Shown in pieces: positions 1 through 64,000 of a stretch of 64,000 nt of DNA. The notes under the pieces are model-generated. The model did not search any database and had not been told where the DNA came from. It saw nothing but the letters and a program-made list of their open reading frames with translations. The stretch is taken from the IMG/VR virus record IMGVR_UViG_3300024358_000009, positions 142,327 to 206,326 of that record. One strand, given 5' to 3'. Positions within the stretch are counted from its first letter, which is position 1; every line of letters begins with the position of its first letter. The translations under genes were made by a program, and so were the position numbers.

Positions 1-187
1 AGGTTTTGAGGTTAGGTTATTGTCCTCCCGACCTTTTGCAATATGTCGAAAGGGCTTGCAAAGAAATTGCTGCTGACCTTGAAGCGAAAGGTTTAATAGG
101 TGATACATTAATCGAAGAAGACGAATACACATATGAGGATTATTTAGCTGACAAGGCAGACAAAGAATATTACGAAAGGAACTAATC

Positions 188-619
188 ATGTTTAAGTTTG
201 TAGAAAAGCTATTTGGTTTTGATAGTGGTCGAATTGAGTATCTTGAATCGAAATGTTTGGAACAATCGGAGCTAATTAAAAACCTTGCAGAAGGATTTAA
301 AGAACAAACATTGTTATTGCAAAAGATAAGTGAACGAAAGCAAGATATTGACTATGACAGAATTGATATAGATTACTACGATTTGGCAAACAAGATTAAT
401 TTAAAAGCCGTAGCTAGTGGAGTAGGTCTTAAATATCTAGCAGAAGAAATTGATCTTGGCGAATTAGCCAACAATATCAGCCTAGATGATTTAAGTAGTT
501 ATTTCAATGTGGATGAAGTAGCAGCTAACTTAGACTTAAATGAGGATGATTTTGTAGATACTATTGCAGAAAAAGTTTTGGAAAAACTTGTAAATAAATA
601 TAGGGCGAAAGCCGAATAA
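188..619 (+). CDS. Hypothetical protein with about 7 tandem 9-aa repeats
   Basis: RBS GAAAGGA. Repeats of the form (I/L)D(L/Y)xxLAxx in the C-terminal half. Confidence 0.8.
   Translation: MFKFVEKLFGFDSGRIEYLESKCLEQSELIKNLAEGFKEQTLLLQKISERKQDIDYDRIDIDYYDLANKINLKAVASGVGLKYLAEEIDLGELANNISLDDLSSYFNVDEVAANLDLNEDDFVDTIAEKVLEKLVNKYRAKAE
591..619 (+). promoter_or_regulatory. Copy of the repeated phage promoter motif TAAA-N17/18-CGAATAA
   Basis: TAAA at 591, CGAATAA at 613 (spacer 18 here), followed by GTATATAG and RBS GAAAGGAG. Confidence 0.7.
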
Positions 620-640
620 GTATATAGAAAGGAGATGGTC

Positions 641-784
641 ATGATTAAGTTTACTCTGACAACTAAACAATTTGAACGCAGAGGCGTTATGGCAAGAGGA
701 AGCTCACGCTTTAAGGACGAAAGAAAAAATCCTAAAGGCGGTAGAAGTGGCGACAAAGTTAGATTTAAGAAGGGAGAATACTAA
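641..784 (+). CDS. Small basic protein (47 aa, not in ORF track)
   Basis: ATG after GAAAGGAG. MIKFTLTTKQFERRGVMARGSSRFKDERKNPKGGRSGDKVRFKKGEY. Confidence 0.6.
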   Translation: MIKFTLTTKQFERRGVMARGSSRFKDERKNPKGGRSGDKVRFKKGEY

Positions 785-1273
785 AATGGATGTTGATGTA
801 ACACTAAGTTTGGTTGAAATAAAACAAATTGTAGAATCTTTGAGATACGAAGTTAGGGTAAGCAATTACATGAGAAAACATCGTAGTGAATACGCAAACC
901 ATCTTATTGAACTATCCAATAGGTTGGAAAAAATAATGATCTATCATGCAAGGAAGGATGATAAAGTTAGATGCGAACAACCTTAGTCAAGGTTAATGTA
1001 GAGTTTATCTTGCCAGCATATCTAAGAACTAAAGAAGAAGTGGCAAGCTATATCAACACACATCTTAAGAACAACAACAATCTTAAGTATGTAATGCTTA
1101 TCGAAGGCGATGTAGAAGATTTTAACATTCAAGCAGAAAGGTTTTAACTATGATTGATTTTCTTTGCTCAATGTATTTTGCTTTGGAGTTTTACCAAATG
1201 GAAGTAATCTTTAACTTGTTCGGTGATAGGATTTTGCTTTAGACTTCTTAGAGGAATATTTCCTCTGCTAAAG

Positions 1274-1303
1274 ATTTTATCAACCCGCCCAAAATCCTGT
1301 CAA
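1274..1303 (-). promoter_or_regulatory. sigma70-type promoter, antisense to the early ORFs
   Basis: Minus strand reads TTGACA-N18-TAAAAT with extended -10 TG. Confidence 0.5.
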
Positions 1304-1596
1304 GAAAAATCCGTAAGGATTTGCAAAATAGATGAACTTTTATGAAACTTGGTTTGCTACTTTCCCAAGGGGCAAAAAAAGTAGCACTTTTAATAATGTG
1401 CTGACAGTAAGCACTTTGTTTTCATTTATTGATATAAACTCTTTGGGTTCAATGACTTATGTTTATTTTTTAAATTCTTCTTGTAAGGAATACTGGTATG
1501 TTTTCCTTACAAATATAGTGGGTAGGCTTGTCCTACCCCTTCTAAATTGACCGAAATTGGATATCTTTATCTAATTGTAATTTTAAAAAATTTTTG

Positions 1597-1624
1597 TAAA
1601 TAATTTTTATTAGCTGACGAATAA
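1597..1624 (+). promoter_or_regulatory. Phage promoter motif TAAA-N17-CGAATAA
   Basis: Exact motif and spacing. Further copies are listed under findings. Confidence 0.75.
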
Positions 1625-2027
1625 GTATATATAGAGAGGAGTAACTATTAAAATTTGAGTTATGAGTGGGAGTTCCTGCTTTCCAAAAGGAGAGGATGAG
1701 GGGAGCCTGGAAACTAATTAGATATGTTTATCTTATTATCTATTTAAGAATTTTTTTATTTTTATATAAATAAATCTGTATGGCCAACGAATAAGATTAT
1801 GTAAGAGGAAAGGAAAAGAAAATGAAATATGAAATAACAAGAGAATTCATCGGTGGTTTATTGAATGGGTTAATCATTACCCAAACCATGAATAGTGATT
1901 GTGGTTATTATGTTGGGCAAGTTGTGAAAAATCCATATGGTAACACTTCTCCATATAAAATTTTGGAAATTAGGAAATATTCTCCAATGGTCGGCGAATA
2001 AGTCTATATAGAAGAAAGGAAAGTAAA

Positions 2028-2300
2028 ATGGAAGTTAATGTAAGGGATTCAAGAAGCGTTGCAATTGGGGTCAAATATATTGGCCCAACCAATACAAGAG
2101 GTGCAAAGGTTAAAGCCTTTGTAAGATCGGCGACAAGGATGATACATAAAATTGAAATGCCTTGGGATCATGAATTCGATAATTCTGTAAATTACTGCAA
2201 TGCAGCAAAAAAATTGGTAGAAAAGATGCATTGGAGTGGAAATTTGGTCGGCGGTTGGTTAGGCGATCAATATGTGTGCGTATTCGAAAAGTGGAATTAA
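2028..2300 (+). CDS. Conserved hypothetical phage protein
   Basis: Own promoter motif (1974-2001) and RBS. KYIGPTNTRGAKVKA motif. Confidence 0.75.
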   Translation: MEVNVRDSRSVAIGVKYIGPTNTRGAKVKAFVRSATRMIHKIEMPWDHEFDNSVNYCNAAKKLVEKMHWSGNLVGGWLGDQYVCVFEKWN

Positions 2301-2395
2301 TTTTGGAAATATTTGCCAATGGTTGGCGAATAAGTATATGTAAGGTTGAGAGTTTTAATTTATAGGGCTGAAAGCCCAAGAAAGGTTTGGTCATC

Positions 2396-3532
2396 ATGTC
2401 TAATGGTAGCATCGGTATTCGTTCTGTGCGTGGTTTTTCCGGTTCGGCTTATGCTGGTGTAATCGAAAGATTCAACAATCGTAAGGATCATTATCATGAC
2501 AGTCTTTGCACTGTTGCCGGTGAATCCGCTAGGGTTCGTCCAGTTGTAGTCGATGGTAAGTTCCAGCTTCTGGATAAGAAGAACGAAAAGTTCTATACTC
2601 CAACAAAACACGCTCTTAGTCAATTCGCTCAGAAGACTAAGTGGGGTTCTTATACAATCAATAAGTTGGCAGAGTCTAAAGATGTACGCCATCACAATAT
2701 ATTGCGTGACCTTCTTGATATTTCTTTCCAAGAGTTCGGAGGAGAATATCTCTTTAGGTTCAACGATCAGGATGATACCTGTCGGGCGTTTTTGAGTGAT
2801 CGTTACGCAATCATTAATAATGGATGGGTATTGGATGAAGTCCAGAAGTTCCTACCAGCTGAATGCAAAGATGCGGTAGCTATGGATAAGTCCGGCGAAG
2901 ACTTTATCAACTTCATGGTAGTGCTACCAAGTAGCCTTAAGTCTTCCGATGATAGCGACTATCAAGGTTTGATCAAGGTTAAGAACTCTGAGATTGGCAC
3001 TCATCGCCTTGATGTTACTGCCGGTGTCTTCCGCACTATTTGTTCTAATGGTGCAATCGGTTGGGTTAAGCATAACGATGTAAGTGTAGTCCATCGTGGT
3101 AAGGTAGACTTCGAGCTTTTGGCTAATCATATTCAGTCGGCTATTAGCTCACATATTCAGGCTATGCCTACCATGATTGAAAAGCTTTTAGGTACTAAGC
3201 AAATGGGTTGGGATGGATCAATGACCCCCCTGTTTGCCTCTGTCGCTCAAACCTATAAGTTGAGCAAGAACGAAGTGGAGTCCGTTCATACGGCATGGGG
3301 TGTAGAACGCAATGAGACTCCTCAATATGCCAAGACCCTGTTCGGCGTGGTTAATAGCCTAACAAGGGGTAGTCAACGGATGGTTGAGTCTTCTTGGGAA
3401 AAGCTTAACGACATTGGTGGTGAGTTGGCCAATTACGATGAAAGTGATTGGACTGGCCTTAAAGCCAAGGCTAGGGCAATGACCTCCAAGGATGTTGAGA
3501 ATGTCTTGGGCAAGGAACTATCCTTCGCCTAA
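2396..3532 (+). CDS. DUF932/DUF945-family phage/plasmid protein
   Basis: LSDRYAII, KNSEIG and GVFRTICSNG motifs. Promoter motif 2306-2333. Higher GC and biased codons. Confidence 0.75.
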   Translation: MSNGSIGIRSVRGFSGSAYAGVIERFNNRKDHYHDSLCTVAGESARVRPVVVDGKFQLLDKKNEKFYTPTKHALSQFAQKTKWGSYTINKLAESKDVRHHNILRDLLDISFQEFGGEYLFRFNDQDDTCRAFLSDRYAIINNGWVLDEVQKFLPAECKDAVAMDKSGEDFINFMVVLPSSLKSSDDSDYQGLIKVKNSEIGTHRLDVTAGVFRTICSNGAIGWVKHNDVSVVHRGKVDFELLANHIQSAISSHIQAMPTMIEKLLGTKQMGWDGSMTPLFASVAQTYKLSKNEVESVHTAWGVERNETPQYAKTLFGVVNSLTRGSQRMVESSWEKLNDIGGELANYDESDWTGLKAKARAMTSKDVENVLGKELSFA

Positions 3533-3542
3533 GATAACCCAA

Positions 3543-3616
3543 GGGGATGTAGACCAACAGGCAGAGTCAAAGGACTTAAAATCCTTCCAGTATGGGTTCG
3601 ACTCCCATCATCCCTA
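3543..3616 (+). tRNA. tRNA-Leu(UAA), short variable loop, CCA not encoded
   Basis: Acceptor GGGGATG/CATCCCT, anticodon arm AAGGA-CTTAAAA-TCCTT, T arm ATGGG-TTCGACT-CCCAT, A73. Confidence 0.92.
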
Positions 3617-3619
3617 ATC

Positions 3620-3719
3620 CCCGCCTTACCTTTCGGGCGGGTTCCCCCATCCAGCTTGTTTCGTTTCCTTTCAGGCTGGATGCCGTCTAGGGGTGGCCTT
3701 GACCTCTCCATCCCTAGAC
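3620..3719 (+). ncRNA. Candidate sRNA: three hairpins with pyrimidine-rich loops in the tRNA 3' trailer
   Basis: 7-, 11- and 12-bp stems. Each has a G-U pair that forms only on the + strand. Confidence 0.45.
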
Positions 3720-3917
3720 ATTCTTATAAATATTTTTACCTCTGTATCGAATAAGATTATATAGAGGTAACCTGCTTGTCTTAGCAATGATAAGCGGGTC
3801 GCTGGGGTATTTTACCCATATTATCTAAGTCTATATAGGCGTACCTCATCCCCAATTCCCCTTATGGAAGGCCAAGTGGGCGGGTTTTCAGCGATTCCCT
3901 CACGCTCCTGTATATAC

Positions 3918-3945
3918 TTATTCGTTATAGAAGCGGAAATATTTT
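3918..3945 (-). promoter_or_regulatory. Minus-strand copy of the phage promoter motif
   Basis: Reverse complement reads AAAA-N17-CGAATAAGTATATA. Confidence 0.65.
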
Positions 3946-4008
3946 TTTAATTTTATTTAAAATATTTTTGGTTGGTGAGCGAATAAGACTATATAAAGGA
4001 GAAAGCAA

Positions 4009-4353
4009 ATGAAGACATATCCAAAAGAGAAAGTTATAGGCCAATTCAAGGTAAAAGCCGTGGATGGATGCATAGTTAAGCCTGAGAAATGGCCTTTTGG
4101 AAGGCTTTTGATGCCATCTAGCTGGGAACCGGCAGGGCATTACCTACAAAGAGGGTGGGGAGAACATGAAGGTAGCATAGCAGTTAATGTATATATAACA
4201 GGTAGAACCATAAAGTATAACTTTAAACATGGTCACCATATAGCTATCCTTTTAGAATTTGTCGGGGATTGTGAACCAAGTACCTACACTTACGGAATCC
4301 TAGAAGTAAGATTAAACAACGGAAGCATGGAGAGAATTGATGTAAGTCCTTGA
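4009..4353 (+). CDS. Hypothetical protein
   Basis: Promoter motif 3959-3986 and RBS AAGGAG. Confidence 0.75.
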   Translation: MKTYPKEKVIGQFKVKAVDGCIVKPEKWPFGRLLMPSSWEPAGHYLQRGWGEHEGSIAVNVYITGRTIKYNFKHGHHIAILLEFVGDCEPSTYTYGILEVRLNNGSMERIDVSP

Positions 4354-4637
4354 GATATAAGGGTTTAAAAAATTTTAGAATTTTTATATTATGTGCGACC
4401 CAATTATATTGGAATATGCCCATAATACCCCCTTAAACCCTAGTCCTCTCTCCTCTGTATGGTATGTACTTACATATACCTTATATATAAAGGAGTTATG
4501 TCAAATGCTTATATTAAGAGGAGTGTTAAAAAGTGGAGAAAAGTGGTGAAAAAGCCCAAAGAAAACCCCTCAAATAATACATCGAACAAAGTAAATAATT
4601 CACCCTCATAAGCGAATAAGTATATAAGGAGATAGAT

Positions 4638-7600
4638 ATGAAGGATGATTTAAAGCATAGATGTGAAGACCTATATATAGTCGAAGGGGCATCTGCTGTT
4701 TTTGACTATTGCCAGTCTATTGACCATAAAGACTATGGGGATTGTGACCAATGCCAGACTTATGTTCCTATATATAAAGATTGTTGTCTTCTTTGCGGAA
4801 CAGAATTAAAAAGAGTAAACAAAACTGTATAGATAACGAATAAGTATATAAGAGAAGTTATACATAAGGAGATTAGACATGGCTTTTACTTGGAGTGCTT
4901 CAGAGTGTGATGAGAACAATATTAAAAATGTTCATAATACAGATCAGGATAGAATAGCTTGGGCTTGTTTAGATATTGGCCTGAGTGGTATTACCCTTAA
5001 GAACTATAAAGAGTTCTACAGAAGAATGAGGCTTAGGGGCGAACTGTTCAATATCTATAAGGAGTTGACGCTAAATCACATATTTAACTGTATAGGTTTG
5101 GTCACATCTGCTGCTGATTTAAGCAAGTCTGATTTTCACAAGAAGACTATAGAGCTATTTAACTATCAGGTGGAAAGAGAAATAGCTTGTGGCCGTATCC
5201 CATAGTGTTTTTGAATTGATATAACTTGTTATTTGATAAGGAGTTATGGAAATGGTTACAAACAACACCAATACACATAGATACTTTGCCGAAGTCTTCT
5301 TCCGTTCTAAGAAGGGAAACCCCTGTGCATATCATCTGTATATGGATGGTAAAGATGAGGAGGAAGTATATGGGAATATAGTAGGGAAGGTAAAGAGACT
5401 TAAGTATTTTGACAGAGTAGATAGAGTGGACATAGTAAAAATGCAACCCCTTGATAAATAAGGACTTATATCAAATGAATAATGCACAATTCGACAATGA
5501 TATTCCCCCAATGATCTTTGAATTTAGGTTCACTTCCTACAACAAACAAGGTCAAGCTTATGAATCCAATAGGATGGTCAAGGCTTGTGGTATAGATCAT
5601 GCAGTAGAGAAATTTAACGAGGAATTTACAGATTGGGGAGAAGAAGTACCAAAGTGGGATTTAATGAACATTATGGCTATTGAAAGTAAATAAATAGCTG
5701 TTAGGGCGAATATGTAAATATAAGGATGTAGCAAACATAAGGAGGGTCAAACAATGGATGATTTCAAATATTACATTGGTGAAATTCTAGAGATTAATTG
5801 TGGTTTTGAATACGAAACAAAGTACATATTTAAAATATATGAAGATGAATCTACAGATGAACATACAGATAGAGTAGCAATGAATTGGAGGGGCGGTAGC
5901 AAGCATGATTGGGATGTAAATGAGGGCTGTTATAGATGTAGTCATACATTTATCTTTGATTCTGGATGTAAGGAAATAAGCAAAGAAGAATTCGATGTAC
6001 TATCTGAACATCTTGCCATTGTATAGAAAGGCAAATCATGGATAAGTCTAAAAAAGAACTAATACATACTGTAATTAAACAGATAGTCGATGATACAAAA
6101 CATAACTATTATGAGGGTATAACAGCATTACTTAACCATATAGATACATACAAGCTTATAGCTTTTTTACCAGAAGAAATGCATGAGAAATGGAGGGGCG
6201 ATGACTTTTAAAATTTTTAGAGAAGAACTTGTACACGAAGTATTCGACATGGTTTTAAACCATATAGATAATGATGACTATTCAGTCATATGGAAGATAT
6301 TAGATCGTATGGACATATATGAGCTAGTGGCTTTATTGCCTAAAGAACAGCGTGAGAAGTGGGATAGTTCTATTGTATAAAGGAGTAAACAATGTCTTTG
6401 AATTTAAGACAACAAGTGACATACGACATATGGAACAAAGTATTTTCAAATGTAGGTAATGAACACTACCAAACCATATGCAACATACTGGATAAACTAG
6501 ATATCTTTGACCTGTTAGGCATCTTGCCCAAAGAACATCGTAAGAAGTTTGAAGGTTATGTTATTAATTCAGATGTAATGGAGAAATAACATGGAAAGAC
6601 AAGAAAAAATCAACATTTTGATGGCCCATGACATTATGCAAATTAGAGAAGATATAGAAAATGGAGATTATGAGCTTGTTTGTTCTATTCTACAGGGAGA
6701 AGGATGGGAGCAATACAATAAGCTTACAGACTACCAAATAGATGGTGAACTTGAGGACAGATTTGTTTATGTCAATTTAAATGACAAGATTATTGATTTG
6801 GCTAATAGATTAAACGGCAAGCCTATCAAGTTAGAAACATAATACCGCCACTTATTAAAATATGGAGGTATTTTGACGAATATATAAATATAAGAAGGAG
6901 GACAGACATGAAGTTAGATATTAAAAATATGTGCGTAGTATCTGGAAAAAACAAATATCAAATTTCTTTTGATGATATAAACATCGGCGATCAAGTATAC
7001 AACCCATTATCAGATGTTCTAATTCATATAGATGAAGATGATGACATTGAATATGTAAATAATAATTATTTTAAAATCTGTTAATATTTTTTAGTAAACT
7101 GCGAATAAATATATAGGAAAGGGGATTAGCAATGAATGAAAAGCTAGAAGATTTGAAATGGTTAGATGGACGAAAGGTTTTAAACTTTGTTGGTATTTTA
7201 CCAGACGATGAGCATCAAGAATGTATTGACTGCAAGTTCACAGGACAAGTTCATGCTGAGTTTGAAGTAGAAGGATTGGAAGAAGCTGAAGTAGTTTGCC
7301 CAAAGTGTGCAAGCCTACATTACTACATTGTTTAGTACCTATACATGAAGGAAATCAATCATGAAAATCAAAGTATCGGACAGGGCGATATATGGATATA
7401 TACCAACAGAAAATCCAAATGTATTTAATAGAAAAAGCGTAGTATTTATAAAAGACCGAGGTTATTTATTCCAAGAAAATTCAGTAAAGATCATTAAACA
7501 AATATTGGATGGCATCGTATATGAAATAGAAGAATCAACACCATATGATGCTAAAACGATTATGTTGGAAAATCCAAGAAGGTATAGCAAGAAAAGGTTG

Positions 7601-8293
7601 GGCGAACTTTTTGACATTCATGTAAAAGGAAATACCAATGAAGGAAATTAAGTATATCTATGTAGATGTAACAGCTAGGGTTTGTATATCTACATACGAA
7701 GACGATAAAGAGAACTCCATCCGTGGACTTAAACCAGATTTTGTTTCTACAGTTGGTGATTATGTAGAGTGGGTAAAAGTTGAAAAAGTTAATGAATTGA
7801 AAGTTTAAGGAGCAAACATGGAAAGTAATTTGAATGAAATCGCCCAAGGTGCAATTCATGGTGATTTTTTGGCTGATGTAAGTAAAGTTGGTGAAAACTT
7901 TGTTGTCAGCATTAAACACTATAAGCATGATGAAGACCATTGCCGTGGACAAAATCAAGTAGTTGGCGAACTACATAAGGCTATTGGGGCATTAAACCTC
8001 AATAAGCTTGAGAACATCACGCATGGTGGCGGTTTTGCTTGTGTAAAATGTAAGTAATAAAAGTTTAAAAGGATAGTATCATGGCTAAAGTTTCTATCAA
8101 TGCTGAAAACGCTTCTAACGCTTTTTTTAATGTGGCTGATGTAATTGAGTCATTAAAAAGGTTTGACAATGTTTTGGAATCCCCTATTTCAGATGACGAT
8201 GATAATGGTTATTCCATCGGCGATTGTCTAGATGACATAAAAGCATTTCTTCAACAGCTAGATGAAGAATGTATATCATCTGACAAAAACTAA
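4638..8293 (+). other. Cluster of about 15 small hypothetical early-type ORFs
   Basis: Closely packed 55-110 aa ORFs with AGGAG-type RBSs. Several are preceded by the promoter motif. Confidence 0.75.
6038..6211 (+). CDS. 57-aa protein, first of a tandem paralog array (not in ORF track)
   Basis: MDKSKKEL...NYYEGITALLNHIDTYKLIAFLPEEMHEKW, similar to the ORFs at 6201 and 6392. Confidence 0.7.
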   Translation: MDKSKKELIHTVIKQIVDDTKHNYYEGITALLNHIDTYKLIAFLPEEMHEKWRGDDF

Positions 8294-8341
8294 TAATAAA
8301 ATTAGGGTCTGTAGCTCAATAGGTTAGAGCAAGCGACTCAT

Positions 8342-9092
8342 CTGAGGTTGTCTTCTTGGTTCAAATGGTGTAATATAATTACAGTATTACACTATAAGGA
8401 GACAACATGAAAAGCGATGTAAGAATCTTAAATGGTTATAGACTTATATTTTTGCCAGAACACTCAAGAGCTATGAAAAATAGCAATTGGGAAGGATATG
8501 TTTATGAACATATCGTAGTTGCTGAAGAATGTGTTGGTCGTAACTTAAAAGATGAAGAAGTTGTGCATCATTTAAATGGCAAAAGAGATGATAATAGACA
8601 TCAAAATCTATTAGTTCTCGAAAGAAGCCAACACGCTAAACTTCACGCTTGGATAGACTCAGGTGCTTCTGGTTTGGAAACTGCCAGAAAGAATCGGATG
8701 AATTCAATGAAAATGTCACATAATGAACCTAAATTTTGCAAAATTTGTTTTCGGACACTACAAGATAAACAATCAAAATTTTGTGGTATTGATTGTCAAT
8801 CTTTAGGAACTCGTATTGTTAATAGACCTGAAAAAAATCAATTAAAAGAAGATATTGAAAAAATGTCTTTTGTAAAAATTGGTAAAAAGTATGGTGTTTC
8901 AGACAATACGATAAGAAAATGGGCTAAGCAATATGGAATTATGCCATCAACATTGAGCCAAGCCATTGGTACACCAATGGAAGGTGCAGAGACTAGCGGA
9001 GAGGTAAAGCCCTCTTAATAACCGCACTAGCGTCCGATATCCTTATGGGATAATGATATAGTCCATGGAGGGTAGAAATACCCACAAACATG
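8342..9092 (+). mobile_element. Group I intron (751 nt) with homing endonuclease
   Basis: P1 CAU|CUGAG pairs with CUCAGGUG (8658-8665, U-G at the splice site). P3 8694-8700/9031-9037. P4 8703-8709/8951-8957. R element CAGAGACTAG at 8987, S element GATATAGTCC at 9055, terminal G at 9092. Confidence 0.9.
8407..9018 (+). CDS. Intron-encoded HNH homing endonuclease with C-terminal Cys motif and HTH
   Basis: YVYEHIVVAE...EVVHHLNGKRDDNRHQNL...H. HTH IGKKYGVSDNTIRKW. Confidence 0.9.
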   Translation: MKSDVRILNGYRLIFLPEHSRAMKNSNWEGYVYEHIVVAEECVGRNLKDEEVVHHLNGKRDDNRHQNLLVLERSQHAKLHAWIDSGASGLETARKNRMNSMKMSHNEPKFCKICFRTLQDKQSKFCGIDCQSLGTRIVNRPEKNQLKEDIEKMSFVKIGKKYGVSDNTIRKWAKQYGIMPSTLSQAIGTPMEGAETSGEVKPS

Positions 9093-9725
9093 AATCGCTA
9101 GGTTTTCGGTTCAAATCCGAACAGACCCATTAAATAAACATTCTTTATCAACGGAGATAAATAATAATGCCCAGAACATTCCAAGCTAAGATTGTAATAT
9201 TTGTCGAAGTTGATGTTCCTGACAATATGCCAGAATTAAATGTTGAAAGCTGGGTTAATTATGAGGCTAAACTTTTGGCAAATAAAATGTTGTGGGATGA
9301 AAAAACTAAATTTGAAATAGTTCATGTGGAATAAAAATATGACAAGAAAAGATTTCTTAGAACTGGTAGATAGATCAAGGATGACAAACAGCGAAAGAAT
9401 AAATGCTGGACTTCCTCTTGCAGAAGAAGATATTAGGCGAGTTCTAGATGAGTGTTATCCATATTTAAAGAAGTCAAAGGAATGGGAAAATGATAGAGAT
9501 GGGTAATGGCTGGACTGTTAGCTTAAAAGACAATTCGTGTTTGAATAAACTATCATATCAAGAAAAGAAAAAATGGTGGAATGATATAAAAAAAGTAACA
9601 CCAATTCAATTTTCAGTAAAGGAAAAGGCAGATACAGCGAAGATATTATTAGAGAGAAGAACGAAATTTGAGTGGATTGTTACTAACACTCTTTTTCTTG
9701 GTCACTATCACGAAAAGAGACAAAG

Positions 9726-9798
9726 GGGCGTGTAGACCAATGGCAGAGTCAAAGGACTTAAAATCCTTCAAGTATGGGTTCGACTCCCATCACGCCTA
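9726..9798 (+). tRNA. tRNA-Leu(UAA), second copy, short variable loop
   Basis: Nearly identical to 3543-3616, with a compensated acceptor stem GGGCGTG/CACGCCT. Confidence 0.92.
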
Positions 9799-12352
9799 TC
9801 CTATTAAATGAAAGGATTAATTATGGATGATTTTGTTTATGTGGTTAGACTTTCAGATCGTTACTACTTTGTGGGTTGGTGCAAAGTTGATGTTGTTAAT
9901 TTCTGGAGAGAAATAAAGAGCATTGTAAATAAATTATATTTTGAAACCTATATAGAAGCAGAGGAAGTTGTAAAGCTTTTAAAAAGTAAAACAACTTTAA
10001 GTTGGGAAGTTAAACAAGTTAATCTGGAGGTCAAGCTATGAAAATTGATGACGCTATTAAGATGTTGCAGGAAGCAAAAGCGGAAGGGAATAAAAATATT
10101 ATTTTTGCATTCTGGACAGCAGATATATTTACAAAAGTAAACGACAAGGGAGTTACTAAGAGTTATAAAGAAGGAGAAGTTTGGAAAAACTTGGTTGAGT
10201 TTATTGATAAAAATATGGATTGGGGTTATACGCACGAAGCATTACAAGAGATTATTAATGCTGTAAGAGGTGCTAAAAATGCATAAGAAACAAATTTTAG
10301 AATTTCTTGATGCAGAGACAGAGATAGAAGCTAGATCAAATATGTTTAGATATACAGAGTGCGGGGCGTTCATTGAATTCAAGGATGATCGTATTATAAT
10401 TGGCTCAATTGTTGAAGGATCGGAAAATGGAACTGAATATTTTGAATTTGAATATGGCAAATTTACTGCAAATGAATTCCTAGATGCAATACAAGAAATT
10501 GAAAGACAGGCTAGTATAATCTGGGATTGGGCAAATAAAGAAGATGAGAATGGTCTTACAAATGCCGAGAAAGGATATGATTGGCCACTACTATGATCAA
10601 AGAAGATTTTTTAAAATACCTGAATGCCAGTAATGAATACAGAGCTAGTGTTAATTTCAATTCTTATACAGAATATAAAGTATTCTTAAGATTTGATAAA
10701 AACTCTATTTGTTTACATACAGCAGATAATAAAAAATCTCATGTATTAGAATATGGTAAATTTACTAAAGAACAATTTGATTTGCTCGTAGATGAACTGG
10801 AGAAGTAATGCATACATATTATGCAATTAAACATTCAAATAAAAAACCATGCATTGTTGGTATGGTTCAAGCGTGGAGAAGGGATACAGCTAATAAAATA
10901 GCAGAGGTTTGTTTTGCAAAAAGAAACTCTGACAGAGTGTATTTATATGTACAACCAAAGGGTTTTGTAGATAAAAATACAAAAAAATATATTTGGAGTA
11001 AATTTAAAAAGGTTGCTGACGAATAAATATATATAGCAAGAAAGGAGTTTGATATGACCAGCATGGAAAACAAGAAAGATTCAAAAAACAAGAAACCAAG
11101 ATTATCCGATGAGGATATTCTTACTCAAGTTTTTATTCAATGTGGCCGTCCTAAAGACATAATCAAAACTGCTGTCGTTAATGTTTTTGATAATAGATAT
11201 AGAGTTAATGTATGGCAAAGCATTAACAATCCATTTCTGCCAAAAGCCGGAAAGATTGTAGCAAGTTTTTTTGTGGTTGTTACTGACGAACTAGAGGTGA
11301 AAGTAATTAAATAAAGGAAATACAATGATTGAATCGCATGGAATGCTTTTAAATTATTTTTGTGTTGACCCATCTAATTATAAAAACGAAGTTCAAATAA
11401 ACAACGATCTGTTTCCAGATGGCTTAACCATTAAAAAGGTTGACAATCTAACTGTTTTGTTAAAAGCAAAACACGCAATGAAAATCTTGTTTTATCCAAT
11501 TAAACTTAAAAAGTTAGAAACTGCTTGTAATAACTTAGCAAAAGAAATGAAGGAGGAATCCAATGAAATGGTTTCAAGATCATAGCAATGTTTGTGCATT
11601 AGCACGATGGCTGGCCGGACTTGGAGAGTGGGAAAATATTGGAGATATTGAACTTCCAAATGGACAAACTGTTGAGGACAATCCAGCCGATAGGCTTATT
11701 TACTTCTTTGAAAAACCTTGGAAATGGGATTCTGAATGGGAAGAATTTAAGAAATCTGGGCATTCGTAAGACGAATAATATAATATAGGAAGGAGGATAT
11801 AAAATGATTATACAAATTGATAACCAGTCTAGGCATATATTTGCTGTTGCTGCAAATTACCTTGTAGTAGACGAAGATAAGATCATTGGTGCTTTTATTA
11901 CTAAGCGTGAAGCTATTGCACAAGAAAAGGTATATAAAAATGCTAAAGATGATTGCATTGATCTTGTGTCTTATGATGCTTAATGGGTGTGGAACTGTTG
12001 AGCAATCTGTATCAACCAGCATATCTCCCTATGATTCTAGAGAGATAGAAAAAGTAAATGTGAGTTTTAGATATACTTATACTTTTCCAAAATAAGGAGA
12101 ATAAAATGAAAATGTATCTTATTAATGGTTATAAAGATAACCAAATTCGTGCCGGACTTCTTGAAAAAGAGTGGCAAAGTAAAAATGGCACTCCTCTTGT
12201 AACATTAAAAATTATTGACCATTACAATGAACATAAGACTGTTTACAGGACTTATCATAAAAATAAATTGGCGGTAATGAAAGTTCTTGAAATGGATGAC
12301 AATCTTTTATCTAAATAACTGTACTACTCATACTAGAAGGGTTGAAAATTAA

Positions 12353-12616
12353 ATGGCTAACAAAGGACAAAGCTGGAAACAAAATCGCTCTATTACTCCA
12401 GAAGAATTTGTAAAGGTATTTACCGAAAAGGATTCTTTTGAAGAAGTGGCAGAATATTTTGGCCTTAGTGTTTCTTCTGTAAAGAACAGGGCGTACTCCT
12501 TAAAAAGATCTGGCGTAAACCTAGTGACAAAAAAGAAAAATGCCAAACCATTTTTTGGAACTCAGGGATTTGATGTGGATTCGCTAAATAAAATCATTCA
12601 GAAGGCGAATAAATAA
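12353..12616 (+). CDS. Putative HTH DNA-binding protein
   Basis: SFEEVAEYFGLSVSSVKNRAYSL resembles an HTH. Confidence 0.6.
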   Translation: MANKGQSWKQNRSITPEEFVKVFTEKDSFEEVAEYFGLSVSSVKNRAYSLKRSGVNLVTKKKNAKPFFGTQGFDVDSLNKIIQKANK

Positions 12617-12722
12617 ATAGAGGAGACTAAAATGCCACTAAAGCCAACTGCCGGTGCTGACTATTTTTTAATCTTTGGTTGTATCTTAACTTTTGTTATA
12701 GGTCTTTTTAGGAGTAATAGAT

Positions 12723-12959
12723 ATGTATAGAAGGTTCTTTATTACAACTGTAGCGTCTGTTCTTACAGCTGGCTTTGCTCTTGCAAAAAAGAAGGTTAGG
12801 CAAACTGTTAGCGGTTTTGGAAAAAGCCTTTCTGAAGCTATGACTGATTGCTATAGAAATGCTAGACTTGTTTCTACTTCATATCAGACTATTACTAGAA
12901 GTTCTTCTGGTAGCGGTTCTTCTTGGACTTACACTATGGTAATCGAATATGAAGACTAA
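12723..12959 (+). CDS. Small exported protein with twin-arginine-like signal
   Basis: MYRRFFITTVASVLTAGFALA. Confidence 0.55.
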   Translation: MYRRFFITTVASVLTAGFALAKKKVRQTVSGFGKSLSEAMTDCYRNARLVSTSYQTITRSSSGSGSSWTYTMVIEYED

Positions 12960-13551
12960 TTTTGAAAAGTGGGTTTTACCTAGATCAAACTGGACAATGT
13001 ATGTTATCCATGTTTGTTCTAGGAAAATGCCAGAACAAATCTGGATTGAAAGATGCGGAAAAGACAGGAAATTAATGTTTGCACAAGGTGGTGCAGGAAA
13101 AAGAGGTGACATATTAACGGAACAGAAATTGCGGAGTATGGGCTACACACTATTAAAAAAATAGCGGTTGTAGTAGTTAATGAACACGGAGAAGTTTTTT
13201 CAAAAAAAGATAATACTCAGTTTAGCATTGACAAAAACAAGGCATTCGTATTTCATTGTTTAAATGAGGTTCATGCCGATATTGTTGTAGAAAAAACAAA
13301 GGAGCATACAGGACTTCAAAATTTGCAATGGAGGGCATATGACGAGACAGGCGAAAGCTAAAAAGACAGCAATAAAAATAGCTAAAGTTATGGCTCGACA
13401 ACTAGGAAGAAAGATAAAAAACATAAGTTTTGACGATGCTGACACTATTCGTGAAGATTATTTTTCTATTTTTGGAACAGATAGATTGACACGAAGATAT
13501 GATTTGGTAAGTATTGTAGCTTGAATTTTTAACACAAACCCAAAGGAGAGA

Positions 13552-13983
13552 ATGATGGAAAGTTTTAAGAAGATTATGCCAGTTAGCCTTTTGCTTTGTT
13601 CTTTTTACATTATGGGAAGCACATTTTATATTGTGTATCAAAATGCACGATATAACTTTATGGCAAGCATTTATAGTGCAGAATCTAGGATTTTGCGTGA
13701 CGAACTAAATGAAGTTAGATACAAGCCAGATTATGAAAGTGGTTATCGTGATGCAGTAATTAAAATGGGTACTCCAACAAGCCCAGGAGCCTATACCGAT
13801 GGATTTACTGCTGCTGCAAAGATTTATCAAAACTCTAGTTATGCAGAAGGATATCACAACGCAATCAAGCAGTTTGGGTATAACGAAATTCCAAATGCTA
13901 ATACTAAATTGCCACTAGATAATATAAAAACATCTTCTATTAAAACAGAGGATGTTCCTGTGAGGTTGGCTGAAGAAAAGTAA
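13552..13983 (+). CDS. Membrane-anchored protein with YxxG(Y/F)xxA repeats
   Basis: N-terminal hydrophobic helix. YESGYRDA, YTDGFTAA, YAEGYHNA. Confidence 0.65.
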   Translation: MMESFKKIMPVSLLLCSFYIMGSTFYIVYQNARYNFMASIYSAESRILRDELNEVRYKPDYESGYRDAVIKMGTPTSPGAYTDGFTAAAKIYQNSSYAEGYHNAIKQFGYNEIPNANTKLPLDNIKTSSIKTEDVPVRLAEEK

Positions 13984-13998
13984 AATATAAAGTTAATT

Positions 13999-14024
13999 AA
14001 TGCCCCTTAATTGGGGCATTTTTT
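13999..14024. terminator. Intrinsic terminator between convergent genes
   Basis: AATGCCCC-TTAATT-GGGGCATT followed by a T tract. Confidence 0.75.
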
Positions 14025-14652
14025 AATTATGGAACATCAATGGAAAATTAATAAAATGTATGTTAGTTTTATTTTCTTTTATAATTTTTGTTATGTATGA
14101 AAAGTCTGCTCCATATCCAAAAGATTTCCATTCAGTATTATTTACTAATTCCCTTTTTAAAAAATAACAACATAAATCAATAGTTCCATTTTTTGGAATT
14201 GGTTTTGTGGATTTTAATATTTTGTATAAATAAGGATCATTTTTTATTCTATGTATGCATTCAGATATAACTACATTGCACTCTTTTGTTAAAAATATAT
14301 TATTCAATAAGTTTAATATTTTTGGATTATAGTAATTATCTTCATTTGTAAAACCAAGTATGTCACAATCTGTTTTAAGTGCATATTCTCTTCTATATTC
14401 ATGGCCCCAATGATTTAATCTTTCATTAGACTCAAAACATTTTATTTTTTCCGATAAAAGTTCCAGTTCATAATATTTTTTTCTAATTTTTTCATCTGTT
14501 ATTTTTCCATCATGAACTATATTTAATTTCCAATTTTCATAAGATTGAGATAAAAATGAATAAACTAAACAGTATAATTTATTGATTCTATTTGGTTCAT
14601 CGTTTAAATATGAAGCTACTGAAAAACCAAAACTTAAATTTGACATATGCAT
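14023..14652 (-). CDS. Glycosyltransferase, GT-A/GT2-like
   Basis: SFLSQSYENWKLNIVHDG, WGH, NEDNYY and YGADF motifs. Confidence 0.7.
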   Translation of the reverse strand: MHMSNLSFGFSVASYLNDEPNRINKLYCLVYSFLSQSYENWKLNIVHDGKITDEKIRKKYYELELLSEKIKCFESNERLNHWGHEYRREYALKTDCDILGFTNEDNYYNPKILNLLNNIFLTKECNVVISECIHRIKNDPYLYKILKSTKPIPKNGTIDLCCYFLKRELVNNTEWKSFGYGADFSYITKIIKENKTNIHFINFPLMFHN

Positions 14653-14672
14653 CCTTGTTTTTTGGAATGTGA

Positions 14673-15332
14673 ATGATAAATCATTTTATCGAAACTAGAT
14701 TTAATTTAAAGTATTCTTTTATAAAATATAAGAAGCATTTAAATGAAAATTGGTTAAATTATAGATTAGAATTATTTAATAAATTCTGCGCCCCATCAGT
14801 TTTAGGACAAAAAAACAAAAACTTTTTTTGGATGATTAAATGTGATTCAGAAACACCAAATGAAATCTTAAACAAAATAAAAATAGATGATAGAATACAT
14901 ATTTATTTTAATAAAGATGAAAATTTAAATATAAGAAAAGAAATTTCTAATTTAAACCATCCATTTGTTTTCTCTAGATTTGACAGCGATGATATTTATA
15001 GAAATGATTTTACAGAAGAAATAAAAAATAATTCTTCAGTATATGAAGACGAATATCTTATAGATATAAATTATTCATCTTTTGATTTATCAAAAAATTT
15101 ATTTTGTCAAAAAAATATTTATCCTTCTCACTTTGTAAGTATAAAAACAAATAATATTGAAAAAGACATTTATGAAGATAAACATGTTAATTATTCAAGT
15201 AAATATAAAATATTTAAAATAAAAGAAAATTTAGCACTAGAATTAATACATGGAAAAAATATATCTAATAAATTTAATGAAAATGCAAAAAAAATAGATA
15301 TAAATTTATCTGATTATAATATACTGCTGTAA
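14673..15332 (+). CDS. Putative rhamnosyltransferase-like glycosyltransferase
   Basis: ETRFNL, RLELFNKFCAPSVLGQ and SRFDSDD motifs. Confidence 0.7.
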   Translation: MINHFIETRFNLKYSFIKYKKHLNENWLNYRLELFNKFCAPSVLGQKNKNFFWMIKCDSETPNEILNKIKIDDRIHIYFNKDENLNIRKEISNLNHPFVFSRFDSDDIYRNDFTEEIKNNSSVYEDEYLIDINYSSFDLSKNLFCQKNIYPSHFVSIKTNNIEKDIYEDKHVNYSSKYKIFKIKENLALELIHGKNISNKFNENAKKIDINLSDYNILL

Positions 15333-15383
15333 ATAATTACTGACAATTGGCGAATAAATATTAAGCAACAAAAGGAGTTTATT

Positions 15384-15773
15384 ATGAAGATAGAAATGGA
15401 TGGCGAAAAGTATCTTCTTTTTGCAAGTGAAAATGTGAAGCGTGTTTTTTTAAGCAATAAGGTAGCCATATTTGATTTAGTAAAACTTTATAAAAATAAA
15501 CCTTTTACTAAAACTGGCACATGTACAATTGTTAATGTTGGGAATACAAATGTCAGTATTTTAAATATAAAAGCTTTAGATTTTGAAACTCAGGAAAACA
15601 TTAATTGTTTTGTGTTACATTGCGTAGGAAATTATAAAGAATTAACGCCAGTAGCAGCTAATAAATGGTCAGTAACTCTTTATTGTGGACATAAAGCGAT
15701 TATTGATGAAACAGTTGATTCGATTGATAAAGATCATAAAGTTCATTGTTTTTTATGTGAGAAGAAAAATTAG
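15384..15773 (+). CDS. Zn-ribbon protein, paralog of 23689-24117
   Basis: KWSVTLYCGH...CFLC versus KWIAELECGH...CPTC. Confidence 0.65.
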   Translation: MKIEMDGEKYLLFASENVKRVFLSNKVAIFDLVKLYKNKPFTKTGTCTIVNVGNTNVSILNIKALDFETQENINCFVLHCVGNYKELTPVAANKWSVTLYCGHKAIIDETVDSIDKDHKVHCFLCEKKN

Positions 15774-16490
15774 GAATGAGCTATGTCAGAACTAATTATT
15801 GAGGAATTAAAAAAAAGAATTCAAGAACTTGAAGAAAAGAATAAAAAGCTGCGTAAAGCATGTCAAAGAGCGTTTGACTTCGTTGATGACGAAGACAACA
15901 ATAAAATAGTAGTTAAAATGCCTTTCTCATTTGGTCTGCATTGTGATTTAGCCGAAGCTTTAGATATTCGTGACCTAAAAAATTTGAAGGATTAATATGG
16001 AAAAGGAAATGATAAATTTAATTTTTGCGATGTATCAGTTGTCTGGTGGGAATAATGGAGAATTGTTTGCGAAGCTAACAGTAGAAGAACAAACTGTTTT
16101 AAGGTCTATCGTTTTTTCAAAGTTATTTTTTAATACAGAGATAAAAAATGGCAATTAAAAGAAACTGCTTCTGCTGCAATAAAAAACTCAAAGGTTTATA
16201 TACTAATATAGAAGATCCTCCGTATGACGCTGTATCTTTTTCATCAGATGGAAAATATGGAAGTTCTATATTTGATCCATATGAAGAAAATGCACGAATA
16301 GAAATTTATATATGCGATGAATGTCTTAAAAAGAAAGCGAAGCTTTCTTATTATTATGAACTAGAACAAAAAATAGAGATTAAAAATATTCAGTCTTTTG
16401 ACAAGAAACTAAAACAGGATGAAGCTATTATTAAAGAAAGAACTAAAAAGTTAATAGCTGCCGTAAAGAAATTTAAGAGGATGAAGAAAA

Positions 16491-16757
16491 ATGACAAGAG
16501 AAGAAGCTGAAATTTATTGCGAAGAAATTGGAGCAAACCCTTTGTATGCAAATGGTTATGACGATTGTATAATTGGAGTTGGAAGAATATTTCATGATTA
16601 TAAAATAATCTATGACACTAATAAGATTTTACATAAAATGGTAGAAGAACAAGGCATGACAACTGAAGAAGCTATAGAGTTTTACGAATATAATATGGTT
16701 GGTGCATACATGGGCGAAGGCACTCCTATATTTTTGGAAAATCATAATGAACAATGA
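16491..16757 (+). CDS. Conserved phage hypothetical protein
   Basis: GYDDCIIG...EEAIEFYEYNMVGAYMGEGTPIF. Confidence 0.7.
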   Translation: MTREEAEIYCEEIGANPLYANGYDDCIIGVGRIFHDYKIIYDTNKILHKMVEEQGMTTEEAIEFYEYNMVGAYMGEGTPIFLENHNEQ

Positions 16758-16879
16758 GCAGTTAAACAAAATAAAAGAAACATGGAAACCAAAAGTAGAT
16801 AAGCATTATGGAGAATGCTATTTGGCAAATGCAAGATGTGCAATACATTTTCTTTTACTAGAAATAGAAAGGCTAAAAA

Positions 16880-17167
16880 ATGACATTGCCACAAGAAAGA
16901 ACAAGGAGTGTGATACAAACTAGAGATTTTTTAATAGATTTAATTAATCCCAAAAAAACGCCAAAAGTTCCAAAATACATAAGACTTTCAGCAAAAAGAC
17001 TTTTAAGACATTTTCCTTGGGATTATCATTTAAAACAAATATCTAAAAAAAATCCTGATGTATTCGGTGACATAAATGACATATTTACTTTTTCTATTAC
17101 TAATAATTTTAAGTTTTCTAACGATAAAAAGTATAAGAAAAAATCAAAAAATACTAAAAATCTTTGA
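16880..17167 (+). CDS. BPSL0761-like protein
   Basis: MTLPQERTRSV...A.RLLRHFP. Confidence 0.6.
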   Translation: MTLPQERTRSVIQTRDFLIDLINPKKTPKVPKYIRLSAKRLLRHFPWDYHLKQISKKNPDVFGDINDIFTFSITNNFKFSNDKKYKKKSKNTKNL

Positions 17168-18070
17168 AGAAGAGGCGAATAAGATTATAGATGAAAAGTG
17201 CGGTTTAGAAATATTAAAAGTTATTTGTTCAATAGAAAATAAAATACGGAAAATAAAATGACAGATGAAGAAAAAATTAAATTAGTTATAGAAACAAGAG
17301 ATGTTTTTGGAGATCCAAGAAGATTGTGTTTGCTTCTTGTTGATGAGATTAAAAATCTAAGATTAGAACTGGAAAAAGCAAAAGCATATGACTACAGATC
17401 CTATGCACCGAATGTTTGGACGCAAGCAGGAGAAAAATATGTTTTCCTGCAATAAAAAAGATGGCAATGGATTTAAAATTGGTTTTAAGAATGGATATAC
17501 TTTGTCAGTAAGATTTGGAGTAAGAAACTACTGCGAAAATTTAGGCAAAGAAGATAAGAAATTTTTAAAATCAAGTGATGCAGAAATAGCCATTATTGAT
17601 CCAGCAGGAAAGCTAATGCAATTAAATGATCAAGATGCAATATTGGCAAATCAATCAGCAGAAGATTTAGTAGAAACGCTTTTTAAATATTTTATGATGA
17701 AAAATGAAACCTATTAATGTTTTTTTATTAGTGATTTTAGCATTGGTTGGAAGTTATTATAAACAATATATTTATCACAAGGAAATTGGTGAAAAATTAA
17801 TGAATAACCTTTATGAGATGGAACAAAGAGTTATACCAGACGAATCTATTAATGATGTTCCTGCTTATTCAGAAAAACAAATGATAAAGATAAAAGTAAT
17901 TCATGAGTGCCAACAACTTATTTATGAGGAGTTTAAGTTATGGAAGTAACAGAAGAATTTATTCAAGAGATTGAAAAAGACATGCAATCCAATAATGGAA
18001 ATTGGGTTTCTAATGAAAATGTTACCAAGCTTATTGCAGAAATAAGAAGATTGAAAGGGCTTATTAAGCC

Positions 18071-18394
18071 ATGTTGTCAGAAAAAGAATTGCGTGAAATA
18101 GAAAATAGATTATACAGAGCAACTCCTGGTCCTTGGGTTTCTTCGTATTCTGAAAATGGAAAAACAAGCATATATTCAGAAAGTAAGGAGCGAGCATATT
18201 TTTATCATGGAGAATGGATTGCAGATGTATCTACGGAAGAAGACTTAAAATTTTTAGTTAATTCTATAGAAGATATACAAAAGCTTTTGAAAGAAGTTTA
18301 TAGGCTAAAGACTATTTTGGATAAAAACATGTATAAAGAAATTGTTGAAGCATTTTGTCATAAATTAAGTGGAAAAACAGATGACAAAAAGTGA
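18071..18394 (+). CDS. Ead/Ea22-like protein
   Basis: N-terminal LREIENRLYRATPGPW. Confidence 0.5.
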   Translation: MLSEKELREIENRLYRATPGPWVSSYSENGKTSIYSESKERAYFYHGEWIADVSTEEDLKFLVNSIEDIQKLLKEVYRLKTILDKNMYKEIVEAFCHKLSGKTDDKK

Positions 18395-18704
18395 GTTATT
18401 CAAAAGATTAAATGACATTCACATATCAAAAGTATATGTAATGTTTTCTTATGAAAATAAAGAAATATCAATAATAAGTAATGTAATTATCATGCAAGAT
18501 CAAAGTTATGTTGTTGATTGGGGCGATGATGTTTATAGTGATAAATCATACATAGTAGAACCGATATATAAATATGATTTTCAAAATTATGATAGTGTAG
18601 ATGGATTATTAACATGGGATGTATTAAAGAATAAAGTTATTATAAGTGGTGAAAAAAAGATTGTTACTCTAGAAAAATTTTCTGAAGAAGTATAGTAAAT
18701 ATAT

Positions 18705-18775
18705 GGGCGGTAGTAGTTGATTCACTAGGCAGGGAAACTTCTACTAATTAGCCTTGTTGGCTAAACCGCCCACCA
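18705..18775 (+). ncRNA. tRNA-like element 1 (7-bp acceptor stem plus ACCA, no D arm)
   Basis: GGGCGGT/ACCGCCC-ACCA, arm AGTAG/CTACT, hairpin TAGCC-TTGTT-GGCTA. Confidence 0.7.
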
Positions 18776-18788
18776 AACAAGGATTATC

Positions 18789-19697
18789 ATGGAAGAAACT
18801 TTAAAAGTTTATGATATGTTTGCTGGTATTGGTGGTTTTTCTCTGGCTTTTCAACAAGCTGGTAATTACGAAATAACAGCCAACGCAGAAATAGACAAAT
18901 ATCCTAGCGAAGTATTAAAAAAGAATTTTCCATCTATACCAAACTTTGGCGATGTTACAAAAATAACATATCAATCAAATCAGTTTGATGTGATCGTGGG
19001 CGGATTTCCTTGCACAGACATTTCTATAGCAAGTAAAACAAAGGACGGTATTTATGGAAAAAGATCTATTCTCTGGAAAGAATTCTTTAGAGCAGTCACA
19101 GAAGTCAGACCAAAATATTGTGTCATTGAAAATGTCTTTATGCTCCTTAGAAGAGGGCTTAACACAATTCTCTCAGACCTTGCCAAAATCGGGTACGATG
19201 CGACTTATACGACCATTGATGCACAATTCTGCGGAACACCACAAAGAAGACGCAGAGTTTACATTCTCGGAGTCCGTGATGGAATCTCCGCCAACGCCGA
19301 TATCTTCCAACTTGGAGAGCGTAGTACAACAGAATGTGAACGAAAAGTACAGTCTGTCAAAAAAAGCTTTAAGTGGTATTTTGAGCAGAGCGAAAAAAGG
19401 GAACAAGCCTTTGCCTACTTTACTCGCCAAAGAAGTGATCAATTTGATGAATGCGGAGTATCCTCCACATTAACTAAAAGAGATTATAAATCTTTTACAG
19501 ATTTAGTAGTGTCTAAAGGAAATATACGAAGAGTAACGCCAACAGAAAGACTTAGACTGATGGGTTTTCCCGATGATTGGCATTTAACTAATGCCTCAGA
19601 TACAGATAAGTATAAATATTGTGGAATGCATGTTCCTTCAGTTAAATATATTGCGGAATGCTTAAATAAATATCATAAGGAAACTATTAAGGATTGA
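18789..19697 (+). CDS. dcm: DNA cytosine-C5 methyltransferase
   Basis: Motifs FAGIGG (I), GGFPC (IV), ENV (VI), QRRRR (VIII) and RLMGFPD (IX). Motif X is atypical. Confidence 0.93.
   Translation: MEETLKVYDMFAGIGGFSLAFQQAGNYEITANAEIDKYPSEVLKKNFPSIPNFGDVTKITYQSNQFDVIVGGFPCTDISIASKTKDGIYGKRSILWKEFFRAVTEVRPKYCVIENVFMLLRRGLNTILSDLAKIGYDATYTTIDAQFCGTPQRRRRVYILGVRDGISANADIFQLGERSTTECERKVQSVKKSFKWYFEQSEKREQAFAYFTRQRSDQFDECGVSSTLTKRDYKSFTDLVVSKGNIRRVTPTERLRLMGFPDDWHLTNASDTDKYKYCGMHVPSVKYIAECLNKYHKETIKD
19054..19473 (+). CDS. Nested out-of-frame ORF, putative MTase beta-type subunit
   Basis: 139-aa open frame inside dcm. LESVVQQNVNEKYSLSKKALSGILSRA resembles the post-motif-VIII segment of C5 MTases. 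Confidence 0.55.
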   Translation: MEKDLFSGKNSLEQSQKSDQNIVSLKMSLCSLEEGLTQFSQTLPKSGTMRLIRPLMHNSAEHHKEDAEFTFSESVMESPPTPISSNLESVVQQNVNEKYSLSKKALSGILSRAKKGNKPLPTLLAKEVINLMNAEYPPH

Positions 19698-19699
19698 TC

Positions 19700-20335
19700 A
19701 TGTTTGATTTTGCAAAAGCAGCGCCAACTTTTAATGAACACATTAAAGGTCAATTATTTTGGCATGAAGATTTTTTAAGACATTTCTTGCCAGAAATTGC
19801 ATCTGTATATATGGAACCAGATAGTGTGGTATATGATTTTGGGGCAAGTACAGGCAATGTTGGATTAGCATTAAGAGATAAAATAAAAGAAAGAAATATT
19901 GAGTTTTATGCTATTGAAAAATGTCAAGAAATGGAACCGTACTATATTGGTGATTATCAAAGTCTAATAATAGGCGACATGCTAGATATATGTATAAGAG
20001 AGTTTTCTTTCGCAACAAGTATTTTAGCATTGTGCTTTATTCATCCAAGTAAAAGAACTGACTTTATAGAAAAACTTAAACACAAATGTAAGAATGGTGG
20101 AGCATTTTTAATTTTAGAAAAAATGATGCCTCATGGTGGCTATCTTGGTACTGCCTTAAATCGTATTACTTGGAGAAATAAATTAGAAAATGGCGAGTCT
20201 CTTGAACAAGTTGTATACAAAGAACTTTCTCTCAGCGGTGTACAATATCCATTGTGCGAAAAAGAACTAGAAGGATTTAAACTTATTTGGGCGTATGGTG
20301 ATTTTCGTTCTTATATTTGGACTAATGGCTTTTAA
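19700..20335 (+). CDS. CmoA-like SAM-dependent enzyme
   Basis: FDF...FNEHIKGQL, VYDFGASTGN and GGAFLILEK. Directly abuts the dcm stop. Confidence 0.75.
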   Translation: MFDFAKAAPTFNEHIKGQLFWHEDFLRHFLPEIASVYMEPDSVVYDFGASTGNVGLALRDKIKERNIEFYAIEKCQEMEPYYIGDYQSLIIGDMLDICIREFSFATSILALCFIHPSKRTDFIEKLKHKCKNGGAFLILEKMMPHGGYLGTALNRITWRNKLENGESLEQVVYKELSLSGVQYPLCEKELEGFKLIWAYGDFRSYIWTNGF

Positions 20336-20718
20336 TATATGGCGTATTTATATACGCTATGGAATATAGACCTTATATAGAACTGTTGATTTGGTATATA
20401 ATTTATTTTTTAATTATGTACTCTATGGAAGAAGTTCTAAATGAAAAGTAGTTATTGTCGAATAAACTAATATAACCCTAACTCAAGGAGGATTTATGTT
20501 CAAGTTTCTTAAGAATATATTTGTAAAGTCTGAAGATCAAATCAATTTAGCTATATTAAAAACAAAGTTGCAAGATCTAGAAATAGATAACAAGGATTTT
20601 GAAATAGTAAATAATAACTTAAAAGATGAAAATAAGGAACTTACTAATAGAATAAAAGAACTAAACATTAAGCTTGATTCAATTAAAATTATATTGGATT
20701 CTATTAACAAATAATTAT

Positions 20719-20781
20719 GGGCGGTAGCAATTTACCGTGGTGGGATAAGTTGCGTGATCTTGTTGATCAAACCGCCCACCA
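20719..20781 (+). ncRNA. tRNA-like element 2
   Basis: GGGCGGT/ACCGCCC-ACCA, arm GCAATTTA/TAAGTTGC, hairpin TGATC-TTGTT-GATCA. Confidence 0.7.
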
Positions 20782-20795
20782 AGATAGGAGATAAA

Positions 20796-20990
20796 ATGGA
20801 AACAGGGAATTTAGTTTTTACAAGAAATTTTGGAGAGTCTTTTACTATTTTCACTCCATCTGGAAACATAGTAATAACACTTCTTGCAGATAAGATAAGC
20901 ATAAATAAAGCAAAAGTAAAAATAAATGCTCCAAAAGATTTTAAAATTATGAGAAATGAAATTATCAATACAACGAGGGATAAAAAATGA
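20796..20990 (+). CDS. csrA: CsrA/RsmA-like translational regulator
   Basis: LVFTRNFGESFTI...KVKINAPKDFKIMRNEI fits the CsrA pattern LxLTRxxGExIxI...IxAPxxxxIxRxEI. Confidence 0.8.
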   Translation: METGNLVFTRNFGESFTIFTPSGNIVITLLADKISINKAKVKINAPKDFKIMRNEIINTTRDKK

Positions 20991-22267
20991 ACAGGCGACA
21001 CTTTTTACAGCATACAACAGAATTTGCTTCTCTTGCATTAGTATCTAATCTATATGCACAGCAAGAAACCATAAAGAAAAAGGGAAAAAGACTCATTGTG
21101 CTTTGGATGAGTGGTGGCCCAAGTCATATGGATTTATGGGATTTGAAGACAGGAGAATCAACTGGTGGAGACTTTAAACAGATCAAAACTTCTGCAAACG
21201 GAGTGCAGATTAGTGAGGTATTGCCAACAGTTGCTGAACAGTTCAAACACTTGGTGGCTATTAGATCTTTGGTTACTAATGAAGGCAGTCATGAGCGTGG
21301 CACATTCTTAATGAATACGGCCAAGCAACCAAACCCAGTAGTGCAATATCCAGCTATGGGCGCAGTTGTATCTTCTATGATTGGCTCTAAAGAGTTGCCA
21401 TTACCTAATTTTATTGGAATTGGTGGAACTGCACAACGCATTGGGCCAGGATTCCTTGGCGCAATGTACACTCCTTTTGTTGTGCAAAATCCTGGCGTTC
21501 CTCCAGAAAATATAAAGCCACCATCAGAAATTGGCAATGAAGAAGAGCGTCTTAGAAGAAGGCAGAGATTATTCTACGGAATAGAAGATGAGTTTGCTGC
21601 AAAGATAATGCCTCATGTAAAAGGTGCAAAAGACAGAGAAAGTTTAGGTAATGTCGCACAATCACATGCTTCTATATATGGTAAAGCATTTGATCTAACT
21701 ATTTCGCCACTTAGAACTGTATTTGAAATAAAGAACGAAAGCCAAGCGACTATAGATGCTTATGGCGGTAGGATGAATCAGTTTGGCATGGGATGCCTTC
21801 TTGCAAGAAAATTAATTGAGAAGGGAGTTAGTTGTGTTCAAGTGGATCTCGGCGGATGGGATAATCATAATAATATCTTTTCTACTATTAGGAATGGTAA
21901 TGGCCCTCGGCTTGATAAAGGTTTTGGAAACCTTGTAAAAGAACTAAACGATATTGGTCTTTGGAAAGATACTGTAGTTTTATGGATGGGCGAATTTGGT
22001 CGTACACCTAAGATTAATCAAAATGGTGGACGAGATCATTGGGCAAGATGTTGGTCTATAGTAGTAGGCGGAGGTTCCATTAAGGGTGGACAAGCTTATG
22101 GTTCTACTAGCAAAGATGGTTTAGACATTAAGGATAAGCCATGCTCAATAGGCGATGTATATGCTACTGTTTATAAAGCTTTAGATATGGATCTATCTGC
22201 TCAAATTAGAGACAACATTGGACGACCCATGGCTATTACAGAAGGAAAACCTCTAGATATCTTTTAA
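20987..22267 (+). CDS. DUF1501 family protein with Tat signal
   Basis: MNRRHFL, LWMSGGPSHMDLWDLK, GGWDNH, GEFGRTPKINQNGGRDHW. Confidence 0.9.
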   Translation: MNRRHFLQHTTEFASLALVSNLYAQQETIKKKGKRLIVLWMSGGPSHMDLWDLKTGESTGGDFKQIKTSANGVQISEVLPTVAEQFKHLVAIRSLVTNEGSHERGTFLMNTAKQPNPVVQYPAMGAVVSSMIGSKELPLPNFIGIGGTAQRIGPGFLGAMYTPFVVQNPGVPPENIKPPSEIGNEEERLRRRQRLFYGIEDEFAAKIMPHVKGAKDRESLGNVAQSHASIYGKAFDLTISPLRTVFEIKNESQATIDAYGGRMNQFGMGCLLARKLIEKGVSCVQVDLGGWDNHNNIFSTIRNGNGPRLDKGFGNLVKELNDIGLWKDTVVLWMGEFGRTPKINQNGGRDHWARCWSIVVGGGSIKGGQAYGSTSKDGLDIKDKPCSIGDVYATVYKALDMDLSAQIRDNIGRPMAITEGKPLDIF

Positions 22268-22277
22268 AGGAACAATC

Positions 22278-22442
22278 ATGCTTAAAAAAAATGCAAGGAT
22301 GACAAAGTGTTTAGGGTGGTGCGATAAAGAATTTTTATCACAAAATCCAATTTATTATAGAATTTGCCCTAAGTGTAAAGATAGGTATAATAAAGCAGCA
22401 GAAATTAAATCAGTTGCTAAATATAAAAAAGAAAAAGATTAA
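22278..22442 (+). CDS. Small Zn-finger protein (54 aa, not in ORF track), paralog of 31648-31830
   Basis: CLGWCDKEF...RICPKCK versus CLGWCNKMF...RFCNKCK. Confidence 0.7.
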   Translation: MLKKNARMTKCLGWCDKEFLSQNPIYYRICPKCKDRYNKAAEIKSVAKYKKEKD

Positions 22443-22607
22443 CTATCTTATCAAATGTTAAGATGTGTAATATTTTTATTTTTAAAATAGTCATAGCTGA
22501 TATTGATAAAAAAAATAAATCTGTTAATTTTTTGTCTTGGTTGTCGAATAAAAGAGTAGATGGTTAGTGTGTTGCTAATCGTTGTTTTTTCTTTAGGAGG
22601 AAGTATC

Positions 22608-22835
22608 ATGTTGAGTTTTGTTATGGCTATTGCCATTGCTACGAGTTCTGAGACTTTGGATGGTATCAGGCTTCGTGGTGGTTCTTCTTGCTCTAATGGA
22701 AGTTGCGGTGTTGCTGCTGCTCCAGTAGTAGAAAAGAAGGCTGAAACTTCAACAAAGCAGGAAGTAGTTCAGAACTCTTGTGGTTCTGGCGGATGCAGTT
22801 CAAGGCATCGTGCTTTTAAGCTTCGTTGTCGTTAA
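22608..22835 (+). CDS. Small secreted Cys/Gly/Ser-rich peptide
   Basis: RBS AGGAGG, hydrophobic N-terminus, CSNGSC and CGSGGC motifs. Own promoter motif (22524) and terminator. Confidence 0.7.
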   Translation: MLSFVMAIAIATSSETLDGIRLRGGSSCSNGSCGVAAAPVVEKKAETSTKQEVVQNSCGSGGCSSRHRAFKLRCR

Positions 22836-22845
22836 TAAATGCAAG

Positions 22846-22866
22846 AAGGGGGCGAAAGCCCCCTTT
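22846..22866 (+). terminator. Intrinsic terminator
   Basis: AAGGGGGC-GAAA-GCCCCCTTT. Confidence 0.7.
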
Positions 22867-23096
22867 AAGCTTTTAAGGAGCTATAATGAACTGCAAAACA
22901 TGCAATGAAGAAATTCCAGACTATATTTACTTAGAAGAAAGTACCATAGAATGGCAATGTTTTGATTGTTCTTTAAAAGAAAATATGAAATGTGAAATAT
23001 GCAATGAAATTTTAAATATAAATAAGATAGATAAGGCGAATAGTATATTAGGTGACAGTTGGATAGAAATGTGTGACAGTTGTGCGGAGGAATTTA

Positions 23097-23447
23097 ATGA
23101 AGGTAGGGAGACTTACAATATTAGAAGAAGTAGAATCTAAAAAAATGCCATCTGGACAGATTTGCAAGATGGTTAAAGTTTTATGTGATTGTGGAAAAGA
23201 AAAAATTATTTATTTAAACAACATAATGAATGGAAGAACTGTAAGTTGTGGATGTTACAAAAAAGACTCTGTTATTAAACAAAACAAAGCTAATAAAGAA
23301 ACTACAATATGGGTAGAATACAAAGACGAAATAATAACATTCGTTGAATTTTGTAAAAAAAATAATCTTGATTACTTCTTTGCTAAGAATAGATATATTA
23401 TGGGGTGGGATTTGGAAAGCATCATACAAATACCAAAACTGAAATAG
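23097..23447 (+). CDS. Homing-endonuclease-like DNA-binding protein with no visible catalytic domain
   Basis: GRLTI...CDCG...G.TVSCGC N-terminal module joined directly to a C-terminal HTH-like module. Confidence 0.55.
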   Translation: MKVGRLTILEEVESKKMPSGQICKMVKVLCDCGKEKIIYLNNIMNGRTVSCGCYKKDSVIKQNKANKETTIWVEYKDEIITFVEFCKKNNLDYFFAKNRYIMGWDLESIIQIPKLK

Positions 23448-25139
23448 CCATGTCATATTTTTTTAATGTTTGGATAGAATACATCGGTTGTGATAATGTA
23501 AAGAAAAGAAAGTTTTTAAAAAAAATTAATGATTATAATGATTGTTTACCATTATTATTAGAAAGCGAGTATATAAAAGAATACCTTTTTATGCCAAAAT
23601 GCATTGTTATATTAGAGGATACATTTGGAAATGACATGAGACTAAAACCATTGTTTGAAAATGATAAGTTTTTTCTTTTGTGTGAATAATGAAAAATGTT
23701 TTTTTCAAATTAAATAACGAAAAGTTTTATGTTATAGCTGGAGATACAGCTAAACGAGAAAAAGAAAAATTAAAGTGTTCTTGGAAAACATTGCTTAGTG
23801 TTTTATGTAAAGAAAATTTTCCAAATATAAAAAAGGTGACAGAAAAAACAGAAAATAATCATATTGTTACAATACCATTTTTTGAGGAGTTAATTTTTTT
23901 TGTAATGACAATTATGTATAAAGATAAAAAAATTTTTGTCGTAACAGCAAATGAAAAGGTTAAAAAGTTTAAATTAAAAAAATTTGGTAAGTGGATAGCG
24001 GAATTAGAATGTGGGCATACTTTTTTAATGGATAGCGGAGTAGATGATTACAGATTTATAAAAAGAATATTTTGTCCTACATGTATGGAGAATACCGATG
24101 GTTCAGTTTTTAAATGAATTAAAAACATTTATAGAAAACAAAAGCGATGAATGCAAACTAAAACCAGAATTAAAAATTACTGAATCAAAAATTTTGTTTA
24201 TTACATCAAATAACTATTTAATATCAAAATATTTTTTAGATGTATGCGAAAAGTTTTTGAATAATAAGAATTTAATAATTACTGAAAATAAAAAAACTTG
24301 TTTGAATTTGGAAAAATCATTAGAAGATATTGTTTCTATTATAAAAGAATCGTGTCATTATGGATTTGATCATGCAATATTATTGAATAATTATGATATT
24401 TTTTTTGATGATGAAACATGTATTAGTGTTGCAAAAGAATTAATTGATTATTCTAAAAATTCAAATGATAACTTAAAAATGATTATAATTTTGACAAACA
24501 GATCAAAAACTATAGAGCCGTTTTTAATGCACAGTCCAAATCATTTAAAAGTAAATCAAGCATGGTGTCTCGGTAAATATATTTGTAGGAAAATCGAAGA
24601 AAAGAGTATGGAGCAAATACTTTCTGAAACGATTAATGCAGTTAATGATACTCTTAATTGTAAATATTATTAAAGGCATTTCTATTGGTGTGTTTATTTA
24701 TTTTATGATTAAATTTTTAAGGAGAGGAATATGAAGTCTCTAAGATCTGATCTACACAGCGAAATTAGTACAACCAGCGGTTCTTTGGTTTTAATACCTC
24801 TAGAAAAATTTCAAGAACTAATAGGTTTTTCAGACGATGAAGATTTTGAAATTGTATCTGAAATAATTGATAACGGCGGAGATATTATAAACATAAATCC
24901 ATATGTAAATTTAGAGGTAAGAAAAAGATTTACTTTAAATGCAGACGGCACAAATGATACGGTTATTCAAATAGCACCAAAAAATGAATCTAAAGACTTT
25001 GTAAGACTTTTAAACAAGGATGAAGAGACATTAGAAGAATTTTCTTTGCGTAAGAAAAAAGAATTAAAAATGAATACCGAAGAAATGATTAAGTCATTTA
25101 CAGATATTAGAAACGAATACTTAGAAAAGATGGATATAA

Positions 25140-25754
25140 ATGATTAACAAAGAAAAAATAATGCATAGAATAAAAAAAGGAAATGAATTAGCAGAATATG
25201 TAGCTAAGTATCTGAATCATAGATATGGATATAATTTTAAAAAAGTGGGATTACAAGAAGATAAAGAATCAATGATTGATTATAGGTGTGATAAATATAA
25301 TAAAACTGCTCAATTTAAATGTCGTGATAACCAATCTGACATAATTTATGAATGTTGGAAATTTATACCAAGAGAAAACAATCAATTTGAAAATGTTCCT
25401 GGTAGAGATGTAAGGACAAAAGCGGATTTTTATATTTGTTTAAATTCATCTAAGACAAAGATAATTGTTGCAGAAACGAGCAAGATTAAAGAAATAGCAA
25501 AAAATTCTATTAATGAAAAAACAATAGAAAGCGTTGCTAATATATACAAAGAGGCTAAATTAAAACCGACAAAAAGTAAATTTTTAAAATCAAATTCAAA
25601 TTTGTCTGAGGTTTGTTTTAAGATAGATGAAGGAAAAGATACAAATGAATATGGAAAAATATTAATTTTTATACCATTTGATTCAATAAAAGAAGCAAAA
25701 GTAATCGACTTAAAACCAAAAGAAAACATATTAGATGAACGGAGTTGGAACTAA
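25140..25754 (+). CDS. Putative PD-(D/E)XK-fold nuclease
   Basis: G...E...YL, ED...IDY and QFKCR. Confidence 0.45.
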   Translation: MINKEKIMHRIKKGNELAEYVAKYLNHRYGYNFKKVGLQEDKESMIDYRCDKYNKTAQFKCRDNQSDIIYECWKFIPRENNQFENVPGRDVRTKADFYICLNSSKTKIIVAETSKIKEIAKNSINEKTIESVANIYKEAKLKPTKSKFLKSNSNLSEVCFKIDEGKDTNEYGKILIFIPFDSIKEAKVIDLKPKENILDERSWN

Positions 25755-26995
25755 TGCCATACTTTTCAATAGTAACACCTACGAATAATGGACAATATTT
25801 GCCAAGACTGTCTAGGTCTTTAGCAAATCAAGCTTTTAAAGATTTTGAATGGGTAGTTTTACCAAATGGCAATGCTACTATTGATTTGGATTCTTTAAGT
25901 TTAAAACCAAGAATTATAAATTCATCCAAACCAGATTCAAAACTAATAGGTTTATTTAAAAAAGAAGCGTCAATGGCTGGGAAAGGTCATGTTATTGTCG
26001 AAGTTGATCACGATGATGAATTAACTCCAGATTGTTTAGAAGAGTTGCATAAGTGTTTTAATGAATCTGAATCTATAGATTTTGTTTACTCAAATTGTGC
26101 AGAGATAGACTTTAATGGAAAACCATTTGTTTATTCTGATGTATATGGATGGAGAAATAGACCATTTGAATATAATGGAAAAAAACTTTTAGAATTGATT
26201 TCTTTTGAACCTTCAGCAGCTTGCTTTTCAAAAATATGGTTTGCACCAAATCATGTTAGAGCTTGGAAGAAATCTTTTTATGAGAAAATCGGTGGACATA
26301 ATGAAAAAATGGATGTCTTAGATGATCATGACATTCTTTGCAGAACATATATACATGGAAATGTAAAACACTTGGATAAATGTCTTTATATATATTATAG
26401 GCATAAAGGAAATACATGTTATGGAGAGAAAAACGCTTTTATTCAAGAGGAAACACTAAATATACACGATAGATATATATATCAATTAGCAGAAAAATGG
26501 TCAGACTTAAACGGTCTTTTAAAAATAGATCTATGTGGCGGTTTTAATAGTCCTGCTGGATATAAATCTGTTGATCTAGAAAACGGAAATATCGTACACG
26601 ATTTAAATAATCCTTGGCCTTTTGAAGACAATTCTGTTGGTGTTATAAGGGCGCACGATGCATTAGAGCATTTAAAAAACCCAATCCATGTTATGAAAGA
26701 AGCTTATCGTTGCTTATCTCCTTTGGGATGGTTTTTAACACAAACTCCATCAACTGACGGAAGAGGAGCTTTTCAAGATCCAACTCATATAAGTTTTTGG
26801 AATAGTAATAGTTTTTGGTATTATACTAAAGCAGAAACCGCAAAATATATTGGAACACCAGTAAGATTTCAATTAAATAGAATTAAAAATTTCTTCCCAA
26901 CAGAATGGCATAAAACTCACAACATCTTATATGTTAAAGCGGACTTATTAAAAATATCAAACGATATAAGAATACCAGGAGAAATATCTATTTAG
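25754..26995 (+). CDS. GT2 glycosyltransferase fused to a SAM methyltransferase domain
   Basis: SIVTPT, VDHDDEL and DDHD, then DLCGG, WPFEDNSV and HDALEHL. Confidence 0.85.
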   Translation: MPYFSIVTPTNNGQYLPRLSRSLANQAFKDFEWVVLPNGNATIDLDSLSLKPRIINSSKPDSKLIGLFKKEASMAGKGHVIVEVDHDDELTPDCLEELHKCFNESESIDFVYSNCAEIDFNGKPFVYSDVYGWRNRPFEYNGKKLLELISFEPSAACFSKIWFAPNHVRAWKKSFYEKIGGHNEKMDVLDDHDILCRTYIHGNVKHLDKCLYIYYRHKGNTCYGEKNAFIQEETLNIHDRYIYQLAEKWSDLNGLLKIDLCGGFNSPAGYKSVDLENGNIVHDLNNPWPFEDNSVGVIRAHDALEHLKNPIHVMKEAYRCLSPLGWFLTQTPSTDGRGAFQDPTHISFWNSNSFWYYTKAETAKYIGTPVRFQLNRIKNFFPTEWHKTHNILYVKADLLKISNDIRIPGEISI

Positions 26996-27431
26996 CAATT
27001 TTTAAAAATGCTTCTTGTTGTTCTTTCGGGCCAGCAAATTTAATTGAATTTGATCCATACTTCCTTATTAAAACAAGCATGTGTTTGGCTATATAATTTA
27101 TTACAGATTTTCCTAATTCTGAATCAGATGCATTTTCCCACACTTCTTGACCTAGCATGTGGGCAAAACCAAGATCATTTTGTTTTGGTGCTGGATAAAA
27201 CATTAAACCAAGATTATTGGGTCTAATGGTTTCATCGCCTGGCAAAATACCTAAAACCCAAGAACAAGACCACTTTCTACATATTTCCGGTCTTGTATCA
27301 TAAATCATACAGCCTTTGTTTTGGTGATGACAATTTGTATATTCTGGCTTGTTTAGTTCTTGAACAATTAAAATTGTGCAACAAACATCACAATCACTAC
27401 AATGTCTATCAGCCAATGGTAAATTGATCAT
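26988..27431 (-). CDS. YkgJ-like CxxCxxCC Fe-S/Zn protein
   Basis: CSDCDVCC...CMIYDTRPEICRKWSC. Confidence 0.75.
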   Translation of the reverse strand: MINLPLADRHCSDCDVCCTILIVQELNKPEYTNCHHQNKGCMIYDTRPEICRKWSCSWVLGILPGDETIRPNNLGLMFYPAPKQNDLGFAHMLGQEVWENASDSELGKSVINYIAKHMLVLIRKYGSNSIKFAGPKEQQEAFLKIAK

Positions 27432-27434
27432 ATA

Positions 27435-27947
27435 TTATCCATGCCAAATTTTTTCTTCTGGACCCAAAAGTCTAGCCAAGGTAAACAAAAAATCACTCAA
27501 TCTATTTATATATACAACTATTTTCTTTAGGTTTTGATGAACTTCCATTAATTTGACTAAATCAATTTCAACCCTTCTACATACTGCTCTTGCTAGATGA
27601 ATTTCACAATGATTAAAAGGTATTATAAAGTTTTTCAATGGCTTTAAAAGCTTAGTCATGTCGTCAATTTTGCCTTCTATTTCTTTAATATGCTTGTCAT
27701 CTATTCTTGCTTCGCCCGTAGCTATTTCAGCGCCTATATCAAATAAATGTTTTTGTATGTCTACAATAAAATCATAAGCGTTTTGAATTTTTAATTCTAA
27801 AACATATTTTTGATTTACTAAACCTATTGAAGCGTTAAGTTCATCAACACTTCCTAACAATTGAATGTGTGGGTCAGTTTTTGGAACACGCCCAACTTTA
27901 GGCAAAAAGGTTGTTCCATCATCTCCTGTTTTAGTATAAATTTTCAT
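27435..27947 (-). CDS. PduO-type ATP:cob(I)alamin adenosyltransferase
   Basis: MKIYTKTGDDGTT, GSVDELNA, RAVCRRVE and YINRLSDFLFTLAR. Confidence 0.92.
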   Translation of the reverse strand: MKIYTKTGDDGTTFLPKVGRVPKTDPHIQLLGSVDELNASIGLVNQKYVLELKIQNAYDFIVDIQKHLFDIGAEIATGEARIDDKHIKEIEGKIDDMTKLLKPLKNFIIPFNHCEIHLARAVCRRVEIDLVKLMEVHQNLKKIVVYINRLSDFLFTLARLLGPEEKIWHG

Positions 27948-28587
27948 TCTTGCTCCATTCCATTATTTTTAATTTTGATTCCATACCTATTTTTGTAAAT
28001 GGAAAACCATGAAAACCAAATGGTTTATCAAAAAACTCAGGTCTTTTATGTTCGATAGAAAATTTAAAAGCTGTTTTAATGTCTGGGAATTTAAAACCAT
28101 TATCTACTAATTCATTATATGATTGATTGCATATTTCTAAATCTTCATTGAATATAATTTGTTTATCTTTATATTTATTAGATATAAACTCTAAAAGTTT
28201 TTTTGATCTTAAACTAAATCCGCCATTACCAACTTTATTTATGTATTCATCATTTTTCCAAGGTGCGCCTATATAATCATATTCTAAGAATGAATCATCC
28301 CATGAGTTTGGATTTATTATAAATCCATCGTGTTGAATCACTAAAACATACTTAGTATTAATAAATTTATTCAAATCTACTAAAATAAATTTACTATATT
28401 CTTCTTTGCTTTTTATTTTATTGACTTGTATATGTTTTATTTTGTTTGTTTTTACTTTTTGTTCATCAGATATAAAAATAGATTCTTTAAAATTAAAGAA
28501 TTGCATACTATACAACATAGCTGCAATCGCTTTTTTATGATTAACGCAATCTACAGAACAAATAGTTATGTCTTCAAAAAAATTCAT
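27931..28587 (-). CDS. DUF5672-like glycosyltransferase-fold protein
   Basis: QHDGFI, YDYIGAPW, GNGGFSLRS, NED and FGFH. Confidence 0.8.
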   Translation of the reverse strand: MNFFEDITICSVDCVNHKKAIAAMLYSMQFFNFKESIFISDEQKVKTNKIKHIQVNKIKSKEEYSKFILVDLNKFINTKYVLVIQHDGFIINPNSWDDSFLEYDYIGAPWKNDEYINKVGNGGFSLRSKKLLEFISNKYKDKQIIFNEDLEICNQSYNELVDNGFKFPDIKTAFKFSIEHKRPEFFDKPFGFHGFPFTKIGMESKLKIMEWSKNENLY

Positions 28588-29074
28588 AAAGACATATTAA
28601 TCTTTTTCTATTAGAGTCAATAGATATTTTTTCAAAAGTTGGTTTTATTTCAAACCATTTCAATAATGTATTTTCATCTATATTATGATGACAGTTATTT
28701 GGTTTATTCCACTTATATGGAACTGATATTATAGCTTTGTTAACTATTTTTTTTATTTGATTAAATACTTCTGTTTGTTTGTTTTTAAAATGTTCAAAAG
28801 TTTGTAAACATATTAATAAATCAAATCTTTCTTTAAAATCCCAAGGGGTTTTTGTGCAATCAAAAACATGATTGATTTCACTATTATATTTTGAATCTAT
28901 TCTTGTTGAATTTAAACATAGCGGAAAAGATGAGCAACCTAATTCAAGAACAGACTGAGGACTTAAACTCTTTGCTAGTTCTATAGCATCATTATAATAA
29001 TTCCATCTATTTATAAAATATTTATCTTCTAAACACTTTTTATTATAGTCTGCTTTTGTTATAAATTTAATCAT
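28574..29074 (-). CDS. Class I SAM methyltransferase
   Basis: VLELGC, FDLLICLQTFEH and IISVP. Confidence 0.7.
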   Translation of the reverse strand: MIKFITKADYNKKCLEDKYFINRWNYYNDAIELAKSLSPQSVLELGCSSFPLCLNSTRIDSKYNSEINHVFDCTKTPWDFKERFDLLICLQTFEHFKNKQTEVFNQIKKIVNKAIISVPYKWNKPNNCHHNIDENTLLKWFEIKPTFEKISIDSNRKRLICLYEFF

Positions 29075-29463
29075 TTTTTAGGAGATTTAGTTTTAATGCC
29101 TAATTTTTTATATACATTTCTAGCTTTTGGATTATCATCTATAGCTAATATAATTTTATCTTTTATTGATTGTGCATGTTTTCTTTTAGACTCTAGCTGA
29201 TCTTTTGGACTTCCACCAATGTTATTCATCATTAAGCGATTGTATTTCAATCCTGCTTTTTTTAATGATTTAACAGTTTCTGATCTATTAGATTCTGGTC
29301 TTCCAGTAATCATATATATTTTATGATCTTTTGACAATTCATTTATATAATCAACCATTTTTTTTATTGGATATATACCATTTCTTAAAACGGTATTATC
29401 TATATCTACAATAACAACAGAAGATACAGAAAAAAACTGTTTAATTTGGTTTGCAATCGACAT
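29071..29463 (-). CDS. HAD-family phosphatase (PNK 3'-phosphatase-like)
   Basis: DIDNT, ITGRPE and IDD. Confidence 0.8.
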   Translation of the reverse strand: MSIANQIKQFFSVSSVVIVDIDNTVLRNGIYPIKKMVDYINELSKDHKIYMITGRPESNRSETVKSLKKAGLKYNRLMMNNIGGSPKDQLESKRKHAQSIKDKIILAIDDNPKARNVYKKLGIKTKSPKK

Positions 29464-29639
29464 TTGTTCTTCCCATAGTTATATTTTTTGTTGCAACAAC
29501 ATCCTTATTAGTAAATTCCCATATTAAGCCATTATTTAATATAACTGTAAATATTTTTTCTATCTCAGTACCATATTCAGTTACGAGCCAAATTCTTCCT
29601 CTTCCTTTAGGTGTTTCAACTTCTAATTCTTGTCTTGGC

Positions 29640-30320
29640 TCATATATTACAATTGACATTTTTTATCTCTATTAAAGAATCTCTCCTGCATAAACTTTGA
29701 TAAAGTTCTTTATCGCTTGACCATTCTTTACCTGTCCACCATTCAAAGCCATTAAACTGATTTTTATAAAGAGAACATTCTTCATAACCGCCCATCATAT
29801 AATAATAAATACACCCAGATCTTTTTGCTAAAGTGCATTCTATTAGTGTACTTATACTTCCTAAAGATAAAGACGGTTTTTCATAATCCCAAGCAAACTG
29901 AACACCTATGAATGATTTTTTAAATAGTTTATAACAAACAAATCCTATTAGATTTGATTCATAAAAATATTGTATAGTATTTTCTAACATTAATTCATTG
30001 TCAAAAACATGTTCACTTATAAAACCTTTTTTAGATTGATATGAATTTGAAATTCTTAAAATATCTTCATTTGAAGGTTTTCCAATTTGATATTCTATTT
30101 TTTTTGCAAGTTTTTTTGTTTTTTTATGGAATTCGATTTTTGAAAGGTTGTATCTGACACTTCGAGATTGAAACCAATAATTATCCCAAGGCAACCATCC
30201 TTGCTCAAGCAAATCATCAAAGTTATCATTTATATCTGGGTAAGCAAAAATAGGTGTATAAATCAAATCTTGATTTGAAACTTTTCCAAAACCATTTATA
30301 TGATCAAATATAATTTTCAT
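29640..30320 (-). CDS. ATE1/Bpt-like aminoacyl-tRNA-protein transferase
   Basis: LLEQGW and C-terminal SLGSISTLIECTLAKRSGCIYYYM.GYE.C..YK.QF. Confidence 0.65.
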   Translation of the reverse strand: MKIIFDHINGFGKVSNQDLIYTPIFAYPDINDNFDDLLEQGWLPWDNYWFQSRSVRYNLSKIEFHKKTKKLAKKIEYQIGKPSNEDILRISNSYQSKKGFISEHVFDNELMLENTIQYFYESNLIGFVCYKLFKKSFIGVQFAWDYEKPSLSLGSISTLIECTLAKRSGCIYYYMMGGYEECSLYKNQFNGFEWWTGKEWSSDKELYQSLCRRDSLIEIKNVNCNI

Positions 30321-30369
30321 AATAAATACTACACCCTAATAAGCGAATAAAATGTTAAAGGAGTAAGTT

Positions 30370-30837
30370 ATGAACATATTTGTGTTAGACAAAAACCCAA
30401 GACAAGCTGCTGAATGGCATGTAAACAAACATGTTGTTAAAATGCCTTTAGAAACGGCTCAAATGCTTTGTACAGTTCTTAATCAAAATGGAGTTAAAAC
30501 ACCTTATAAATCAACTCATGTCAAACACCCATGCACTATTTGGGCAGGAGAAAGCATGGGTAATTTTGTTTGGTTATGTGAATTAGGTTTAGAACTTTGT
30601 AGAGAATATACTTATCGGTATGAAAAAGTACATAAATGCGAAGCAATAATTAAAGAATGTTTAACATATGCTTGTAAAGTTCAAAATACTGAAATGACAG
30701 AATTTGTTCAAGCTATGCCAAATGAATTAAAGCAAACAAACCCAATAGATGGATATAAGAACTATTATATAAAAGCAAAATCTCATATTGCTGAATGGAA
30801 AAATAGAAATCAACCAAATTGGTATTATTTTGCATAA
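30370..30837 (+). CDS. Pyrimidine-dimer DNA glycosylase (DenV-like)
   Basis: MNIFVLD...KHVVKMPLETAQML and HPCTIW. Confidence 0.8.
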   Translation: MNIFVLDKNPRQAAEWHVNKHVVKMPLETAQMLCTVLNQNGVKTPYKSTHVKHPCTIWAGESMGNFVWLCELGLELCREYTYRYEKVHKCEAIIKECLTYACKVQNTEMTEFVQAMPNELKQTNPIDGYKNYYIKAKSHIAEWKNRNQPNWYYFA

Positions 30838-31184
30838 AACCCCCATTATCTCCTAGATATTCTAAGAGATTTAATTAAAACAGAGCCTTTTACCATAAGC
30901 CTCTACAGGGTGAATAGTAAATAGATTTGTAAAATCATCTAGGTTTGAGCGGACAGGGGGTAAGTCCATTCTCAATTTTTGATTTACTATTACTTCTCTG
31001 CTCCATGTTGGTTTGGCTACCAACCAGAACCCTTGGGGTATTTACCCTTCGGTGATAAGCTTATTCCGGTGTAGGAATGGTCGAAAGAACCGGACATTTG
31101 AGTTTTTATTTAACGCCATTACCTTTTGCTTATCGTCTGATAAAAGTATGTTAGAATGATACGCATTAAAAAGCGTGGTGCAAC

Positions 31185-31691
31185 ATGAAAAAAATAGCAG
31201 AAACAAAAATCGCCTTAAAAAGAAATATAGTTGATTTAGTCAGAATAGAAGAAGATTCAAATCTAATAGAAGATCCTGATTTTGGGGTTTTAAAAACAAA
31301 TAACGGCTGGAAAGAACAAGAATTTATTGATTATGTTAGAAAAAAGAATACATCTATATATATTTGTCAAGTTAGCAATACTATAATTGGATTTATTGCT
31401 TTTTCAAAAGAAGATGATTTTTTAATAATAAATAAATTAGTTATAGATCCAGTTTTAAGAAAAAACGGATTTGGTTCTACATTACTTAATTTTGTTGAAA
31501 ATTTAAACTTTTCAAAAATAATTGCTTATGTTAAAGAAAATGATATGGAAAGTATAACTTTCTTTAAAAATAGAGGTTTTAAAGGAAAATTAAAGTTTGA
31601 TTACTTTGGAAAAGATAAAGACGCAATAGTTTTTGAAAGAGAAACAAATGAAGAAAAAAAGTCAAAATCTGGCAAAAGGAAAAATGGTTAA
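31185..31691 (+). CDS. GNAT acetyltransferase (RimI-like)
   Basis: LVIDPVLRKNGFGSTLL and FFKNRGF. Confidence 0.75.
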   Translation: MKKIAETKIALKRNIVDLVRIEEDSNLIEDPDFGVLKTNNGWKEQEFIDYVRKKNTSIYICQVSNTIIGFIAFSKEDDFLIINKLVIDPVLRKNGFGSTLLNFVENLNFSKIIAYVKENDMESITFFKNRGFKGKLKFDYFGKDKDAIVFERETNEEKKSKSGKRKNG

Positions 31692-31822
31692 TTGTCTTGG
31701 TTGGTGTAACAAAATGTTTTTTTCTATAGATCCAATAAACATAAGATTTTGCAATAAGTGTAAAGACAAAAGAAGAGATATGGTTTTATCAAAATTTGAA
31801 ACAAAAGAATTAAAAATAAACA

Positions 31823-32128
31823 ATGATTAATTTTTTAAAATCAATATTCTTTGGAACTCCAAGATCAGGAAAATGGTCATCGTTAAGAGATAAACTTATA
31901 AAAGAAAGCGGTGAGTGCTTGTCGTGCGGAGTAAAAAAGGAACTTACTTGTCATCACATAATACCATTTAGCATAGATAAAACTTTAGAGCTTGAAGAAT
32001 CTAATTTGGTAGTTTTATGCGAAACATGTCATTTTGTTTTTGGGCATTTGAAAAGCTGGAAATCATATAATAAAAATGTTATAAAAGACTGTAGAGATTA
32101 TAGGTTAAAAGTGGAGTATCGACCATGA
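31823..32128 (+). CDS. Small HNH endonuclease
   Basis: CLSCG...HHIIP...NLVVLCETCH. Confidence 0.8.
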   Translation: MINFLKSIFFGTPRSGKWSSLRDKLIKESGECLSCGVKKELTCHHIIPFSIDKTLELEESNLVVLCETCHFVFGHLKSWKSYNKNVIKDCRDYRLKVEYRP

Positions 32129-32490
32129 GCGAACCAGTACCTGGTATATTTCAAAAAGCTGTTAATTTTACAAAAGCAGTTGTTAAACATGCAGCTACTG
32201 GATTTCAGCGTGTTCCATTAAATGTATTTCATGACAGAATGAATATATGTAACTCTTGCGAAAATAAAACTCCAGAAGGAACATGCAAGCTATGTGGTTG
32301 TTTTTTAAATATCAAAAATACATGGGCTTCTGAAAAATGCCCTGCTGGAAAATGGGATATATTTAATGCTCCTATTCCACAAAATATAGCAGGACAGGTT
32401 AATCAAGTTAATCAAGCACAACCAAAACAAGGTGGTTGCGGATGCAATAAAAGCGCTGTTAATTTTAGTAACCCAATAGGTCCAACTTAA
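32125..32490 (+). CDS. Cys-rich DUF6171-like protein
   Basis: RMNICNSC...CKLCGCF...CPAGKW. Confidence 0.6.
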   Translation: MSEPVPGIFQKAVNFTKAVVKHAATGFQRVPLNVFHDRMNICNSCENKTPEGTCKLCGCFLNIKNTWASEKCPAGKWDIFNAPIPQNIAGQVNQVNQAQPKQGGCGCNKSAVNFSNPIGPT

Positions 32491-32537
32491 ACAAGCAAAT
32501 AATCCTCTAGTATAGTGTATTTAATACTAGGGGTATT

Positions 32538-32921
32538 ATGTCTAGAAAAGCATATAATAATTCAACAGTCGGAGAAATATCTGGTAAATATTGGGCTTTA
32601 GCTAAAAAAAACGCAAAAAAAAGAAATATAGAATTTAATATAACTAAAGAAGAAGCTTGGGATATTTTCCTAAAACAAAATAGAAGATGTATTTACACAG
32701 GAATAAAAATAACTCATTTAAAATATTTATGCAGAAAAAACGGTAAAGAAATTTATCATTTAGGAACTGCTTCTATGGATAGAATAGATAATGATTTAGG
32801 ATACACTAAGGAAAATATTCAATGGGTTCACAAGGATGTAAATGCGATGAAATCTAATTTTAAGGAAAAATATTTCTTAAAAATTTGTAAACTTATAGTT
32901 AGGAGATTGTTATGCCATTAA
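32538..32921 (+). CDS. His-Me finger (HNH-like) endonuclease
   Basis: CIYTG...SMDRIDNDLGYTKENIQWVHKDVNAMK. Confidence 0.75.
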   Translation: MSRKAYNNSTVGEISGKYWALAKKNAKKRNIEFNITKEEAWDIFLKQNRRCIYTGIKITHLKYLCRKNGKEIYHLGTASMDRIDNDLGYTKENIQWVHKDVNAMKSNFKEKYFLKICKLIVRRLLCH

Positions 32922-33389
32922 AAAAATGCAGCGACAATGGTAAAAACGGTTGGAAATGGGGCGATCAAGGCAAATGCTATACTGGCAAAGAGGGAAAGAA
33001 TCAAGCTATTAAACAAGGCGTGGCTATTGAAGGGCCAGAAAAGTTTGCAAAAATTATGCGTGAAAAAGCTGCTGAATGGGCTGGAAAAAGTCTTTACGAT
33101 AGTTTAAGTGATGATGAAAAGGAATTAGCTAATGCATTGCTTTCTCTTGCTGAAAAAATTGGTCCTTTAGATAAAGGCGAAGGTATTTGGGTTGGTTATG
33201 AGGGCGCTTCTACTAACTCAACAAAAGATATTGGCGTAAAATGCGGTAATTGTGCGTTACATAAATCTGAAAATGCATGTGCTATTTTAGATCAAGAAAT
33301 AGAAATGGACGGAGCATGTAGATTTGCTGTAATACCACCAGGACTTGTTAAAACTAAACAGATAAATAAAGACATAGAGGAATATTTGA

Positions 33390-33881
33390 ATGAGGATTCT
33401 AACGGAAAATCCACTTCTTAAGACAAAATGCAATTTTATAAACATAAAAGAAGGTAGAAAAATAGCAAGAAGACTTGTTGTTTTTATACAAGATTTTAAT
33501 AAAAAAAATAAGAATAAAGCAGCTGGAATAGCTGCTAATCAGCTTGGAATTAATGCTTCTGTAGTAGTTGTTTTAATAAAAAATAAACCGCTAATTTTGA
33601 TAAATCCAGTAATTACAGATTTTTCAAAATCAAAGTTTGCTCATGAAGAAGAGTGTTTAAGTTTTCCAGATCAAAGACTCACCGTTTTTAGACATGATTG
33701 GATAAAAGTAAAATCTGATTATTCAAAAGAAGAAATGTTTTTTGGTCAACTTGAAAACATGGATATAAACAAAACAAATCTTTTTGAATCGGCTTTAATA
33801 CAACATGAAATAGCTCATCTTTTTGGTAAAACAATTCATGATTTTCAATGGGAAAATTCACCAAGTCCTAGAGAATGGTAA
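33390..33881 (+). CDS. def: Peptide deformylase (divergent motifs)
   Basis: GIAANQLG, EECLS and QHEIAH. Confidence 0.8.
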   Translation: MRILTENPLLKTKCNFINIKEGRKIARRLVVFIQDFNKKNKNKAAGIAANQLGINASVVVVLIKNKPLILINPVITDFSKSKFAHEEECLSFPDQRLTVFRHDWIKVKSDYSKEEMFFGQLENMDINKTNLFESALIQHEIAHLFGKTIHDFQWENSPSPREW

Positions 33882-34040
33882 TGTTTAATTTTAAAGTAAA
33901 AACAGCAGAAGAAAATAATGACATTACTTTGTTTATAAATAAACATTCTTATAAATTAAACATAAGTGATTTATATGAGTTTATAACAGATTTAAACAAA
34001 GCAAAGTTTGATTTTTTAAGAAAAAAACAAAACACCGAAA

Positions 34041-34069
34041 TAGACAAACCATCTTAAAATTTCTATAAT
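34041..34069 (+). promoter_or_regulatory. sigma70-type promoter
   Basis: TAGACA-N17-TATAAT upstream of RBS GGAGG and ORF 34093. Confidence 0.65.
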
Positions 34070-34573
34070 GACTTCATAACGGAGGCAATGTTATGAAGAC
34101 ACATTATGCAAAAAGAAATGGTAGAACTGGTCAAAAGTTTGATACATCAATCGAAAGCATTTTATATCAAATACTTCCAGACGATTGCCTATTAACTAAA
34201 AATGAAATACAAGAAAAGTTAAATTTATACTTTAAGCAAAAACCATCTGAATCAATTGGTCGTTTTGGATCAAAAGAGTTAGACTCTTGTATATTCAATT
34301 TGTGTCAAAAAGGTTATCTAAAAGAAATTTTTGGCATAAAGTTAGAGAAGTTCATTAAAACATTGTCATAAAAAAAAGTGTATTTAATAGCAGTCTCAAT
34401 ATAGGAGTCTGCTATGTCCGTATACTATGAAATATGGGGCATTCTCCCAGACAAAAAGAAAAGGTCTTTAATAATGACCTATGAAGAAGATAAATGGCAA
34501 AGAGCAGAAAAAAAAGCTGCTAGACTTATTGAAATGGAAATGTCTGGGGTTGTTTTGCTAGAAAAGAAGACGA

Positions 34574-35626
34574 ATGAAAAAGATTAATATAGTATGTCCA
34601 GTTAACCAACTTGGATATGGAATAGTATCTACGAACATAGTTAAAGAAATTGCTAAAAAGCTCGATGTTTTTTTATGGCCAATAGGACAAATAGACAAAT
34701 CTATAAATGATTATCAATTTTTTGAAGATTTAAATAAAAAGTCTGATTTTTATGATAAAGATGCTTCAAGTTTAAAAATTTGGCATCAAAATGATTTATC
34801 TATGCATCCATCTAAAGGAATTAGAACTGCATTACCAATATTTGAATTAGAGCCACTACAAAAACATGAAGTTCATCAAATGAATTGTATGGATATAATT
34901 TTTTTGCCAACTCAATGGGCTGTTGATATAGCTATAAACTCTGGTGTTAAAACAAAAATATTTAAAACTCCGTTTGGTGTTGATCATTCTATTTTTGATA
35001 AACCAAAGCAAGCATTAAACAAAAACAAATTTACATTTTTAAATGTTGGTAAATGGGAAATAAGAAAAGGTCATGACATTTTAATAAAAGCTTTTCAAAA
35101 GGCATTCCCATCTGACAATGATGTTGAACTTATAATGCATTGTGACAATCCGTTTTTAAACGAAGAAGAAAGAAATAATTGGGAAAGCTATTATTCTTCT
35201 GACAAAAGAATAAAGATTAGCCATAGATTTAAAACACAACAAGAATTATTTGAATTGATGTCATATGCAGATTGTGGTGTTTTTCCTGCTAGGGCTGAAG
35301 GATGGAATATGGAATTAGCAGAAATGCTTTCTATGGGAAAAAATTGTATAGCTACAAATGCTACTGCTCATAAAGAATTTATAAACAATGAAATATGTGA
35401 ATTGGTAAATGTAGATAAATTAGTAAAAGCATATGATAATAAATGGTTTTTTGGTCAAGGATATTGGCCAAATCTTGATGACAATTTTATAAATCAATTT
35501 GCAAGTAAAATGATCAAGGTGAAAAACCTTAAAAATAATTTTAATAAAAAGGCATACGATGAAATGAAAAAATTAACATGGGAAAAAACAGCTTCGTTAA
35601 TAACGGATTATATTTATGGAAATTAA
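34574..35626 (+). CDS. GT4 glycosyltransferase
   Basis: GKWEIRKGHD and RAEGWNMELAE. Confidence 0.85.
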   Translation: MKKINIVCPVNQLGYGIVSTNIVKEIAKKLDVFLWPIGQIDKSINDYQFFEDLNKKSDFYDKDASSLKIWHQNDLSMHPSKGIRTALPIFELEPLQKHEVHQMNCMDIIFLPTQWAVDIAINSGVKTKIFKTPFGVDHSIFDKPKQALNKNKFTFLNVGKWEIRKGHDILIKAFQKAFPSDNDVELIMHCDNPFLNEEERNNWESYYSSDKRIKISHRFKTQQELFELMSYADCGVFPARAEGWNMELAEMLSMGKNCIATNATAHKEFINNEICELVNVDKLVKAYDNKWFFGQGYWPNLDDNFINQFASKMIKVKNLKNNFNKKAYDEMKKLTWEKTASLITDYIYGN

Positions 35627-36032
35627 AGAATTGTCATTAAATGATATATACAATGGCTATTCTGATTGCCTTAAAGAAATAGGTGTATTTTTTATAGCTA
35701 AAATAGAACTAGAAAGATTTGTTCAATATTTGTTGAAAAAGAACAGCAAAATATTTTGTTTTTATATTAATAACATAGTAGCTGGAACTATAACTATAGA
35801 TTTATTTTCTAAAAAAAATAAAAATAGTTGCTATATTACAAATCTTTGTGTTCAAAAAAAATACAGAGGACAAAATATATCTTATGAACTATTAGAACAT
35901 TGTTATAATTTTGCAAAAGATAACATGTGCCATGAATTGTGTTTACATTGTGAATCAAATATGATTTCTTTTTATGAAAAGAACGGATTTTTTTGTGAAG
36001 GAAATTGTATGAGGAGAAAAATAAATGTCTGA
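35616..36032 (+). CDS. GNAT acetyltransferase
   Basis: LCVQKKYRGQNI and FYEKNGF. Confidence 0.75.
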   Translation: MEIKELSLNDIYNGYSDCLKEIGVFFIAKIELERFVQYLLKKNSKIFCFYINNIVAGTITIDLFSKKNKNSCYITNLCVQKKYRGQNISYELLEHCYNFAKDNMCHELCLHCESNMISFYEKNGFFCEGNCMRRKINV

Positions 36033-36350
36033 TTTATCTTCTATAACTTTTTTCTTAGACAAAGAAGATGTTTACTGTAAAGTTAACCTAGAAACACTAG
36101 AAAATAATAAGGACGAGCTTGATTTAATAAAAAGAACTGGCGACTTTTTTGCTTTATTAAGTGTTGGGGCTTTAAAGCCAGTTATAGTTCATGCTTTAGC
36201 AGAGTATGGAATATTAACAAACAATAAAAGAATGACAGAAAATATATTAATTTCCTTTGAACAATCTTTGAAAAGAATATCAAACCAAAACGAAACAAGG
36301 GAAAGGCCAGTAGTATTACCAACTGAAGCTTTTTTAATAAAGGAAAAACA

Positions 36351-37166
36351 ATGATTTCTGCTGAAATAGTAGCCGATTCAATAAGCCCGTCCAATCAAAG
36401 AATAACAAGTTTTGTTTGTATTTTTCCTAGATTTATATTGTCTGAATTTAATACGCACAGAATGTTATCTAGAAATGCTGCTAGTAGTCGTGCTATTCCA
36501 ACAAAAAAGTTTTTAGAACAAATTATTAATGATCCTGTTTTTCCTGTTCATTGGGGAAAAAATCAATCTGGTATGCAAGCATTTTTAGAATTGGATGAAG
36601 AAAAAAAAGAAAACGCTAAAAAAATATGGTTAGAAGCAAGAGATAAAATGATAGATAGTGTTTCAAAATTACAAGAACTTGGCTTACATAAACAAATAAC
36701 AAATAGATTATTAGAACCTTGGTTTAATGCTACTGTAATTGTTACTGCCACAGATTATGAAAACTTTTTTAAACTTAGAATAAATAAAAATGCTCAACCA
36801 GAAATATTTGAATTAGCTACTTTAATGAAAAAAGAAATAGATAAATCAATACCAAAAAAAGTTGACATTGGATGTTGGCACATACCTTTTGCAGATAAAC
36901 ACATCAATAATGTTCCAGAGGAAAAAAATCTTTTAAAAATTGGCGTGGCAAGGTGCGCTAGAGTTAGTTATTTAAATTTTGAAGGCGTAATAGATTATGA
37001 AAAAGATTATGCGTTACACGACCAATTAAAAAACGATGGTCATTGGAGTCCATTTGAACATTGTGCAACACCGTGTTCGGAATCAAATAGATCATATGGA
37101 AATTTTTCTGGCTGGAAACAATATAGAAAGTTTTTTAAAGAAGAAAATGGAAAATGCGAAAAATAA
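36351..37166 (+). CDS. thyX: Flavin-dependent thymidylate synthase
   Basis: EFNTHRMLSRNAASSR, ARCARVSY and HWSPFEH. Confidence 0.88.
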   Translation: MISAEIVADSISPSNQRITSFVCIFPRFILSEFNTHRMLSRNAASSRAIPTKKFLEQIINDPVFPVHWGKNQSGMQAFLELDEEKKENAKKIWLEARDKMIDSVSKLQELGLHKQITNRLLEPWFNATVIVTATDYENFFKLRINKNAQPEIFELATLMKKEIDKSIPKKVDIGCWHIPFADKHINNVPEEKNLLKIGVARCARVSYLNFEGVIDYEKDYALHDQLKNDGHWSPFEHCATPCSESNRSYGNFSGWKQYRKFFKEENGKCEK

Positions 37167-38134
37167 AATGGTTAAAATGGGAAGACCCATTAACTCCTAA
37201 AACAAATAACGATATTAAAAATTTTGAAGAGCAAGAGCAAAAAGATAGTTTTGATCAAGAAAATGATTTTATTAAACATGTTAGAGTTATATCGACTCCG
37301 CAAGGAGTAATACCTTTGGCAGAGCATGGTCTTTCCAGCAATCTTTATAAACTTTGGGTTGGCCATACAAATTTTGACATTACTGATAAAATTGTATCTG
37401 CTATTGAAAAAATTAAAGGCGTTGAAATATTAAAAGTTTGGACTAGATATAGATTTTGGATTGGCATAGGAAATATGTTTGATGTCGAGAAAGTTCAAAT
37501 AGAAATAGAAAATAAACTTTGTCATAAGTCTTTTCCTGCTAAAAACTTAGTTGTTAAATCATTATTAAAAGCCGTTAAGAACAAAGATGTTTCTTGGGCT
37601 ATATGTTCAAATAACAAAGGTGTCTTAGAAACAATAACTGGAAAAAATGATTTAGATGTTAAAAAAGAAGTGTTGAAAAACAATTTATATGTTATAAAAT
37701 GTAGTTGGCATTTTAACTAACAGGAGTAATCATGTCTGATGTAAAAACTGCAATTAGTCCAGAACAAGTAGCTCGCTCTATTAGTCTTATTGTTTCCACT
37801 TTGAAGTGGATTACCACAATCATTCCTGGCGATAGCGATGACAAAATTGTTGCTGCTGTAGTCAAACTCACAGAAGAACCTTGGTTTATTTCTGCTCTAA
37901 CTTTTCTTATTAATAAATTTGATGGCGATACAAATAAGATTACTGCCGATGACTTCATTCTTGCTGTAAAGAAGGCGCAAGGACAGAATTGATAAAAAAA
38001 ATATTTTGGGAAGTAATTTTTGATATTGTAACTGTAGTTATATTTGGGGCAGCAATTACTGCCCTAATTTATATTTCTAAAAATTTTCAACCACATAAAC
38101 ACACGGACAAATGTTTGATAGAGGAAAACAAAAA

Positions 38135-38941
38135 ATGAAGATTATTTTGTCTTTTGCTTTAGCACTTGTTTTTTCCTTCAATGTTTTTGCAGAAAAATTT
38201 GTAATTCCAGATCAAAAAATTGTTGGTGCTGAAACACCAATTGCTCTTGGAGAACTTGTTGATTTATCTGTAAGCCCGATCAAAAGCCCTCCTCAATATT
38301 TAGTAGAAACTACTTATACTTGGAAAGTTCTTGATGGATATACCGAAAAAAGAGTTAGAGATTATAATGGCGGTGTTTTCTTTGGTGCTGGAATTCAGCC
38401 GAAAAGACTAAAAGCTCTTGTTGCCGTAACATATCTTTATGCAGTTAAAGAACAGGATAAAATTACCGAGACTGCTGCAAGAACAGCATTCTTATCTACC
38501 GATGTTCTTATCGGCGATGAAGCTCCTCCTGCACCAGAACCAAATCCAAACCCCAATCCTAATCCAGAACCAGAACCAAATTTTCCAGAGGGAAAGTATA
38601 ATCTTTCTCCATTTATTTATAATTTGACTAAAACGAAAATCAATTTATCTAAATCTGATAAGGCTAAACAGGCTAATGCTTTAGCCAAATCATTTGAAGG
38701 AATAGCTGCTGCTATTGCTGCTGGAACTATTGATGACCAAGAAGATATTTTGAAAAAGACAGCAGAAGCTAATCGCTCTTCAATTGCTGCTGTTGGTGGA
38801 GATAGGTCAAAATGGGAAATTGTTTTTAACGAAATCCAAGAAAAGCTTTATGGTCTTTACAAAGATAATAAGATGGTAACTAAACAAGATTTTGCTTCTG
38901 CATGGCGTGAAATTGCTGCTGGATTTAAAGCTTTTAAATAA
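38135..38941 (+). CDS. Exported protein with Pro-rich linker
   Basis: Signal peptide and PPAPEPNPNPNPNPEPEP linker. Confidence 0.7.
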   Translation: MKIILSFALALVFSFNVFAEKFVIPDQKIVGAETPIALGELVDLSVSPIKSPPQYLVETTYTWKVLDGYTEKRVRDYNGGVFFGAGIQPKRLKALVAVTYLYAVKEQDKITETAARTAFLSTDVLIGDEAPPAPEPNPNPNPNPEPEPNFPEGKYNLSPFIYNLTKTKINLSKSDKAKQANALAKSFEGIAAAIAAGTIDDQEDILKKTAEANRSSIAAVGGDRSKWEIVFNEIQEKLYGLYKDNKMVTKQDFASAWREIAAGFKAFK

Positions 38942-38952
38942 GGTGAATTAAC

Positions 38953-39903
38953 ATGTCAGATATTTCAAAGTTATATACAGATGGAACAGTTAATGGTTGG
39001 GCAGGAAAAAATAATCCCGATCTTGTCAAATCAGAATTTGATCTACTAAAAGATGATGGCTCTTTTAAAGATCTAAAAATTTTTAGTGCCAGCAGAGATA
39101 CTAAAGGTAAAAAGCTAATGCTTTATGATGTAGTTCGTAAAGTATTGGGCAAAGATACTGAAAATTATGGCCAAGAAATTGGTGATTGCGTTTCGTTTGG
39201 CGCTAAAAACGCAATTGAATACTTAATGGCTACAGAAAAACTAATGAAGGGCGATAGAGAAGAGTGGAATCCTATCTTTCCTCCATATTTATATGGTACG
39301 GGGCGAGTATTTATTGGGCGTGGACAACTTGATGGCAGCGATGGTTCACTCGGTAGTTGGATGGCAGATGCTGTTATTAAGTTTGGAGTATTACGATCTA
39401 ACTTCACAAATGTTCCGAAATACTCAGGAAGAGTAGCCAGTAAGTGGGGCGATAAGCCAGGCCCACCTACTGAATTCGTTAATGAAGCAAAACTCCATCC
39501 TGTAAAGTCTGCTGCTCTAATTAAGAGTTGGGATGATCTTCGTGACGCAATTGTAAATGGTTATCCATGCACTACAGCTAGCGACATTGGATATAACATG
39601 GAACCATCTTCTGATGGCTTTCATCGTCAGACAGATAGTTGGGGTCATCAAATGTGTGTCATAGGAATTGATGATGGGTATAAAAATGGTTCAGATCCTT
39701 ACGCTATTATTCTTAATAGCTGGGGAGATTGTCACGGCAATCTTAAAGATTTTGATACTGGTGATAGCTTGCCAGCTGGTGTTCTTCGTGTTCGCAGGAA
39801 AGATATGGAAAAACATATTCGACAGGAAGAAACATTTGCCTACTCGAACTTTGATGGATTCCCAGAACAATTAATTGACAAAAAACTATTTATGTTAATT
39901 TAA
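38953..39903 (+). CDS. Papain-like (C1) cysteine peptidase
   Basis: QEIGDCVS (Q, C), WGHQM (H) and ILNSWG (N). Confidence 0.8.
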   Translation: MSDISKLYTDGTVNGWAGKNNPDLVKSEFDLLKDDGSFKDLKIFSASRDTKGKKLMLYDVVRKVLGKDTENYGQEIGDCVSFGAKNAIEYLMATEKLMKGDREEWNPIFPPYLYGTGRVFIGRGQLDGSDGSLGSWMADAVIKFGVLRSNFTNVPKYSGRVASKWGDKPGPPTEFVNEAKLHPVKSAALIKSWDDLRDAIVNGYPCTTASDIGYNMEPSSDGFHRQTDSWGHQMCVIGIDDGYKNGSDPYAIILNSWGDCHGNLKDFDTGDSLPAGVLRVRRKDMEKHIRQEETFAYSNFDGFPEQLIDKKLFMLI

Positions 39904-39904
39904 A

Positions 39905-40468
39905 ATGATAGAACAAATATATAAAAATCATTGTAACTCTGCTAGCGATATAAATGAACATCTCCCAATACTTAAAAAGTATGGAGAAAAATGCTCGCAT
40001 ATAACAGAAATGGGAGTTAGGGGTATAGTATCTACATGGGCATTTGTTGTTGCAAAACCAAAAAAGTTAACATGCATAGATATAAAACATCCGAGTTCTT
40101 TTGGAGCAGAAGAAAAATTTAATAATTTAATCAATGAATGCAATTTAAATAATATAGATTTTAAATTTATACAAGGAAATACATTAGATATAAACATTGA
40201 AAACACAGATCTTCTTTTTATAGACACTCTTCATAATTACGAACAAATAAAAACAGAATTATCAAAACATAATATAAATGTTAATAAGTTTATGATTTTT
40301 CATGATACAGTAAGTTTTGGAAAAAGAAATGAAACTGGACATGGAAAAGGTATATTGGTAGCAATTAATGAATTTTTAGATGAAAATAAAAACTGGAAAG
40401 TTGTTGAAGATTTAAAAAACAATAATGGACTAATGGTACTAGAAAAAATTGGAGATAATAATGTTTGA
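39905..40468 (+). CDS. Class I SAM methyltransferase (Methyltransf_24-like)
   Basis: EMGVRGIVST, LFIDTLH and FHDT. Confidence 0.8.
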   Translation: MIEQIYKNHCNSASDINEHLPILKKYGEKCSHITEMGVRGIVSTWAFVVAKPKKLTCIDIKHPSSFGAEEKFNNLINECNLNNIDFKFIQGNTLDINIENTDLLFIDTLHNYEQIKTELSKHNINVNKFMIFHDTVSFGKRNETGHGKGILVAINEFLDENKNWKVVEDLKNNNGLMVLEKIGDNNV

Positions 40469-41360
40469 TCATACAGAAGGTTTGCAGTATGGCCGTCCAG
40501 ATAAAAACGATCCAAGAAAAAAACCTGCAAAACCAGAAGAAAGAAAAAGGGGTTCTAAAAAGAACCCAAAAGATTCAGCCAGTAAACCAAATAAGAATAT
40601 AGAAGTTTCTAAAGAAACTGAAGATAAAATTAGAAAATTAATGCAAGAACACAACGCAAAAAATCCAAAGTTTAAAGCTAATATGGCTCAGTTAAAAGCT
40701 GTATTTAGGCGTGGTGCTGGTGCATATTCCACAAGTCATGCCCCAGGAATGGATAGAACTAGATGGGGTCTAAATAGAATTAAAGCATTTCTTTATCTAT
40801 TAAGAAACAATCGTCCATCAAACCCAAACTATAAACAGGACAATGATCTTTTGCCTAATGGTCATCCACGAAGTTCAAAAAAGTCAAAGTCGGGGTATTT
40901 ATGGGAAGAGGTTGAACTTTCAGATGTTTTAGCAATTGTAAAAAAACAAGTTGAGGAACATTATATGTCTGAAGATAAAAAGTCAAAAGCCAAAAATGAT
41001 ATTGAAAATTATTTTTCTGAAGCTGCCGAAGGATATGATGCTCCTCAATCAGCAAGAAACAATGCTAAAAAAGTCTTAGAATGGAAGCGTAAGTACGGAA
41101 AGGAATGCAAAGGCATGACTCCTGTTGGCTGGGCTAGAGCTAGAGATTTGGCTGGTAATGCCAAGCTTTCTGCCGATACAGTAAAAAGAATGGCCCAGTT
41201 CAATCGTCATCGTGGTAATTACGAAAAAGCAAAATCTAAACCAGAATATAAAACCAAGCCTTGGACTATCCCTGCTGTAGTTGCTTGGTTGGGTTGGGGC
41301 GGAACAAGCGGAGTTGAATGGGCTATTAGAGTAAGTAATTCATTAAGCAAAAAAAAGTAA
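40461..41360 (+). CDS. Conserved basic phage protein
   Basis: LKAVFRRGAGAY domain and TPVGWARARDLA...AWLGWGG domain. Confidence 0.65.
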   Translation: MFDHTEGLQYGRPDKNDPRKKPAKPEERKRGSKKNPKDSASKPNKNIEVSKETEDKIRKLMQEHNAKNPKFKANMAQLKAVFRRGAGAYSTSHAPGMDRTRWGLNRIKAFLYLLRNNRPSNPNYKQDNDLLPNGHPRSSKKSKSGYLWEEVELSDVLAIVKKQVEEHYMSEDKKSKAKNDIENYFSEAAEGYDAPQSARNNAKKVLEWKRKYGKECKGMTPVGWARARDLAGNAKLSADTVKRMAQFNRHRGNYEKAKSKPEYKTKPWTIPAVVAWLGWGGTSGVEWAIRVSNSLSKKK

Positions 41361-42023
41361 ATGCATATTTATTATAGGATAAGCGATAATAGTTATAAAA
41401 AGCCAAAAATGTGTGGCAAAGATAAATGCTTGTCTAATTTTCTTTCTAAATTTAATGATTGTTCTAAAACTTTTTTAGCTGATAATGTTTCGTCAGAAGA
41501 TACTTTATCTTTAATAAAAAATATACCACATCAAAAAACATCTTTGGGCAATGCCGGTTCTTTTATGGCTTGTTTAGAGGATGCTATTAATAGATTTGAT
41601 GATGACAAAGTAATATACTTTTTAGAAGACGATTACTTACACAATGGAAATGTAATAGATGCTTTAAACGAAGGATTGCTTTTTGGAGATTATGTAACTT
41701 TATATGATCATCCAGATAAATATTCTAAATTGTATAATTTTGGAGAGGTTACTAAAGTTTTAAGAAAGAACTTTCATTGGAAATATACTATATCAACAAC
41801 AATGACTTTTGCAACAAAAGTGGCTACTTTAAAGGATGACTATTCATGTTTTTTTAAGTGGACTAGAAACTTTCATCCAGAAGATCATCAAATATTTTTA
41901 GATATAAATAAAAAAGCTAAAAAATTAGTAAGTTGTATACCAGGAATGTCAATTCATACAGACTTAACCGTGTATAATAATATAGATAAGTCTTACATTG
42001 ACAACTGGGTGCAACATGTATGA
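41361..42023 (+). CDS. Glycosyltransferase-like protein
   Basis: YFLEDDYLH, LYDHPDKY and STTMTF. Confidence 0.65.
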   Translation: MHIYYRISDNSYKKPKMCGKDKCLSNFLSKFNDCSKTFLADNVSSEDTLSLIKNIPHQKTSLGNAGSFMACLEDAINRFDDDKVIYFLEDDYLHNGNVIDALNEGLLFGDYVTLYDHPDKYSKLYNFGEVTKVLRKNFHWKYTISTTMTFATKVATLKDDYSCFFKWTRNFHPEDHQIFLDINKKAKKLVSCIPGMSIHTDLTVYNNIDKSYIDNWVQHV

Positions 42024-42828
42024 GTTAATATTATTTCTTGTTGTCGGTATAAATAAAGAGTGTTTCAACTTAATAGAAGATAAAAAAGTTTTTATTAAAA
42101 AAGAACAGCCGATAATTCAAAATAAAGAATGGATTTACGATAGAAATAAAAATCAATGGAAAATTTTCAGAGATAGATGTTTTACATGAAGGTAAAAAAA
42201 TCATGCAGTTGCATGAAAAATTAGAAAACGAATTTAAAAAATCAGAAGTATTCAAAAAATACGAAGCGGTTGGAATTATAACTATACTAACTATAGTTAG
42301 CTTGGTTATAAACGCTATAAGGCTTTTAAAAGCTTGCCAATCACCAAAAGGAGTAGCTTTAATTATAAAAGCTGGCGGACCTTTAGTTAAATTGTATGTT
42401 AGAAGAAATATTTATAAAAAAATGTTATCAATAAATATCCCAGAAGAAGATGCAAAAATATTGTCACATAATATAATTGATTTAATTCAATCAATGCCAT
42501 TAGAAGATTTAGAAAATTTAATAGAAACAGTTTTTAATCAAAGTTCTGGTGAAGAAGATGAGTGATTACTATATTTTTAATCGTTATGCGCCAATTAATA
42601 ATGCAAGTGTTAAGTGTTCAAAATGTAAATTATCTTTTTTTATTTTAAAAGAAATTTTTGAAAAAAAAGAAGATGTTAGCTGTCCTCATTGTAAATCAAA
42701 TTTAATTAACACATCTAAAAAATAATCTTTGAAAAATTCATATTTCTTGATTGCCATCATTCAAAAGATGGTGTAAAAATTCCAGTCCAAACATAAGATC
42801 ATAAAAAATTAAAAGGAAAAAAACTGCC

Positions 42829-45111
42829 ATGTCTATTACAGAGTTGCAGAAATATACAGCCATTTCTAAATATGCAAGATGGATCGAAAATGAAAAAAGA
42901 AGAGAAACTTGGGAAGAAAGCGTAGATCGTGTTAAAAACATGATGATAGAAGTATATCCAAGTCTTTCTGAAGACATTGAAAAGTATTATGGAATGATTA
43001 AAGATCAAAAAATACTTGGATCTCAAAGAGCATTACAGTTTGGTGGCAAGCCAATACTTAAACATAATGCAAGAATATACAATTGTTCAGCTAGCTATTG
43101 TGATCGACTTAGGTTTTTTCAAGAATGTTTTTATTTGCTTTTATGCGGTTCAGGAACTGGTTTTAGCGTACAAAAACACCATGTCGAACTTTTGCCCAGT
43201 TTTTCTGAAAACAGGCTTAAAAATCAAATTATAAGCCACAAAATACATGTTATAGATGACTCTATTGAAGGTTGGGCTGATGCTCTTGGAATACTGCTTT
43301 CTTCATATTTTGATAAACCGGTAAAAGAGTTTAAAGAATTTAAAGATTGTAATATTCATTTTGATTATTCTTCAATTAGAAAGAAGGGCGAACCTTTAGG
43401 TTTTGGCATTGGAACAGCCCCAGGTCATGAACCTCTTGAAAAAGCTTTAAAGAATATTAAAGCATTGCTTGATAAATGCGTTTCTGAAGGATTATCTAAA
43501 CTTCGTACTATTGATGCTTTTGATATAGTCATGCATTCTGCCGATGCCGTTATTAGTGGCGGTGTTCGTAGATCGGCTACTATAGCTTTATTCTCTGCTG
43601 ATGATGAATTAATGATTAATGCAAAAACAGGCGATTGGTATTTTACTAATCCACAAAGAGGCAGAGCTAATATATCTGCTCTTTTGCACAGAAAAGATTC
43701 TTCTAAAGAAGTATTTGAGAATTTATTTAAAGCTACTAAACAATTTGGTGAGCCAGGTTTTTTCTGGGCTGATCTTTATGATGCATTGTGCAATCCATGC
43801 TGCGAAATATCATGGGTAACAAGAGCTTATTATAAAAAAGATAGCGATGAATTAAAGCTTGCTTTGTTAAATTATGATGGTCCAATTACTACAAAGGAAA
43901 ACTGTAAAGACGATATGCCAGAAGATGAAGTTGGTCTTTCTGGTTGGGGATTTTGTAACCTTTCTACAATTAATGGAAAAACGGTCACATGCCCAGAAGA
44001 TTTTTATGAAAGGTGTGAAGCTGCTGCATTTATTGGAACGCTTCAAGCTTCATTTACTAATTTTTCTTATCTTGGAAAGATTACTGAACAGATAGTTAGA
44101 AAAGAAGCTTTGTTAGGTGTTTCGATCAATGGTATGCAGCATCATCCAGAAATACTTTTAAATCCAAAAATTCAACAGCATGGAGCTAAAATAGTAAGAC
44201 AAACAAATGAAAAATATGCAAAAGCATTGAAAATAAATCCAGCTGCCAGAACAACATGTATTAAACCAGAAGGAAATTCTGCTTGTTTATTAGGTTCAAC
44301 ATCTGGAATTCACCCAGACCATAGCCAAAAATATTTTCGTATAGTCCAAGCAAATACTAATGAAGCTCCGTATAAGTTTTTTAAATCTAAAAATCCACAA
44401 GCATGTGAAGAATCTGTTTGGTCAATAAACAAAACAGATGATTGCATTAGATTTTGTGTAGAAAGTCAAGAAGGCACAAGACTAAAAGAGTCTTTAAGCG
44501 CCACAGAACTATTAGATAATGTTGTGTCAACTTATAATAATTGGGTAATACCAGGAAAAAATGAACAATTATGTGTTTGCAAAGAAATCAATCACAATGT
44601 TTCTAATACAATACATGTGAATGAAAATGAATGGTCTATTGTGTGCGATTACATCTATAATAATAGATATTATTTGGCTGGAATATCTTTAATTGCTTCT
44701 AGTGGCGACAAAGATTATGAACAAGCACCTTTTACCGCTGTTTATACAATTGAACAGCAAGAAGAAATTTATGGAAAAGAATCTTTAGTTATAGCAAAAG
44801 AACTTTTTGATAAATATAAATCATACGAATTTAGTTCTTTGTGGAGTGCCTGTTCTTGTGCTTTAGGTTATTTTGAACCTAATAGTGATATGCAAAAAAT
44901 TTATAAAAATCATATTATTAACTTTTCCAAAATGTTTAATAATGACATTAAAAAAGCTACATATGCTTTAAAAGATATGTACAATATTGAATTATGGAAT
45001 AAGTTGAAAGAAAGTTATATTAACATAGATTATAAAGATATGATCGAAGAAAGTTCTACTATTGATGTGCAAAACGAACTGGCTTGCGCTGGAGGTTCTT
45101 GCATTATCTAG
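42829..45111 (+). CDS. nrdJ: Class II (AdoCbl-dependent) ribonucleotide reductase
   Basis: YNC, GGVRRSA, NPCCEI, CNL, TCIKPEG and C-terminal CAGGSC. No NrdB in the window. Confidence 0.9.
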   Translation: MSITELQKYTAISKYARWIENEKRRETWEESVDRVKNMMIEVYPSLSEDIEKYYGMIKDQKILGSQRALQFGGKPILKHNARIYNCSASYCDRLRFFQECFYLLLCGSGTGFSVQKHHVELLPSFSENRLKNQIISHKIHVIDDSIEGWADALGILLSSYFDKPVKEFKEFKDCNIHFDYSSIRKKGEPLGFGIGTAPGHEPLEKALKNIKALLDKCVSEGLSKLRTIDAFDIVMHSADAVISGGVRRSATIALFSADDELMINAKTGDWYFTNPQRGRANISALLHRKDSSKEVFENLFKATKQFGEPGFFWADLYDALCNPCCEISWVTRAYYKKDSDELKLALLNYDGPITTKENCKDDMPEDEVGLSGWGFCNLSTINGKTVTCPEDFYERCEAAAFIGTLQASFTNFSYLGKITEQIVRKEALLGVSINGMQHHPEILLNPKIQQHGAKIVRQTNEKYAKALKINPAARTTCIKPEGNSACLLGSTSGIHPDHSQKYFRIVQANTNEAPYKFFKSKNPQACEESVWSINKTDDCIRFCVESQEGTRLKESLSATELLDNVVSTYNNWVIPGKNEQLCVCKEINHNVSNTIHVNENEWSIVCDYIYNNRYYLAGISLIASSGDKDYEQAPFTAVYTIEQQEEIYGKESLVIAKELFDKYKSYEFSSLWSACSCALGYFEPNSDMQKIYKNHIINFSKMFNNDIKKATYALKDMYNIELWNKLKESYINIDYKDMIEESSTIDVQNELACAGGSCII

Positions 45112-45123
45112 AAAGATGTATTT

Positions 45124-46146
45124 ATGGAAATCAAAGAATTAATTAATAACAATTTAAAAAAATGGAAAATAGAACAAGCTCAAATAGATCCATTTGGTTA
45201 TTGCAACGCTAAGTGTTGGTTTTGTCCTGTTAGATATTCTCCAAATCCATCTGAAGGCAAAGTTCAGATGCCCATAGAATTATTTGAGAAGATAATAAAC
45301 AATATTTTAGAAGAAAGATCAAAAGAAGATGGCATAGTTTCAAAAAAGTTTAATGGTTTATATACAGCCCATTATAATGAAGTTTTATTGTATAAACACT
45401 TTGAGCAAATGTTGGAAATATTAAATAAAAATAACCTTTATACAATGATATTATCTAATGGAATAAATTTAACTCCAGACAAAACAGATATAATAAAAAA
45501 ACACCAAAGAATAATAAGCGGAATATGTTTAAATATACCAGCTTTTGAAGCTGAGTTATGGGAAAAAAGATCTGGAATTAAAAAAGAGAAATTTGGACAA
45601 CTTATAAGCAATATAAATTACGCAAGAATGACATTAAGAGATATGGTATCAAACAAGGCTTTTTCTATACAAATAAACGGCATAGATGAAACAAGCAAAT
45701 ATCAAAACAATGGCTGGTTAGAGCTTGGTTTTGAAGCTCCTGATTTTTCCCCAAATGAAAACGAAAGACAGCTTCAGTTAGCGAAGTCTATTTTTCCAGA
45801 AGTTAATTGTTTTAAAGTTCCACACCTTATTGATAGGGCTGGTAAATTACACGAATTAGGTATTATATCAAATAAAAAAGCAATTAATAAACATTTAAAA
45901 AAGAAAAGTGTAGTCGGTTGTTCTCATGGCAAAGAAATAGGCGGAAGACCATTTGGTTATTTGCATGTAAATGCAGCTGGCAAATTATTTTTGTGTTGTC
46001 ATGACTATGATTTTGATACAATATTTGGTGATATTAATGAATCTTCTTTGCGAGATATATGGTTTTCAGAAAACCATGTAAATGTTATAGAAAATTCATT
46101 TAATAAATTCTGTACAAATTGTGCTTCGTCAGAATGGTCGGAGTAA
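45124..46146 (+). CDS. Radical SAM protein with SPASM/twitch domain
   Basis: CNAKCWFC and C-terminal C...CC...CTNC. Confidence 0.85.
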   Translation: MEIKELINNNLKKWKIEQAQIDPFGYCNAKCWFCPVRYSPNPSEGKVQMPIELFEKIINNILEERSKEDGIVSKKFNGLYTAHYNEVLLYKHFEQMLEILNKNNLYTMILSNGINLTPDKTDIIKKHQRIISGICLNIPAFEAELWEKRSGIKKEKFGQLISNINYARMTLRDMVSNKAFSIQINGIDETSKYQNNGWLELGFEAPDFSPNENERQLQLAKSIFPEVNCFKVPHLIDRAGKLHELGIISNKKAINKHLKKKSVVGCSHGKEIGGRPFGYLHVNAAGKLFLCCHDYDFDTIFGDINESSLRDIWFSENHVNVIENSFNKFCTNCASSEWSE

Positions 46147-46148
46147 AC

Positions 46149-46385
46149 ATGGAAAAATCATTTTCTAGTGGAGACATTGTTGTTTTAAAATCTGGCGGTC
46201 TTCCAATGACGGTATTAAAAATAAATCAGAATTCAGAAGATCCAGAAGTTTTAGTAGCCTATTTTGATTTGGATGGAAATGTTATTAGGGATGGTTTTCC
46301 GCCAGAATCTTTAGAGCTTAGTGAAACTAGATGGGATATAAGTTTTTGCGTTGATATTGATGAAGATAAAAACGAATGGGAATAA
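46149..46385 (+). CDS. YodC/DUF2158 family protein
   Basis: GDIVVLKSGGLPMTV. Confidence 0.75.
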   Translation: MEKSFSSGDIVVLKSGGLPMTVLKINQNSEDPEVLVAYFDLDGNVIRDGFPPESLELSETRWDISFCVDIDEDKNEWE

Positions 46386-46386
46386 T

Positions 46387-46761
46387 ATGCCTACATTTGA
46401 ATATAAGTGTGATTCTTGTGAGTATTCTTTTGAAATAGAAAAAAGTATTCATAAAAACCACCCTAAAAAATGCCCAAAATGCAAACAAAATAAACTTTAT
46501 CAAATCTTTGGAAGTCCTTTTGTATTTTGTAATAATGTAACTACAATAGGACAATGGGCAGAAAAAAACGCAAAAACAAAAGGCAAAGGAAAAGACCAAA
46601 AATCTATGCGAGAAAAAATCGCAGACGCAGGAATTTCAAAAAAAGAAAGTAATACTCCTTGGTGGAGATCTGGCGAAGTAAAAGGTTTGCCAAAAATGGA
46701 CAAGCCTTTAAATTTAAATAAAATAAAAAATGTTAAGAAATATGTGGAGGAAGGAAAATGA
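46387..46761 (+). CDS. FmdB-family zinc-ribbon protein
   Basis: MPTFEYKCDSC...CPKC. Confidence 0.75.
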   Translation: MPTFEYKCDSCEYSFEIEKSIHKNHPKKCPKCKQNKLYQIFGSPFVFCNNVTTIGQWAEKNAKTKGKGKDQKSMREKIADAGISKKESNTPWWRSGEVKGLPKMDKPLNLNKIKNVKKYVEEGK

Positions 46762-48772
46762 ATGAAAATTTTTTTAAATCAGCAAAGCAAAACGATCCTA
46801 CAAAACCACACAAAGCTATGATTGTTGTTTACTATTCATTGCATGAAAAAGATAATCAAAATAGAGCTAATGGAAATCCGATTGAGTATGAACATAAAGA
46901 GTTTTATATTGACGGTGATGATAAATCAATATGCGAAAGAAAAGTTTTTGAACTATTAGAAATGGTAGGTAGTATATGCTCGAAAGAAAAACAGTAAATA
47001 TAAGCAAAGACCCTATTTTAACAGATAATGGTCATATATATCTTTCTTGTTCTTCTTGCAACAAAAAACTCGTTGATTTATTTATCGTAAAAAAAGATGA
47101 AAGTCTTAAATGGAAAGTGATGGCAAAATGTTGTTATTGTAACGATAAGTCTTTTATAACTGAAGTAAGCGGAATGTTTAGACCTTGTGGTATTATGAAA
47201 ATATCAGAGACAGATCCAGATGATTCTAAACTTATCACTCAGTTAGCAAATATTAAAAATGAAAATGATACAATAGTATTTTATACTAAAAAAGGAGATT
47301 GTAATGAATGATGAATACATAGATCATAAAACCACAGTAAAAGGTCTTGATTTTAATAACAAAGAAATCAGTCCACAAGATTGGTCTTGCATAGCAAAAA
47401 CATCTATTACTGAGCCAAGTAATTTACAAAGATATTTTGTTCGTGTTTGCACAGATGGTCCTGACAATGGACTTTTCTATAATCCTATGGTTCATCAACC
47501 ATCAGACCTTAAGAGATTTGATGCTTTTAAAGGAAGAAAAAGGTTTGATTTTAAGTCGGTGAATAAGGAATGCTATGATTTGTACCTTCAATTTATAGAA
47601 ACAAAAAATCCAAGTTTGTTAAAAAACGCAGAAAGGATAAGCATAAATGTCTAAGAAAAAATTGGTTTTAACAGATGAACATAAAATAATTATAGATAAA
47701 TGCTGTCAATTATTAAGCATTGATCAATTATGTAAAGCTTTAAATCTTTCAAAAGATTTGATAAATAATTATTACGAAATGGCGAATAAAAAAGCAGGAT
47801 TAAAATTTGATCAAAGACCCGGATCTGTATCTATGACACAAGCCCAGTCTATGATAGATGACACTATAAAATATGAACAAAAAAATATTTATGATTCTCC
47901 AAAATATAAAGATTGCATACATAGGACAGAATAATGATAACGCTTATAGAAGATGATTATATACAACACCAAAATGTATTTTCTGCTCAATGGATAGCAG
48001 AATTAAACGATGGAACTACTGCTTATCAAGATGATGGTCATCCAGAAAGAGATAATATCCCTTCTTGGCTTAGATTAAAGTTATATCTATTACAAAATAG
48101 ATTGAACATTGTATCATTAAAAATTAGATATAGATCTAATATTGCAGATACTTTGCCAAAAAATGCAGAGGGGTATTTTTTTTCCAATCTGGCATTTTCC
48201 ATTTTTGGTTCTCATAGCGGAAGTTGTTATGTAATAGGATATAAAGATGGAGACATAATAAAAACTGAAGAATGGCTAGTTCCAAATTTAACTCTTCTCA
48301 AGCAAGATGAAAGGCCAGTCATTATTAATGACTTTTTAATATTAAATCATGGAAGACAAATATAGCAAAAAATCTGAAACGAGAACATTTGAGTCAAGAT
48401 TTGGTGGTGGTTGGATTTCTGCTGCTCAATATTTAGCAGAAACAATGTGTGCTAGAAATGCTAAGTTTAATAAAACAGAACTTCCTCCGAAGTTTTGGAA
48501 TCACAAGCCTTGGAAAGATTATTATCTTTATCAAATAAAGCTTGCAAATAGTTTGCTTAAAAAGTATTCTCAGTCCATAATTTTTCAATCTTTGAGAACT
48601 CCAAATGGAGTTAAAGTTATTTCTTTGAAATCTCCATTTCTTCAAAAAGAAATAGCTATCATAGAAAAGAAAAGCGCTCAACAGGAAATAAAAACCACAC
48701 AAGTAGAAAACTTGGATCAAAGACCTAATTTTGTGCAGAACAAAAGTTTAAAAAGAAAGCTAGAGGAATTAG

Positions 48773-49825
48773 ATGGCCAAGAAATCTGACAAGTCAGAAT
48801 CTAAAAGTAGTGACTATTTAGAAAGAGTTATGTCTGAAGTTAATAAGCAATATGCAGAAGGAGTTGCTATTACGGCAGACAATTTATTAGATAATCCACC
48901 AGAAATTATACCTATTAGCCCTGCTTTAGATTTAGGTTTACATGGAGGGATACCAGAAGGTTCTTGGGTAACATGTAGTGGTCATCCCAAAACAGGAAAA
49001 ACATTAACATCTTTATCATTTGCTGCTGAGTGTCAAAAACAAGGCCGTCATGTTTATTACTTAAATATTGAAGGTCGTTTAAAGTCCATGAATATTCATG
49101 GTATAGAAGGTTTAGATCCTAAAAAACTAACAATTTATAGATCTGTTCCAGAAAAAATATTAACTGCTAAAGATTATTTAAATTTAGCAATGAAAGCTAT
49201 TCAGACGCATCCAAGGTCTTTAATCATTATTGATTCGGTAAGCTCTCTTTGTGATGAAAGAGAAATGGATGAAGGTATAGGTTATGAAAATCGTGGTTCT
49301 GGCAACAAGATGTTTGCTGGTTTTTGTAGGCAAGCGTCCAATCTAGTTCCCATTCAAAAAGTTATAGTTTGGTCTATTATGCACTTGGCTCAAAACCAAG
49401 GCATGTATGGTGGCTTTATTGAAAAGGGATCAAGGGCTTTACAATATCAGGCCGATGTTCAACTAAGAGTGAAATATGATAAAGCATGGACTGCTAATCA
49501 AGATGGAAAAGAAGTTCAAGTCGGTCAACAAGTTCATTGGCTTATAGAATCTTGCGCTCTTGGATCTCCAGGCATGGAAGTTGATAGTTATATTAGGTAC
49601 GGTGTCGGCATTGATAAAACATTTGAAATCATAAACCTAGGCATGGAGTTAGGTTTAATTATAAAATCTGGTGCTTGGATGAATCTTGACTATTTAAAAC
49701 GGCACATAGAAGAATCAGAAATACCAAAAGTGCAAGGTTCTGAAAAGCTTTATAAACTATTAAAAGAAAAGCCAGAATGGATAGCTCTTTTGCAAAAAGA
49801 AATAGATGATATACTAAGACCATGA
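48773..49825 (+). CDS. recA: RecA/UvsX recombinase
   Basis: LDLGLHGGIPEG, Walker A GHPKTGKT and Walker B IIIDSV. Confidence 0.9.
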   Translation: MAKKSDKSESKSSDYLERVMSEVNKQYAEGVAITADNLLDNPPEIIPISPALDLGLHGGIPEGSWVTCSGHPKTGKTLTSLSFAAECQKQGRHVYYLNIEGRLKSMNIHGIEGLDPKKLTIYRSVPEKILTAKDYLNLAMKAIQTHPRSLIIIDSVSSLCDEREMDEGIGYENRGSGNKMFAGFCRQASNLVPIQKVIVWSIMHLAQNQGMYGGFIEKGSRALQYQADVQLRVKYDKAWTANQDGKEVQVGQQVHWLIESCALGSPGMEVDSYIRYGVGIDKTFEIINLGMELGLIIKSGAWMNLDYLKRHIEESEIPKVQGSEKLYKLLKEKPEWIALLQKEIDDILRP

Positions 49826-50223
49826 AAGTAACAGGATTAGACAACAAAGAATATTCTTGGTCTATTTGGGGAAAATCCTCAGATTCGGAACAAAAATCTT
49901 CTTATCATTTAAAAGCTAGGGCATTGTTAAAAAAGTTATTTCCAATAGATAGAATTTTGGAAGAAGTTTATTTGCCGGGTTGTGATAGTTTATATGCTGA
50001 CTTTTTCTTGCCTTTGAGGAAAATAATTGTTGAGGTTCATGGAGAACAGCATTATAAATACATACCGTTTTTTCATGGCAATAAATTAAATTTTGCTAAA
50101 GCGCAAGCTAGAGATAGAAACAAAAGGCTTTTTTGTGAAAAAAATGGAATATTATATATAGATTTACCATGTAGTGAGAGTGAAGATGAGTGGAGAAACA
50201 GAATTTTGGAATGTAAATTGTAA
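49822..50223 (+). CDS. Vsr/DUF559-like endonuclease
   Basis: ADFFLP, VEVHGEQH and RD..K..FC. Confidence 0.7.
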   Translation: MKVTGLDNKEYSWSIWGKSSDSEQKSSYHLKARALLKKLFPIDRILEEVYLPGCDSLYADFFLPLRKIIVEVHGEQHYKYIPFFHGNKLNFAKAQARDRNKRLFCEKNGILYIDLPCSESEDEWRNRILECKL

Positions 50224-51073
50224 TAAAGATTTTTTTGAGTCTTTGCATAGCCCATTTGAAAATAATCTAGGCTTAACTTTTACTCCAGAAAATCCAAATG
50301 AATGTATGCGATTATTAAATTTATCGCATGATCAATTAAAAGTAATGACTTCTGACCAATGTGGCGAAGCAGCATTGTTGCTTCATAATTTTTCATTTAG
50401 ACTGACTAAAGAAATAAGTTCTAAAAAAGCATTACTTAATTATTATAGAGAATGTTTTTATAAAACTATTAGCAAATATGTATCAGACATAAAATATCTT
50501 TCGGCAGAAGAAAGAATTGCTATAGCTGCTGAACAAGATGATTATGCTAAAAAGTTAAAATTTAGCATTGTTAAACTTCAATATATTATTGATCGTGTTG
50601 AGTATTTGCCCATGAAAGTAGATAAAGTAGCAGATATGTTTAACAGTTTACAAATAGCTAGGAGAGTTAGAAATGACAATAGTAGAATTGCTTAACAAGG
50701 CTTTAGAAGAACAAAGTTTTTCTTATGTAGAAGAAGCTTTATTTAATTTAACTGGTATTAAACCAGAATCTAAAAAATCGACTAAAAAAAGAGTAAATAA
50801 AAAGAAAGAACTGGCGAATAAAACTATAGACTCTGATTTTGTAAATAATTTTGTTGATGATTTATCAATACATCCAGAGCTTGTTGAAAAAAATATAAAA
50901 AAGGTTAAAAAAAATTACAGACCAGAATATACCGAATCCTTAATTGATGTTAGTTGTTCAAAGTGCGGTTCTAAAGAAAGGGTTGAAAAAGAAGAGTTTT
51001 ATTCATTGGCTAGGTTATCAGAAGGATCTTATCTATATACTTGCCCAAAATGTATTAAAAGGAATTTATCAAG

Positions 51074-52558
51074 ATGATGCATGACCCAGCAGCTGAAAGA
51101 GCAGTTTTATCTTCTTACTTTCAACATGGTAAAGATGCATACATTGAATCTTCAGATATTTTAAATGAAGATTGTTTTTTTATAGACTCAAATAAAATAG
51201 TTTACAAATGTTTAAGACATTATTATCAAGATGAAAATGAAAAAATAGATATTCCAACATTTTTATCCATAGCAAACTCGCTTGGTTATAAAGAATTTTT
51301 TGAATCTAAAGATGAAAAAAAATATCTTAATAGCTTAACCATTCTCCCTGTTGAGTTAAAAAATACACGAAAGCTTTCTGCAAAACTTGTAAAATTAAAG
51401 ATTGCAAATTCATTAAAAAAAGAAATAGATCTAGCAAGCGGTGAATTAAACTCAGTTACTGGAGATGAAACGCTATCAAATATACTTGGGATAGCAGAAC
51501 AACGAATATTTGATTTTACACTTAATTTATCAAATAGTGAAGATTCTGCTCCAAAATTCATTGGCGATGGCATAGATGAATATATACAACACTTGGAAAA
51601 TAATCCTATTACTCAGATAGGTATTCCGAGTGGTTTTCCTATTTATGATCAATGTATTGGCGGTGGTTTTAGACCTGGCACAGTAAACATCATTGGCGCA
51701 AGAATGAAAACCGGAAAGTCATTCTTTGGAGATGCCGTAGCACTAAACATTTCTGAAAAACTAAACATACCAGTTTTAGTATTAGATACTGAAATGTCTA
51801 ACAAAGATCATTGGCATAGAATGTTAGCGTCAATATCTGGAGTTAAAATTAACGACATAGAAACTGGTAAATATATATCATTGCCAGATGGTAAAAATAA
51901 AATAAACAACGCTAAAGAAAAGCTTAAATCAATACCTTATTATTATAAATCAATAGCCGGACAACCTTTTGAAGAAACATCAGGCATTATGCGAAGATGG
52001 ATAATGCAAAAAGTAGGTCTTAATGAAAGCGGTCAAGCCAATCCATGTTTAATAGTATTTGATTACATTAAGCTAATGAGTGATGATTCTATAAGTAAAA
52101 ACATGGCTGAATATCAAGCATTAGGCTTTCTGATGACTTCTTTGCATAATTTTTGTGTAAAATACGGAGTGCCATGTCTTGCATTCACTCAATTAAATCG
52201 TGATGGTATAAATCGTGAAGATACAGATGTAGCGTCTGGTTCTGATAGAATTCTTTGGTTATGCAGTAATTTTTCTATATATAAAAGAAAATCAGAGGAG
52301 GAATTAGCAGAAGAAGTTCCAGCAGCTAATGGCAAAAGATATAATTTAAAGTTAATACCAATTATTAGTAGGCATGGAAATGGCTTATCACAAGGTGATT
52401 ATATCAACATTTGTGGCGAATATGAGATAGGTAGGATTTCTGAAGGGCCTACAAGAAATAATTTTCACTCACTAAGAAATACTAATAGCGGTTTTACTAT
52501 TTCAGAAGAGGTGTCAAGAAATGAGCCAATTGACTTCTTTGGATCAGACGAAGATTAG
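51074..52558 (+). CDS. dnaB: Replicative helicase
   Basis: AERAVL, GARMKTGKS, DTEM, FDYIKL and QLNR. Confidence 0.92.
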   Translation: MMHDPAAERAVLSSYFQHGKDAYIESSDILNEDCFFIDSNKIVYKCLRHYYQDENEKIDIPTFLSIANSLGYKEFFESKDEKKYLNSLTILPVELKNTRKLSAKLVKLKIANSLKKEIDLASGELNSVTGDETLSNILGIAEQRIFDFTLNLSNSEDSAPKFIGDGIDEYIQHLENNPITQIGIPSGFPIYDQCIGGGFRPGTVNIIGARMKTGKSFFGDAVALNISEKLNIPVLVLDTEMSNKDHWHRMLASISGVKINDIETGKYISLPDGKNKINNAKEKLKSIPYYYKSIAGQPFEETSGIMRRWIMQKVGLNESGQANPCLIVFDYIKLMSDDSISKNMAEYQALGFLMTSLHNFCVKYGVPCLAFTQLNRDGINREDTDVASGSDRILWLCSNFSIYKRKSEEELAEEVPAANGKRYNLKLIPIISRHGNGLSQGDYINICGEYEIGRISEGPTRNNFHSLRNTNSGFTISEEVSRNEPIDFFGSDED

Positions 52559-53633
52559 TTTTATGTCTGAAAAAATATTTGAGAATATTCAAATATTCTT
52601 AGATATGTTTGACATTAAATATAAAAATGTACAGAATTATATTTCTGCTCCATGTCCAATACATGGTGGAGATAATCCTACTGCTTTTTGTATGTATCTA
52701 GATGGGAATACTTTAAAAGGTAACTGGTGTTGTTATACACATCATTGTGAAGAAATATTTAGGCCAACACCATTTGGTTTTATTAGAGGTGTTCTTTCTA
52801 ACAAATACAATAATTGGACAGGGCAACTTAAAGATATAAAATACGGTTTTTTAAAAACATATGACTTTTGTCAATCAATACTGAAAATTGATGAATCTAA
52901 TATTCCAGAGTTAAATAATATAGAAAAAAGAAAGTTTTGTAATGATATTAAAATATTTACAAAAACTAAAAAATTCTTTAAAGGTTGGAATTTACATAAT
53001 GTTATTTCAAGTATGGATATACCATCACAATATTTTTTAAATAGAGGTTATAAAAGAGAAACCTTGGAACATTTTTGTGTTGGCACTTCAAAGAAAAATG
53101 ACGGCATTTTTAGAGATAGGTCTATAGTTCCAGTCATAGCACAAGACGGAATTCATGTTGTCGGTTTTACTGGAAGATCAAATTATGAAAAATGTTTAAA
53201 GTGCAATCAATATCACGAAGGATCATGTGAATCTAAAAACAAAAATTATATATATTCAAAATGGGTAAATAACAAAGGTTTTGCAAAAGAAAGATACTTA
53301 TATAACTTACACAATGCTATAGAAGCTGCTAAATACAGTAAAAAAATAATTTTATGTGAAGGTCCAGCTGATGTTTGGTCTTTATATGAAAAAGGTATTG
53401 AAAATGCCGTTGCTATATTTGGAACATCTTTAACTGATTCTCAACAAATTATATTAGAGACTTGCGATATACATAAGATAATCTTATTATTAGACAATGA
53501 TGAAGCTGGCATTGAAGCAAGAGAAAAAATCAAGTCATCTTTATGTAGGTTTTTTAACATAGCAGTACCAAAATATGAAGGTAAAGATCCTGGATCATCC
53601 AATTCAAATTTGAAGGACATATGCAATGTGTAA
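52521..53633 (+). CDS. dnaG: DNA primase
   Basis: CPIHGGDN zinc finger, GFTGR and TOPRIM CEGPADV...LDNDEAG. Confidence 0.9.
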   Translation: MSQLTSLDQTKISFMSEKIFENIQIFLDMFDIKYKNVQNYISAPCPIHGGDNPTAFCMYLDGNTLKGNWCCYTHHCEEIFRPTPFGFIRGVLSNKYNNWTGQLKDIKYGFLKTYDFCQSILKIDESNIPELNNIEKRKFCNDIKIFTKTKKFFKGWNLHNVISSMDIPSQYFLNRGYKRETLEHFCVGTSKKNDGIFRDRSIVPVIAQDGIHVVGFTGRSNYEKCLKCNQYHEGSCESKNKNYIYSKWVNNKGFAKERYLYNLHNAIEAAKYSKKIILCEGPADVWSLYEKGIENAVAIFGTSLTDSQQIILETCDIHKIILLLDNDEAGIEAREKIKSSLCRFFNIAVPKYEGKDPGSSNSNLKDICNV

Positions 53634-54288
53634 AATATTAGGAATAAGTGGTAAAAAAAGTGCTGGAAAAGACACGCTAGCTAATGCATTTTTTAATCAT
53701 TGTAGATTTTTTTTAAATAAAAAAGTAGAAATTATACCTTTTGCACTAGCTTTAAAAGATACATGTCAAAATTTATTCAGTATAAAAAAGAAATCTATTT
53801 ATGGAACCGAAGAACAAAAAAATGAATTAACTTATTATAAATGGTCTGATATGCCTAATTTTGTATCTGAAAGTATTTATGAAAAAATAAAATCTTCTGG
53901 CATTGATCCAAAAGATATAGGTTTGTTTACAAAAAATGATTCATATATGACTGGTAGAGAATTTTTACAATTTTTTGGAACTGAAATTTGTAGAAAAATA
54001 AGCGATAACATACATATACAAGCAACATTTACAAAAATTAATTCTTTAAAAAGAGATTTTTTTATTATTCCAGATGTAAGATTTGTAAACGAAGTTAAAT
54101 CAATTCAAGAAAACGGTGGATATGTAGTAAGATTAAACAGGGGTATTTCAAGTGATACACACTCTTCAGAAAAAGAATTGGACGATTTTAAAAACTTTGA
54201 TTTAATAATAGACAATTCAAAATTATCTGTAGATAAAGAATTATCTTTGTTAAATAAATTTTTAACCAAAAAAGGTTGGTTTAAATGA
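53626..54288 (+). CDS. Deoxynucleoside monophosphate kinase
   Basis: GKKSAGKDT, FA..LK, REFLQFFGTE, DVRFVNE and HSSE. Confidence 0.85.
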   Translation: MCKILGISGKKSAGKDTLANAFFNHCRFFLNKKVEIIPFALALKDTCQNLFSIKKKSIYGTEEQKNELTYYKWSDMPNFVSESIYEKIKSSGIDPKDIGLFTKNDSYMTGREFLQFFGTEICRKISDNIHIQATFTKINSLKRDFFIIPDVRFVNEVKSIQENGGYVVRLNRGISSDTHSSEKELDDFKNFDLIIDNSKLSVDKELSLLNKFLTKKGWFK

Positions 54289-55304
54289 TAATAACCTATT
54301 TAAGGTCTTCTTCAGCTGGCTCGTTTGAATGGTGTCAGCATAAATATTTTTTAACATATTGTTTAGGTTTTAAAGATGATTCTAATAAAAAAGCTGTAAA
54401 AGGAAATATAGTTCATAAAGCACTAGAGTTACTAGCTAATAAACAGCTTTGTTTGCAAACAAAGACCAAAAATTTTCGTGATGATGAATTAGATAAAGAG
54501 TTTGATACCTTGCTTATTTGTCCAGAGCAAGCTATTAAGTCAGCTTTTGAATTTTATAGCAAAAAAGAAAATGCTTTTGAGTGGACAGATAAAGATTTTG
54601 AGGAATGCGACAAATGGTTATGGGATACTTTATTATTTAAAGACGGAATGTTTTCCCCATTGAATAGAGTAATAGTTGAGCCAGAAAAATATTTTGATAT
54701 AGAGCTAGATAAACCTTGGGCTAAATACGATTTTAGACTTATGAACGGAGAAACCGTTTCTGGTAATTTAAGATTAAAAGGAACTATGGATCTTATAACC
54801 AGAATAGATTCAAAAACAATTGAATACATAGATTGGAAAACAGGAGAAAGAAAAAATTGGTCTACTGGAAAAGAAAAGGGTTATGACGATCTATTTGATG
54901 ATTTTCAACTTAGACTTTATCATTATGCTTTAAGCAAAGTCTATCCAAATGAAGAAAATATAATAGTTACAATATTTTTTGTTAAAGCTGGCGGACCATT
55001 TTCTATATGTTTTCACAAGGAAGATCTTATAGAAACAGAAGAAATGATAAGAAAGAAGTTTGAATCAATAAAAAAATGCAAAACTCCAATGAGAATTATG
55101 GATTTGGGTAGAGATAAATGGAAATGCAGTAAATTATGCAAGTTTTATAAAGACGATTTTCAAGATGGAGTATCAACTTGTAGAAAAATTCATGAGGAAA
55201 TAGTTGAGTTGGGATTAGAAAAAGTTTATACTAAATATGCTGACTTCACAGCGGTTAAACAGTATGGTAGTGGTGGCGGTAAAACTAACAGGGAATCAAC
55301 ATGA
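54285..55304 (+). CDS. PD-(D/E)XK exonuclease (RecB/Cas4-like)
   Basis: GNIVHKALE, GTMD, IDWKTG, QLRLY and a Cys cluster. Confidence 0.8.
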   Translation: MIITYLRSSSAGSFEWCQHKYFLTYCLGFKDDSNKKAVKGNIVHKALELLANKQLCLQTKTKNFRDDELDKEFDTLLICPEQAIKSAFEFYSKKENAFEWTDKDFEECDKWLWDTLLFKDGMFSPLNRVIVEPEKYFDIELDKPWAKYDFRLMNGETVSGNLRLKGTMDLITRIDSKTIEYIDWKTGERKNWSTGKEKGYDDLFDDFQLRLYHYALSKVYPNEENIIVTIFFVKAGGPFSICFHKEDLIETEEMIRKKFESIKKCKTPMRIMDLGRDKWKCSKLCKFYKDDFQDGVSTCRKIHEEIVELGLEKVYTKYADFTAVKQYGSGGGKTNREST

Positions 55305-56008
55305 GCGAAGAAAAAATTAGCAGCTTAAACGAACTTTTAAACTTATTTTCTTTTAAAGAAAAATCAGATATTCCAGAACAAAAAGAAGAAAATTCAAAAA
55401 ATATTTTGGTTTTTAAAACATCTCTGCTTGATTCTTTGGGTAAATTTCAAGGAATTTTAACAGGTGAAGATTGTCAACTTTATTTACAAGAAATACTTAT
55501 TCCAGAAAATTTATTATGGATTCCGAGAAATATTGCTGAAAAAAGTCCTGAGTACAAACAAGTAATTCCTTACTGCGTTATTACATCTGCAAATAAAACA
55601 TTTTCTTATCGAAGAAATAAAAAGGGCAATGAATCTAGATTACATAACATGAAGTCTATAGGCATTGGCGGTCATATTGAGCAATCAGATTTAGACAATG
55701 TTGATGACTTGTATAATAGTGCTATGTGGAGAGAGATAGACGAAGAAATTGCCCTAAATAAAGGTTTGGTAAAATCGAATAAAATTATAGGCATCATTAA
55801 TGATGATAGTGATGATGTTGGAAAAGTTCATTTTGGAATTGTTCATAACCTTAAGATGAAGACGACTGATTGTATGGGTCTGTTAGAAAATAAACTATCT
55901 GATGGTGGTTGGGAATTTACTGGATATTTGAAAAATGATATTGATCAATGGGAAAATTGGTCAGTATTTGTAATCAATGAATTAATGAGCGAATTAAAGT
56001 CTAAGTAA
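55301..56008 (+). CDS. NUDIX-like predicted phosphoesterase
   Basis: YKQVIPY, SIGIGGH, REIDEE and VGKVHFG. Confidence 0.75.
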   Translation: MSEEKISSLNELLNLFSFKEKSDIPEQKEENSKNILVFKTSLLDSLGKFQGILTGEDCQLYLQEILIPENLLWIPRNIAEKSPEYKQVIPYCVITSANKTFSYRRNKKGNESRLHNMKSIGIGGHIEQSDLDNVDDLYNSAMWREIDEEIALNKGLVKSNKIIGIINDDSDDVGKVHFGIVHNLKMKTTDCMGLLENKLSDGGWEFTGYLKNDIDQWENWSVFVINELMSELKSK

Positions 56009-56043
56009 TTTTTATTTATGGAAGTTTTTTTAGAAAGAATTAA

Positions 56044-57957
56044 ATGTCAAATTGGATTCCGTTGCATGTTCACTCGCAATATTCATTGCTTGATGGACTT
56101 CCTTCTGCTGAAAGAATAGCAGATAGGATATCAGAACTTGGATTAAAAGGTTGTGCATTAACAGATCATGGATCTTTATCTGGTTCTATTTCATTTTATA
56201 AAAAGTTAAAATCCAAATCTATTGATCCAATACTTGGTTGTGAATTTTATATATGTGAAAATGAACCTACAATAAAGAATGAAGATAATAAAAAACTAAG
56301 TCATTTATGTGTTCTTGCAAAACAAGATATTGGATGGAAGAACTTAGTAAAAGCTAGTTCTATTTCTAGTTCTCCAGAAAACTTTTATAGAAAACCAAGA
56401 CTTGACCTTAAAACTCTTGCGTCTATTTCAAATGGTTCCTTTATTGTTTTTTCTGGTCACCCAGGTTCTGACTTGGGAAATTGTTTATTTACAAACTTAA
56501 CAGAAGCATATAGAGCAGAAACATTTGAACACGCCAAGTCATTAATTGATCCTAATTGGGAAAAGAAAGCTACTGATCTAGCATATAAATACGCAGACTT
56601 ATTTGGAAAAGAAAACTTTTACTTAGAAATACAGTTAATAGATTCTGAAAACATACCAGCGACTAAAATAATAGCTAAAGCTTTAAGACATATAGCAAAA
56701 AAGCACGGTTTCAAAACCGTTGCTACACCAGATGCTCATTATGCAAGAAAAGAAGATGCTGTTGACCAAAGAGTTTTGTTAGCTTGTTCGATGAAAAAGA
56801 CATTAAATGATATTAGAAATCATATTCAAAACGATGAAGACTTTGGTTTTTCTGGTTTTTTTAAATCAAATAATTATCATATACCGTCTTTTGAAGAAAT
56901 TTCTAAATTAAACTCTAATGAAGAGATAGAAAATACATTTGAAATATTTAACAGGTGCAAAGATTATAGTATTTTGAAATCTCCTATGTTGCCAAAAATA
57001 ACTGGAGATAGTTCATCGTCATCAGAAATAAAAAGACTCTGTAGAGAAGGTTGGAAAAAAAGATTTTCTTTTAAAAAAGAAGACCCAAAATTTAATCAAT
57101 ATGGAGATAGAGTCACTAAAGAATTAGAAGTTATAACTTCTGCTGGCTTAGAAGACTATTTCCTAATTGTTTATGATTATTGCAATTGGGCGAGAGAACA
57201 GGGGTGGCTTATTGGCAAAGGTCGTGGATCTGGCGCTGGATGTATGGTTAGTTATTTATTGGGAATTACTGAAATAAATCCAATTGAAAACGGATTATTG
57301 TTTGAAAGATTTTATAATTCTGGTCGTAATGCTCCAGGAAGAATTAGTTTGCCAGATATTGATTGTGATTTCCCAATATCAAAAAGAGAAGAGATTATTA
57401 ACTATATTAAAAACAAATATGGTAATGATAAAGTTTCTCAAATATCTGTTTTTACAAGAATGCAAGGCCGAGGTGCTTTAAAAGATGTTTTGCGTATTCA
57501 CGCTGCTTGTAGCTTTGAAGAAAGCAATCTAATAACAAAACATATTCCAGATGAAGCTGAAATAACCGAAGAATTACAAGAAATGAGAGATGAAGGACAA
57601 GAACCTTCTATAATTAGATGGGCCTTAGAAAATTGCCAAAAAGATTTAGATCCATATTGTAAACTAAAAGATGACGGAACATTAGAAGGTCAATATGCAA
57701 AATACTTTGCCCAAGCAATAAGGATGGAAGGAACTAAAAGATCACAAAGCAAACATGCTGCTGGAATAGTAATTGCCTCTGAGAATTTACAAAATATATG
57801 CCCTATGATTTATGATAAAACATCTCATGAAAATATAGCTGGATTAGAAATGTCTGATCTTGAATCTATTGGGCTTGTTAAATTTGATATTCTTGGGGTT
57901 GCAGTTTTGGATAAAATGATGGGCGTTCAAAAACTTCTTGCTGGAGAAAGTTTATGA
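56044..57957 (+). CDS. dnaE: DNA polymerase III alpha, part 1 (PHP and catalytic palm/thumb)
   Basis: HVHSQYSLLDG, TDHG, GRGSGAG, PDIDCDF, HAAG, ending after KFDILG. No intein. Confidence 0.93.
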   Translation: MSNWIPLHVHSQYSLLDGLPSAERIADRISELGLKGCALTDHGSLSGSISFYKKLKSKSIDPILGCEFYICENEPTIKNEDNKKLSHLCVLAKQDIGWKNLVKASSISSSPENFYRKPRLDLKTLASISNGSFIVFSGHPGSDLGNCLFTNLTEAYRAETFEHAKSLIDPNWEKKATDLAYKYADLFGKENFYLEIQLIDSENIPATKIIAKALRHIAKKHGFKTVATPDAHYARKEDAVDQRVLLACSMKKTLNDIRNHIQNDEDFGFSGFFKSNNYHIPSFEEISKLNSNEEIENTFEIFNRCKDYSILKSPMLPKITGDSSSSSEIKRLCREGWKKRFSFKKEDPKFNQYGDRVTKELEVITSAGLEDYFLIVYDYCNWAREQGWLIGKGRGSGAGCMVSYLLGITEINPIENGLLFERFYNSGRNAPGRISLPDIDCDFPISKREEIINYIKNKYGNDKVSQISVFTRMQGRGALKDVLRIHAACSFEESNLITKHIPDEAEITEELQEMRDEGQEPSIIRWALENCQKDLDPYCKLKDDGTLEGQYAKYFAQAIRMEGTKRSQSKHAAGIVIASENLQNICPMIYDKTSHENIAGLEMSDLESIGLVKFDILGVAVLDKMMGVQKLLAGESL

Positions 57958-58206
57958 AACGAAAAGGCGATCTACAAGATGAACTTGTTTCTTTGCATGA
58001 AAAAATTAAAACAAAAGATGTTGTTATAAAAGAAACATTGATGTTAATGAAAGCTTTGGTTTTTAAATTAGGACGAAAAGTTAATCTTAAATCTGAATTT
58101 TTAGAAGCTGCAAAAAGCAATGAGTTTTATGTAGATTTAAAATATGATGAAGAAGGCACATTGAAACTTGAAATTAAAAAAACCTTAGATCTAGAATAGG
58201 AAGAAA

Positions 58207-58872
58207 ATGAATAATTCAACTATAGTTGTTTTTGATTTTGAAACTGGTAGTGTAAACCCAGAAACTTGTGAAGTTATACAAGTTGCAGCGATGGCTTTGC
58301 ATCCAAGAAGTTTAACTGAGCTTGGTCAATATAGCAGCTTGATTAAACCAAGGGATTTTTCAAAATTGGAAAAAGAAGCTCTTGAAATAAACAAGAAAAG
58401 CATTGAAGAATTAGAAAAGGCTCCAGATCTTTCTATTGTTTGGAAATCTTTTACATCGTTTATTAAAAAATATAATCCAAAACCAGGAAACACTTTCTTT
58501 GCTCCAATAGCAGCTGGAAAAAACATTAGGCATTTTGACTTAATTATTATTAATCGTTTAGCAAAAGAATTTGGCGATTGTGATAAAAACGGAAAACAAA
58601 ACTTATTTAATAAAAGAAGCGTTTTTGATTTAGATGATTTTATTTTTCAATGGTTTGATAATTCTAATGAACTCCGTGATCATAAAATGGATACTTTAAG
58701 AGAATTTTTCGGTCTTTCTACAGCAAATGCTCACGATGCATTAGTAGATGTTAAACAAACAGCTTTACTATTGAAAAGTTTTATTCAACTACATAGAAAA
58801 GTAGCTACGAGAGTTAACTTTAAAAACTCTTTAAATGAAAACTCTGGTACTGCAAAGGGCTTTATATCTTGA
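58207..58872 (+). CDS. DEDDh 3'-5' exonuclease (DnaQ-like)
   Basis: DFETG, N..FD and HDALVD. Confidence 0.85.
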   Translation: MNNSTIVVFDFETGSVNPETCEVIQVAAMALHPRSLTELGQYSSLIKPRDFSKLEKEALEINKKSIEELEKAPDLSIVWKSFTSFIKKYNPKPGNTFFAPIAAGKNIRHFDLIIINRLAKEFGDCDKNGKQNLFNKRSVFDLDDFIFQWFDNSNELRDHKMDTLREFFGLSTANAHDALVDVKQTALLLKSFIQLHRKVATRVNFKNSLNENSGTAKGFIS

Positions 58873-58879
58873 GGTAATA

Positions 58880-59782
58880 ATGGAAGATTTTTATAAATTT
58901 GATTGTGGTTGTAAGTGGCCAATTTTAGAACCATCTAAAAATGGAAAAATACCAAAGCTTAAAATAAATTTACACAACTTACCATATTGTGATTTAGCTT
59001 GGAAAATTTTTTCAAATGGTGATACCAAGGGCATTTTTCAATTGGAATCTCATCTTGGTAAACAATGGTCAAAGAAATTAAAACCCAAAAATATGGAGCA
59101 TTTATCTGCTCTTGGCGCACTTTTAAGGCCGGGTTGTCTTCGTGCATTAGACGAAGATGGAATTTCTATGACAGAACATTATTGCAAAAGAGTTAATGGC
59201 TTAGAAAAAGTTCCTAGTTATCATGAATCCGTTGATGAAATATTAAAACCAACTTATGGCGCTTTAGTTTTTCAAGAACAAGCTATGCAAATAGCACAAG
59301 CTGTTGCTGGATTTAACTTGCAAGAAGCTGATGTTTTGAGAAAAGCTATTGGTAAAAAAAATACCCAAGAAATGGCTAACTGCAAAAAGATGTTTATTGA
59401 CGGTGCTAAAAAAGCAAAGATTATTTCTGACGAACAAGCAGAAGAGTTATTTGGTTGGATACAAGCAAGTCAAAGATATTCATTTAATAAATGTTTGTCT
59501 CCAGATTCTGTAGTAGAAACAAAAGAAGGCTTTAAAACACTTAAAGAATTAAATATTAATGATTATGTTTTAGCTCCATCTATCAAATATAAAAAAAATA
59601 TTTTTATTAAAGTAAAAGATAAAATAAATAATGGAAAACAAGAAGTTTATGAAATAACAACATCAAGTGGCAAAAAGTTAAAATGCACATTAAATCACAA
59701 AATATTATGTTCTGATGGTAAAAAAAGAACGCTTTATGATATTTTAGAAAAAAACTATAGTATTATGTGTGACCTAGAATAA
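58880..59782 (+). CDS. dnaE: DnaE part 2 (fingers) fused to the N-half of a split intein (59492-59779)
   Basis: GIFQLES, LRPG, FQEQ, LRKAIGKK, YSFNK|CLSPDS...CTLNHK. Confidence 0.92.
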   Translation: MEDFYKFDCGCKWPILEPSKNGKIPKLKINLHNLPYCDLAWKIFSNGDTKGIFQLESHLGKQWSKKLKPKNMEHLSALGALLRPGCLRALDEDGISMTEHYCKRVNGLEKVPSYHESVDEILKPTYGALVFQEQAMQIAQAVAGFNLQEADVLRKAIGKKNTQEMANCKKMFIDGAKKAKIISDEQAEELFGWIQASQRYSFNKCLSPDSVVETKEGFKTLKELNINDYVLAPSIKYKKNIFIKVKDKINNGKQEVYEITTSSGKKLKCTLNHKILCSDGKKRTLYDILEKNYSIMCDLE

Positions 59783-59809
59783 TCGGTGTAATAAGTCATA
59801 GGTGATACT

Positions 59810-60739
59810 ATGAAAATAGAAAAGAATTTTTGGAATAAATGTTTTCTATGTAATAAAAACTTACATGAAATTAAAAAATTTTATGGAGGCTCTAATGTTT
59901 ATTTTTCTAAAGCCATGGCTCAACATATAGTTTCTCATAAAATCTCTTTAGAAGACTATTTTGAAAAAATAGTTAAAATAATAAGACCTATTTGTAAATG
60001 CGGAGAATGCAATAAAAAAACAAAAATAATTTTAAGAAATAAAAATAAAAACGGTTTTTTCTGGAAAGAATATGCATGTGGTAGATACGAAGGATCAAAA
60101 AAATGGTCTAAAGATGCAAAAATTTCTAGAATTGGTAAAAACAATCCAATGTTTGGCAAAAAACCTTGGAACTTAGGGATGAATAAGAAAAATTCAGAAT
60201 ATGGTAAAAAGATGTCTTTGTATAGGATTGGTAAAAAAACATCAAAAGAATCTAAAAACAAACAATCAATATCTGCTAAAAAAAGATTGATTCATGGTCA
60301 TACAGGAATTAAACATTCAGAGTTTTCAAAAAAATTAATGTCTATAGCTACTTTAAACAGAATTAAAAAAGGAGCTTTTAAACATACAAAAACCAAGCCT
60401 CATTTATTAATGAAAAGTATTTTACAAAAATTAAAATTAAATTTTGAAGAAGAAAAGATTATAGAATGTTGGATTTTTGATTTTTGGTTAAAAGATTATA
60501 ATTTATTTATTGAAGTAGACGGAGATTATTTTCATGTTAATCCAAAGATTTATCCAAATGGGCCAAAAACGAATACTCAAAAGATTAATTTTTATAGAGA
60601 CAAAGTAAAAAATAAGTTTTGTCTTGATAATAAACTAAAACTTATTAGATTTTGGGAAAGCGATATTTTAAATAACGAAGGCATTATAATAAAGGAAATA
60701 CAATGCAGCCTGAATCAATCGTGTCAATTAAAAAAATAG
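59810..60739 (+). mobile_element. Free-standing homing endonuclease (NUMOD3 repeats plus Vsr-like/EDxHD domain) between the intein halves
   Basis: NPMFGKKP and HSEFSKKLMS, then DF...IEVDGDYFH...RD...IRFWE. Confidence 0.85.
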
Positions 60740-61830
60740 GAATTATTGAAACATTAGATATTGAAGTTGATAATGAAGAACATATCTTTTATGCGAATGG
60801 AATTGCGGTATCAAACAGTCACAGTTCCGCCTATGGCTTTACTGGATATGATACAGCTTATTTAAAAAGTCATTTCCCAGTACAATTTTTTACGAGTTGG
60901 CTTTTTTACGCAAAAGATAAAGCTGATAGCTCTCAAGAAGTTGCCGATCTAATAGACAATGCAAAGCTTTATAATATAAATGTATATCCTCCAGATATCA
61001 GAATGTTAAAGTCAAACTTTTATACTGATGGGGAATCTATTTGGTTTGGCTTGTCCGATATAAAAGGAATAGGTACTTCACAAATAAGTAAACTTATTTC
61101 TTGCTTCAATTCTCAATCTGAAAAAATAGATAGTTGGATTAAATTTTTAATTTATTGTTCAGACTCTATTTCTTCTACATCAGTAGCAAAAGTTATTGCT
61201 GTCGGCGGTTTTGATTGGTGTGGCGAGTATAGACAAAAACTTATATCTGAATTAGAAACTTGGAATCAATTAACAGAAAAAGAAAAAGAATGGATTAAAG
61301 AAAATTGCAAAGAAACAAAAAATCTTAAAGAATGCATTTTAGCTTTATCAAAACCTAAAAAAGAAGGTGGTGGATGCAGTAATAAAAATCGTATTTCATT
61401 AACATCTGATTTATATAATATGTTAGAAAATCCTCCAACTGAATATAATGATCCAATATCTTGGAAAGTTTGGTCAGAAAGAGAAAATCTTGGCATAGCA
61501 CTATCATGTTCATTAACGGATGGAATAGAAAATCAATCTGCTAATACAACATGCAAAGAATTTTATTTTGGTAAAACTGGATTTATGGTATTGTCAGTTG
61601 AAATATTAGATGTTAAAGAAATAGTTACAAAAAATGGAAAAGATCCTGGTAGAAGAATGGCTAGATTAACTGTATCCGATTCTTCTTGTAAAATAGACAA
61701 TGCTATAATATTTCCAGATGCTTACGAAATGCATCTAGATAAAGTATTTGTAGGAAATACTGTTTTGATTCGTGTTGATCGTGATCGCAAAACAGATGCT
61801 ATGGTTTTAAAGGACATTAACCAACTTTAA
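60703..61830 (+). CDS. dnaE: Split-intein C-half (60703-60816) fused to DnaE part 3 (HhH and OB fold)
   Basis: IVSIKKIG...DIEV...HIFYANGIAVSN|SHSSAYG...YLKSHFP and GLSDIKGIG. Confidence 0.92.
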   Translation: MQPESIVSIKKIGIIETLDIEVDNEEHIFYANGIAVSNSHSSAYGFTGYDTAYLKSHFPVQFFTSWLFYAKDKADSSQEVADLIDNAKLYNINVYPPDIRMLKSNFYTDGESIWFGLSDIKGIGTSQISKLISCFNSQSEKIDSWIKFLIYCSDSISSTSVAKVIAVGGFDWCGEYRQKLISELETWNQLTEKEKEWIKENCKETKNLKECILALSKPKKEGGGCSNKNRISLTSDLYNMLENPPTEYNDPISWKVWSERENLGIALSCSLTDGIENQSANTTCKEFYFGKTGFMVLSVEILDVKEIVTKNGKDPGRRMARLTVSDSSCKIDNAIIFPDAYEMHLDKVFVGNTVLIRVDRDRKTDAMVLKDINQL

Positions 61831-61840
61831 GGAGTTTTTG

Positions 61841-62221
61841 ATGAACGAGTGTATTTTTCTTGGCAATTTTGTTCGTGATCCAAAGCTTGTGCAAACAAGT
61901 AGCGGTGAAGTAGTTGTAAACTTTACATTGGCGGTTAATCCTCCATACAAAAGAGAAAAAGGCGATAAAAAGGGAACTGCCTATATTGATTGTGAAGCTT
62001 GGGATAAAACAGCTGAATTAATTAATAAGAACTTTTCTAAAGGTTCTAGAATTCTAGTTCAAACATTTGCCAAGAGTGATTCATGGAAAGATGAAACTAC
62101 TGGCATGAAAAGAAATAGAATTAAATTTGTAGTAACTAGGTTTCATTGGCCAGCACCAACTAATAAGCACGAAAAAGAAGAAGACTCTTTCTTTCAAGAT
62201 CCAGTAGGATACCCAATCTAA
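61841..62221 (+). CDS. ssb: Single-stranded DNA-binding protein
   Basis: LGNFVRDP, FTLAVN, CEAW, KGSRI and an acidic tail. Confidence 0.88.
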   Translation: MNECIFLGNFVRDPKLVQTSSGEVVVNFTLAVNPPYKREKGDKKGTAYIDCEAWDKTAELINKNFSKGSRILVQTFAKSDSWKDETTGMKRNRIKFVVTRFHWPAPTNKHEKEEDSFFQDPVGYPI

Positions 62222-62222
62222 A

Positions 62223-63782
62223 ATGTCAAAATATAAGATTCTCCTTGTCAATGATAGCACATCTTTAAACACGGGATATTCTGTTTATGGCAAGGAGATT
62301 CTTACTCGTTTGTATAGTACAAATCAATTTGAAATAGCAGAAATATCTAGCTATACAGACAAGGTAGATGAAACTGTACCTTGGAAAATATATCCAGCTG
62401 TTCCTGCTAATATGTCAGATGAACAATTATCTGTATTTTTATCCGATCAAGAAAATGTTTTTGGTAAATATGTTTTTGAAAATGTTCTTTTAGACTTTAA
62501 ACCAAACACGGTTATTTCTTTTAGAGATCCGTGGATGGATTCTTTTATATCTGATTCTCCATTACGAGAATACTATAATTGGGTATATATGCCACCAGTT
62601 GATGGCATTGGACAAACAAAAGAGTGGATATCTTTATATTCTTGTGCCGATGCTATACTTACATATTCTATATGGGCAAAAAAACTATTATCTAATTATC
62701 CAGAAATCAATGTTATTGATATAGCATCTCCTTCAGCAGATGACTGTTTTGTTCCTTTTGATAATCCAAAAGAATTAAAGCTTGAATTAGGTTTACCAGA
62801 AGATTCTTTTGTAATTGGTTCTGTAATGAGGAACCAAAAAAGAAAACTTTTTCCAGATCTGGTTTTTGCATTTAATAGACTGTTATCTCTATTACCTATA
62901 GAGATCGCATCTAAAACATATTTATATCTACATACATCTTATCCAGACCTTGGTTGGAACATACCAAGAATGTTGATAGAGTCAGGAGTTTCAAACAGAA
63001 TATTTTTTACATATCTTTGTGAGGAATGTAATTATTTTTTCCCATCTGTATGGAAGGGTAATTGTATTTATTGTTTAAATTGTAAAAATCAGTCATGTTT
63101 TACAGCAGGAACAAAAAATGGAATCTCTAAAGAATCTATGGCAAAAATATACAATGGATTTGATTGCTTAGTTCAATATTCTATATGCGAAGGTTTTGGA
63201 ATGCCACAGGTAGAAGCTGCATATTGTGGTGTGCCAGTTTTTTGCGTTAACTACTCTGCAATGCAAGATATGCCAGAAACTATATTAGCAACACCAATAA
63301 ACTATTCTTTAAGCGTTGAAAGTGAAACACATCGTGGAATAGCTAATCCAGATAAAATAGATTTAGCAAATAAACTAAAAGATCTAATTCTTTTGCCAGA
63401 GTTCTTAAGAAGTAGAAAGCGATTTGAGATAGCATCTACAGCAAGAGATAATTACAGTTATAATAAATCCGCTAATGTTTGGATAAACACTATATCAAAG
63501 TTAAAACCAGCAAAAAATTGGAATTCGCCAAAGATAAATATAGTGGCAAAAAATTTTAATTACTCTAAATTAGAAGATAACGAATTTATTGACGCAGCAT
63601 TTGAAAACATTTTATCAGTAAAATCAAAAAAAATTGAAAAAGTAAAATTTGATTTTAAAAGAAAATTATTTAACAAATTTGAAAAGAACAGAATGAAAAC
63701 AGATAGAGAATCAATAATTGCTTTTTTAAATAAATTAAGAGAATCTATTAATCATTGGGAAGAAATGAGAGTTTCTAAATGA
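62223..63782 (+). CDS. GT4 glycosyltransferase
   Basis: TGYSVYG, RNQKRK and EGFGMPQVEA. Confidence 0.85.
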   Translation: MSKYKILLVNDSTSLNTGYSVYGKEILTRLYSTNQFEIAEISSYTDKVDETVPWKIYPAVPANMSDEQLSVFLSDQENVFGKYVFENVLLDFKPNTVISFRDPWMDSFISDSPLREYYNWVYMPPVDGIGQTKEWISLYSCADAILTYSIWAKKLLSNYPEINVIDIASPSADDCFVPFDNPKELKLELGLPEDSFVIGSVMRNQKRKLFPDLVFAFNRLLSLLPIEIASKTYLYLHTSYPDLGWNIPRMLIESGVSNRIFFTYLCEECNYFFPSVWKGNCIYCLNCKNQSCFTAGTKNGISKESMAKIYNGFDCLVQYSICEGFGMPQVEAAYCGVPVFCVNYSAMQDMPETILATPINYSLSVESETHRGIANPDKIDLANKLKDLILLPEFLRSRKRFEIASTARDNYSYNKSANVWINTISKLKPAKNWNSPKINIVAKNFNYSKLEDNEFIDAAFENILSVKSKKIEKVKFDFKRKLFNKFEKNRMKTDRESIIAFLNKLRESINHWEEMRVSK

Positions 63783-64000
63783 ATGTTCTGTATATTAGTG
63801 ATTATAGATCCGCTACTGGTTATGCAAAAGCTGCTATTGAATATATTAGAAGCCTAAATACTATTGGTATAAATACTTTTTGTAGACCATTGATTTTTGA
63901 TAAAAGAAACTTAGAAAAAATACCAGAAGATATAGAAAACATAGAAAAAAAAGAACCTAATAATATTGATGTAATTATTCAGCATACACTACCAAATCAT
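63779..64000 (+). CDS. Glycosyltransferase (partial, runs off the window)
   Basis: MNVLYI...TGYAKAA...QHTLP. Confidence 0.65.
   Translation, partial: MNVLYISDYRSATGYAKAAIEYIRSLNTIGINTFCRPLIFDKRNLEKIPEDIENIEKKEPNNIDVIIQHTLPNH

What the first reader, a model, noticed from the sequence alone, without database searches (positions are those of the whole stretch)
591..50821. About 23 copies of a sigma28-like bipartite promoter, TAAA-N17-CGAATAA
Seen: CGAATA(A/T) preceded by TAAA (sometimes GAAA, TTAA or AAAA) with a 17-nt spacer at 1597, 1767, 1974, 2306, 3727, 3959, 4592, 4816, 6856, 7081, 10999, 11751, 12585, 15330, 17155, 20438, 22524, 30323, 47762 and 50794. Spacers of 18 and 16 occur at 591 and 5687, and a minus-strand copy lies at 3918-3945. 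Most copies are followed by a TATA-rich stretch and an RBS. Those at 47762 and 50794 are inside CDSs upstream of recA and dnaB. Known: the FliA/SigD consensus is TAAA-N15-GCCGATAA. This motif can be written TAAA-N15-NNCGAATAA. Inference: the early/middle programme is run by a FliA/WhiG-type sigma, either phage-encoded outside this window or the host's flagellar sigma, which could tie infection to motile cells.
Basis: partly seen in the sequence, partly recalled or inferred. Interest (0 to 1): 0.8.

Follow-up and report, generated by a model that had tools for sequence, protein, structure and literature searches.

The report
Promoters for a phage's own sigma factor
The repeated TAAATA-N15-CGAATAA signal is real and is most likely the promoter type used by a small ECF-like sigma factor that this uncultured ~150-kb river phage encodes 4.3 kb upstream of the window; this is a familiar phage strategy found in a new phage group.

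Summary
TAAA-N17-CGAATA occurs 16 times in the window against 0.43 expected. I add 55776 and a weak copy at 24595. Nine more copies lie just upstream of the window in the same genome.

The motif has three conserved parts: TAAATA(A), then 15 nt, then RR-CGAATAA, then T12/A13 counted from the C. The spacing is rigid. Copies are almost all on the gene strand and usually sit 24-50 nt before a start codon that has a ribosome-binding site.

The window is the end of a 206-kb river-metagenome contig; the true genome is about 150 kb. At window -4769..-4281 sits a 162-aa sigma factor with sigma2 and sigma4 domains. It is ECF-like by family models, nearest relatives and predicted fold. It falls far below the FliA/WhiG cut-off. 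Its gene has a sigma70-like promoter of its own, and the motif array begins about 410 nt after it.

Seven related phages keep this layout. In one relative the -35 box is TGAATA, and only this sigma has diverged strongly.

Verdict: these are phage-sigma-dependent early/middle promoters. "FliA-type" and "host flagellar sigma" do not. No transcript 5' ends could be mapped. This is a new member of a known kind.

The parts
591..626 (+). Promoter copy with an 18-nt TAAA-to-CGAATAA spacer, C at 613. RBS and ATG at 641.
   Evidence: (PWM 23.8)
1597..1631 (+). Promoter copy, C at 1618. Best match to the consensus. Followed by an SD-like GAGAGGAG but no nearby ATG.
   Evidence: PWM 38.7; orthologous copy at L062 15951
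1767..1801 (+). Promoter copy, C at 1788. ATG at 1822.
1974..2008 (+). Promoter copy with GAAATA as the -35 box, C at 1995. ATG at 2028.
   Evidence: (37.1)
2306..2340 (+). Promoter copy with GAAATA, C at 2327. A 69-nt leader with a hairpin precedes the DUF932 gene.
   Evidence: (37.2); orthologous copy at L062 16585
3727..3761 (+). Promoter copy, C at 3748. It faces a ~150-nt non-coding stretch.
3911..3945 (-). The only minus-strand copy, C at 3924. It converges on the copy at 3748.
   Evidence: (22.9)
3959..3993 (+). Promoter copy with AAAATA, C at 3980. ATG at 4009.
4592..4626 (+). Promoter copy, C at 4613. The RBS starts at +13/+14 and the ATG is at 4638.
4816..4850 (+). Promoter copy with TAAACA, C at 4837. 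ATG at 4879.
5687..5720 (+). Promoter copy with a 16-nt spacer and CGAATAT, C at 5707. ATG at 5754.
   Evidence: (18.9)
6856..6890 (+). Promoter copy with CGAATAT, C at 6877. ATG at 6908.
   Evidence: (19.3)
7081..7115 (+). Promoter copy with TTAATA, C at 7102. ATG at 7132. The strain variant keeps this promoter in front of a different gene.
   Evidence: (L044 14781)
10999..11033 (+). Promoter copy, C at 11020. ATG at 11054.
11751..11785 (+). Promoter copy with GAAATC, C at 11772. ATG at 11804.
   Evidence: (19.1)
12585..12619 (+). Promoter copy, C at 12606. RBS and ATG at 12632.
   Evidence: (33.6)
15330..15364 (+). Promoter copy, C at 15351. ATG at 15384.
17155..17189 (+). Promoter copy, C at 17176. 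No RBS and ATG immediately after it; the next ORF starts at 17258.
   Evidence: 29.0
20438..20472 (+). Promoter copy, C at 20459. ATG at 20496. It heads the unit that contains the DUF1501 gene.
22524..22558 (+). Promoter copy with TTAATT, C at 22545. A 63-nt leader precedes the ATG at 22608.
24574..24608 (+). Weak candidate copy with CGAAGAA, C at 24595, inside ORF 24098-24673.
   Evidence: PWM 18.8
30323..30357 (+). Promoter copy, C at 30344. ATG at 30370. It restarts rightward transcription after the minus-strand gene block at 26988-30320.
47762..47796 (+). Copy inside ORF 47647-47934, C at 47783. It lies 151 nt before the next ORF and ~990 nt before recA. It lacks the T12/A13 element.
   Evidence: (27.5)
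50794..50828 (+). Copy inside ORF 50673-51077, C at 50815, 259 nt before the dnaB start.
   Evidence: (31.3)
55755..55789 (+). Copy inside ORF 55301-56008, C at 55776, 268 nt before dnaE. In a relative whose DNA is 76% identical, both boxes are kept while the spacer has changed.
   Evidence: 24.2; L036 5778

Best explanation
The motif is the promoter class read by host core RNA polymerase carrying a phage-encoded, ECF-like two-domain sigma factor, here called sigma162. Its gene lies at window -4769..-4281, just outside the window.

Proposed sequence of events:
1. The host's primary holoenzyme transcribes a short immediate-early unit at the head of the rightward arm. This unit holds a 66-aa ORF, a DUF6445 gene, a 2OG-Fe(II) oxygenase gene and the sigma162 gene. 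The candidate promoters are sigma70-like: TTGTGC-N18-TATAAT at -6501..-6472 and TTGTTT-N17-TATACT at -4854..-4826.
2. Sigma162 then directs the polymerase to at least 34 promoters of the form TAAATA-N15-RRCGAATAA. Its sigma4 domain reads TAAATA and its sigma2 domain reads CGAATAA.
3. Transcription starts at about the conserved A at +13 from the C, which is 7 nt after CGAATAA. The leaders are very short.
4. These promoters drive the many small takeover-type ORFs, the DNA-modification and nucleotide-metabolism genes and, from copies inside ORFs, the replication genes.
5. The late structural arms lack the motif. They probably use a second, sigma4-less sigma-like protein, here called sigma210.

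Shown by the tools: the motif and its statistics, geometry, orientation and conservation; the sigma gene and its class; the shared layout in relatives.

For: 1. Promoter-like anatomy.
- The spacing is rigid: 74 of 79 TAAA-bearing copies are at exactly 17 nt.
- The motif is not palindromic.
- 33 of 34 copies are on the gene strand.
- In this genome, 21 of 33 copies have an RBS and start codon 24-48 nt after the C.
- Across the clade, 52 of 73 copies have an RBS and start codon within 70 nt of the C. The RBS never begins before +13.
- T12 and A13 are conserved in 60 and 69 of 74 copies, although they were not used to select the sites.

2. A fitting sigma sits next to the array.
- The 162-aa protein matches Sigma70_r2 (3.6e-7) and r4 (1.1e-5).
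- It passes TIGR02937 at 53.5 bits against a cut-off of 42.9.
- It matches phrog_1740, annotated as sigma factor, at 1e-16.
- The AlphaFold2 model has mean pLDDT 86, with sigma2 at residues 7-84 and sigma4 at 104-161. ECF sigmas are the best fold matches.
- The first motif copy starts about 410 nt after the gene, and none lies upstream of the gene.

3. The sigma gene itself has a different, sigma70-like promoter. It sits inside a ~100-nt block that is nearly invariant in three phages and recognisable in two more.

4. Conservation across relatives. Relatives whose sigma162 is 59%, 35%, 33% and 28-29% identical keep the same gene order, with a motif array straight after the sigma gene:
- L062, 14 copies in 6 kb.
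- L066, 9 copies.
- L034, L004 and L019.
Orthologous promoters, for example before the GP88-like gene and before dnaE, keep both boxes and the spacing while the spacer sequence changes.

5. Co-variation. In L182 all five copies have TGAATA in place of TAAATA.
- Its sigma162 homologue is only 26% identical to that of L062, and the alignment stops at the sigma4 recognition helix.
- Its sigma210 homologue is 71% identical to that of L062.

6. No other promoter signal. Sigma70-type sites are not enriched in window 1-20000: 82 found against 90.9 expected.

7. Precedent. Phage 7-11 gp47 reads GTAAtg-N16-aCTA (PMC8948821). The ECF sigma PvdS reads TAAAT-N16-CGT (PMC2235872).
Against: - No transcript 5' ends were obtained. 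The river metatranscriptome runs are held only as assembled contigs, and those contigs break at strain junctions rather than at promoters.
- Sigma210 is much better conserved (53-92%) than sigma162 (28-77%). That pattern parallels the near-invariance of the motif.
- L066 keeps TAAATA although its sigma4 helix differs strongly from that of the window phage.
- In L066 and L004 a motif copy precedes the sigma162 gene itself. The first sigma162 molecules then need read-through transcription, another promoter or a pre-existing host reader.
- About 43 kb of the ~150-kb genome was not seen. It lies in the structural arm behind a 4134-aa tape-measure gene. A phage RNA polymerase there is unlikely but not excluded.
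Confidence: 0.7

Rival explanations
1. The motif is read by a host alternative sigma (FliA, an ECF sigma or a SigH/ComX-like sigma) rather than by a phage protein. The phage sigmas then serve other promoters.
For:
- The CGAATA core equals the streptococcal SigX box TACGAATA (PMC6001120).
- In L066 and L004 the sigma162 gene itself is preceded by a motif copy, so some reader must exist before sigma162 is made.
Against: - A sigma of the right architecture is encoded directly upstream of the array in every relative.
- The -35 box changes together with that sigma in L182.
- In the window phage the sigma gene has a different, sigma70-like promoter, which suggests an ordered cascade.
- Relying on a conditionally expressed host sigma for 34 or more early/middle promoters would make infection depend on host state. 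No evidence for this was found.
- The host is unknown, so its promoters could not be compared.
Confidence: 0.1
2. The second phage sigma-like protein, sigma210, is the reader of the motif. Sigma210 is 210 aa, lies at window -7186..-6554 on the minus strand and is the second gene of the leftward arm. Sigma162 would then serve another promoter set.
For: - Sigma210 is strongly conserved across the clade (53-92%), as is the motif.
- It has a sigma region-2-like segment: 94.7% hhalign probability over 57 columns against the ECF profile.
- It also sits next to the start of the rightward arm.
Against: - No region-4 helix-turn-helix is detectable. The hhalign match covers region 2 only, and the C-terminal part lacks the usual EIA..LG.S..TV pattern. 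The model is of low confidence, with mean pLDDT 66. This fits poorly with a fixed-spacing -35/-10 promoter.
- It heads the arm that carries terminase and portal genes, and that arm has no motif copy.
- A different single-element candidate, GGTGTAAT, sits before the portal gene and other late genes. That would suit a sigma without region 4.
- L062 and L182 have 71%-identical sigma210 proteins but different -35 boxes.
Confidence: 0.1
3. The motif is the promoter of a phage-encoded RNA polymerase, single-subunit or multisubunit, whose gene lies in the unseen part of the genome.
For: - The stretch CGAATAAGTATATAG, with TATA just before the predicted start, loosely recalls T7-type promoters. This comparison rests on my own knowledge.
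- About 43 kb of the genome was not inspected.
Against: - Two boxes separated by a sequence-free 15-nt spacer, plus an upstream A/T tract, is the hallmark of sigma-dependent bacterial polymerase. Phage single-subunit polymerase promoters are contiguous, about 20 nt long.
- No polymerase gene was found in ~106 kb. Pfam was scanned on all ORFs of at least 150 aa in the window and on the upstream genes, and precomputed Pfam labels cover the flanks.
- The unseen part lies inside the structural gene arm.
- Two sigma-like genes are present.
Confidence: 0.04
4. The motif is not a promoter but an operator for a repressor or another DNA-binding protein, or a site for RNA processing.
For: No experimental start sites are available.
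Against: - The motif is asymmetric and bipartite with helical-phase-fixed spacing.
- It is strictly co-oriented with the genes.
- It has a sharp minimum distance to ribosome-binding sites.
- It is the only enriched promoter-like signal in a region of many short, separately spaced genes.
- Repressor operators are usually palindromic and few in number.
Confidence: 0.03

Closest known systems
Phage-encoded sigma factors with their own promoter class. Examples: Salmonella phage 7-11 gp47 (GTAAtg-N16-aCTA) and coliphage phiEco32 gp36 (tAATGTAtA), both from PMC8948821. From my own knowledge: SPO1 gp28 and gp33/34, and T4 gp55.
   Same: - A phage sigma redirects host core polymerase to phage-specific promoters that sigma70 does not read.
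- As with 7-11 gp47, the sigma has region 4 and the promoter is bipartite with a 16-17-nt gap and a GTAA-type -35 box.
- The sigma gene itself lies behind a sigma70-like promoter.
   Different: - There is no detectable close sequence relationship. Sigma162 has only three 50%-identity clusters below E 1e-10 among 1.8 billion representative proteins.
- The class here covers the early/middle arm with 34 or more copies, many in front of tiny ORFs. In 7-11 the sigma serves eight late promoters.
- A second sigma-like gene probably handles late genes.
- The function here is untested.
ECF (group 4) sigma factors and their promoters, in particular the PvdS iron-starvation box TAAAT-N16-CGT (PMC2235872)
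   Same: - Two-domain sigma2-linker-sigma4 architecture of about 160-200 aa.
- The protein passes the sigma70-ECF superfamily model, and its best fold matches are SigH, SigL and SigE.
- The promoter is TAAAT-N16-CGA, identical in geometry to the PvdS box and almost identical in sequence.
- In some relatives the sigma gene carries its own motif, which suggests autoregulation.
   Different: - It is below the cut-off of every specific ECF subfamily model.
- The -10 element is longer, CGAATAA, and is followed by a conserved T12/A13.
- No recognisable anti-sigma partner was identified. Only a small Cys-rich ORF follows the gene, and it was not tested.
- It is encoded by a virus and is used as a general programme switch rather than as a stress response.
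FliA/WhiG (sigma28) promoters, TAAA-N15-GCCGATAA
   Same: TAAA as the -35 box, and CGA placed 17 nt after it.
   Different: - The -10 element is CGAATAA rather than GCCGATAA: one base longer, with purines in place of GC.
- The phage sigma lacks region 3 and scores 35 bits against a FliA_WhiG cut-off of 189.6.
- Sigma28 ranks only 22nd among fold matches.
- No flagellar context is present.
Streptococcal SigX (ComX) box TACGAATA (PMC6001120)
   Same: - The core CGAATA is identical.
- The box is followed by a start codon about 20-25 nt later.
- From my own knowledge, ComX is also a sigma of about 160 aa.
   Different: - SigX boxes have a T-tract but no fixed -35 box.
- Nothing suggests a Firmicute host for this river phage.
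- Relatedness of sigma162 to ComX was not tested.

Membership tests
FliA/WhiG (sigma28, group 3) sigma factor and regulon | Sigma protein with regions 2, 3 and 4 (about 240 aa) that reaches the family model cut-off | tested here: not met
   The phage sigma has 162 aa, with sigma2 at residues 7-84, a disordered linker and sigma4 at 104-161. It has no region 3. It scores 35.3 bits on TIGR02479 against a cut-off of 189.6, and 26 bits on NF005413 FliA against 201.
FliA/WhiG (sigma28, group 3) sigma factor and regulon | Promoter consensus TAAA-N15-GCCGATAA | tested here: inconclusive
   TAAA and the 17-nt distance to CGA match. The -10 element is RRCGAATAA rather than GCCGATAA. The same geometry fits the ECF sigma PvdS (PMC2235872).
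FliA/WhiG (sigma28, group 3) sigma factor and regulon | Controls flagellar or chemotaxis genes; FlgM-type anti-sigma factor | tested here: not met
   The downstream genes are phage small ORFs and DNA metabolism, modification and replication genes. FlgM was not searched for specifically.
ECF-type (group 4) sigma factors | Two-domain sigma2 + sigma4 protein without regions 1.1 and 3 | tested here: met
   Pfam r2 and r4 only. AlphaFold2 model with mean pLDDT 86. Top fold matches are ECF sigmas SigH, SigL and SigE. Full-length phmmer alignment to M. tuberculosis SigH.
ECF-type (group 4) sigma factors | Reaches a curated family cut-off | tested here: met
   It reaches the broad superfamily model only: TIGR02937 sigma70-ECF at 53.5 bits against 42.9. 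It is below the cut-off of every specific subfamily. All 60 nearest representatives match TIGR02937.
ECF-type (group 4) sigma factors | Bipartite promoter with a conserved -35 box and a CG-containing -10 box 16-17 nt apart | tested here: met
TAAAT-N16-CGA with rigid spacing; compare PvdS TAAAT-N16-CGT (PMC2235872).
ECF-type (group 4) sigma factors | Co-transcribed anti-sigma factor and positive autoregulation | tested here: inconclusive
   A motif copy precedes the sigma gene in L066 and L004 but not in the window phage. A 55-aa Cys-rich ORF follows the gene; it was not analysed.
Phage-encoded sigma factors (PHROG 1740) | Match to the phage sigma family profile, and location in a phage genome next to a phage-specific promoter set | tested here: met
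   phrog_1740 at E 1.1e-16. The layout is shared by seven related phage contigs.
Phage-encoded sigma factors (PHROG 1740) | Holoenzyme with host core polymerase initiates at the motif | not testable with these tools
   This needs in vitro transcription or 5'-end mapping. Read laying returned only assembled contigs.

The most novel reading that the evidence does not exclude
An uncultured, widespread clade of ~150-kb freshwater phages runs a three-tier sigma cascade built from two unrelated-looking phage sigmas. The host is possibly a planctomycete.

The proposed order is: host sigma70, then the ECF-like sigma162, then the sigma4-less, zinc-ribbon sigma210.
- Sigma162 would read TAAATA-N15-CGAATAA at 34 or more early/middle promoters. 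In some lineages it would be autoregulated.
- Sigma210 would read the single-element late promoter GGTGTAAT.
- A type II hammerhead ribozyme cuts the sigma162 transcript right after its stop codon. This would set the dose of the switch.
Probability: 0.3. Interest if true: 0.6.

Novelty: new member of a known kind. Interest (0 to 1): 0.45.

Why it matters
- The finding gives a ready-made transcription map for the early/middle half of an abundant but uncultured river and lake phage group. It supplies promoter positions, predicted start sites and operon heads.
- It pairs that map with a candidate orthogonal sigma/promoter pair: a 162-aa sigma and a ~35-nt promoter. One natural specificity variant exists, TGAATA.
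- Pairs of this kind are useful as orthogonal expression parts and for studying how ECF-type sigmas read AT-rich -35 boxes.
- It shows that a promoter resembling a FliA promoter need not involve FliA. The TAAA-N17-CG geometry is shared by group 3 and group 4 sigmas.
- As biology it is an expected strategy. A phage bringing its own sigma is well known, so the surprise is moderate.

Tried and rejected
- **Known phages.** Megablast of window 1-20000 against GenBank phages found no match, so no annotated relative is available.
- **Start-site mapping.** Six river metatranscriptome runs hold the sequence, but only as assembled contigs. There are no read ends and no "places where molecules begin". 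Contig breaks at about 7122 reflect a strain variant, not promoters.
- **Sigma70-type promoters.** The scan found fewer sites than in shuffles, both in the window (82 against 90.9) and upstream (21 against 34.6). Intrinsic terminators are not enriched either.
- **Alternative reading with TATATA as a sigma70 -10 box.** Rejected. No conserved T sits at the last hexamer position. No -35 box lies 17 nt upstream. The start would fall inside or after the ribosome-binding site.
- **Non-coding RNAs behind the promoters that lack an ORF.** Rfam finds only two tRNAs in the window. The 152-nt stretch between the convergent copies at 3748 and 3924 does not fold better than shuffles, with z-scores of -1.5 and -0.9.
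- **Literature.** A search for CGAATAA as a sigma promoter found nothing relevant.
- **Walking the genome past the tail genes.** This stopped at a 4134-aa tape-measure gene whose full sequence I could not obtain.
- **Close relatives of the sigma by pattern scan.** Only identical copies came back. Distant relatives had to be found through the protein searches.
- **GTGTAAT as a late signal.** It is not enriched overall: 9 occurrences against about 24 in shuffles. Only its placement before late genes is suggestive.
- **Host identification.** Only a lead was obtained. The DUF1501 protein is 65-70% identical to proteins of Planctomycetota.

Full report
**1. The observation**

The pattern TAAA-N17-CGAATA matches 16 times in the 64-kb window, 15 times on the + strand. 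Dinucleotide-preserving shuffles give 0.43, with a maximum of 2. CGAATAW alone is about twofold enriched, 32 against 15.3.

This includes the 18-nt and 16-nt spacer variants at 591 and 5687 and the minus-strand copy at 3918-3945. A position weight matrix built from these sites adds a full copy at 55755-55789 and a weak one at 24574-24608.

**2. Anatomy of the motif**

Aligning the sites on the C of CGAATAA shows three conserved parts:
- (G/T)TAAATA at -22..-16.
- Two purines followed by CGAATAA at -2..+6.
- A "TATA" region in which T+12 and A+13 are the conserved positions.

An A/T-rich tract lies upstream of -24.

To avoid circularity I collected every CGAATA in seven non-redundant phage segments, which gave 154 unique contexts. 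TAAA lies exactly 17 nt upstream in 74 of them, at 18 nt in 4 and at 16 nt in 1. About 1.6% is expected by chance. Several positions were not used for selection yet are strongly conserved: T-17 in 71 of 74, A-16 in 69 of 74, T+12 in 60 of 74 and A+13 in 69 of 74. The 13 spacer positions between them carry no information.

Across the clade, 52 of 73 sites have a Shine-Dalgarno-like sequence and a start codon within 70 nt of the C. In this genome, 21 of 33 sites have the start codon 24-48 nt after the C. The Shine-Dalgarno sequence never begins before +13, and it begins at +13 to +15 in ten sites.

That sharp limit, together with the T12/A13 pyrimidine-purine step, leads me to predict initiation at about A+13. 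It is an inference.

**3. What the window is**

No GenBank phage is similar at the DNA level.

The window carries these genes:
- Many small ORFs and two tRNA-Leu(UAA) genes.
- A C5-cytosine methyltransferase, a DUF1501 gene and several glycosyltransferases.
- A minus-strand block that includes a cobalamin adenosyltransferase gene.
- ThyX, peptide deformylase, a class II ribonucleotide reductase and a radical-SAM gene.
- RecA, DnaB, a primase and a split dnaE interrupted by an intein.

No ORF of at least 150 aa in the window is a sigma factor or an RNA polymerase subunit.

The window is identical to the last 64 kb of IMG/VR contig 3300024358_000009, which is 206,326 bp and comes from a river metagenome. 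Two copies of the DUF1501 gene, 100% and 91% identical, lie exactly 149,856 bp apart in both long contigs. The real genome is therefore about 150 kb. The long contigs are about 1.4 genome lengths and join two strains. The strains part at window ~7131, which is also where the metatranscriptome contigs diverge.

**4. Extending beyond the window**

From fetched loci I joined 10.8 kb upstream and 27.7 kb downstream to the window.

The motif occurs nine more times between -3851 and -388, all on the + strand. It is absent further left. It is also absent from the 64-92 kb region, which holds glycosyltransferase genes and then minus-strand tail genes, including a 4134-aa tape-measure gene.

The motif is therefore confined to the rightward early/middle arm. 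It is densest over the first 11 kb, with 21 copies in front of tiny ORFs. It thins towards the replication genes, where the copies lie inside ORFs 150-270 nt ahead of the next gene.

**5. The sigma factor**

The rightward arm begins at about -6440 with a 66-aa ORF, a DUF6445 gene and a 2OG-Fe(II) oxygenase gene. A GC-rich hairpin follows, then an AT-rich region, then a 162-aa ORF at -4769..-4281.

This ORF has the following matches:
- Pfam Sigma70_r2 (3.6e-7) and Sigma70_r4 (1.1e-5).
- It passes NCBIfam TIGR02937 (sigma70-ECF superfamily) at 53.5 bits against a cut-off of 42.9.
- It is far below the FliA_WhiG cut-off, 35.3 bits against 189.6.
- phrog_1740, annotated as RNA polymerase sigma factor, at 1e-16.

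Against 1.84 billion representative proteins it has only three clusters below 1e-10. Beyond those it matches ECF-sized proteins over its full length. All 60 that I aligned match the ECF-type model, and most match named ECF subfamilies.

The AlphaFold2 model has mean pLDDT 86. It shows a sigma2 bundle at residues 7-84, a disordered linker and a sigma4 helix-turn-helix domain at 104-161. The best matches in the PDB are M. tuberculosis SigH and SigL and E. coli SigE in initiation complexes. Sigma28 ranks 22nd.

The sigma gene is not preceded by the motif. It is preceded by TTGTTT-N17-TATACT, inside a ~100-nt block that is almost invariant in three phages. The block is also recognisable in two more distant relatives, as TTGATT-N17-TATACT and TTGTTT-N17-TAGATT. 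A second sigma70-like site, TTGTGC-N18-TATAAT, lies 36 nt before the first ORF of the arm.

The first motif copy starts about 410 nt after the sigma gene's stop codon.

**6. Relatives**

Homologues of the sigma were located on contigs. Every contig long enough to judge shows the same layout. A leftward arm carries a second sigma-like gene, an HTH protein gene, GDP-mannose dehydratase, an ERCC4 nuclease, terminase and portal. A rightward arm carries sigma162 followed by small ORFs.
- L062, sigma 59% identical: 14 motif copies in the 6 kb after the sigma gene and none elsewhere.
- L066, 35% identical: nine copies, one of them 72 nt before the sigma gene's own start codon.
- L034, L004 and L019, 28-33% identical: arrays as well.

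Orthologous promoters keep both boxes and the 15-nt gap while the spacer sequence differs. This holds before the GP88-like gene in six phages. It also holds for the copy inside an ORF before dnaE, in a relative whose DNA is 76% identical. That is the footprint of a functional two-box element.

**7. Which protein reads the motif**

Both sigma162 and the second protein, sigma210, occur in all members.

Sigma210 is much better conserved. It aligns to ECF sigmas only over region 2. It carries a Cys/His cluster, and I could detect no region-4 helix-turn-helix in it. It heads the arm with the late genes, which has no motif.

In L182 all five promoters after the sigma gene read TGAATA-N15-CGAATAA. 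The sigma162 homologue of L182 is only 26% identical to that of L062, which uses TAAATA. The alignment ends at the recognition helix of sigma4. The two sigma210 proteins are 71% identical. The -35 change thus tracks sigma162.

The argument is not airtight. L066 keeps TAAATA with a very different sigma4 helix.

I assign the motif to sigma162 with about 0.7 confidence. The host-sigma and sigma210 rivals get about 0.1 each.

**8. Comparison with known systems**

The principle is classical: a phage sigma retargets host core polymerase.

The closest documented case in form is Salmonella phage 7-11. Its gp47 sigma, which has region 4, reads GTAAtg-N16-aCTA. The region-4-less gp36 of phiEco32 reads the single element tAATGTAtA (PMC8948821).

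The promoter itself is nearly the iron-starvation box of the ECF sigma PvdS, TAAAT-N16-CGT (PMC2235872). Its core equals the streptococcal SigX box TACGAATA (PMC6001120). FliA promoters share the TAAA-N17-CGA geometry. The protein evidence rules out membership of the FliA/WhiG family.

**9. Limits**

- No 5' ends were mapped. The single read-laying run returned only assembled contigs.
- The host is unknown.
- About 43 kb of the genome, in the structural arm, was not seen.
- That sigma162 binds core polymerase and these promoters is an inference.

**10. Verdict**

The finding is a real and statistically overwhelming promoter class. It is best explained as the regulon of a phage-encoded ECF-like sigma located just outside the window. 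It is a new member of a known kind, of moderate interest.

Noticed in passing
Outside the window: L058 10489-10544 (window about -4281..-4226); L062 10480-10540; also L067 ~6037-6095 and L180 ~1060-1094: A type II hammerhead ribozyme sits directly after the stop codon of the phage sigma gene. It scores 38.4 bits in L062, against a gathering score of 37, and 29.7 bits in the window phage. The CCGAAA and CUGAUGAG cores are conserved, and both stems show compensatory changes among three phages. It may trim the sigma transcript.
   Followed up: partly
Outside the window: L045 10164-10796 (+ in that locus) = window -7186..-6554, minus strand: A second sigma-like protein of 210 aa. It has a region-2-like segment (hhalign 94.7% against the ECF profile), a Cys/His cluster and no recognisable region-4 helix-turn-helix. 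It is 53-92% conserved across the clade and is the second gene of the arm that carries terminase and portal. It is a candidate late sigma.
   Followed up: partly
window 8366-8374 and 59784-59792 (+); L058 3204-3211 and 356-363 (-); supercontig about window +74760 (-); L062 3602 (-); L066 3231 (-): The single element (t)GGTGTAAT(t/a) lies 25-50 nt before the start codons of several genes. These are the portal gene in three phages, two other late-arm genes, and the two homing-endonuclease-like ORFs of the window (HNH at 8407 and DUF559 at 59810). It is a candidate late promoter. The word is not enriched overall.
   Followed up: partly
window 20987-22267 (+): The DUF1501 protein is 65-70% identical to proteins of freshwater Planctomycetota genome bins, such as Gemmataceae from Lakes Baikal, Mendota and Erken. 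Those loci have 44-68% G+C, against 30% for the phage. The gene is conserved at 69-100% in about 30 related viral contigs. This is a host lead or an old gene transfer.
   Followed up: partly
window 1-7131 versus 7132 onward; IMG/VR contigs 3300024358_000009 and 3300024509_000007: Both long contigs are about 1.4 genome lengths with a period of 149,856 bp, and they join two strains. The strains are identical up to window ~7131 and only 67-84% identical afterwards, with gene replacements just behind conserved promoters. Metatranscriptome contigs diverge at the same point.
   Followed up: partly
window 3727-3945: Two motif copies converge, + at 3748 and - at 3924, across about 150 nt of relatively G+C-rich non-coding DNA just after tRNA-Leu. 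There is no Rfam match and no significant fold on either strand. The purpose is unknown.
   Followed up: partly
Upstream of the window at about -2630; L004 ~2960; L019 ~6545; L034 ~1030; L066 ~12435; loose end of an RNA contig at window 6894: Several promoters are followed not by an RBS but by a conserved leader, GCTTGAGGGTAATGCTWAACCCGCCATG. The window phage has GGTGGT...AACCATC instead of GAGGGT...AACCCGC, which may be partly compensatory in a short hairpin; I compared these by eye only. This may be a small RNA or a structured leader.
   Followed up: no
window 56044-61830: dnaE is in pieces. The PHP and polymerase core are at 56044-57957. The finger domain and an intein N-part are at 58835-59782. 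An HhH part is at 60703-61830. An RNase T-like exonuclease gene (58207-58872) and a DUF559 endonuclease-like ORF (59810-60739) lie between them.
   Followed up: no
window 3543-3616 and 9726-9798: Two tRNA-Leu(UAA) genes, about 91% identical to each other.
   Followed up: no
Outside the window: L045 8436-8464 region (window -4854..-4790): The ~100 nt before the sigma gene are almost invariant across phages whose sigma proteins are only 59-76% identical. The 5' leader includes a direct repeat, GCAATGC-N6-GCAATGC. This may be a regulatory site for sigma expression.
   Followed up: no

What the first reader, a model, noticed from the sequence alone, without database searches (positions are those of the whole stretch)
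18705..20781. Two covarying, D-armless tRNA-like RNAs with encoded CCA ends (candidate new ncRNA family)
Seen: intergenic elements at 18705-18775 (71 nt) and 20719-20781 (63 nt) share an identical 7-bp stem GGGCGGT/ACCGCCC followed by ACCA. Each has a 5-bp hairpin with the same UUGUU loop but different, still fully paired stems (TAGCC/GGCTA and TGATC/GATCA), and a single middle arm of unrelated sequence (AGTAG/CTACT and GCAATTTA/TAAGTTGC). There is no D arm, TTC loop or 7-nt anticodon loop. The three real tRNAs in the window do not encode CCA, but these do. They sit directly upstream of dcm and csrA. Inference: a three-way-junction tRNA mimic. Possible roles are a chargeable non-ribosomal amino-acid donor (the phage has an ATE/Bpt-like transferase), a decoy for tRNA-targeting defence toxins or uncharged-tRNA sensors, or an RNase P/Z processing signal for the downstream mRNA. 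I do not recognise the family.
Basis: partly seen in the sequence, partly recalled or inferred. Interest (0 to 1): 0.88.

Follow-up and report, generated by a model that had tools for sequence, protein, structure and literature searches.

The report
tRNA-derived RNA structure before phage csrA
Two small folded RNA elements between phage genes are real and conserved, and they descend from a leucine tRNA gene that lost its anticodon arm. They most likely mark where a long messenger RNA is cut or protected, and are unlikely to be a new chargeable tRNA.

Summary
Window 18705-18775 and 20719-20781 are the only two copies of a three-helix element closed by GGGCGGT/ACCGCCC and followed by ACCA. They lie directly before dcm and csrA. 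ARAGORN and Rfam do not recognise them.

Relatives change the reading. The same element sits between a coiled-coil ORF and csrA in a small clade of freshwater phages. All three helices are kept by compensatory changes: 100% of cells paired and 14 of 18 pairs changed on both sides. G-U pairs and model scores show it works as plus-strand RNA.

The ACCA tail is not a family feature. The sister strain has CTCT. More distant relatives extend the closing stem by seven leader/trailer pairs, and some lack the middle arm.

In those distant relatives the 5' half is 25/34 identical, in register, to the phage's own tRNA-Leu(UAA). This points to a tRNA gene that lost the 3' half of its anticodon arm. The middle arm therefore derives from the D arm.

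Best reading (confidence 0.45): an exapted tRNA relic acting in cis as an mRNA processing or stability mark. RNase P is a plausible nuclease in this strain only. A chargeable or decoy tRNA mimic is unlikely (about 5%). This is a new, narrowly distributed RNA family of moderate interest.

The parts
18705..18775 (+). Element e1 (71 nt). H1 is 18705-18711 paired with 18765-18771. The middle arm H2 is 18712-18716 with 18741-18745, with GGCAGGGA in its loop. H3 is 18748-18753 with 18759-18764, loop TTGTT at 18754-18758. The tail ACCA is 18772-18775. It starts 9 nt after the stop of ORF 18369-18695 and ends 13 nt before the dcm ATG.
20719..20781 (+). Element e2 (63 nt). H1 is 20719-20725 paired with 20771-20777. 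H2 is 20727-20736 with 20743-20753, with GGTGGGA at its tip. H3 is 20755-20759 with 20765-20769, loop TTGTT at 20760-20764. The tail ACCA is 20778-20781. It starts 4 nt after the stop of the coiled-coil ORF and ends 14 nt before the csrA ATG.
18789..19697 (+). dcm (C5 cytosine DNA methylase), the gene served by e1. Together with ORF 19694-20335 and e1 it is an insertion relative to the sister strain.
20496..20714 (+). 72-aa coiled-coil ORF. It is the conserved upstream partner of the element and csrA, and has its own promoter-like motif at 20457.
20796..20990 (+). Phage csrA homologue, the gene preceded by the element in every relative. The RNA-binding motifs align to RsmE (2jpp).
9726..9798 (+). 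Phage tRNA-Leu(UAA), with no encoded CCA. It is the closest relative of the element's presumed ancestor. It too lies about 24 nt before an SD and ATG on the same strand.
3543..3616 (+). Second tRNA-Leu(UAA) gene of the same unusual type, with no encoded CCA.

Best explanation
e1 and e2 belong to a small family of 58-71-nt three-helix RNA structures transcribed within plus-strand polycistronic mRNAs. Each fills the gap between the stop codon of one gene and the Shine-Dalgarno sequence of the next. That next gene is csrA in every relative, and additionally dcm in this strain. The family descends from a phage tRNA-Leu(UAA) gene that lost the 3' half of its anticodon arm. The closing helix (formerly the acceptor stem) and the hairpin abutting its 3' strand (in the T-arm position) are kept everywhere. 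The middle arm (formerly the D arm) is optional. I propose it works in cis as a tRNA-relic punctuation mark: a stable, nuclease-recognised fold that uncouples the upstream cistron from csrA or dcm and gives the downstream message a defined, structured 5' end next to its ribosome-binding site. In this strain the fold has U at -1, G1-C72, a 12-13-bp helix stack and A73-CCA. RNase P cutting 5' of G1 is therefore a plausible nuclease, and the encoded CCA would block RNase Z, so the fold would stay attached as a 5' cap on the mRNA. In relatives with extended stems another enzyme such as RNase III, or simple protection, would do the job. Shown: the structure, its conservation, the active strand, its position and its tRNA ancestry. 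Inferred: cleavage, the nuclease involved and any effect on expression.
For: Structure and selection. A hand alignment of 9 variants has 18 pairs and no unpaired cell. The model-fitted alignment A9 is 100% paired, with 14/18 pairs changed on both sides; 0/500 shuffles reach this, and slid controls are 35-45% paired. Within the distant group alone there are compensatory double changes in all three helices.

Homology across groups. A covariance model trained only on distant relatives ranks e1 (E 8e-4) and e2 (E 0.011) first and second in the 64-kb window, and the phage tRNA-Leu third (E 0.036). A second model finds the untrained sister-strain copy at E 6e-6.

Strand. Plus-strand scores are 43-82 bits against 10-14 bits for the minus strand, and there are G-U pairs.

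tRNA ancestry. The distant-group 5' half is 25/34 identical, ungapped and in register, to tRNA-Leu 9727-9760, while the maximum over 200 shuffled queries is 23. Global alignment gives z 5.3-6.1, 0/300 shuffles. The match is specific to the Leu(UAA) type: mean score 43.7 against 21.2 for 56 other tRNAs.

Position. The element always lies between a stop codon (4-9 nt upstream in group A) and an SD. The genuine tRNA-Leu at 9726-9798 occupies the same kind of slot, about 24 nt before an ATG.

Core. Forms without the middle arm keep the closing helix plus hairpin, which is the minihelix.

The fold persists as an independent domain when flanks are included. Established knowledge, not tested here: bacterial RNase P cleaves acceptor/T-stem minihelices and some operon mRNAs; CCA is an anti-determinant for RNase Z; plant mitochondrial t-elements define mRNA ends (PMC3711453, citing Forner 2007).
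Against: There are no transcript-end data, because the phage is known only from metagenomes. The features that make e1 and e2 good RNase P substrates (free ACCA, U at -1) are absent from the sister strain and from all distant relatives, whose 14-bp closing stems would hinder RNase P. The family-wide function therefore cannot be RNase P cleavage as such. The two hairpin loops carry conserved sequence (GGYRGGG and N-Y-G-T-T), which a mere structural obstacle would not need; this points to a bound factor or a loop-loop contact that this model does not explain. Similarity of the group A copies (e1, e2, sister strain) to tRNA-Leu is weak on its own (z 1.4-2.1), so their tRNA ancestry rests on homology to the distant group. 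The family is small, about six independent sequence types, all from freshwater samples.
Confidence: 0.45

Rival explanations
1. Translational operator. The fold displays two conserved loops that bind a protein which sets csrA (and dcm) translation. One version is autoregulation by the phage CsrA dimer, bridging a GGA in the middle-arm loop and the GGA of the Shine-Dalgarno sequence.
For: Loop sequences are conserved while stems covary, which is the classic signature of a protein-bound hairpin. GGGA lies in the middle-arm loop of e1, e2, the sister strain and most distant relatives, about 40 nt from an SD containing GGA. The phage CsrA keeps the LxxTR, NAPK and R-x-E-I motifs that align to RsmE. 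A hairpin with the same G/UUGUU loop and covarying stems precedes a third gene at 22559-22583.
Against: Two distant variants (L154, L174) read GGTGGGCAAAGG and have no GGA in the loop. Four variants lack the middle arm altogether. The best-conserved loop (N-Y-G-U-U) has no GGA, and no candidate binder for it was identified. An SD containing GGA is not specific evidence.
Confidence: 0.2
2. Relic without a role of its own. On this view it is a decaying tRNA pseudogene whose stable stem survives passively, or it serves only as short homology for shuffling gene cassettes, like the promoter/stem-loop cassettes (PeSLs) of T4-type phages.
For: It has tRNA ancestry. e1 sits exactly at the 5' edge of a dcm-methyltransferase insertion that the sister strain lacks, and ATATATGG(G)CG occurs at both junctions. 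e1 and e2 share identical ends but unrelated interiors.
Against: Compensatory double substitutions in all three helices, including helices that did not exist in the parent tRNA, with no unpaired cell in 141. The position before csrA is conserved down to 41-47% CsrA identity. Neutral decay would not keep this.
Confidence: 0.12
3. Free-standing tRNA mimic. The 63- and 71-nt RNAs are excised at G1 and CCA and act in trans, either charged as an amino-acid donor for the ATE-like transferase or as a decoy for factors that target tRNA.
For: The acceptor end is canonical in this strain: G1-C72, A73, CCA. The stem plus ACCA is identical to real tRNA-Val and tRNA-Met genes in IMG/VR. It descends from tRNA-Leu, and bacterial LeuRS needs A73 and the D/T core but not the anticodon arm (PMC2377443). 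The phage encodes an ATE_C protein and two tRNA-Leu genes.
Against: The CCA end is absent in the sister strain and in every other relative. There is no U8-A14, no T54-A58 and no G19-C56 equivalent, and the hairpin loop is 5 nt. PMC2377443 shows these core contacts are critical for leucylation. Middle-arm length varies from 5 to 11 bp, and the arm is dispensable in some relatives. There is no G3-U70 for AlaRS and no anticodon for ValRS or MetRS. The Rfam tRNA and tmRNA models give nothing at E<=10.
Confidence: 0.06
4. DNA-level signal, such as a promoter, an attachment-site core copied from a host tRNA 3' end, or a replication or priming hairpin.
For: The 3' strand plus ACCA equals the 3' end of real tRNA genes, as att cores often do. 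The distant group has a perfect TATAAT in the trailer. All hairpin loops end in GTT.
Against: G-T pairs that would be C-A mismatches on the other strand, and a strong strand asymmetry of model scores. No -35/-10 pair at a workable spacing is conserved between the groups. Both strands of the stem are present, not just a tRNA 3' fragment.
Confidence: 0.03

Closest known systems
t-elements of plant mitochondria (tRNA-like structures that define mRNA ends; Forner et al. 2007, cited in PMC3711453)
   Same: They are degenerate tRNA-derived folds embedded in longer transcripts next to protein-coding genes. They are not used in decoding and are proposed to act as processing signals.
   Different: They occur in organelles rather than phages, they keep more of the cloverleaf, and cleavage by RNase P/Z is documented for them. 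Here cleavage is only inferred, and most relatives lack a free 3' end.
mascRNA / MALAT1 and MEN-beta tRNA-like 3' modules (own knowledge)
   Same: A tRNA-like fold inside a longer RNA, recognised by RNase P, with a poorly conserved anticodon-arm equivalent.
   Different: They are eukaryotic and nuclear, they yield a discrete CCA-added small RNA, and there is no sequence relation.
Non-tRNA RNase P substrates in bacteria and phages: operon mRNAs (Li and Altman 2003), the P1/P7 C4 RNA precursor, the phi80 M3 RNA, 4.5S RNA (own knowledge)
   Same: An acceptor-like helix with a 3' RCCA in a non-tRNA transcript. The intercistronic location matches the operon mRNA cases.
   Different: None of them is reported to be a conserved three-helix tRNA relic, and no homology was detected. 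Whether e1 or e2 are cleaved is untested.
Genuine phage tRNA-Leu(UAA), window 9726-9798
   Same: In the distant relatives the 5' half is about 74% identical and in register. In e1 and e2 the first nine bases, GGGCGGTAG, match GGGCGTGTAG with one deleted base. The genomic setting is the same, directly before an ORF.
   Different: The element has no anticodon loop, no T-loop and no D-stem, its helices are re-registered, and ARAGORN and Rfam reject it.
Minimalist tRNA-Leu substrates of LeuRS (Larkin et al. 2002, as cited in PMC2377443)
   Same: Acceptor plus D-like and T-like arms with A73 and without an anticodon arm.
   Different: Those keep the canonical U8-A14, G18-U55 and G19-C56 core that LeuRS needs. 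The element does not.
Viral tRNA-like structures (TYMV-type, valylatable) and the tmRNA tRNA-like domain
   Same: An acceptor-like helix ending in ACCA with no normal cloverleaf. The stem equals that of tRNA-Val genes.
   Different: Those lie at RNA termini, keep a T-loop and (for TYMV) a valine anticodon, and are charged. There is no Rfam match here, and the CCA is not conserved.
PeSLs, the promoter/stem-loop cassettes of T4-type phages (own knowledge)
   Same: Repeated intergenic stem-loops at the borders of shuffled accessory gene cassettes. e1 borders an inserted dcm cassette.
   Different: PeSLs include an early promoter and are simple hairpins kept as sequence repeats. This element has no promoter and shows RNA-level covariation.

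Membership tests
tRNA (Rfam RF00005 / ARAGORN) | Cloverleaf scored by a tRNA covariance model or by ARAGORN | tested here: not met
   ARAGORN finds only the two tRNA-Leu genes. Rfam gives no tRNA hit on e1, e2 or the L142 copy even at E<=10 on 91-nt slices.
tRNA (Rfam RF00005 / ARAGORN) | 7-nt T-loop with the T54-A58 / G53-C61 pattern, a D-loop with G18-G19, and a 7-nt anticodon loop | tested here: not met
   The hairpin loop is T/G-T-G-T-T (5 nt, or 7 if the closing pair is opened), and there is no anticodon arm. Only a GG in the middle-arm loop recalls G18-G19.
tRNA-derived element (descent from a tRNA gene) | Significant, in-register sequence similarity to a specific tRNA | tested here: met
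   Distant group versus tRNA-Leu(UAA): 25/34 ungapped, 0/200 shuffles; global z 5.3-6.1; specific to the Leu(UAA) type. For e1, e2 and the sister copy alone the similarity is weak (z 1.4-2.1), so the link runs through family homology.
Aminoacylatable tRNA mimic (TLS-like, minimalist tRNA-Leu) | A free 3' N73-CCA end conserved across the family | tested here: not met
   ACCA occurs only in e1 and e2. The sister strain has C-TCT, and the distant group pairs the trailer with the leader.
Aminoacylatable tRNA mimic (TLS-like, minimalist tRNA-Leu) | Synthetase identity elements: for LeuRS, A73 plus the U8-A14, G18-U55 and G19-C56 core; G3-U70 for AlaRS; the anticodon for ValRS and MetRS | tested here: not met
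   A73 is present in e1 and e2, but position 8 is A, there is no C56 or A58 equivalent, pair 3-70 is G-C, and there is no anticodon. Requirements are taken from PMC2377443.
Aminoacylatable tRNA mimic (TLS-like, minimalist tRNA-Leu) | Actual charging by a synthetase | not testable with these tools
   This needs an in vitro aminoacylation assay.
RNase P substrate (non-tRNA) | A coaxial acceptor/T-type helix of about 12 bp, G+1, preferably U-1, and a single-stranded 3' RCCA | tested here: inconclusive
   e1 and e2 meet all of these: 7+6 and 7+5 bp, U-1, G1, ACCA. The sister strain has A-1 and no CCA. The distant group has a 14-bp closed stem. Cleavage itself is untested.
CsrA-regulated leader | At least two GGA motifs, one in a hairpin loop and one at the SD, 10-63 nt apart | tested here: inconclusive
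   Met in e1, e2, the sister strain and most of the distant group. Not met in L154 and L174 (no GGA in the loop) or in the four forms without the middle arm.
Known Rfam family of any kind | A score at or above the gathering threshold | tested here: not met
   the only hits are chance ones far below threshold.
Intrinsic terminator | A GC-rich hairpin followed by a U run | tested here: not met
   No T run follows e1 or e2, and the terminator scan does not list them.

The most novel reading that the evidence does not exclude
In this strain the two elements are still handled as tRNAs. RNase P cuts at G1, the encoded ACCA end is exposed, and LeuRS, which ignores the anticodon, charges them. That would make them anticodon-less, non-decoding leucine carriers, dedicated to the phage's ATE/Bpt-like aminoacyl-tRNA-protein transferase (29640-30320) or acting as decoys for tRNA-directed defence nucleases.
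Probability: 0.05. Interest if true: 0.9.

Novelty: new variant of a known kind. Interest (0 to 1): 0.5.

Why it matters
This would be a clear bacterial-virus example of a tRNA gene exapted into a non-decoding, structure-conserved mRNA element, the phage counterpart of plant-mitochondrial t-elements and of mascRNA. It shows how a tRNA embedded in an operon can lose decoding yet keep its acceptor/T-type helix, presumably because the cell's tRNA-processing or RNA-decay machinery still reads it. It also ties the control of a phage-borne global regulator (CsrA) to a defined RNA structure that can be tested with simple reporters. The strain-specific gain of a perfect A73-CCA end gives a natural pair of alleles (ACCA versus CTCT) for asking what an encoded CCA does in an mRNA leader. 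The family is small and narrowly distributed, so the general impact is moderate.

Tried and rejected
1. Exact-pattern scans of IMG/VR for the closing stem with ACCA, for the TTGTT hairpin plus 3' strand, and for GGGCGGTA...AAACCGCCC. They returned only the same phage, its sister strain, real tRNA genes (mostly Val and Met types, read from the anticodon loops), chance hits in GC-rich coding DNA, and one unrelated element.
2. MAFFT alignments of the variants (A1-A3) misplaced the helices. I replaced them with a hand alignment and model-fitted alignments (A7, A9).
3. Coding potential. A mechanical GTG ORF (20754-20990) runs through e2 in frame with csrA, but the frame is broken in the sister strain and closed by stops in the distant group. 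Rejected.
4. Promoter reading of TTGTTGxx as a -35 box. No -10 box at a usable spacing is conserved across groups. Rejected.
5. Alternative pairing of the hairpin's 5' half with the SD-proximal sequence: 7 nt in e1 and 6 nt in e2, but not conserved in the sister strain or the distant group. Treated as chance.
6. A loop-loop contact of GGYR with YGUU is possible in every variant, but it is mostly G-U and about as likely as not by chance. Left open.
7. Covariation between the closing stem and the acceptor stems of phage tRNA-Leu genes. tRNA-Leu relatives from IMG/VR have GGGAGCG or GGGGATG type stems, and none matches GGTGTCT. No support.
8. Host identification through CsrA relatives in bacterial genomes gave only ordinary bacterial CsrA. 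The phage and plasmid collections hold no close relative.
9. A search for an intact tRNA before csrA in other phages found none among the loci held.
10. A literature search for phage-encoded CsrA leaders or tRNA-like intercistronic elements in phages found nothing specific.
Full report
OBSERVATION. GGGCGGT...ACCGCCCACCA occurs twice in the window against 0.00 expected in shuffles. A general scan for 7-bp stems followed by NCCA, and for TTGTT-loop hairpins, found nothing else comparable in this 31% GC window. Both elements fold into a three-way junction: -28.3 and -28.9 kcal/mol, z -3.5 and -4.8. The reverse strands fold worse. ARAGORN finds only two tRNA-Leu(UAA) genes, at 3543-3616 and 9726-9798, and Rfam agrees. 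Neither tRNA encodes CCA. Rfam gives nothing on the elements even at E<=10. The downstream genes are a C5 DNA methylase and a CsrA homologue.

CONTEXT. Both elements are intercistronic. e1 begins 9 nt after the stop of ORF 18369-18695 and ends 13 nt before the dcm ATG. e2 begins 4 nt after the stop of a 72-aa coiled-coil ORF and ends 14 nt before the csrA ATG. There is no room for a promoter in either gap. A promoter-like motif lies further upstream, before the coiled-coil ORF. The window comes from a large phage carrying replication genes that is known only from freshwater metagenome contigs.

RELATIVES. I used the neighbouring DUF1501 protein and then an alignment of the phage CsrA proteins to fetch related loci. 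The module coiled-coil ORF, element, csrA, DUF1501 is conserved.

- Group A is the window strain plus a sister strain (the L136 type; DUF1501 91% and CsrA 76% identical). Its element keeps GGGCGGT/ACCGCCC, a related middle arm, and a TTGTT hairpin with a different, still paired stem. It is followed by CTCT rather than ACCA.
- Group B (L142, L144, L148, L151, L154, L174 and others; DUF1501 about 72% and CsrA 41-47% identical) closes with GGTGTCT/AGACACC or GGTATCT/AGATACC. Seven further leader/trailer pairs extend that stem. The middle arm is short, with GGTGGG in its loop. The hairpin stem covaries (CTAGT/ACTAG or CTGGT/ACCAG) and its loop reads GTGTT or GCGTT.
- Four further variants (L147/L178, L155/L173, L166, L179) have no middle arm at all, only the closing helix and the hairpin.

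Because e1 and e2 share 12 and 14 identical bases at their ends, even their two ACCA tails are not independent.

STRUCTURE IS SELECTED, AND ON THE PLUS STRAND. In a hand alignment of nine variants all 18 pairs are standard in every sequence, with two to five pair types at most positions. A covariance model built from group B alone (R1) ranks e1 (22.5 bits, E 8e-4) and e2 (18.3 bits, E 0.011) first and second in the whole window with filters off. A second model (R2) recovers the untrained sister-strain copy at E 6e-6 and finds no further copy in the window. It scores the plus strand at 43-82 bits against 10-14 bits for the minus strand. On the model-fitted alignment A9, 100% of 141 cells pair and 14 of 18 pairs change on both sides. 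No shuffle out of 500 reaches any of the five measures, and slid controls pair at 35-45%. The fitted alignment leans towards the structure and the sample is small, but the hand alignment and the within-group-B double changes say the same thing. G-U pairs, which would be C-A on the other strand, confirm an RNA read from the plus strand.

ORIGIN. The third hit of model R1 was the phage's own tRNA-Leu, so I tested that lead directly. The 34-nt 5' half of the group B element is 25/34 identical to 9727-9760, without gaps and in register. That stretch comprises the acceptor 5' strand, the D arm, the anticodon-stem 5' strand and the first bases of the anticodon loop. The best of 200 shuffled queries reached 23. 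Global alignment gives z 5.3-6.1, 0/300 shuffles. It places an 8-nt deletion over the 3' half of the anticodon loop and the anticodon stem's 3' strand, plus small deletions in the T region. The similarity is specific to this unusual tRNA-Leu(UAA) type: mean score 43.7 against 21.2 for 56 other tRNAs, whose maximum was 35.5.

The new middle arm pairs the former D-stem 5' strand with the former anticodon-stem 5' strand. The element is therefore anticodon-less rather than D-armless. For e1, e2 and the sister copy the direct similarity is weak (z 1.4-2.1). Their first nine bases, GGGCGGTAG, differ from the tRNA's GGGCGTGTAG by one deleted base. Their tRNA ancestry rests mainly on homology to group B.

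WHAT IT MOST LIKELY DOES. The feature kept in every variant is the closing helix stacked on the hairpin that abuts its 3' strand, which corresponds to the acceptor/T-arm minihelix. The genuine tRNA-Leu at 9726-9798 also lies about 24 nt before an SD and ATG on the same strand. In these phages tRNAs are thus already excised from mRNAs at such positions. The simplest account is that a tRNA lost decoding but kept its role as a punctuation mark. It would be a stable fold that RNA-processing or decay enzymes recognise or cannot pass. It would separate csrA (and here dcm) from the upstream cistron and leave a structured 5' end next to an accessible ribosome-binding site. The fold does persist as an independent domain in context.

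In the window strain the fold is a textbook RNase P model substrate: U at -1, G1-C72, a 12-13-bp stack, and A73-CCA. From established knowledge the CCA would also prevent RNase Z from removing it from the downstream mRNA. All of this last step is inference. In group B another nuclease, or protection alone, must be invoked. I put the punctuation or stability role at 0.45, and within it RNase P cleavage of e1 and e2 at roughly one in two.

RIVALS. Four alternatives were weighed.

- A protein-bound operator is the main rival (0.2), because the loops are conserved in sequence. CsrA autoregulation fits most variants, and the phage CsrA keeps the RsmE-like binding motifs. But two variants have no GGA in the loop, four have no middle arm, and the most conserved loop has no GGA.
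- A functionless relic or recombination scar (0.12) fits e1's position at the edge of an inserted dcm cassette. It does not fit the compensatory evolution.
It also fails on the tertiary core that LeuRS needs (PMC2377443). It is not strictly excluded for this one strain.
- DNA-level roles (0.03) conflict with the strand asymmetry.

NOVELTY. No Rfam family matches, and I found no description in the literature searched. The kind is known: tRNA-derived folds inside longer RNAs that serve processing, such as plant-mitochondrial t-elements (PMC3711453), mascRNA and non-tRNA RNase P substrates. This would be a new phage variant with a documented path from a specific tRNA gene. Interest is moderate (0.5): a solid new RNA family with a neat evolutionary story, but narrow distribution and no functional data.

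Noticed in passing
window 29640-30320 (-), with 3543-3616 and 9726-9798: A 226-aa ORF with an ATE_C domain (arginyl/leucyl-tRNA-protein transferase fold) lies in a phage that also carries two unusual short-variable-arm tRNA-Leu(UAA) genes. Bpt-type transferases use Leu-tRNA, so the pairing may not be accidental.
   Followed up: partly
window 1616, 11018, 11770, 20457, 22543 (+): The motif G[AT]CGAATAA is followed within a few bases by a TATATATAG-like box. Five copies sit just upstream of an SD and ATG, all on the + strand, and 6 matches were found against 2.6 expected. The same motif precedes dcm in the sister strain (L420). It is probably a phage-specific promoter.
   Followed up: partly
window 22559-22583 (+); L136 about 7514-7534; L154 about 5666-5686: A hairpin with the same G/TTGTT loop as the elements' hairpin is followed by a T run. 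It lies before a 75-aa Cys/Gly/Ser-rich ORF (22609-22835). Its stem differs and stays paired in the three phages.
   Followed up: partly
window 18696-20342 versus L136 5290-5320: e1, dcm and the 213-aa ORF form one insertion relative to the sister strain, with ATATATGG(G)CG at both junctions. In group B the dcm pair sits at two different places and is preceded by a different conserved hairpin (TGTAAGAAA-N12-TTTCTTACA) right before the SD.
   Followed up: partly
IMG/VR 3300024509_000007 (221 kb) and 3300024358_000009 (206 kb): loci L131/L140 and L132/L141: The 100% and 91% versions of the csrA-DUF1501 module lie exactly 149,856 bp apart in both contigs. Relatives have genomes of about 150 kb. 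The long contigs are probably wrap-around assemblies joining two strains, so the '91% copy' is an allele and not a paralogue.
   Followed up: partly
window 56044-57957 and 60703-61830 (+): The family-B DNA polymerase is split into two ORFs about 2.7 kb apart, with an RNase_T-like exonuclease ORF (58207-58872) and others in between.
   Followed up: no
L316 204-276, L344 11715-11787, L339 5097-5163, L302 (minus strand): An unrelated 67-73-nt element with the same GGGCGGTA...AAACCGCCC closing stem occurs in 36-39% GC viral contigs. Rfam gives no hit. In L344 it fills the gap between two minus-strand genes and abuts a start codon.
   Followed up: partly
window 8407-9018 (+): An HNH endonuclease ORF with a zinc-finger/HTH tail lies about 700 nt upstream of tRNA-Leu 9726-9798.
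   Followed up: no

Follow-up and report, generated by a model that had tools for sequence, protein, structure and literature searches.

Two breaks of different kind and apparently different age in a phage DnaE polymerase gene encoded in three pieces

How does a phage obtain its replicative polymerase from a gene that is interrupted twice? This question is raised by a locus within a 64,000-nt stretch of DNA (the window; positions 142,327 to 206,326 of IMG/VR record IMGVR_UViG_3300024358_000009), where a sequence-only reading had described a C-family polymerase (DnaE) in three pieces, with one break lacking an intein (break 1, between parts 1 and 2) and one caused by a split intein (break 2, between parts 2 and 3). 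An ORF check of the window found all ORFs at the positions listed in Table 1, and the three same-strand ORFs indeed tile a full-length DnaE with no segment missing. In a profile search parts 1, 2 and 3 covered positions 42–614, 633–793 and 792–1052 of phrog_405, and aligned to the unsplit 1133-aa relative P0062 they are completely colinear, matching residues 3–613, 615–795 and 796–1133. Parts 2 and 3 meet at the adjacent P0062 residues 795 and 796 and sum up to the 541 aa of the intein-free allele. The order PHP, palm with Asp triad, thumb, fingers, HhH and OB is that of DnaE; the single catalytic polypeptide is replaced by two genes in intein-free relatives and by three here. Our reading, held with good confidence on sequence grounds, is that the two breaks differ in age and in kind and that the mature product would be a non-covalent heterodimer of 637 and 541 aa.

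Table 1: Features of the DnaE locus (positions are those of the window).
Feature	Position	Strand	Basis and remarks
DnaE N-half (part 1), 637 aa	56044..57957	+	PHP, palm, thumb; Pfam PHP and PF07733 (palm; E 3e-73)
orf81	57954..58199	+	First cargo gene in break 1; no Pfam/PHROG match
DnaQ-like DEDDh 3'-5' exonuclease, 221 aa	58207..58872	+	Second cargo gene; PF00929 (E 1.4e-15), phrog_192
DnaE middle piece (part 2 extein), 204 aa	58880..59491	+	PF17657; ends ...RYSFNK
IntN, 96 aa + stop (CLSPDS...TLNH...)	59492..59782 (border 59492-59779)	+	Hint/Intein_splicing matches
RNA hairpin over endonuclease RBS (AGGTGAT) and AUG	59756..59812	+	Folding vs shuffles: dG -19.7 kcal/mol, z -4.8; 0/200 shuffles fold as well
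EDxHD/Vsr-like homing endonuclease, free-standing, 309 aa	59810..60739	+	DUF559 (22.8 bits, cut-off 20.6), phrog_9084 'homing endonuclease'
IntC, 38 aa (...FYANGIAVSN)	60703..60816	+	Homology to P0172 contiguous intein
IntC + part 3 ORF	60703-61830	+	HHH_6 + OB
DnaE C-terminal piece (part 3 extein), 337 aa, starts SHSSAYG	60817..61830	+	HHH_6
SSB, same replication module	61838..62221	+	PF00436 (E 4.6e-22)

The segment of part 1 ending in ...GLVKFDILGVAVL aligns with residues 498–562 of E. coli alpha, and part 1 ends about 15 residues past the KFD catalytic-Asp motif. Its residues D440, D442 and D615 are invariant columns of the N-half family and match the catalytic Asp triad; the family alignment of the C-halves likewise shows a conserved FNKSH block. 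Part 2 comprises a CxC...C head and the beginning of the fingers domain, part 3 the remaining fingers, the HhH/beta-binding region and the OB fold. For part 2 the upstream ATG at 58835 was rejected as start because all relatives start at 58880 (MEDFYKF), which is the most likely start and has a GAGG 6 nt upstream. The model of the intein-free allele superimposes on Taq, E. coli and Mtb Pol III alpha with Z about 21, through the OB fold.

Break 1 is located just past the palm/fingers border, at about residues 562–577 of E. coli alpha. A Pfam domain search gave no Hint signal there, in agreement with a break without intein, and an atypical split intein made up of the tail of part 1 and the head of part 2 was rejected, as these ends (about 10 and about 25 unalignable residues, respectively) show neither a Hint signal nor a terminal Asn/nucleophile pair. 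When the N-half end positions were classified from phmmer coordinates, the tail ends matched part 1 in 141 of the 150 best representatives of 50%-identity clusters, with a median offset of +1 residue. C-halves of about 540 aa form 2032 clusters at E<=1e-10. In all eight context loci extending as far as the next DnaE piece, the two halves share a strand and enclose variable cargo. The split members carry an own start codon and SD sequence for the C-half plus a conserved extra head, whose CxC...C motif is present in 114 of 120 C-half homologues and absent from six unsplit relatives. In an AF2 model of the intein-free allele this head is confident (pLDDT 88–92) and lies beyond the part that aligns structurally with Pol III alpha, and in a FastTree tree with a distant outgroup the unsplit forms are placed inside split clades. 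As judged from these homologues, break 1 is what members of this very large phage DnaE family normally have. The sequence-only reading had regarded it as an extra break leading to a heterodimeric polymerase; we can follow its second half, since a non-covalent two-subunit polymerase would be the best reading of break 1, but not the first, as the break is the family-wide norm and not peculiar to this locus.

Break 1 would go back to an ancient gene fission after the palm/fingers border that is common to a very large, mostly uncultured clade of aquatic phages. The N-half (PHP-palm-thumb) would contribute all three catalytic Asp and the C-half (fingers-HhH-OB) the FNKSH nucleotide-binding segment, and because neither half alone could polymerise, the halves would have to associate non-covalently. 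The C-half appears to have gained its conserved N-terminal CxC...C beta-hairpin head as a putative docking or metal-binding element, and the mature enzyme would be the 637-aa and 541-aa heterodimer, probably with the exonuclease as partner. Among Creative-Commons articles in PMC and bioRxiv preprints no description of an intein-less two-gene DnaE was found, which is a weak negative.

The gap between parts 1 and 2 has a length of 922 nt (57958-58879) and is nearly all coding, with overlapping or 7-nt junctions; it contains the 81-aa ORF (orf81) and the DnaQ-like exonuclease exactly as described before. The motifs of the DEDDh type are present in the exonuclease (Exo I with DxE, Exo II, and Exo III with H-x4-D). 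Among solved structures the PolC-type exonuclease domain 2P1J is its closest relative, and the alignment to it includes the DFET and H-x4-D (HDALVD) motifs. It had been suggested that the proofreader gene is lodged in the break, which is correct for this locus, but the gene is not an integral part of it: in other lineages it is found in the gap only in some cases and can also lie upstream of DnaE or 4 kb downstream, and the gap is then occupied by UDG, cupin, Macro or vWA-like genes or by small ORFs only, amounting in some relatives to 2-4 kb of unrelated genes. The intergenic gap has turned into a variable slot for cargo genes, here orf81 and a probable proofreading exonuclease.

The same reading had considered the 81-aa protein a possible assembly factor, and a dedicated factor or clamp for the two DnaE halves would fit with the ATG of orf81 overlapping the part 1 stop (ATGA; translational coupling), with the finding that in 9 of 11 contexts a small ORF of 54–95 aa begins at the stop codon of part 1 or close by, and with a dN/dS of 0.28 between orf81 and its counterpart in the 88%-identity relative, from which it follows that orf81 is a real gene. 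However, these small ORFs are dissimilar to each other and missing in the other two contexts, unrelated ORFs take the slot elsewhere, and recognisable orf81 relatives occur only in the closest lineages, with a distant homologue of 95 aa in L030. The protein evolves much faster than the polymerase (57% vs 88-92% identity), shows no Pfam, PHROG or atlas match and gave an AF2 model of low confidence (pLDDT 59.7). Since the ORF following part 1 lacks conservation, the assembly-factor idea finds no support, and we regard this role of orf81 as unlikely.

Three pieces together with a selfish element could also resemble erosion, and no beta-clamp gene was found in the 206-kb record; a decaying gene whose pieces are non-functional remnants, in a phage replicated by the host polymerase, is nevertheless very improbable. 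All DnaE pieces are under strong purifying selection: compared to the paralogous copy dN/dS is 0.079 for part 1, 0.083 for part 3 and 0.059 for the exonuclease, and about 0.05-0.08 across all three DnaE pieces and the exonuclease, values that are rough because dS between the two copies is about 1. Moreover, the catalytic residues are invariant, the split at break 1 is kept across >140 clusters at 50% identity, and DnaE is the sole DNA polymerase of this uncultured river phage as far as the 206-kb record goes, in which neither a PolA nor a PolB gene was found. Fourteen (14) riverine DNA runs contain the strain that bears the fractured allele, with 99% of the sampled words of the locus, and the locus was also detected in RNA libraries.

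Group I introns with ORFs often interrupt phage polymerase genes, and break 1 would be only apparent if a group I/II intron or trans-splicing connected parts 1 and 2 in the RNA. No structured intron RNA was detected: Rfam introns gave no match at E<=1 on 55000-64000, nor at gathering score over the whole window. Both intein/extein junctions, and also the junction of orf81 and the exonuclease, are crossed by RNA contigs that run in the order of the DNA; no joints were seen in three metatranscriptome runs, whose contigs are fragmentary and whose libraries may contain DNA. With an almost wholly coding gap that elsewhere holds kilobases of unrelated genes, and with a C-half that has its own start codon, SD sequence and extra head in the split members, joining at the RNA level, named beforehand as a result that would overturn the proposal, has hardly any probability left. 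The least probable explanation, an assembly chimera of two strains, could be suspected since the 206-kb record is itself a concatenation of two related genomes (A/B), but their join is at window position about 6992 and hence 49 kb away from the DnaE locus, one independent Logan contig of 3,001 nt covers 58602-61602 with zero differences and a second covers 57803-58620 across break 1, three further IMG/VR contigs from other samples show the identical arrangement, and break 1 is present in both genome copies of the record and in all relatives.

Unlike break 1, break 2 is, as far as the related alleles tell, a recent insertion of an already described kind. At the site FNK/SHS a 1,325-bp insertion consists of IntN, endonuclease and IntC, which confirms the proposed 96-aa IntN at the end of part 2 and the 38-aa IntC fused to part 3. 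The element is absent from relatives of 88%, 80% and about 49% identity, which have an exact uninterrupted ...RYSFNKSHS... empty site with 3–5 synonymous base differences to the window within +/-15 nt; splicing would restore precisely this sequence, as had been predicted. IntN is 63% and IntC 68% identical to the corresponding parts of the unsplit mini-intein that P0172 carries there, L030 has a contiguous homologous intein at the same FNK/S site, and L031, belonging to a different DnaE lineage, carries a homologous IntN-endonuclease-IntC unit. Cys1, the TLNH block, the ...VSN/S junction and Hint matches are present, and the penultimate His of canonical class 1 inteins ('HN') is replaced by Ser ('SN'). 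Because this Ser-Asn terminus is conserved in all homologous inteins at the site, contiguous or split (four contiguous homologues and the L031 IntC), it characterises the allele family and does not represent a lesion.

The assignment of the gene between the intein halves as NUMOD3/Vsr-like endonuclease was corroborated by the DUF559 and phrog_9084 matches and by a family profile that reaches I-Bth0305I (3R3P) with E 3.9e-5, a single-sequence search of the PDB having given no match. D224 and H242 of this Vsr-fold domain align with the catalytic D196 and H213 of I-Bth0305I, and E235, D237 and D239 are invariant; with intact catalytic residues the endonuclease is predicted to be active. I-Bth0305I is the prototype EDxHD homing endonuclease and intron-encoded in recA (PMC3239194); both proteins appear to combine a C-terminal Vsr-fold nuclease with a multi-module N-terminal DNA-binding region, here with Cys/His clusters and NUMOD3-like repeats, whereas the endonuclease of our locus is a free-standing gene within an intein. 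No other strain compared here has FNK/S occupied by a gp41-1-like mini-intein that this endonuclease gene has split, and therefore the C-half would be translated as two precursors, from which association of IntN and IntC and trans-splicing are predicted to yield the ligated 541-aa C-half.

As claimed before, break 2 corresponds to the published fractured genes, in which split intein halves surround a free-standing endonuclease and which include three DnaE loci (Dassa et al. 2009, PMC2677866). Both share two colinear same-strand ORFs with IntN ending the upstream and IntC opening the downstream one, a Vsr-like endonuclease of about 300 aa in between, overlapping frames (IntC overlaps the endonuclease 3' end by 37 nt), a DnaE host and an aquatic metagenome origin, DnaE-1/2/3 being compared by description only. 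A hairpin upstream of the endonuclease has also been reported for fractured genes (PMC2677866), and here it covers the endonuclease start. Different from them, the host gene is additionally a two-gene polymerase, and the empty site, the stage of an unsplit intein and a second host lineage can be compared. The closest solved intein by sequence, gp41-1 (PDB 6QAZ), is alike in its about 130 aa, split loop, Ser +1 and Cys1, but it resides in another host protein, the similarity is weak (E 1e-6) and it ends with His-Asn instead of Ser-Asn. The cyanobacterial split DnaE intein (Ssp/Npu; native exteins AEY/CFNK, PMC3759424) interrupts the same conserved FNKSH segment of the same host protein. Our intein is not an allele of it, as it is inserted 4 residues downstream (FNK/S vs Y/CFNK), has Ser and not Cys at +1, and its halves are adjacent with an endonuclease between them instead of being at distant loci.

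For break 1 the nearest parallels are two other divided phage enzymes. NrdA-a and NrdA-b of Aeh1, split by mobE, reassemble non-covalently and require unique tails at the break for activity (Crona et al., PMC3045599). Here, too, an essential replication-related enzyme is encoded by two adjacent genes with extra tails at the break; unlike Aeh1 no endonuclease is left in the gap, the split appears ancient and family-wide, and the enzyme is a C-family polymerase. In group 2.2 jumbo phages a minimal Pol III alpha is likewise split into two stand-alone proteins (Iyer et al. 2021, PMC7824862), but this is a core without PHP, HhH and OB whose nucleotidyltransferase module is itself divided, whose genes lie far apart and which accompanies a PolB, whereas our locus encodes a full-size DnaE split after the palm, in adjacent genes and as the only polymerase. 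Among cultured phages the best DnaE matches have 33% identity and are unsplit, and terminase matches have at most 25% identity; most structural ORFs have no PHROG match. A promoter and terminator scan gave counts not above those of shuffles.

In summary, the fractured part alone is not new, as fractured DnaE loci were published in 2009, and break 1 is the less expected part of the locus. With a little more than even confidence we assume that it represents an undescribed large family of obligate two-subunit C-family replicases of aquatic phages, in which a Cys3 head, possibly binding zinc, would join the halves, the gap would be a recurrent landing site for cargo (exonuclease, UDG, Macro, cupin), and natural stages of intein fracture, from the empty site over the contiguous to the fractured intein, would be found in one gene. 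The locus also adds a split intein that is new, resembles gp41-1, has Ser at +1 and ends unusually in Ser-Asn; its unsplit and empty-site alleles are available, a series useful for evaluating the published model that endonuclease invasion creates split inteins. The CxC...C head is a candidate docking element open to testing, and the family might offer a clean system to study how essential genes tolerate fission. Furthermore, the split at break 1 would be a natural design for dividing C-family polymerases, and a bacterial-type replicative polymerase made of two polypeptides, cut after the palm/fingers border, seems to be the rule in a large phage clade and not an accident.

The window is the final 64 kb of a 206,326-bp IMG/VR virus record, with a GC content of about 30% and nearly all genes of this portion on the + strand. 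The DnaE locus lies in a replication module, preceded by genes for a DnaB-type helicase, a primase, a dNMP kinase, a PD-(D/E)XK exonuclease and orf235 and followed by SSB and then a glycosyltransferase. As the sequence-only reading had claimed, DnaE is encoded in three pieces, whose open reading frames could be confirmed. The tabulated start of part 2 is the most likely one, because a GAGG motif lies upstream and every relative starts there. Aligned to full-length DnaE the pieces are colinear, tiling both the phrog_405 profile (42-614, 633-793 and 792-1052) and an unsplit 1133-aa relative (3-613, 615-795 and 796-1133), and the polymerase is complete, with no segment absent.

Genes of the three-piece DnaE locus (window coordinates)
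Feature	Position	Strand	Remarks
DnaE part 1	56044-57957	+	637 aa; PHP and palm PF07733
orf81	57954-58199	+	ORF as in the sequence-only reading
DnaQ-like exonuclease	58207-58872	+	ORF as in the sequence-only reading
Part 2 and IntN	to 59782	+	start most likely 58880 (MEDFYKF)
Endonuclease	59810-60739	+	ORF as in the sequence-only reading
IntC and part 3	60703-61830	+	ORF as in the sequence-only reading

The locus is genuine DNA, because 14 riverine metagenome runs contain 99% of the words sampled from 57500-61000, an independent 3,001-nt Logan contig from one riverine run covers 58602-61602 with zero differences, another contig of the same run crosses the gap between parts 1 and 2 (57803-58620), and the identical arrangement is found on IMG/VR contigs of three other samples. 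Misassembly, which would have undone the three-piece reading, is thereby contradicted. Two Logan contigs of the DNA run X1 agree with the window up to 59663 and 57064 and then diverge, running on for 255 nt with a different sequence. One of the two points falls within IntN, and the river population therefore has variant or recombinant alleles of the locus. A 1,924-nt contig of the RNA run X15 matches 60981-61623 identically and then shows 37 differing positions near the 3' end of part 3 (61624-61790), which looks like a mosaic or the boundary of a recombinant strain. Single extra A residues at 59872 and 60606, in A6 runs within the endonuclease gene, each occur in one RNA-library contig and are absent from the DNA run; either would change the frame, and they may reflect slippage or sequencing error.

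The record itself appears to consist of one complete genome of ~149.3 kb (A) followed by the initial 57 kb of a related, syntenic genome (B, ~78% nucleotide identity), with record positions 1-140 recurring at 149,318-149,457 (97% identity) and the join at about window 6992-7130. The same record is contained in a 221-kb IMG/VR contig, which extends B by another 15 kb that are syntenic to A 58,951-73,865. Two strains occurring together were probably concatenated during assembly, but the record may also represent a real heterodimeric molecule. The fractured DnaE locus is located in B and its intein-free counterpart in A. Window 1-13500 has very few ORFs of at least 120 aa; it contains two tRNA-Leu(TAA) genes (3543-3616 and 9726-9798), and its GC content peaks at 0.43 in 2001-4000. 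Beyond the window, record 70,000-134,000 holds a minus-strand structural module that has giant ORFs (3976, 2647 and 2250 aa) and is rich in internal repeats at ~108-121 kb; most of its large ORFs have no PHROG match. The terminase shares no more than 25% identity with that of any cultured phage, and the lineage has no cultured relatives.

The break between parts 2 and 3, at FNK|SHS, had been read as a split intein with an endonuclease between its halves, and comparison with uninterrupted relatives bears this out. In the second syntenic copy of the replication module (record 1-58,947 against 149,670-206,319, ~78% nucleotide identity) the C-terminal DnaE part is a single 541-aa ORF reading ...RYSFNKSHSSAYG..., and it is likewise uninterrupted in relatives at 88%, 80% and ~49% on other contigs. 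The 1,325 bp at 59492-60816, exactly IntN, endonuclease and IntC, are therefore an insertion. The intein begins with Cys1, contains a TLNH block B and ends in Asn, and the +1 residue that follows is the conserved serine of FNKSH. Most closely related to it are contiguous mini-inteins of 125-139 aa, which occupy this site in related C-halves. One of them, P0172, shares 63% identity with IntN and 68% with IntC, has only ~7 residues in place of the endonuclease gene and lies in a locus (L030) with otherwise the same gene order. In L031, another DnaE lineage (46% identical), this site holds homologues of IntN (45%), the endonuclease (48%) and IntC (42%). All these homologous inteins, contiguous or split, end in Ser-Asn, so that this ending characterises the family and does not reflect damage. 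The site lies 4 residues downstream of that of the cyanobacterial split DnaE, where the native exteins are AEY|CFNK, and the intein is split at the same loop as gp41-1, the nearest solved intein and one of fractured-gene origin. The endonuclease family profile matches I-Bth0305I (3R3P, E 3.9e-5), whose catalytic Asp and His are kept. The ribosome binding site and AUG of the endonuclease are buried in a strong hairpin (dG -19.7, z -4.8) like that reported for fractured genes (PMC2677866). Three fractured DnaE loci are already listed there, and this break, proposed earlier to be of the same type, is an additional example of the published kind.

The break between parts 1 and 2 is of another nature. 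GLVKFDILGVAVL aligns to residues 550-562 of E. coli alpha and part 1 stops 15 residues past it, while the alignment of the intein-free C-half begins at E. coli residue ~572-577, by sequence and by predicted structure. In the published domain limits the palm of E. coli alpha extends to 560 and the fingers start at 561, which places the cut just inside the fingers domain. A domain search found no Hint signal at the flanking part ends, in agreement with the intein-less break described before, and Rfam gave no intron. Almost all of the 922 nt separating the two parts is coding; the genes overlap at an ATGA or lie 7 nt apart. Metatranscriptome contigs, from libraries that may contain DNA, match pieces of every gene of the locus; they showed no joints and are colinear across the extein/IntN, IntC/extein and orf81/exonuclease junctions.

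A search of part 1 against 1.84 billion cluster representatives shows that this break is the normal state of the family, because 141 of the best 150 representatives stop where part 1 stops (median +1 residue). Only 6 of these 150 continue into the fingers domain and one has a cpYpsA domain fusion instead; C-halves of ~540 aa are as abundant as N-halves. The break regarded as 'extra' in the sequence-only reading thus exists, but is no peculiarity of this phage. In a FastTree phylogeny rooted on an unsplit relative of 30% identity, where neither root nor method is strong, the six unsplit forms fall into two clades with good support that branch from within the split ones, a topology that fits an ancient fission with two later re-fusions. 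No description of a two-gene intein-less DnaE was found in the searchable literature; what comes nearest to it is the split minimal Pol III alpha of some jumbo phages (PMC7824862). In the relative P0072 a cpYpsA SLOG domain is fused to the N-half. Further variants (P0005/P0008; C-halves of loci L033 and L025) include LAGLIDADG inteins in some N-halves, and some C-halves among the relatives carry one or two further inteins; the family is a mobile-element hotspot.

The content of the gap differs by lineage. A small ORF and the exonuclease are present in the window, its relatives and locus L034, a 57-aa, a 190-aa and a vWA-like ORF in L022, small ORFs alone in L024 and L033, UDG, an exonuclease homologue, a cupin and others in L025, and UDG with Macro in L035. 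At unsplit DnaE loci the exonuclease gene is found upstream of the polymerase in L031 and 4 kb downstream of it in L032. Because of this variable content and its positions outside the gap, the exonuclease is cargo and not integral to the break: the proofreader is indeed lodged there in this phage, but not as a fixed part. The suggestion that orf81 is an assembly factor finds no comparative support, because its relatives occur in the nearest lineages only and the small ORFs adjoining the part 1 stop are mutually unlike across lineages.

A shared feature of the split C-halves is their N-terminal head, Y-x-F-x-C-G-C-x-W-P...L-P-L-L-D-x-D...C-x-x-x-W (114/120), with its CxC...C at window 58880-59000. 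It is also found in basal clades and missing in all six unsplit relatives. AF2 confidently predicts a small beta-hairpin (pLDDT 88-92), which falls outside the structural alignment with solved Pol III alpha. By analogy to the essential tails at the split of Aeh1 NrdA (PMC3045599), we infer a docking or metal-binding element, maybe for zinc.

Between the two copies, dN/dS amounts to 0.079 (part 1), 0.046 (part 2), 0.083 (part 3), 0.059 (exonuclease) and 0.28 (orf81), values that are rough because dS is ~1. The catalytic Asp columns are invariant, and no PolA, PolB or clamp genes were found in the 206,326-bp record. The comparative evidence supports well a model in which the C-half would first be repaired by trans-splicing of two intein-bearing pieces, and the 637-aa and 541-aa subunits would then form a non-covalent replicase.

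Follow-up and report, generated by a model that had tools for sequence, protein, structure and literature searches.

A naturally split intein pair with a predicted EDxHD homing endonuclease gene between its halves in a phage dnaE locus

Fractured genes, which combine a split intein with a free-standing endonuclease gene, were described by Dassa et al. in 2009, with three DnaE loci among them (PMC2677866). These loci, DnaE-1 to DnaE-3, come from GOS reads of marine and Lake Gatun samples and are biochemically uncharacterised, and DnaE-2 carries a Vsr-like endonuclease (PMC2677866). In the window, that is, the whole 64,000-nucleotide stretch analysed here (positions 142,327 to 206,326 of IMG/VR record IMGVR_UViG_3300024358_000009), a split intein occupies the FNK|SHS site in the finger domain of a phage-encoded DnaE (Pol III alpha; Table 1). 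As in the fractured genes of Dassa et al., the host is a phage DNA-metabolism gene, and the split intein is broken at the endonuclease-insertion point. The free-standing endonuclease between the halves is GIY-YIG or Vsr-like in those genes and Vsr-like in the window; the 3' end of its gene overlaps the downstream ORF by 6-69 bp in the former and by 37 nt in the latter, and a hairpin at its 5' end is common to both. Since an endonuclease gene lies between the halves, the locus has the fractured-gene arrangement already described (PMC2677866). We liken it to DnaE-1 to DnaE-3 by layout, not by sequence or insertion site. The most probable explanation by far, in our view, is a 1325-nt mobile element in the FNK|SHS site of dnaE, namely a class-1 mini-intein whose two halves are separated by a free-standing EDxHD endonuclease gene, at the position where endonucleases are usually inserted.

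Table 1 Features of the interrupted dnaE locus, with positions in the window.
Feature	Position	Strand	Remarks
dnaE piece 1, 637 aa	56044..57957	+	PHP and Pol III alpha palm/NTPase domains; Pfam
Two intervening genes, between dnaE pieces 1 and 2	57954..58872	+	
81-aa ORF, function not assigned	57954-58199	+	
DnaQ-like 3'-5' exonuclease	58207-58872	+	Pfam RNase_T E=1.4e-15; PHROG 192 E=1.5e-24
N-extein, 204 aa from MEDFYKFD	58880..59491	+	First part of DnaE finger domain; Pfam DNA_pol3_finger E=1e-42
IntN, 96 aa	59492..59779	+	Cys1; block B T66-L-N-H69; net +5; Pfam Hint
RNA hairpin	59756..59812	+	Covers IntN stop codon, endonuclease Shine-Dalgarno AGGTGA (59800-59805) and ATG (59810-59812)
Predicted free-standing homing endonuclease gene, 309 aa	59810..60739	+	Pfam DUF559; PHROG 9084; profile search
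IntC, 38 aa	60703..60816	+	Block F D19 and H27; terminal S37-N38; net -5
C-extein, 337 aa, SHSSAYGF...	60817..61830	+	Remaining fingers, HhH, OB-like DnaE C-terminus; Pfam HHH_6 E=2.8e-7

The host gene is also divided outside the intein. Its first piece, with clear Pfam matches to PHP (E=4e-35) and DNA_pol3_alpha (E=3e-73), is separate from the second without any intein, and the identical break is kept in relatives. PHROG 192, matched by the exonuclease lodged in this break, is annotated as 'DNA polymerase exonuclease subunit'. The open frame of the N-extein extends back to 58835 and its C-terminal end reads ...SQRYSFNK; the called product of 300 aa, starting with MEDFYKFD, comprises N-extein and IntN. 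A syntenic dnaE module of split dnaE, DnaQ-like exonuclease, SSB, and glycosyltransferase is common to the phages that carry the three allele types described below.

The Cys1 codon of IntN (59492-59494) immediately follows the SQRYSFNK end of the N-extein, and the stop codon lies at 59780-59782. Block B is contained in C-T-L-N-H, and its TxxH aligns with the same motif in the DnaB and Npu DnaE inteins. IntN contains 17 Lys and 1 Arg against 6 Asp and 7 Glu (pI 9.0) and matches Pfam Hint above the cut-off (E=1.3e-7; 31.9 bits, cut-off 29.7), while a match to Pfam Intein_splicing stays under the cut-off (27.7 bits vs 35.8), a point against our reading. IntC, with 2 Lys against 2 Asp and 5 Glu (pI 4.25), reads ...LDIEVDNEEH...AVSN and is followed by SHSSAYGF, with Ser at +1; its similarity to the C-terminal blocks of three inteins (DnaX, PolB16, and gp41-1) is weak. 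Its ORF has its own Shine-Dalgarno sequence, AAGGA at 60692-60696, and the start of this ORF lies within the 37-nt overlap with the endonuclease ORF. All hallmarks of a class 1 intein are thus present: Cys1, TxxH, the block F Asp and His, the terminal Asn, and the +1 nucleophile. The penultimate residue of IntC is Ser, as in most family members; in inteins His is commoner than Ser at this position, and the Npu DnaE intein also has a penultimate Ser. An earlier note on this DNA, made from the letters alone, had described an IntN with Cys1, TLNH, and 18 Lys/Arg against 13 Asp/Glu, and an IntC of 38 aa with 2 Lys against 7 Asp/Glu, a Ser-Asn end, and Ser at +1, and both descriptions hold. In a predicted complex of IntN and IntC, each with 5 extein residues, the ipSAE was 0.71 vs 0.03 for the best control, at least 96% of the contacts agreed across three runs, and the partner pLDDT was 76; the ipSAE mark used was passed by 51 of 78 solved complexes and by 2 of 108 mismatched pairs. 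This model score supports binding of IntN to IntC, short of proof, although part of it may stem from solved inteins that the model has memorised.

Compared with five intein-less alleles (G000 copy 1 and L004-L007), the locus contains the 1325-nt block as an exact insertion that keeps the frame; the intein-less site of G000 copy 1 reads ...TTCAACAAA|AGTCACAGT... When joined, the exteins form 541 aa with 90.4% identity, without gaps, to an intein-less 541-aa homologue. The GC content of the element is 24.5% vs 30.5-32.5% in the exteins. Together with the Hint match, this in-frame insertion bears out the reading of the earlier note that IntN and IntC are a naturally split intein pair; we regard the pair as genuine and as one that would trans-splice. 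The FNK-SHS site is empty in close relatives and is occupied in more distant ones by a contiguous mini-intein. A degenerate DNA pattern for FNK-CLSP matched only the window's own phage and two contigs with contiguous inteins. The order IntN, endonuclease, IntC is also found in L015, L017, L019, and L023, with overlaps of 1-43 nt, and three different endonuclease families occupy this one intein break. The 206-kb record looks like a single genome to which 57 kb from another, related phage has been added, and if the sample was mixed, an assembly chimera of reads from both phages could have produced the arrangement. We give this explanation hardly any credence, since the 100%-identical allele is present on three other IMG/VR contigs, with 32 contigs from several samples in all, unrelated samples contain the same architecture at 40-53% identity, and the element boundaries are exact codon boundaries.

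The earlier note overlooked the 309-aa ORF between the two halves. Its product matches Pfam DUF559 over the cut-off (E=8e-5) and PHROG 9084, annotated 'homing endonuclease'. The N-terminal part contains a Cys/His cluster and NUMOD3-like motifs, and the C-terminal part a Vsr-like EDxHD nuclease whose residues E235, D237, H242, and D264 are invariant in the endonuclease alignment A1. NUMOD3 was detected in all five endonuclease homologues (best E=6.7e-6), whereas the window protein itself reached just E=0.076. A single-sequence PDB search with the 309-aa protein returned a ribosomal match, which we rejected as spurious; a five-sequence profile was needed instead. The profile of five homologues matched I-Bth0305I (3r3p; E=3.4e-4), 3hrl (E=2.5e-4), and Vsr (E=0.36). 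Judged by its sequence, the protein is a Vsr-like/EDxHD homing endonuclease, with predicted endonuclease activity and a presumed role in homing. The hairpin at the start of its gene has a folding energy of -19.7 kcal/mol (z=-5.2), and none of 200 shuffled sequences folded as well. Equivalent hairpins that pair with the start codon occur in the four other loci, and the structure is thus conserved in 5/5 loci.

A search with IntN gave 712 relatives at E<=1e-3. Among the 150 best-scoring matches, which are representatives of 50%-identity clusters, at least 83 are split at FNK|SHS. Contiguous mini-inteins of 125-150 aa at FNK|SHS account for 33 cluster representatives, and in one further, longer protein no intein end was found. 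Rhodococcus phage Weasels2 has a contiguous intein of 153 aa at the same site. The nearest inteins are metagenomic and 46-54% identical, and the cluster members come from metagenomic sources only, with no GOS or NCBI names. The earlier note had named near identity to a characterised intein as a point to check; among the solved and characterised inteins compared, none is close, gp41-1 reaching E=0.06. A word search with IntC (region 1-45) gave no candidate and is uninformative in either direction, and the extein strings sought in PMC3585056 and PMC11168065 were not found there. We class the pair as new and uncharacterised within a large family of metagenomic inteins, from which it is set apart only by its reversed charge pattern. 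Since the family comprises split and contiguous inteins at one DnaE site, the pair is not an isolated invention.

The conservation within this family also bears on whether the halves still splice. They could be a splicing-dead relic, in which the intein halves or the exteins bind the two DnaE fragments non-covalently without a peptide bond being made. A precedent is the NrdA of phage Aeh1, which is fragmented by an endonuclease and assembled without splicing (PMC3045599), and the break without an intein between palm and fingers indicates that this DnaE tolerates non-covalent assembly. However, Cys1, T66/H69, the block F residues D19/H27, Asn38, and Ser+1 are all kept in the window and are conserved across the 83 split cluster representatives, which are 40-54% identical. 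Such conservation of catalytic residues argues for selection on catalysis, and we regard a relic as improbable.

For the mobile element that we favour, the following sequence of events is proposed. The upstream ORF would produce the N-extein-IntN protein, with a stop codon supplied by the endonuclease cassette, and the downstream ORF would produce IntC-C-extein from its own Shine-Dalgarno sequence and a start within the 3' end of the endonuclease gene. The halves may associate via complementary charged strands, the Lys-rich residues 37-45 of IntN facing the Asp/Glu-rich residues 19-26 of IntC, with a second charge contact between E51/E54 of IntN and K10/K11 of IntC. They would then fold into a HINT domain and trans-splice through a Cys1 thioester, transesterification by Ser+1, and cyclisation of Asn38, and the spliced product would be a 541-aa polypeptide containing the DnaE fingers, HhH, and OB regions. 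Translation of the endonuclease is probably held down by the hairpin over its ribosome-binding site and ATG. The enzyme, once made, would cut intein-less dnaE alleles of co-infecting relatives, into which the element would be copied.

The charge of the two halves needs to be judged within the family. Net charges of +5 or more occur in 17% of the 96-aa stretches of the proteome and net charges of -5 or less in 6.7% of the 38-aa stretches; each value is thus unremarkable, and its meaning lies in the comparison with relatives. Only 5 of the 82 other split IntN sequences in the family are net positive (mean -7), and the N-parts of the contiguous mini-inteins have a mean charge of -2.4, closer to neutral than the split members. 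In the common charge type, a strongly acidic IntN (-7 to -12) is combined with a near-neutral IntC (5/5 pairs examined), and in the rare type, which includes the window, a basic IntN (+4 to +6) is combined with an acidic IntC (-3 to -11; 4/4 pairs). The L017 and L019 pairs have an acidic IntN, and the L023 and L035 pairs a basic one. AT-richness was considered as a cause of the basic IntN and rejected, because GC content does not separate the charge types. In the IntN tree of 117 sequences, 4 of the 113 inner branches are well supported, so the number of charge-type changes cannot be read from this tree.

The earlier note regarded the pair as an independent and probably orthogonal split intein, with a polarity opposite to that of Npu and Ssp DnaE. 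The opposite polarity is real (net +5 and -5), but its novelty is not, since a positive IntN with a negative IntC is already known in gp41-1 and gp41-8. Charge swapping alone left Npu DnaE non-orthogonal, so the orthogonality of the window pair is a hypothesis. An independently evolved, previously unseen type that is orthogonal to known inteins through its reversed charge would fit the insertion site and +1 residue, which are unlike those of cyanobacterial DnaE, the lack of a close PDB relative, and the net charges. On the other hand, the pair belongs to the large family at FNK|SHS, both the layout and its occurrence in DnaE have been in print since 2009 (PMC2677866), gp41-1 and gp41-8 share the polarity, and the cross-reactivity of Npu DnaE survived the charge swap. 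Independence as claimed in the earlier note is thus not sustained, and we consider such a new type very unlikely. We put forward, as a speculation that is more doubtful than not, that two co-adapted charge types coexist in one FNK|SHS split-intein family and would constitute natural orthogonal pairs if the switch arose more than once and blocks cross-association. If so, mis-pairing of polymerase halves between co-infecting phages could be prevented, and the family would allow electrostatic steering in split inteins to be studied as a natural experiment. This charge dichotomy within the family is the sole point that goes beyond published knowledge.

The locus illustrates the Dassa model cleanly, with empty, contiguous, and split plus endonuclease alleles occurring naturally at one site. 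It leaves the understanding of inteins unchanged, and its value lies in one candidate reagent and in a data set on the co-evolution of intein halves. To our knowledge, naturally split inteins are few among the characterised tools, and the fast ones with Ser+1 (gp41-1, NrdJ-1, and IMPDH-1) all come from fractured genes, which makes the window pair a reasonable toolbox candidate.

Among known systems, gp41-1 and gp41-8 from GOS share with the window pair a fractured-gene origin, Cys1 with Ser+1, an IntC about 37-38 aa long, and the charge polarity, with IntN positive and IntC negative. Their host gene encodes a helicase, whereas that of the window encodes DnaE. The gp41 endonuclease in Dassa's figure is reportedly of the GIY-YIG type, whereas the window protein has the EDxHD motif. 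Sequence similarity to gp41-1 (crystal structure 6QAZ) is marginal (IntN, E=0.059; IntC, E=0.069). The cyanobacterial Ssp/Npu DnaE inteins (PolIII alpha site a) resemble the window pair in the host protein, the finger-domain hot spot, the class-1 split, and an IntC of about 36-38 aa. In Ssp DnaE, the residues after IntC are CFNK (PMC3154154), which places FNK|SH four residues downstream of the cyanobacterial site, as the earlier note had stated. The +1 residue is Cys in cyanobacterial DnaE and Ser in the window, and the genes for the cyanobacterial halves are unlinked and lack an endonuclease, whereas an endonuclease gene lies between the halves here. The charges are also reversed, since the cyanobacterial IntN is acidic and its IntC basic. 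The window IntN matches Npu DnaE at best with E=1.3e-3 and Ssp DnaE with E>1, and the two systems are distinct, in agreement with the earlier note. I-Bth0305I (PMC3239194; 3R3P), the prototype of the EDxHD (Vsr-like) homing endonucleases, has an N-terminal NUMOD-type DNA-binding region, of which the window protein may have a counterpart, and shares with it a C-terminal Vsr fold with conserved E, D, H, and D. It resides in a group I intron of recA, whereas the window endonuclease has a free-standing gene between the halves of a split intein, and the N-terminal Cys/His cluster of the latter is an addition. The contiguous mini-inteins of Weasels2 gp102 and the metagenomic P0006/L021 share both the insertion point and the intein family with the window; they are single polypeptides of 125-153 aa without an endonuclease, whereas the window intein is split and accompanied by one.

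The segment at 59492-60816 is a real naturally split intein, to all appearance intact, which interrupts a fractured dnaE gene of a phage and has a putative EDxHD homing endonuclease between its two halves. Pfam detected a Hint domain on the insert (E=1.3e-7, over the cut-off), and the DNA polymerase III alpha finger domain and an HhH domain on the flanks. IntN comprises 96 residues, starts with Cys and contains the block B sequence C-T-L-N-H; its 18 Lys/Arg against 13 Asp/Glu residues give a net charge of +5 and a pI of 9.0. IntC comprises 38 residues with 2 Lys and 7 Asp/Glu (net -5, pI 4.25), and its terminus AVSN is followed by SHSSAYGF, placing Ser at +1. The earlier note had given the motif residues, the charged-residue counts, the IntC length, and the insertion site, and all of them hold. 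The residues of the class-1 pathway are complete (Cys1, Thr66/His69, block F Asp19/His27, Asn38, and Ser+1), and the halves would be expected to trans-splice by this pathway.

Features of the fractured dnaE region and its upstream module
Feature	Coordinates	Description
Upstream ORF	58835-59782	Called start probably 58880 (MEDFYKFD); N-extein ending SQRYSFNK, then the 96-residue IntN
Hairpin	59756-59812	Endonuclease Shine-Dalgarno and ATG paired with the IntN coding end; -19.7 kcal/mol, z=-5.2
Endonuclease ORF	59810-60739	309 aa; DUF559 above cut-off; PHROG families annotated homing endonuclease
Downstream ORF	60703-61830	Starts with the 38-residue IntC, then C-extein
Intein-free dnaE break	56044-58880	Between palm (637-aa ORF) and fingers; holds an 81-aa ORF of unknown function and, after it, the gene of a DnaQ-like 3'-5' exonuclease
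Upstream module	42829-55304	Replication and nucleotide metabolism: class II RNR-like (760 aa, weak matches), radical-SAM/SPASM protein, RecA, DnaB helicase, DnaG-type primase, PD-(D/E)XK exonuclease

The whole virus record (G000, 206,326 nt) has a second dnaE ~146 kb from that of the window. In the self-comparison of the record, positions 1-58,947 align collinearly to 149,318-206,319 at ~70-83% identity, and the sole gap, 1320 nt, coincides with window positions 59494-60814. The second copy and four other loci (L004-L007) encode a contiguous 541-residue protein reading ...SQRYSFNKSHSSAYG..., with which the joined exteins of the window (204 + 337 = 541 residues) align gap-free at 90.4% identity. 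The element 59492-60816 is an insertion in dnaE. With 24.5% GC it is more AT-rich than the exteins on either side (30.5-32.5%), a composition in keeping with foreign or mobile DNA. Three more IMG/VR contigs carry the occupied allele with 100% identity, and the total is 32 contigs; the split allele is therefore not an assembly accident.

The record itself, labeled 'complete', looks like a ~149-kb genome followed by 57 kb from another, related phage, in a chimeric or wrap-round assembly; the intein-less dnaE lies in the first part and the intein-bearing one in the second. The first 140 nt of the collinear stretch (position 1 versus 149,318; window ~6992) are 97% identical. Two tRNA-Leu(TAA) genes (window 3543-3616 and 9726-9798), 6 kb apart, flank the apparent assembly junction and may be each phage's copy of one gene. 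The same pair of intein-bearing and intein-less dnaE, ~146 kb apart, is present on IMG/VR contig 3300024509_000007 (221 kb), suggesting that this contig is built like G000.

The 309-residue ORF, absent from the earlier account of this segment, belongs to the family of EDxHD/Vsr-like homing endonucleases that was established by Dassa et al. 2009 and by Taylor et al. 2011. Glu235, Asp237, His242, and Asp264 of its catalytic set are invariant in an alignment (A1) with the four homologues that occupy the equivalent position at other loci. The profile of these five sequences matches I-Bth0305I (3r3p) at E=3.4e-4 and an endonuclease-like protein with DUF559 (3hrl) at E=2.5e-4, and its match to Vsr is marginal; NUMOD3 motifs were detected in 5/5 homologues, but only weakly in the window's own copy. 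The endonuclease would be active and drive homing. Its 3' end shares 37 nt with the IntC ORF; for the latter, a separate AAGGA lies six bases before the ATG. Hairpins pairing the start codon are also found in four other loci, where the sequences have diverged.

A full HMMER search retrieved 712 IntN relatives at E<=1e-3. We scored as split those proteins with an intein at DnaE ...FN(K)|C that stop no more than a few residues from where IntN ends, and 83 of the top 150 cluster representatives are of this type. Another 34 carry a same-site intein inside a longer protein, which in 33/34 (those with a locatable intein end) is a contiguous mini-intein of 125-150 residues. The nearest relatives are only 46-54% identical over IntN (P0001 46%, P0152 53%, P0039 54% over 90 alignment columns), and all ten clusters looked up are solely metagenomic. 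The IntN/endonuclease/IntC layout recurs in L015, L017, L019, and L023, where the EDxHD endonucleases are homologous and the overlaps measure 1-43 nt. Elsewhere the intein break is filled by a LAGLIDADG ORF (L033, 3863-4768; faint Pfam matches) or by a GIY-YIG ORF in reverse orientation (L024, 4263-5024, minus strand), or lacks any endonuclease (P0122 locus). Contiguous versions are present in a syntenic phage (L021) and in the cultured Rhodococcus phage Weasels2 (NC_041887 gp102; L027:1580-4423), which has a 153-residue mini-intein at FNK|SHS; the Weasels2 record calls gp102 'DNA polymerase' and leaves the intein unannotated. Across the family loci, therefore, one and the same site is found empty, with a contiguous mini-intein, or with a split intein plus endonuclease.

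Some dnaE genes hold more than one intein. On one contig, dnaE is fractured by two tandem split inteins, the second without an endonuclease. A more distant relative (L015:4001-5185) has a second, contiguous intein of the same sequence family in the same DnaE piece, at ...EADELR|C...TSN|SAIGKK, ~150 mature-extein residues upstream of the split intein. The DnaE-1 locus of Dassa et al. was likewise reported to contain part of an additional intein (PMC2677866). Novikova et al. describe the Pol III alpha finger domain as a hot spot for inteins, where sites a-d and g fall in a stretch of 75 residues.

The palm-fingers break is conserved in L005, L007, L015, L017, and L021, and this phage group therefore builds Pol III alpha from separate polypeptides. 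No inteins were found in the upstream module proteins of the window. The L017 homologue of the PD-(D/E)XK gene (661 aa, weak LAGLIDADG match) may hold one.

The reversed charge polarity is not unprecedented: it has already been documented for gp41-1 and gp41-8 (PMC2677866), and structurally for gp41-1 (bioRxiv 546465). Since a strand-charge swap in Npu DnaE left cross-reactivity in place (bioRxiv 546465), polarity alone does not predict orthogonality. Each net charge by itself is ordinary for this Lys-rich proteome, where 17% of 96-residue stretches reach +5 or more and 6.7% of 38-residue stretches -5 or less. Within the family, however, the basic IntN stands out: mean net charge is -7.1 for the remaining 82 split IntN at the site (positive in 5/82) and -2.4 for contiguous members. 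Among nine loci with both halves readable, basic IntN (+4 to +6) goes with acidic IntC (-3 to -11) in 4/4, and acidic IntN (-7 to -12) with near-neutral IntC (-1 to +1) in 5/5 (Spearman rho -0.70, p=0.036, ignoring relatedness). GC content was rejected as a divider, as it does not separate the two types, and the resolution of the IntN tree is too low for counting independent charge switches.

A complex model of the two halves, each with five extein residues, gave an ipSAE of 0.71 (best control 0.03), contacts agreeing by at least 96% over three runs, and a partner pLDDT of 76; 51/78 solved complexes and 2/108 mismatched pairs reach the mark used. The model may support IntN-IntC binding, short of proof, since intein complexes have already been solved and a pass may mirror likeness to known structures. 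The top-confidence contacts join IntN 51-57 (EVYEITT) with IntC 6-14 (IVSIKKIGI), and IntN 41-43 (within the Lys-rich IFIKVKDKI) with IntC 21-22 (within DIEVDNEE). Judging from the contacting residues, both strand pairs are locally charge-complementary, with opposite signs, and the polarity of the whole fragments would derive from the second pair.

The earlier note regarded the pair as new and independent. The sequence does appear new and independent of the cyanobacterial intein, and no close match to a solved or characterised intein was found among those compared (PDB, E>=1e-3), but its kind has been known since 2009. Dassa et al. already reported a split intein combined with a free-standing endonuclease at three DnaE loci, in one case with a Vsr-like enzyme (PMC2677866); these loci may or may not lie at FNK|SHS. 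The dnaE of the window shares with these fractured genes two of their reported hallmarks, the overlap of ORFs and the hairpin at the endonuclease start (PMC2677866), and the three states at FNK|SHS correspond to steps of their gene-breaking model. With gp41-1 and gp41-8 it shares a positive IntN and a negative IntC. Since the Ssp DnaE C-extein starts with CFNK (PMC3154154), the site FNK|SH lies, as the earlier note placed it, four residues downstream of the cyanobacterial DnaE split site.
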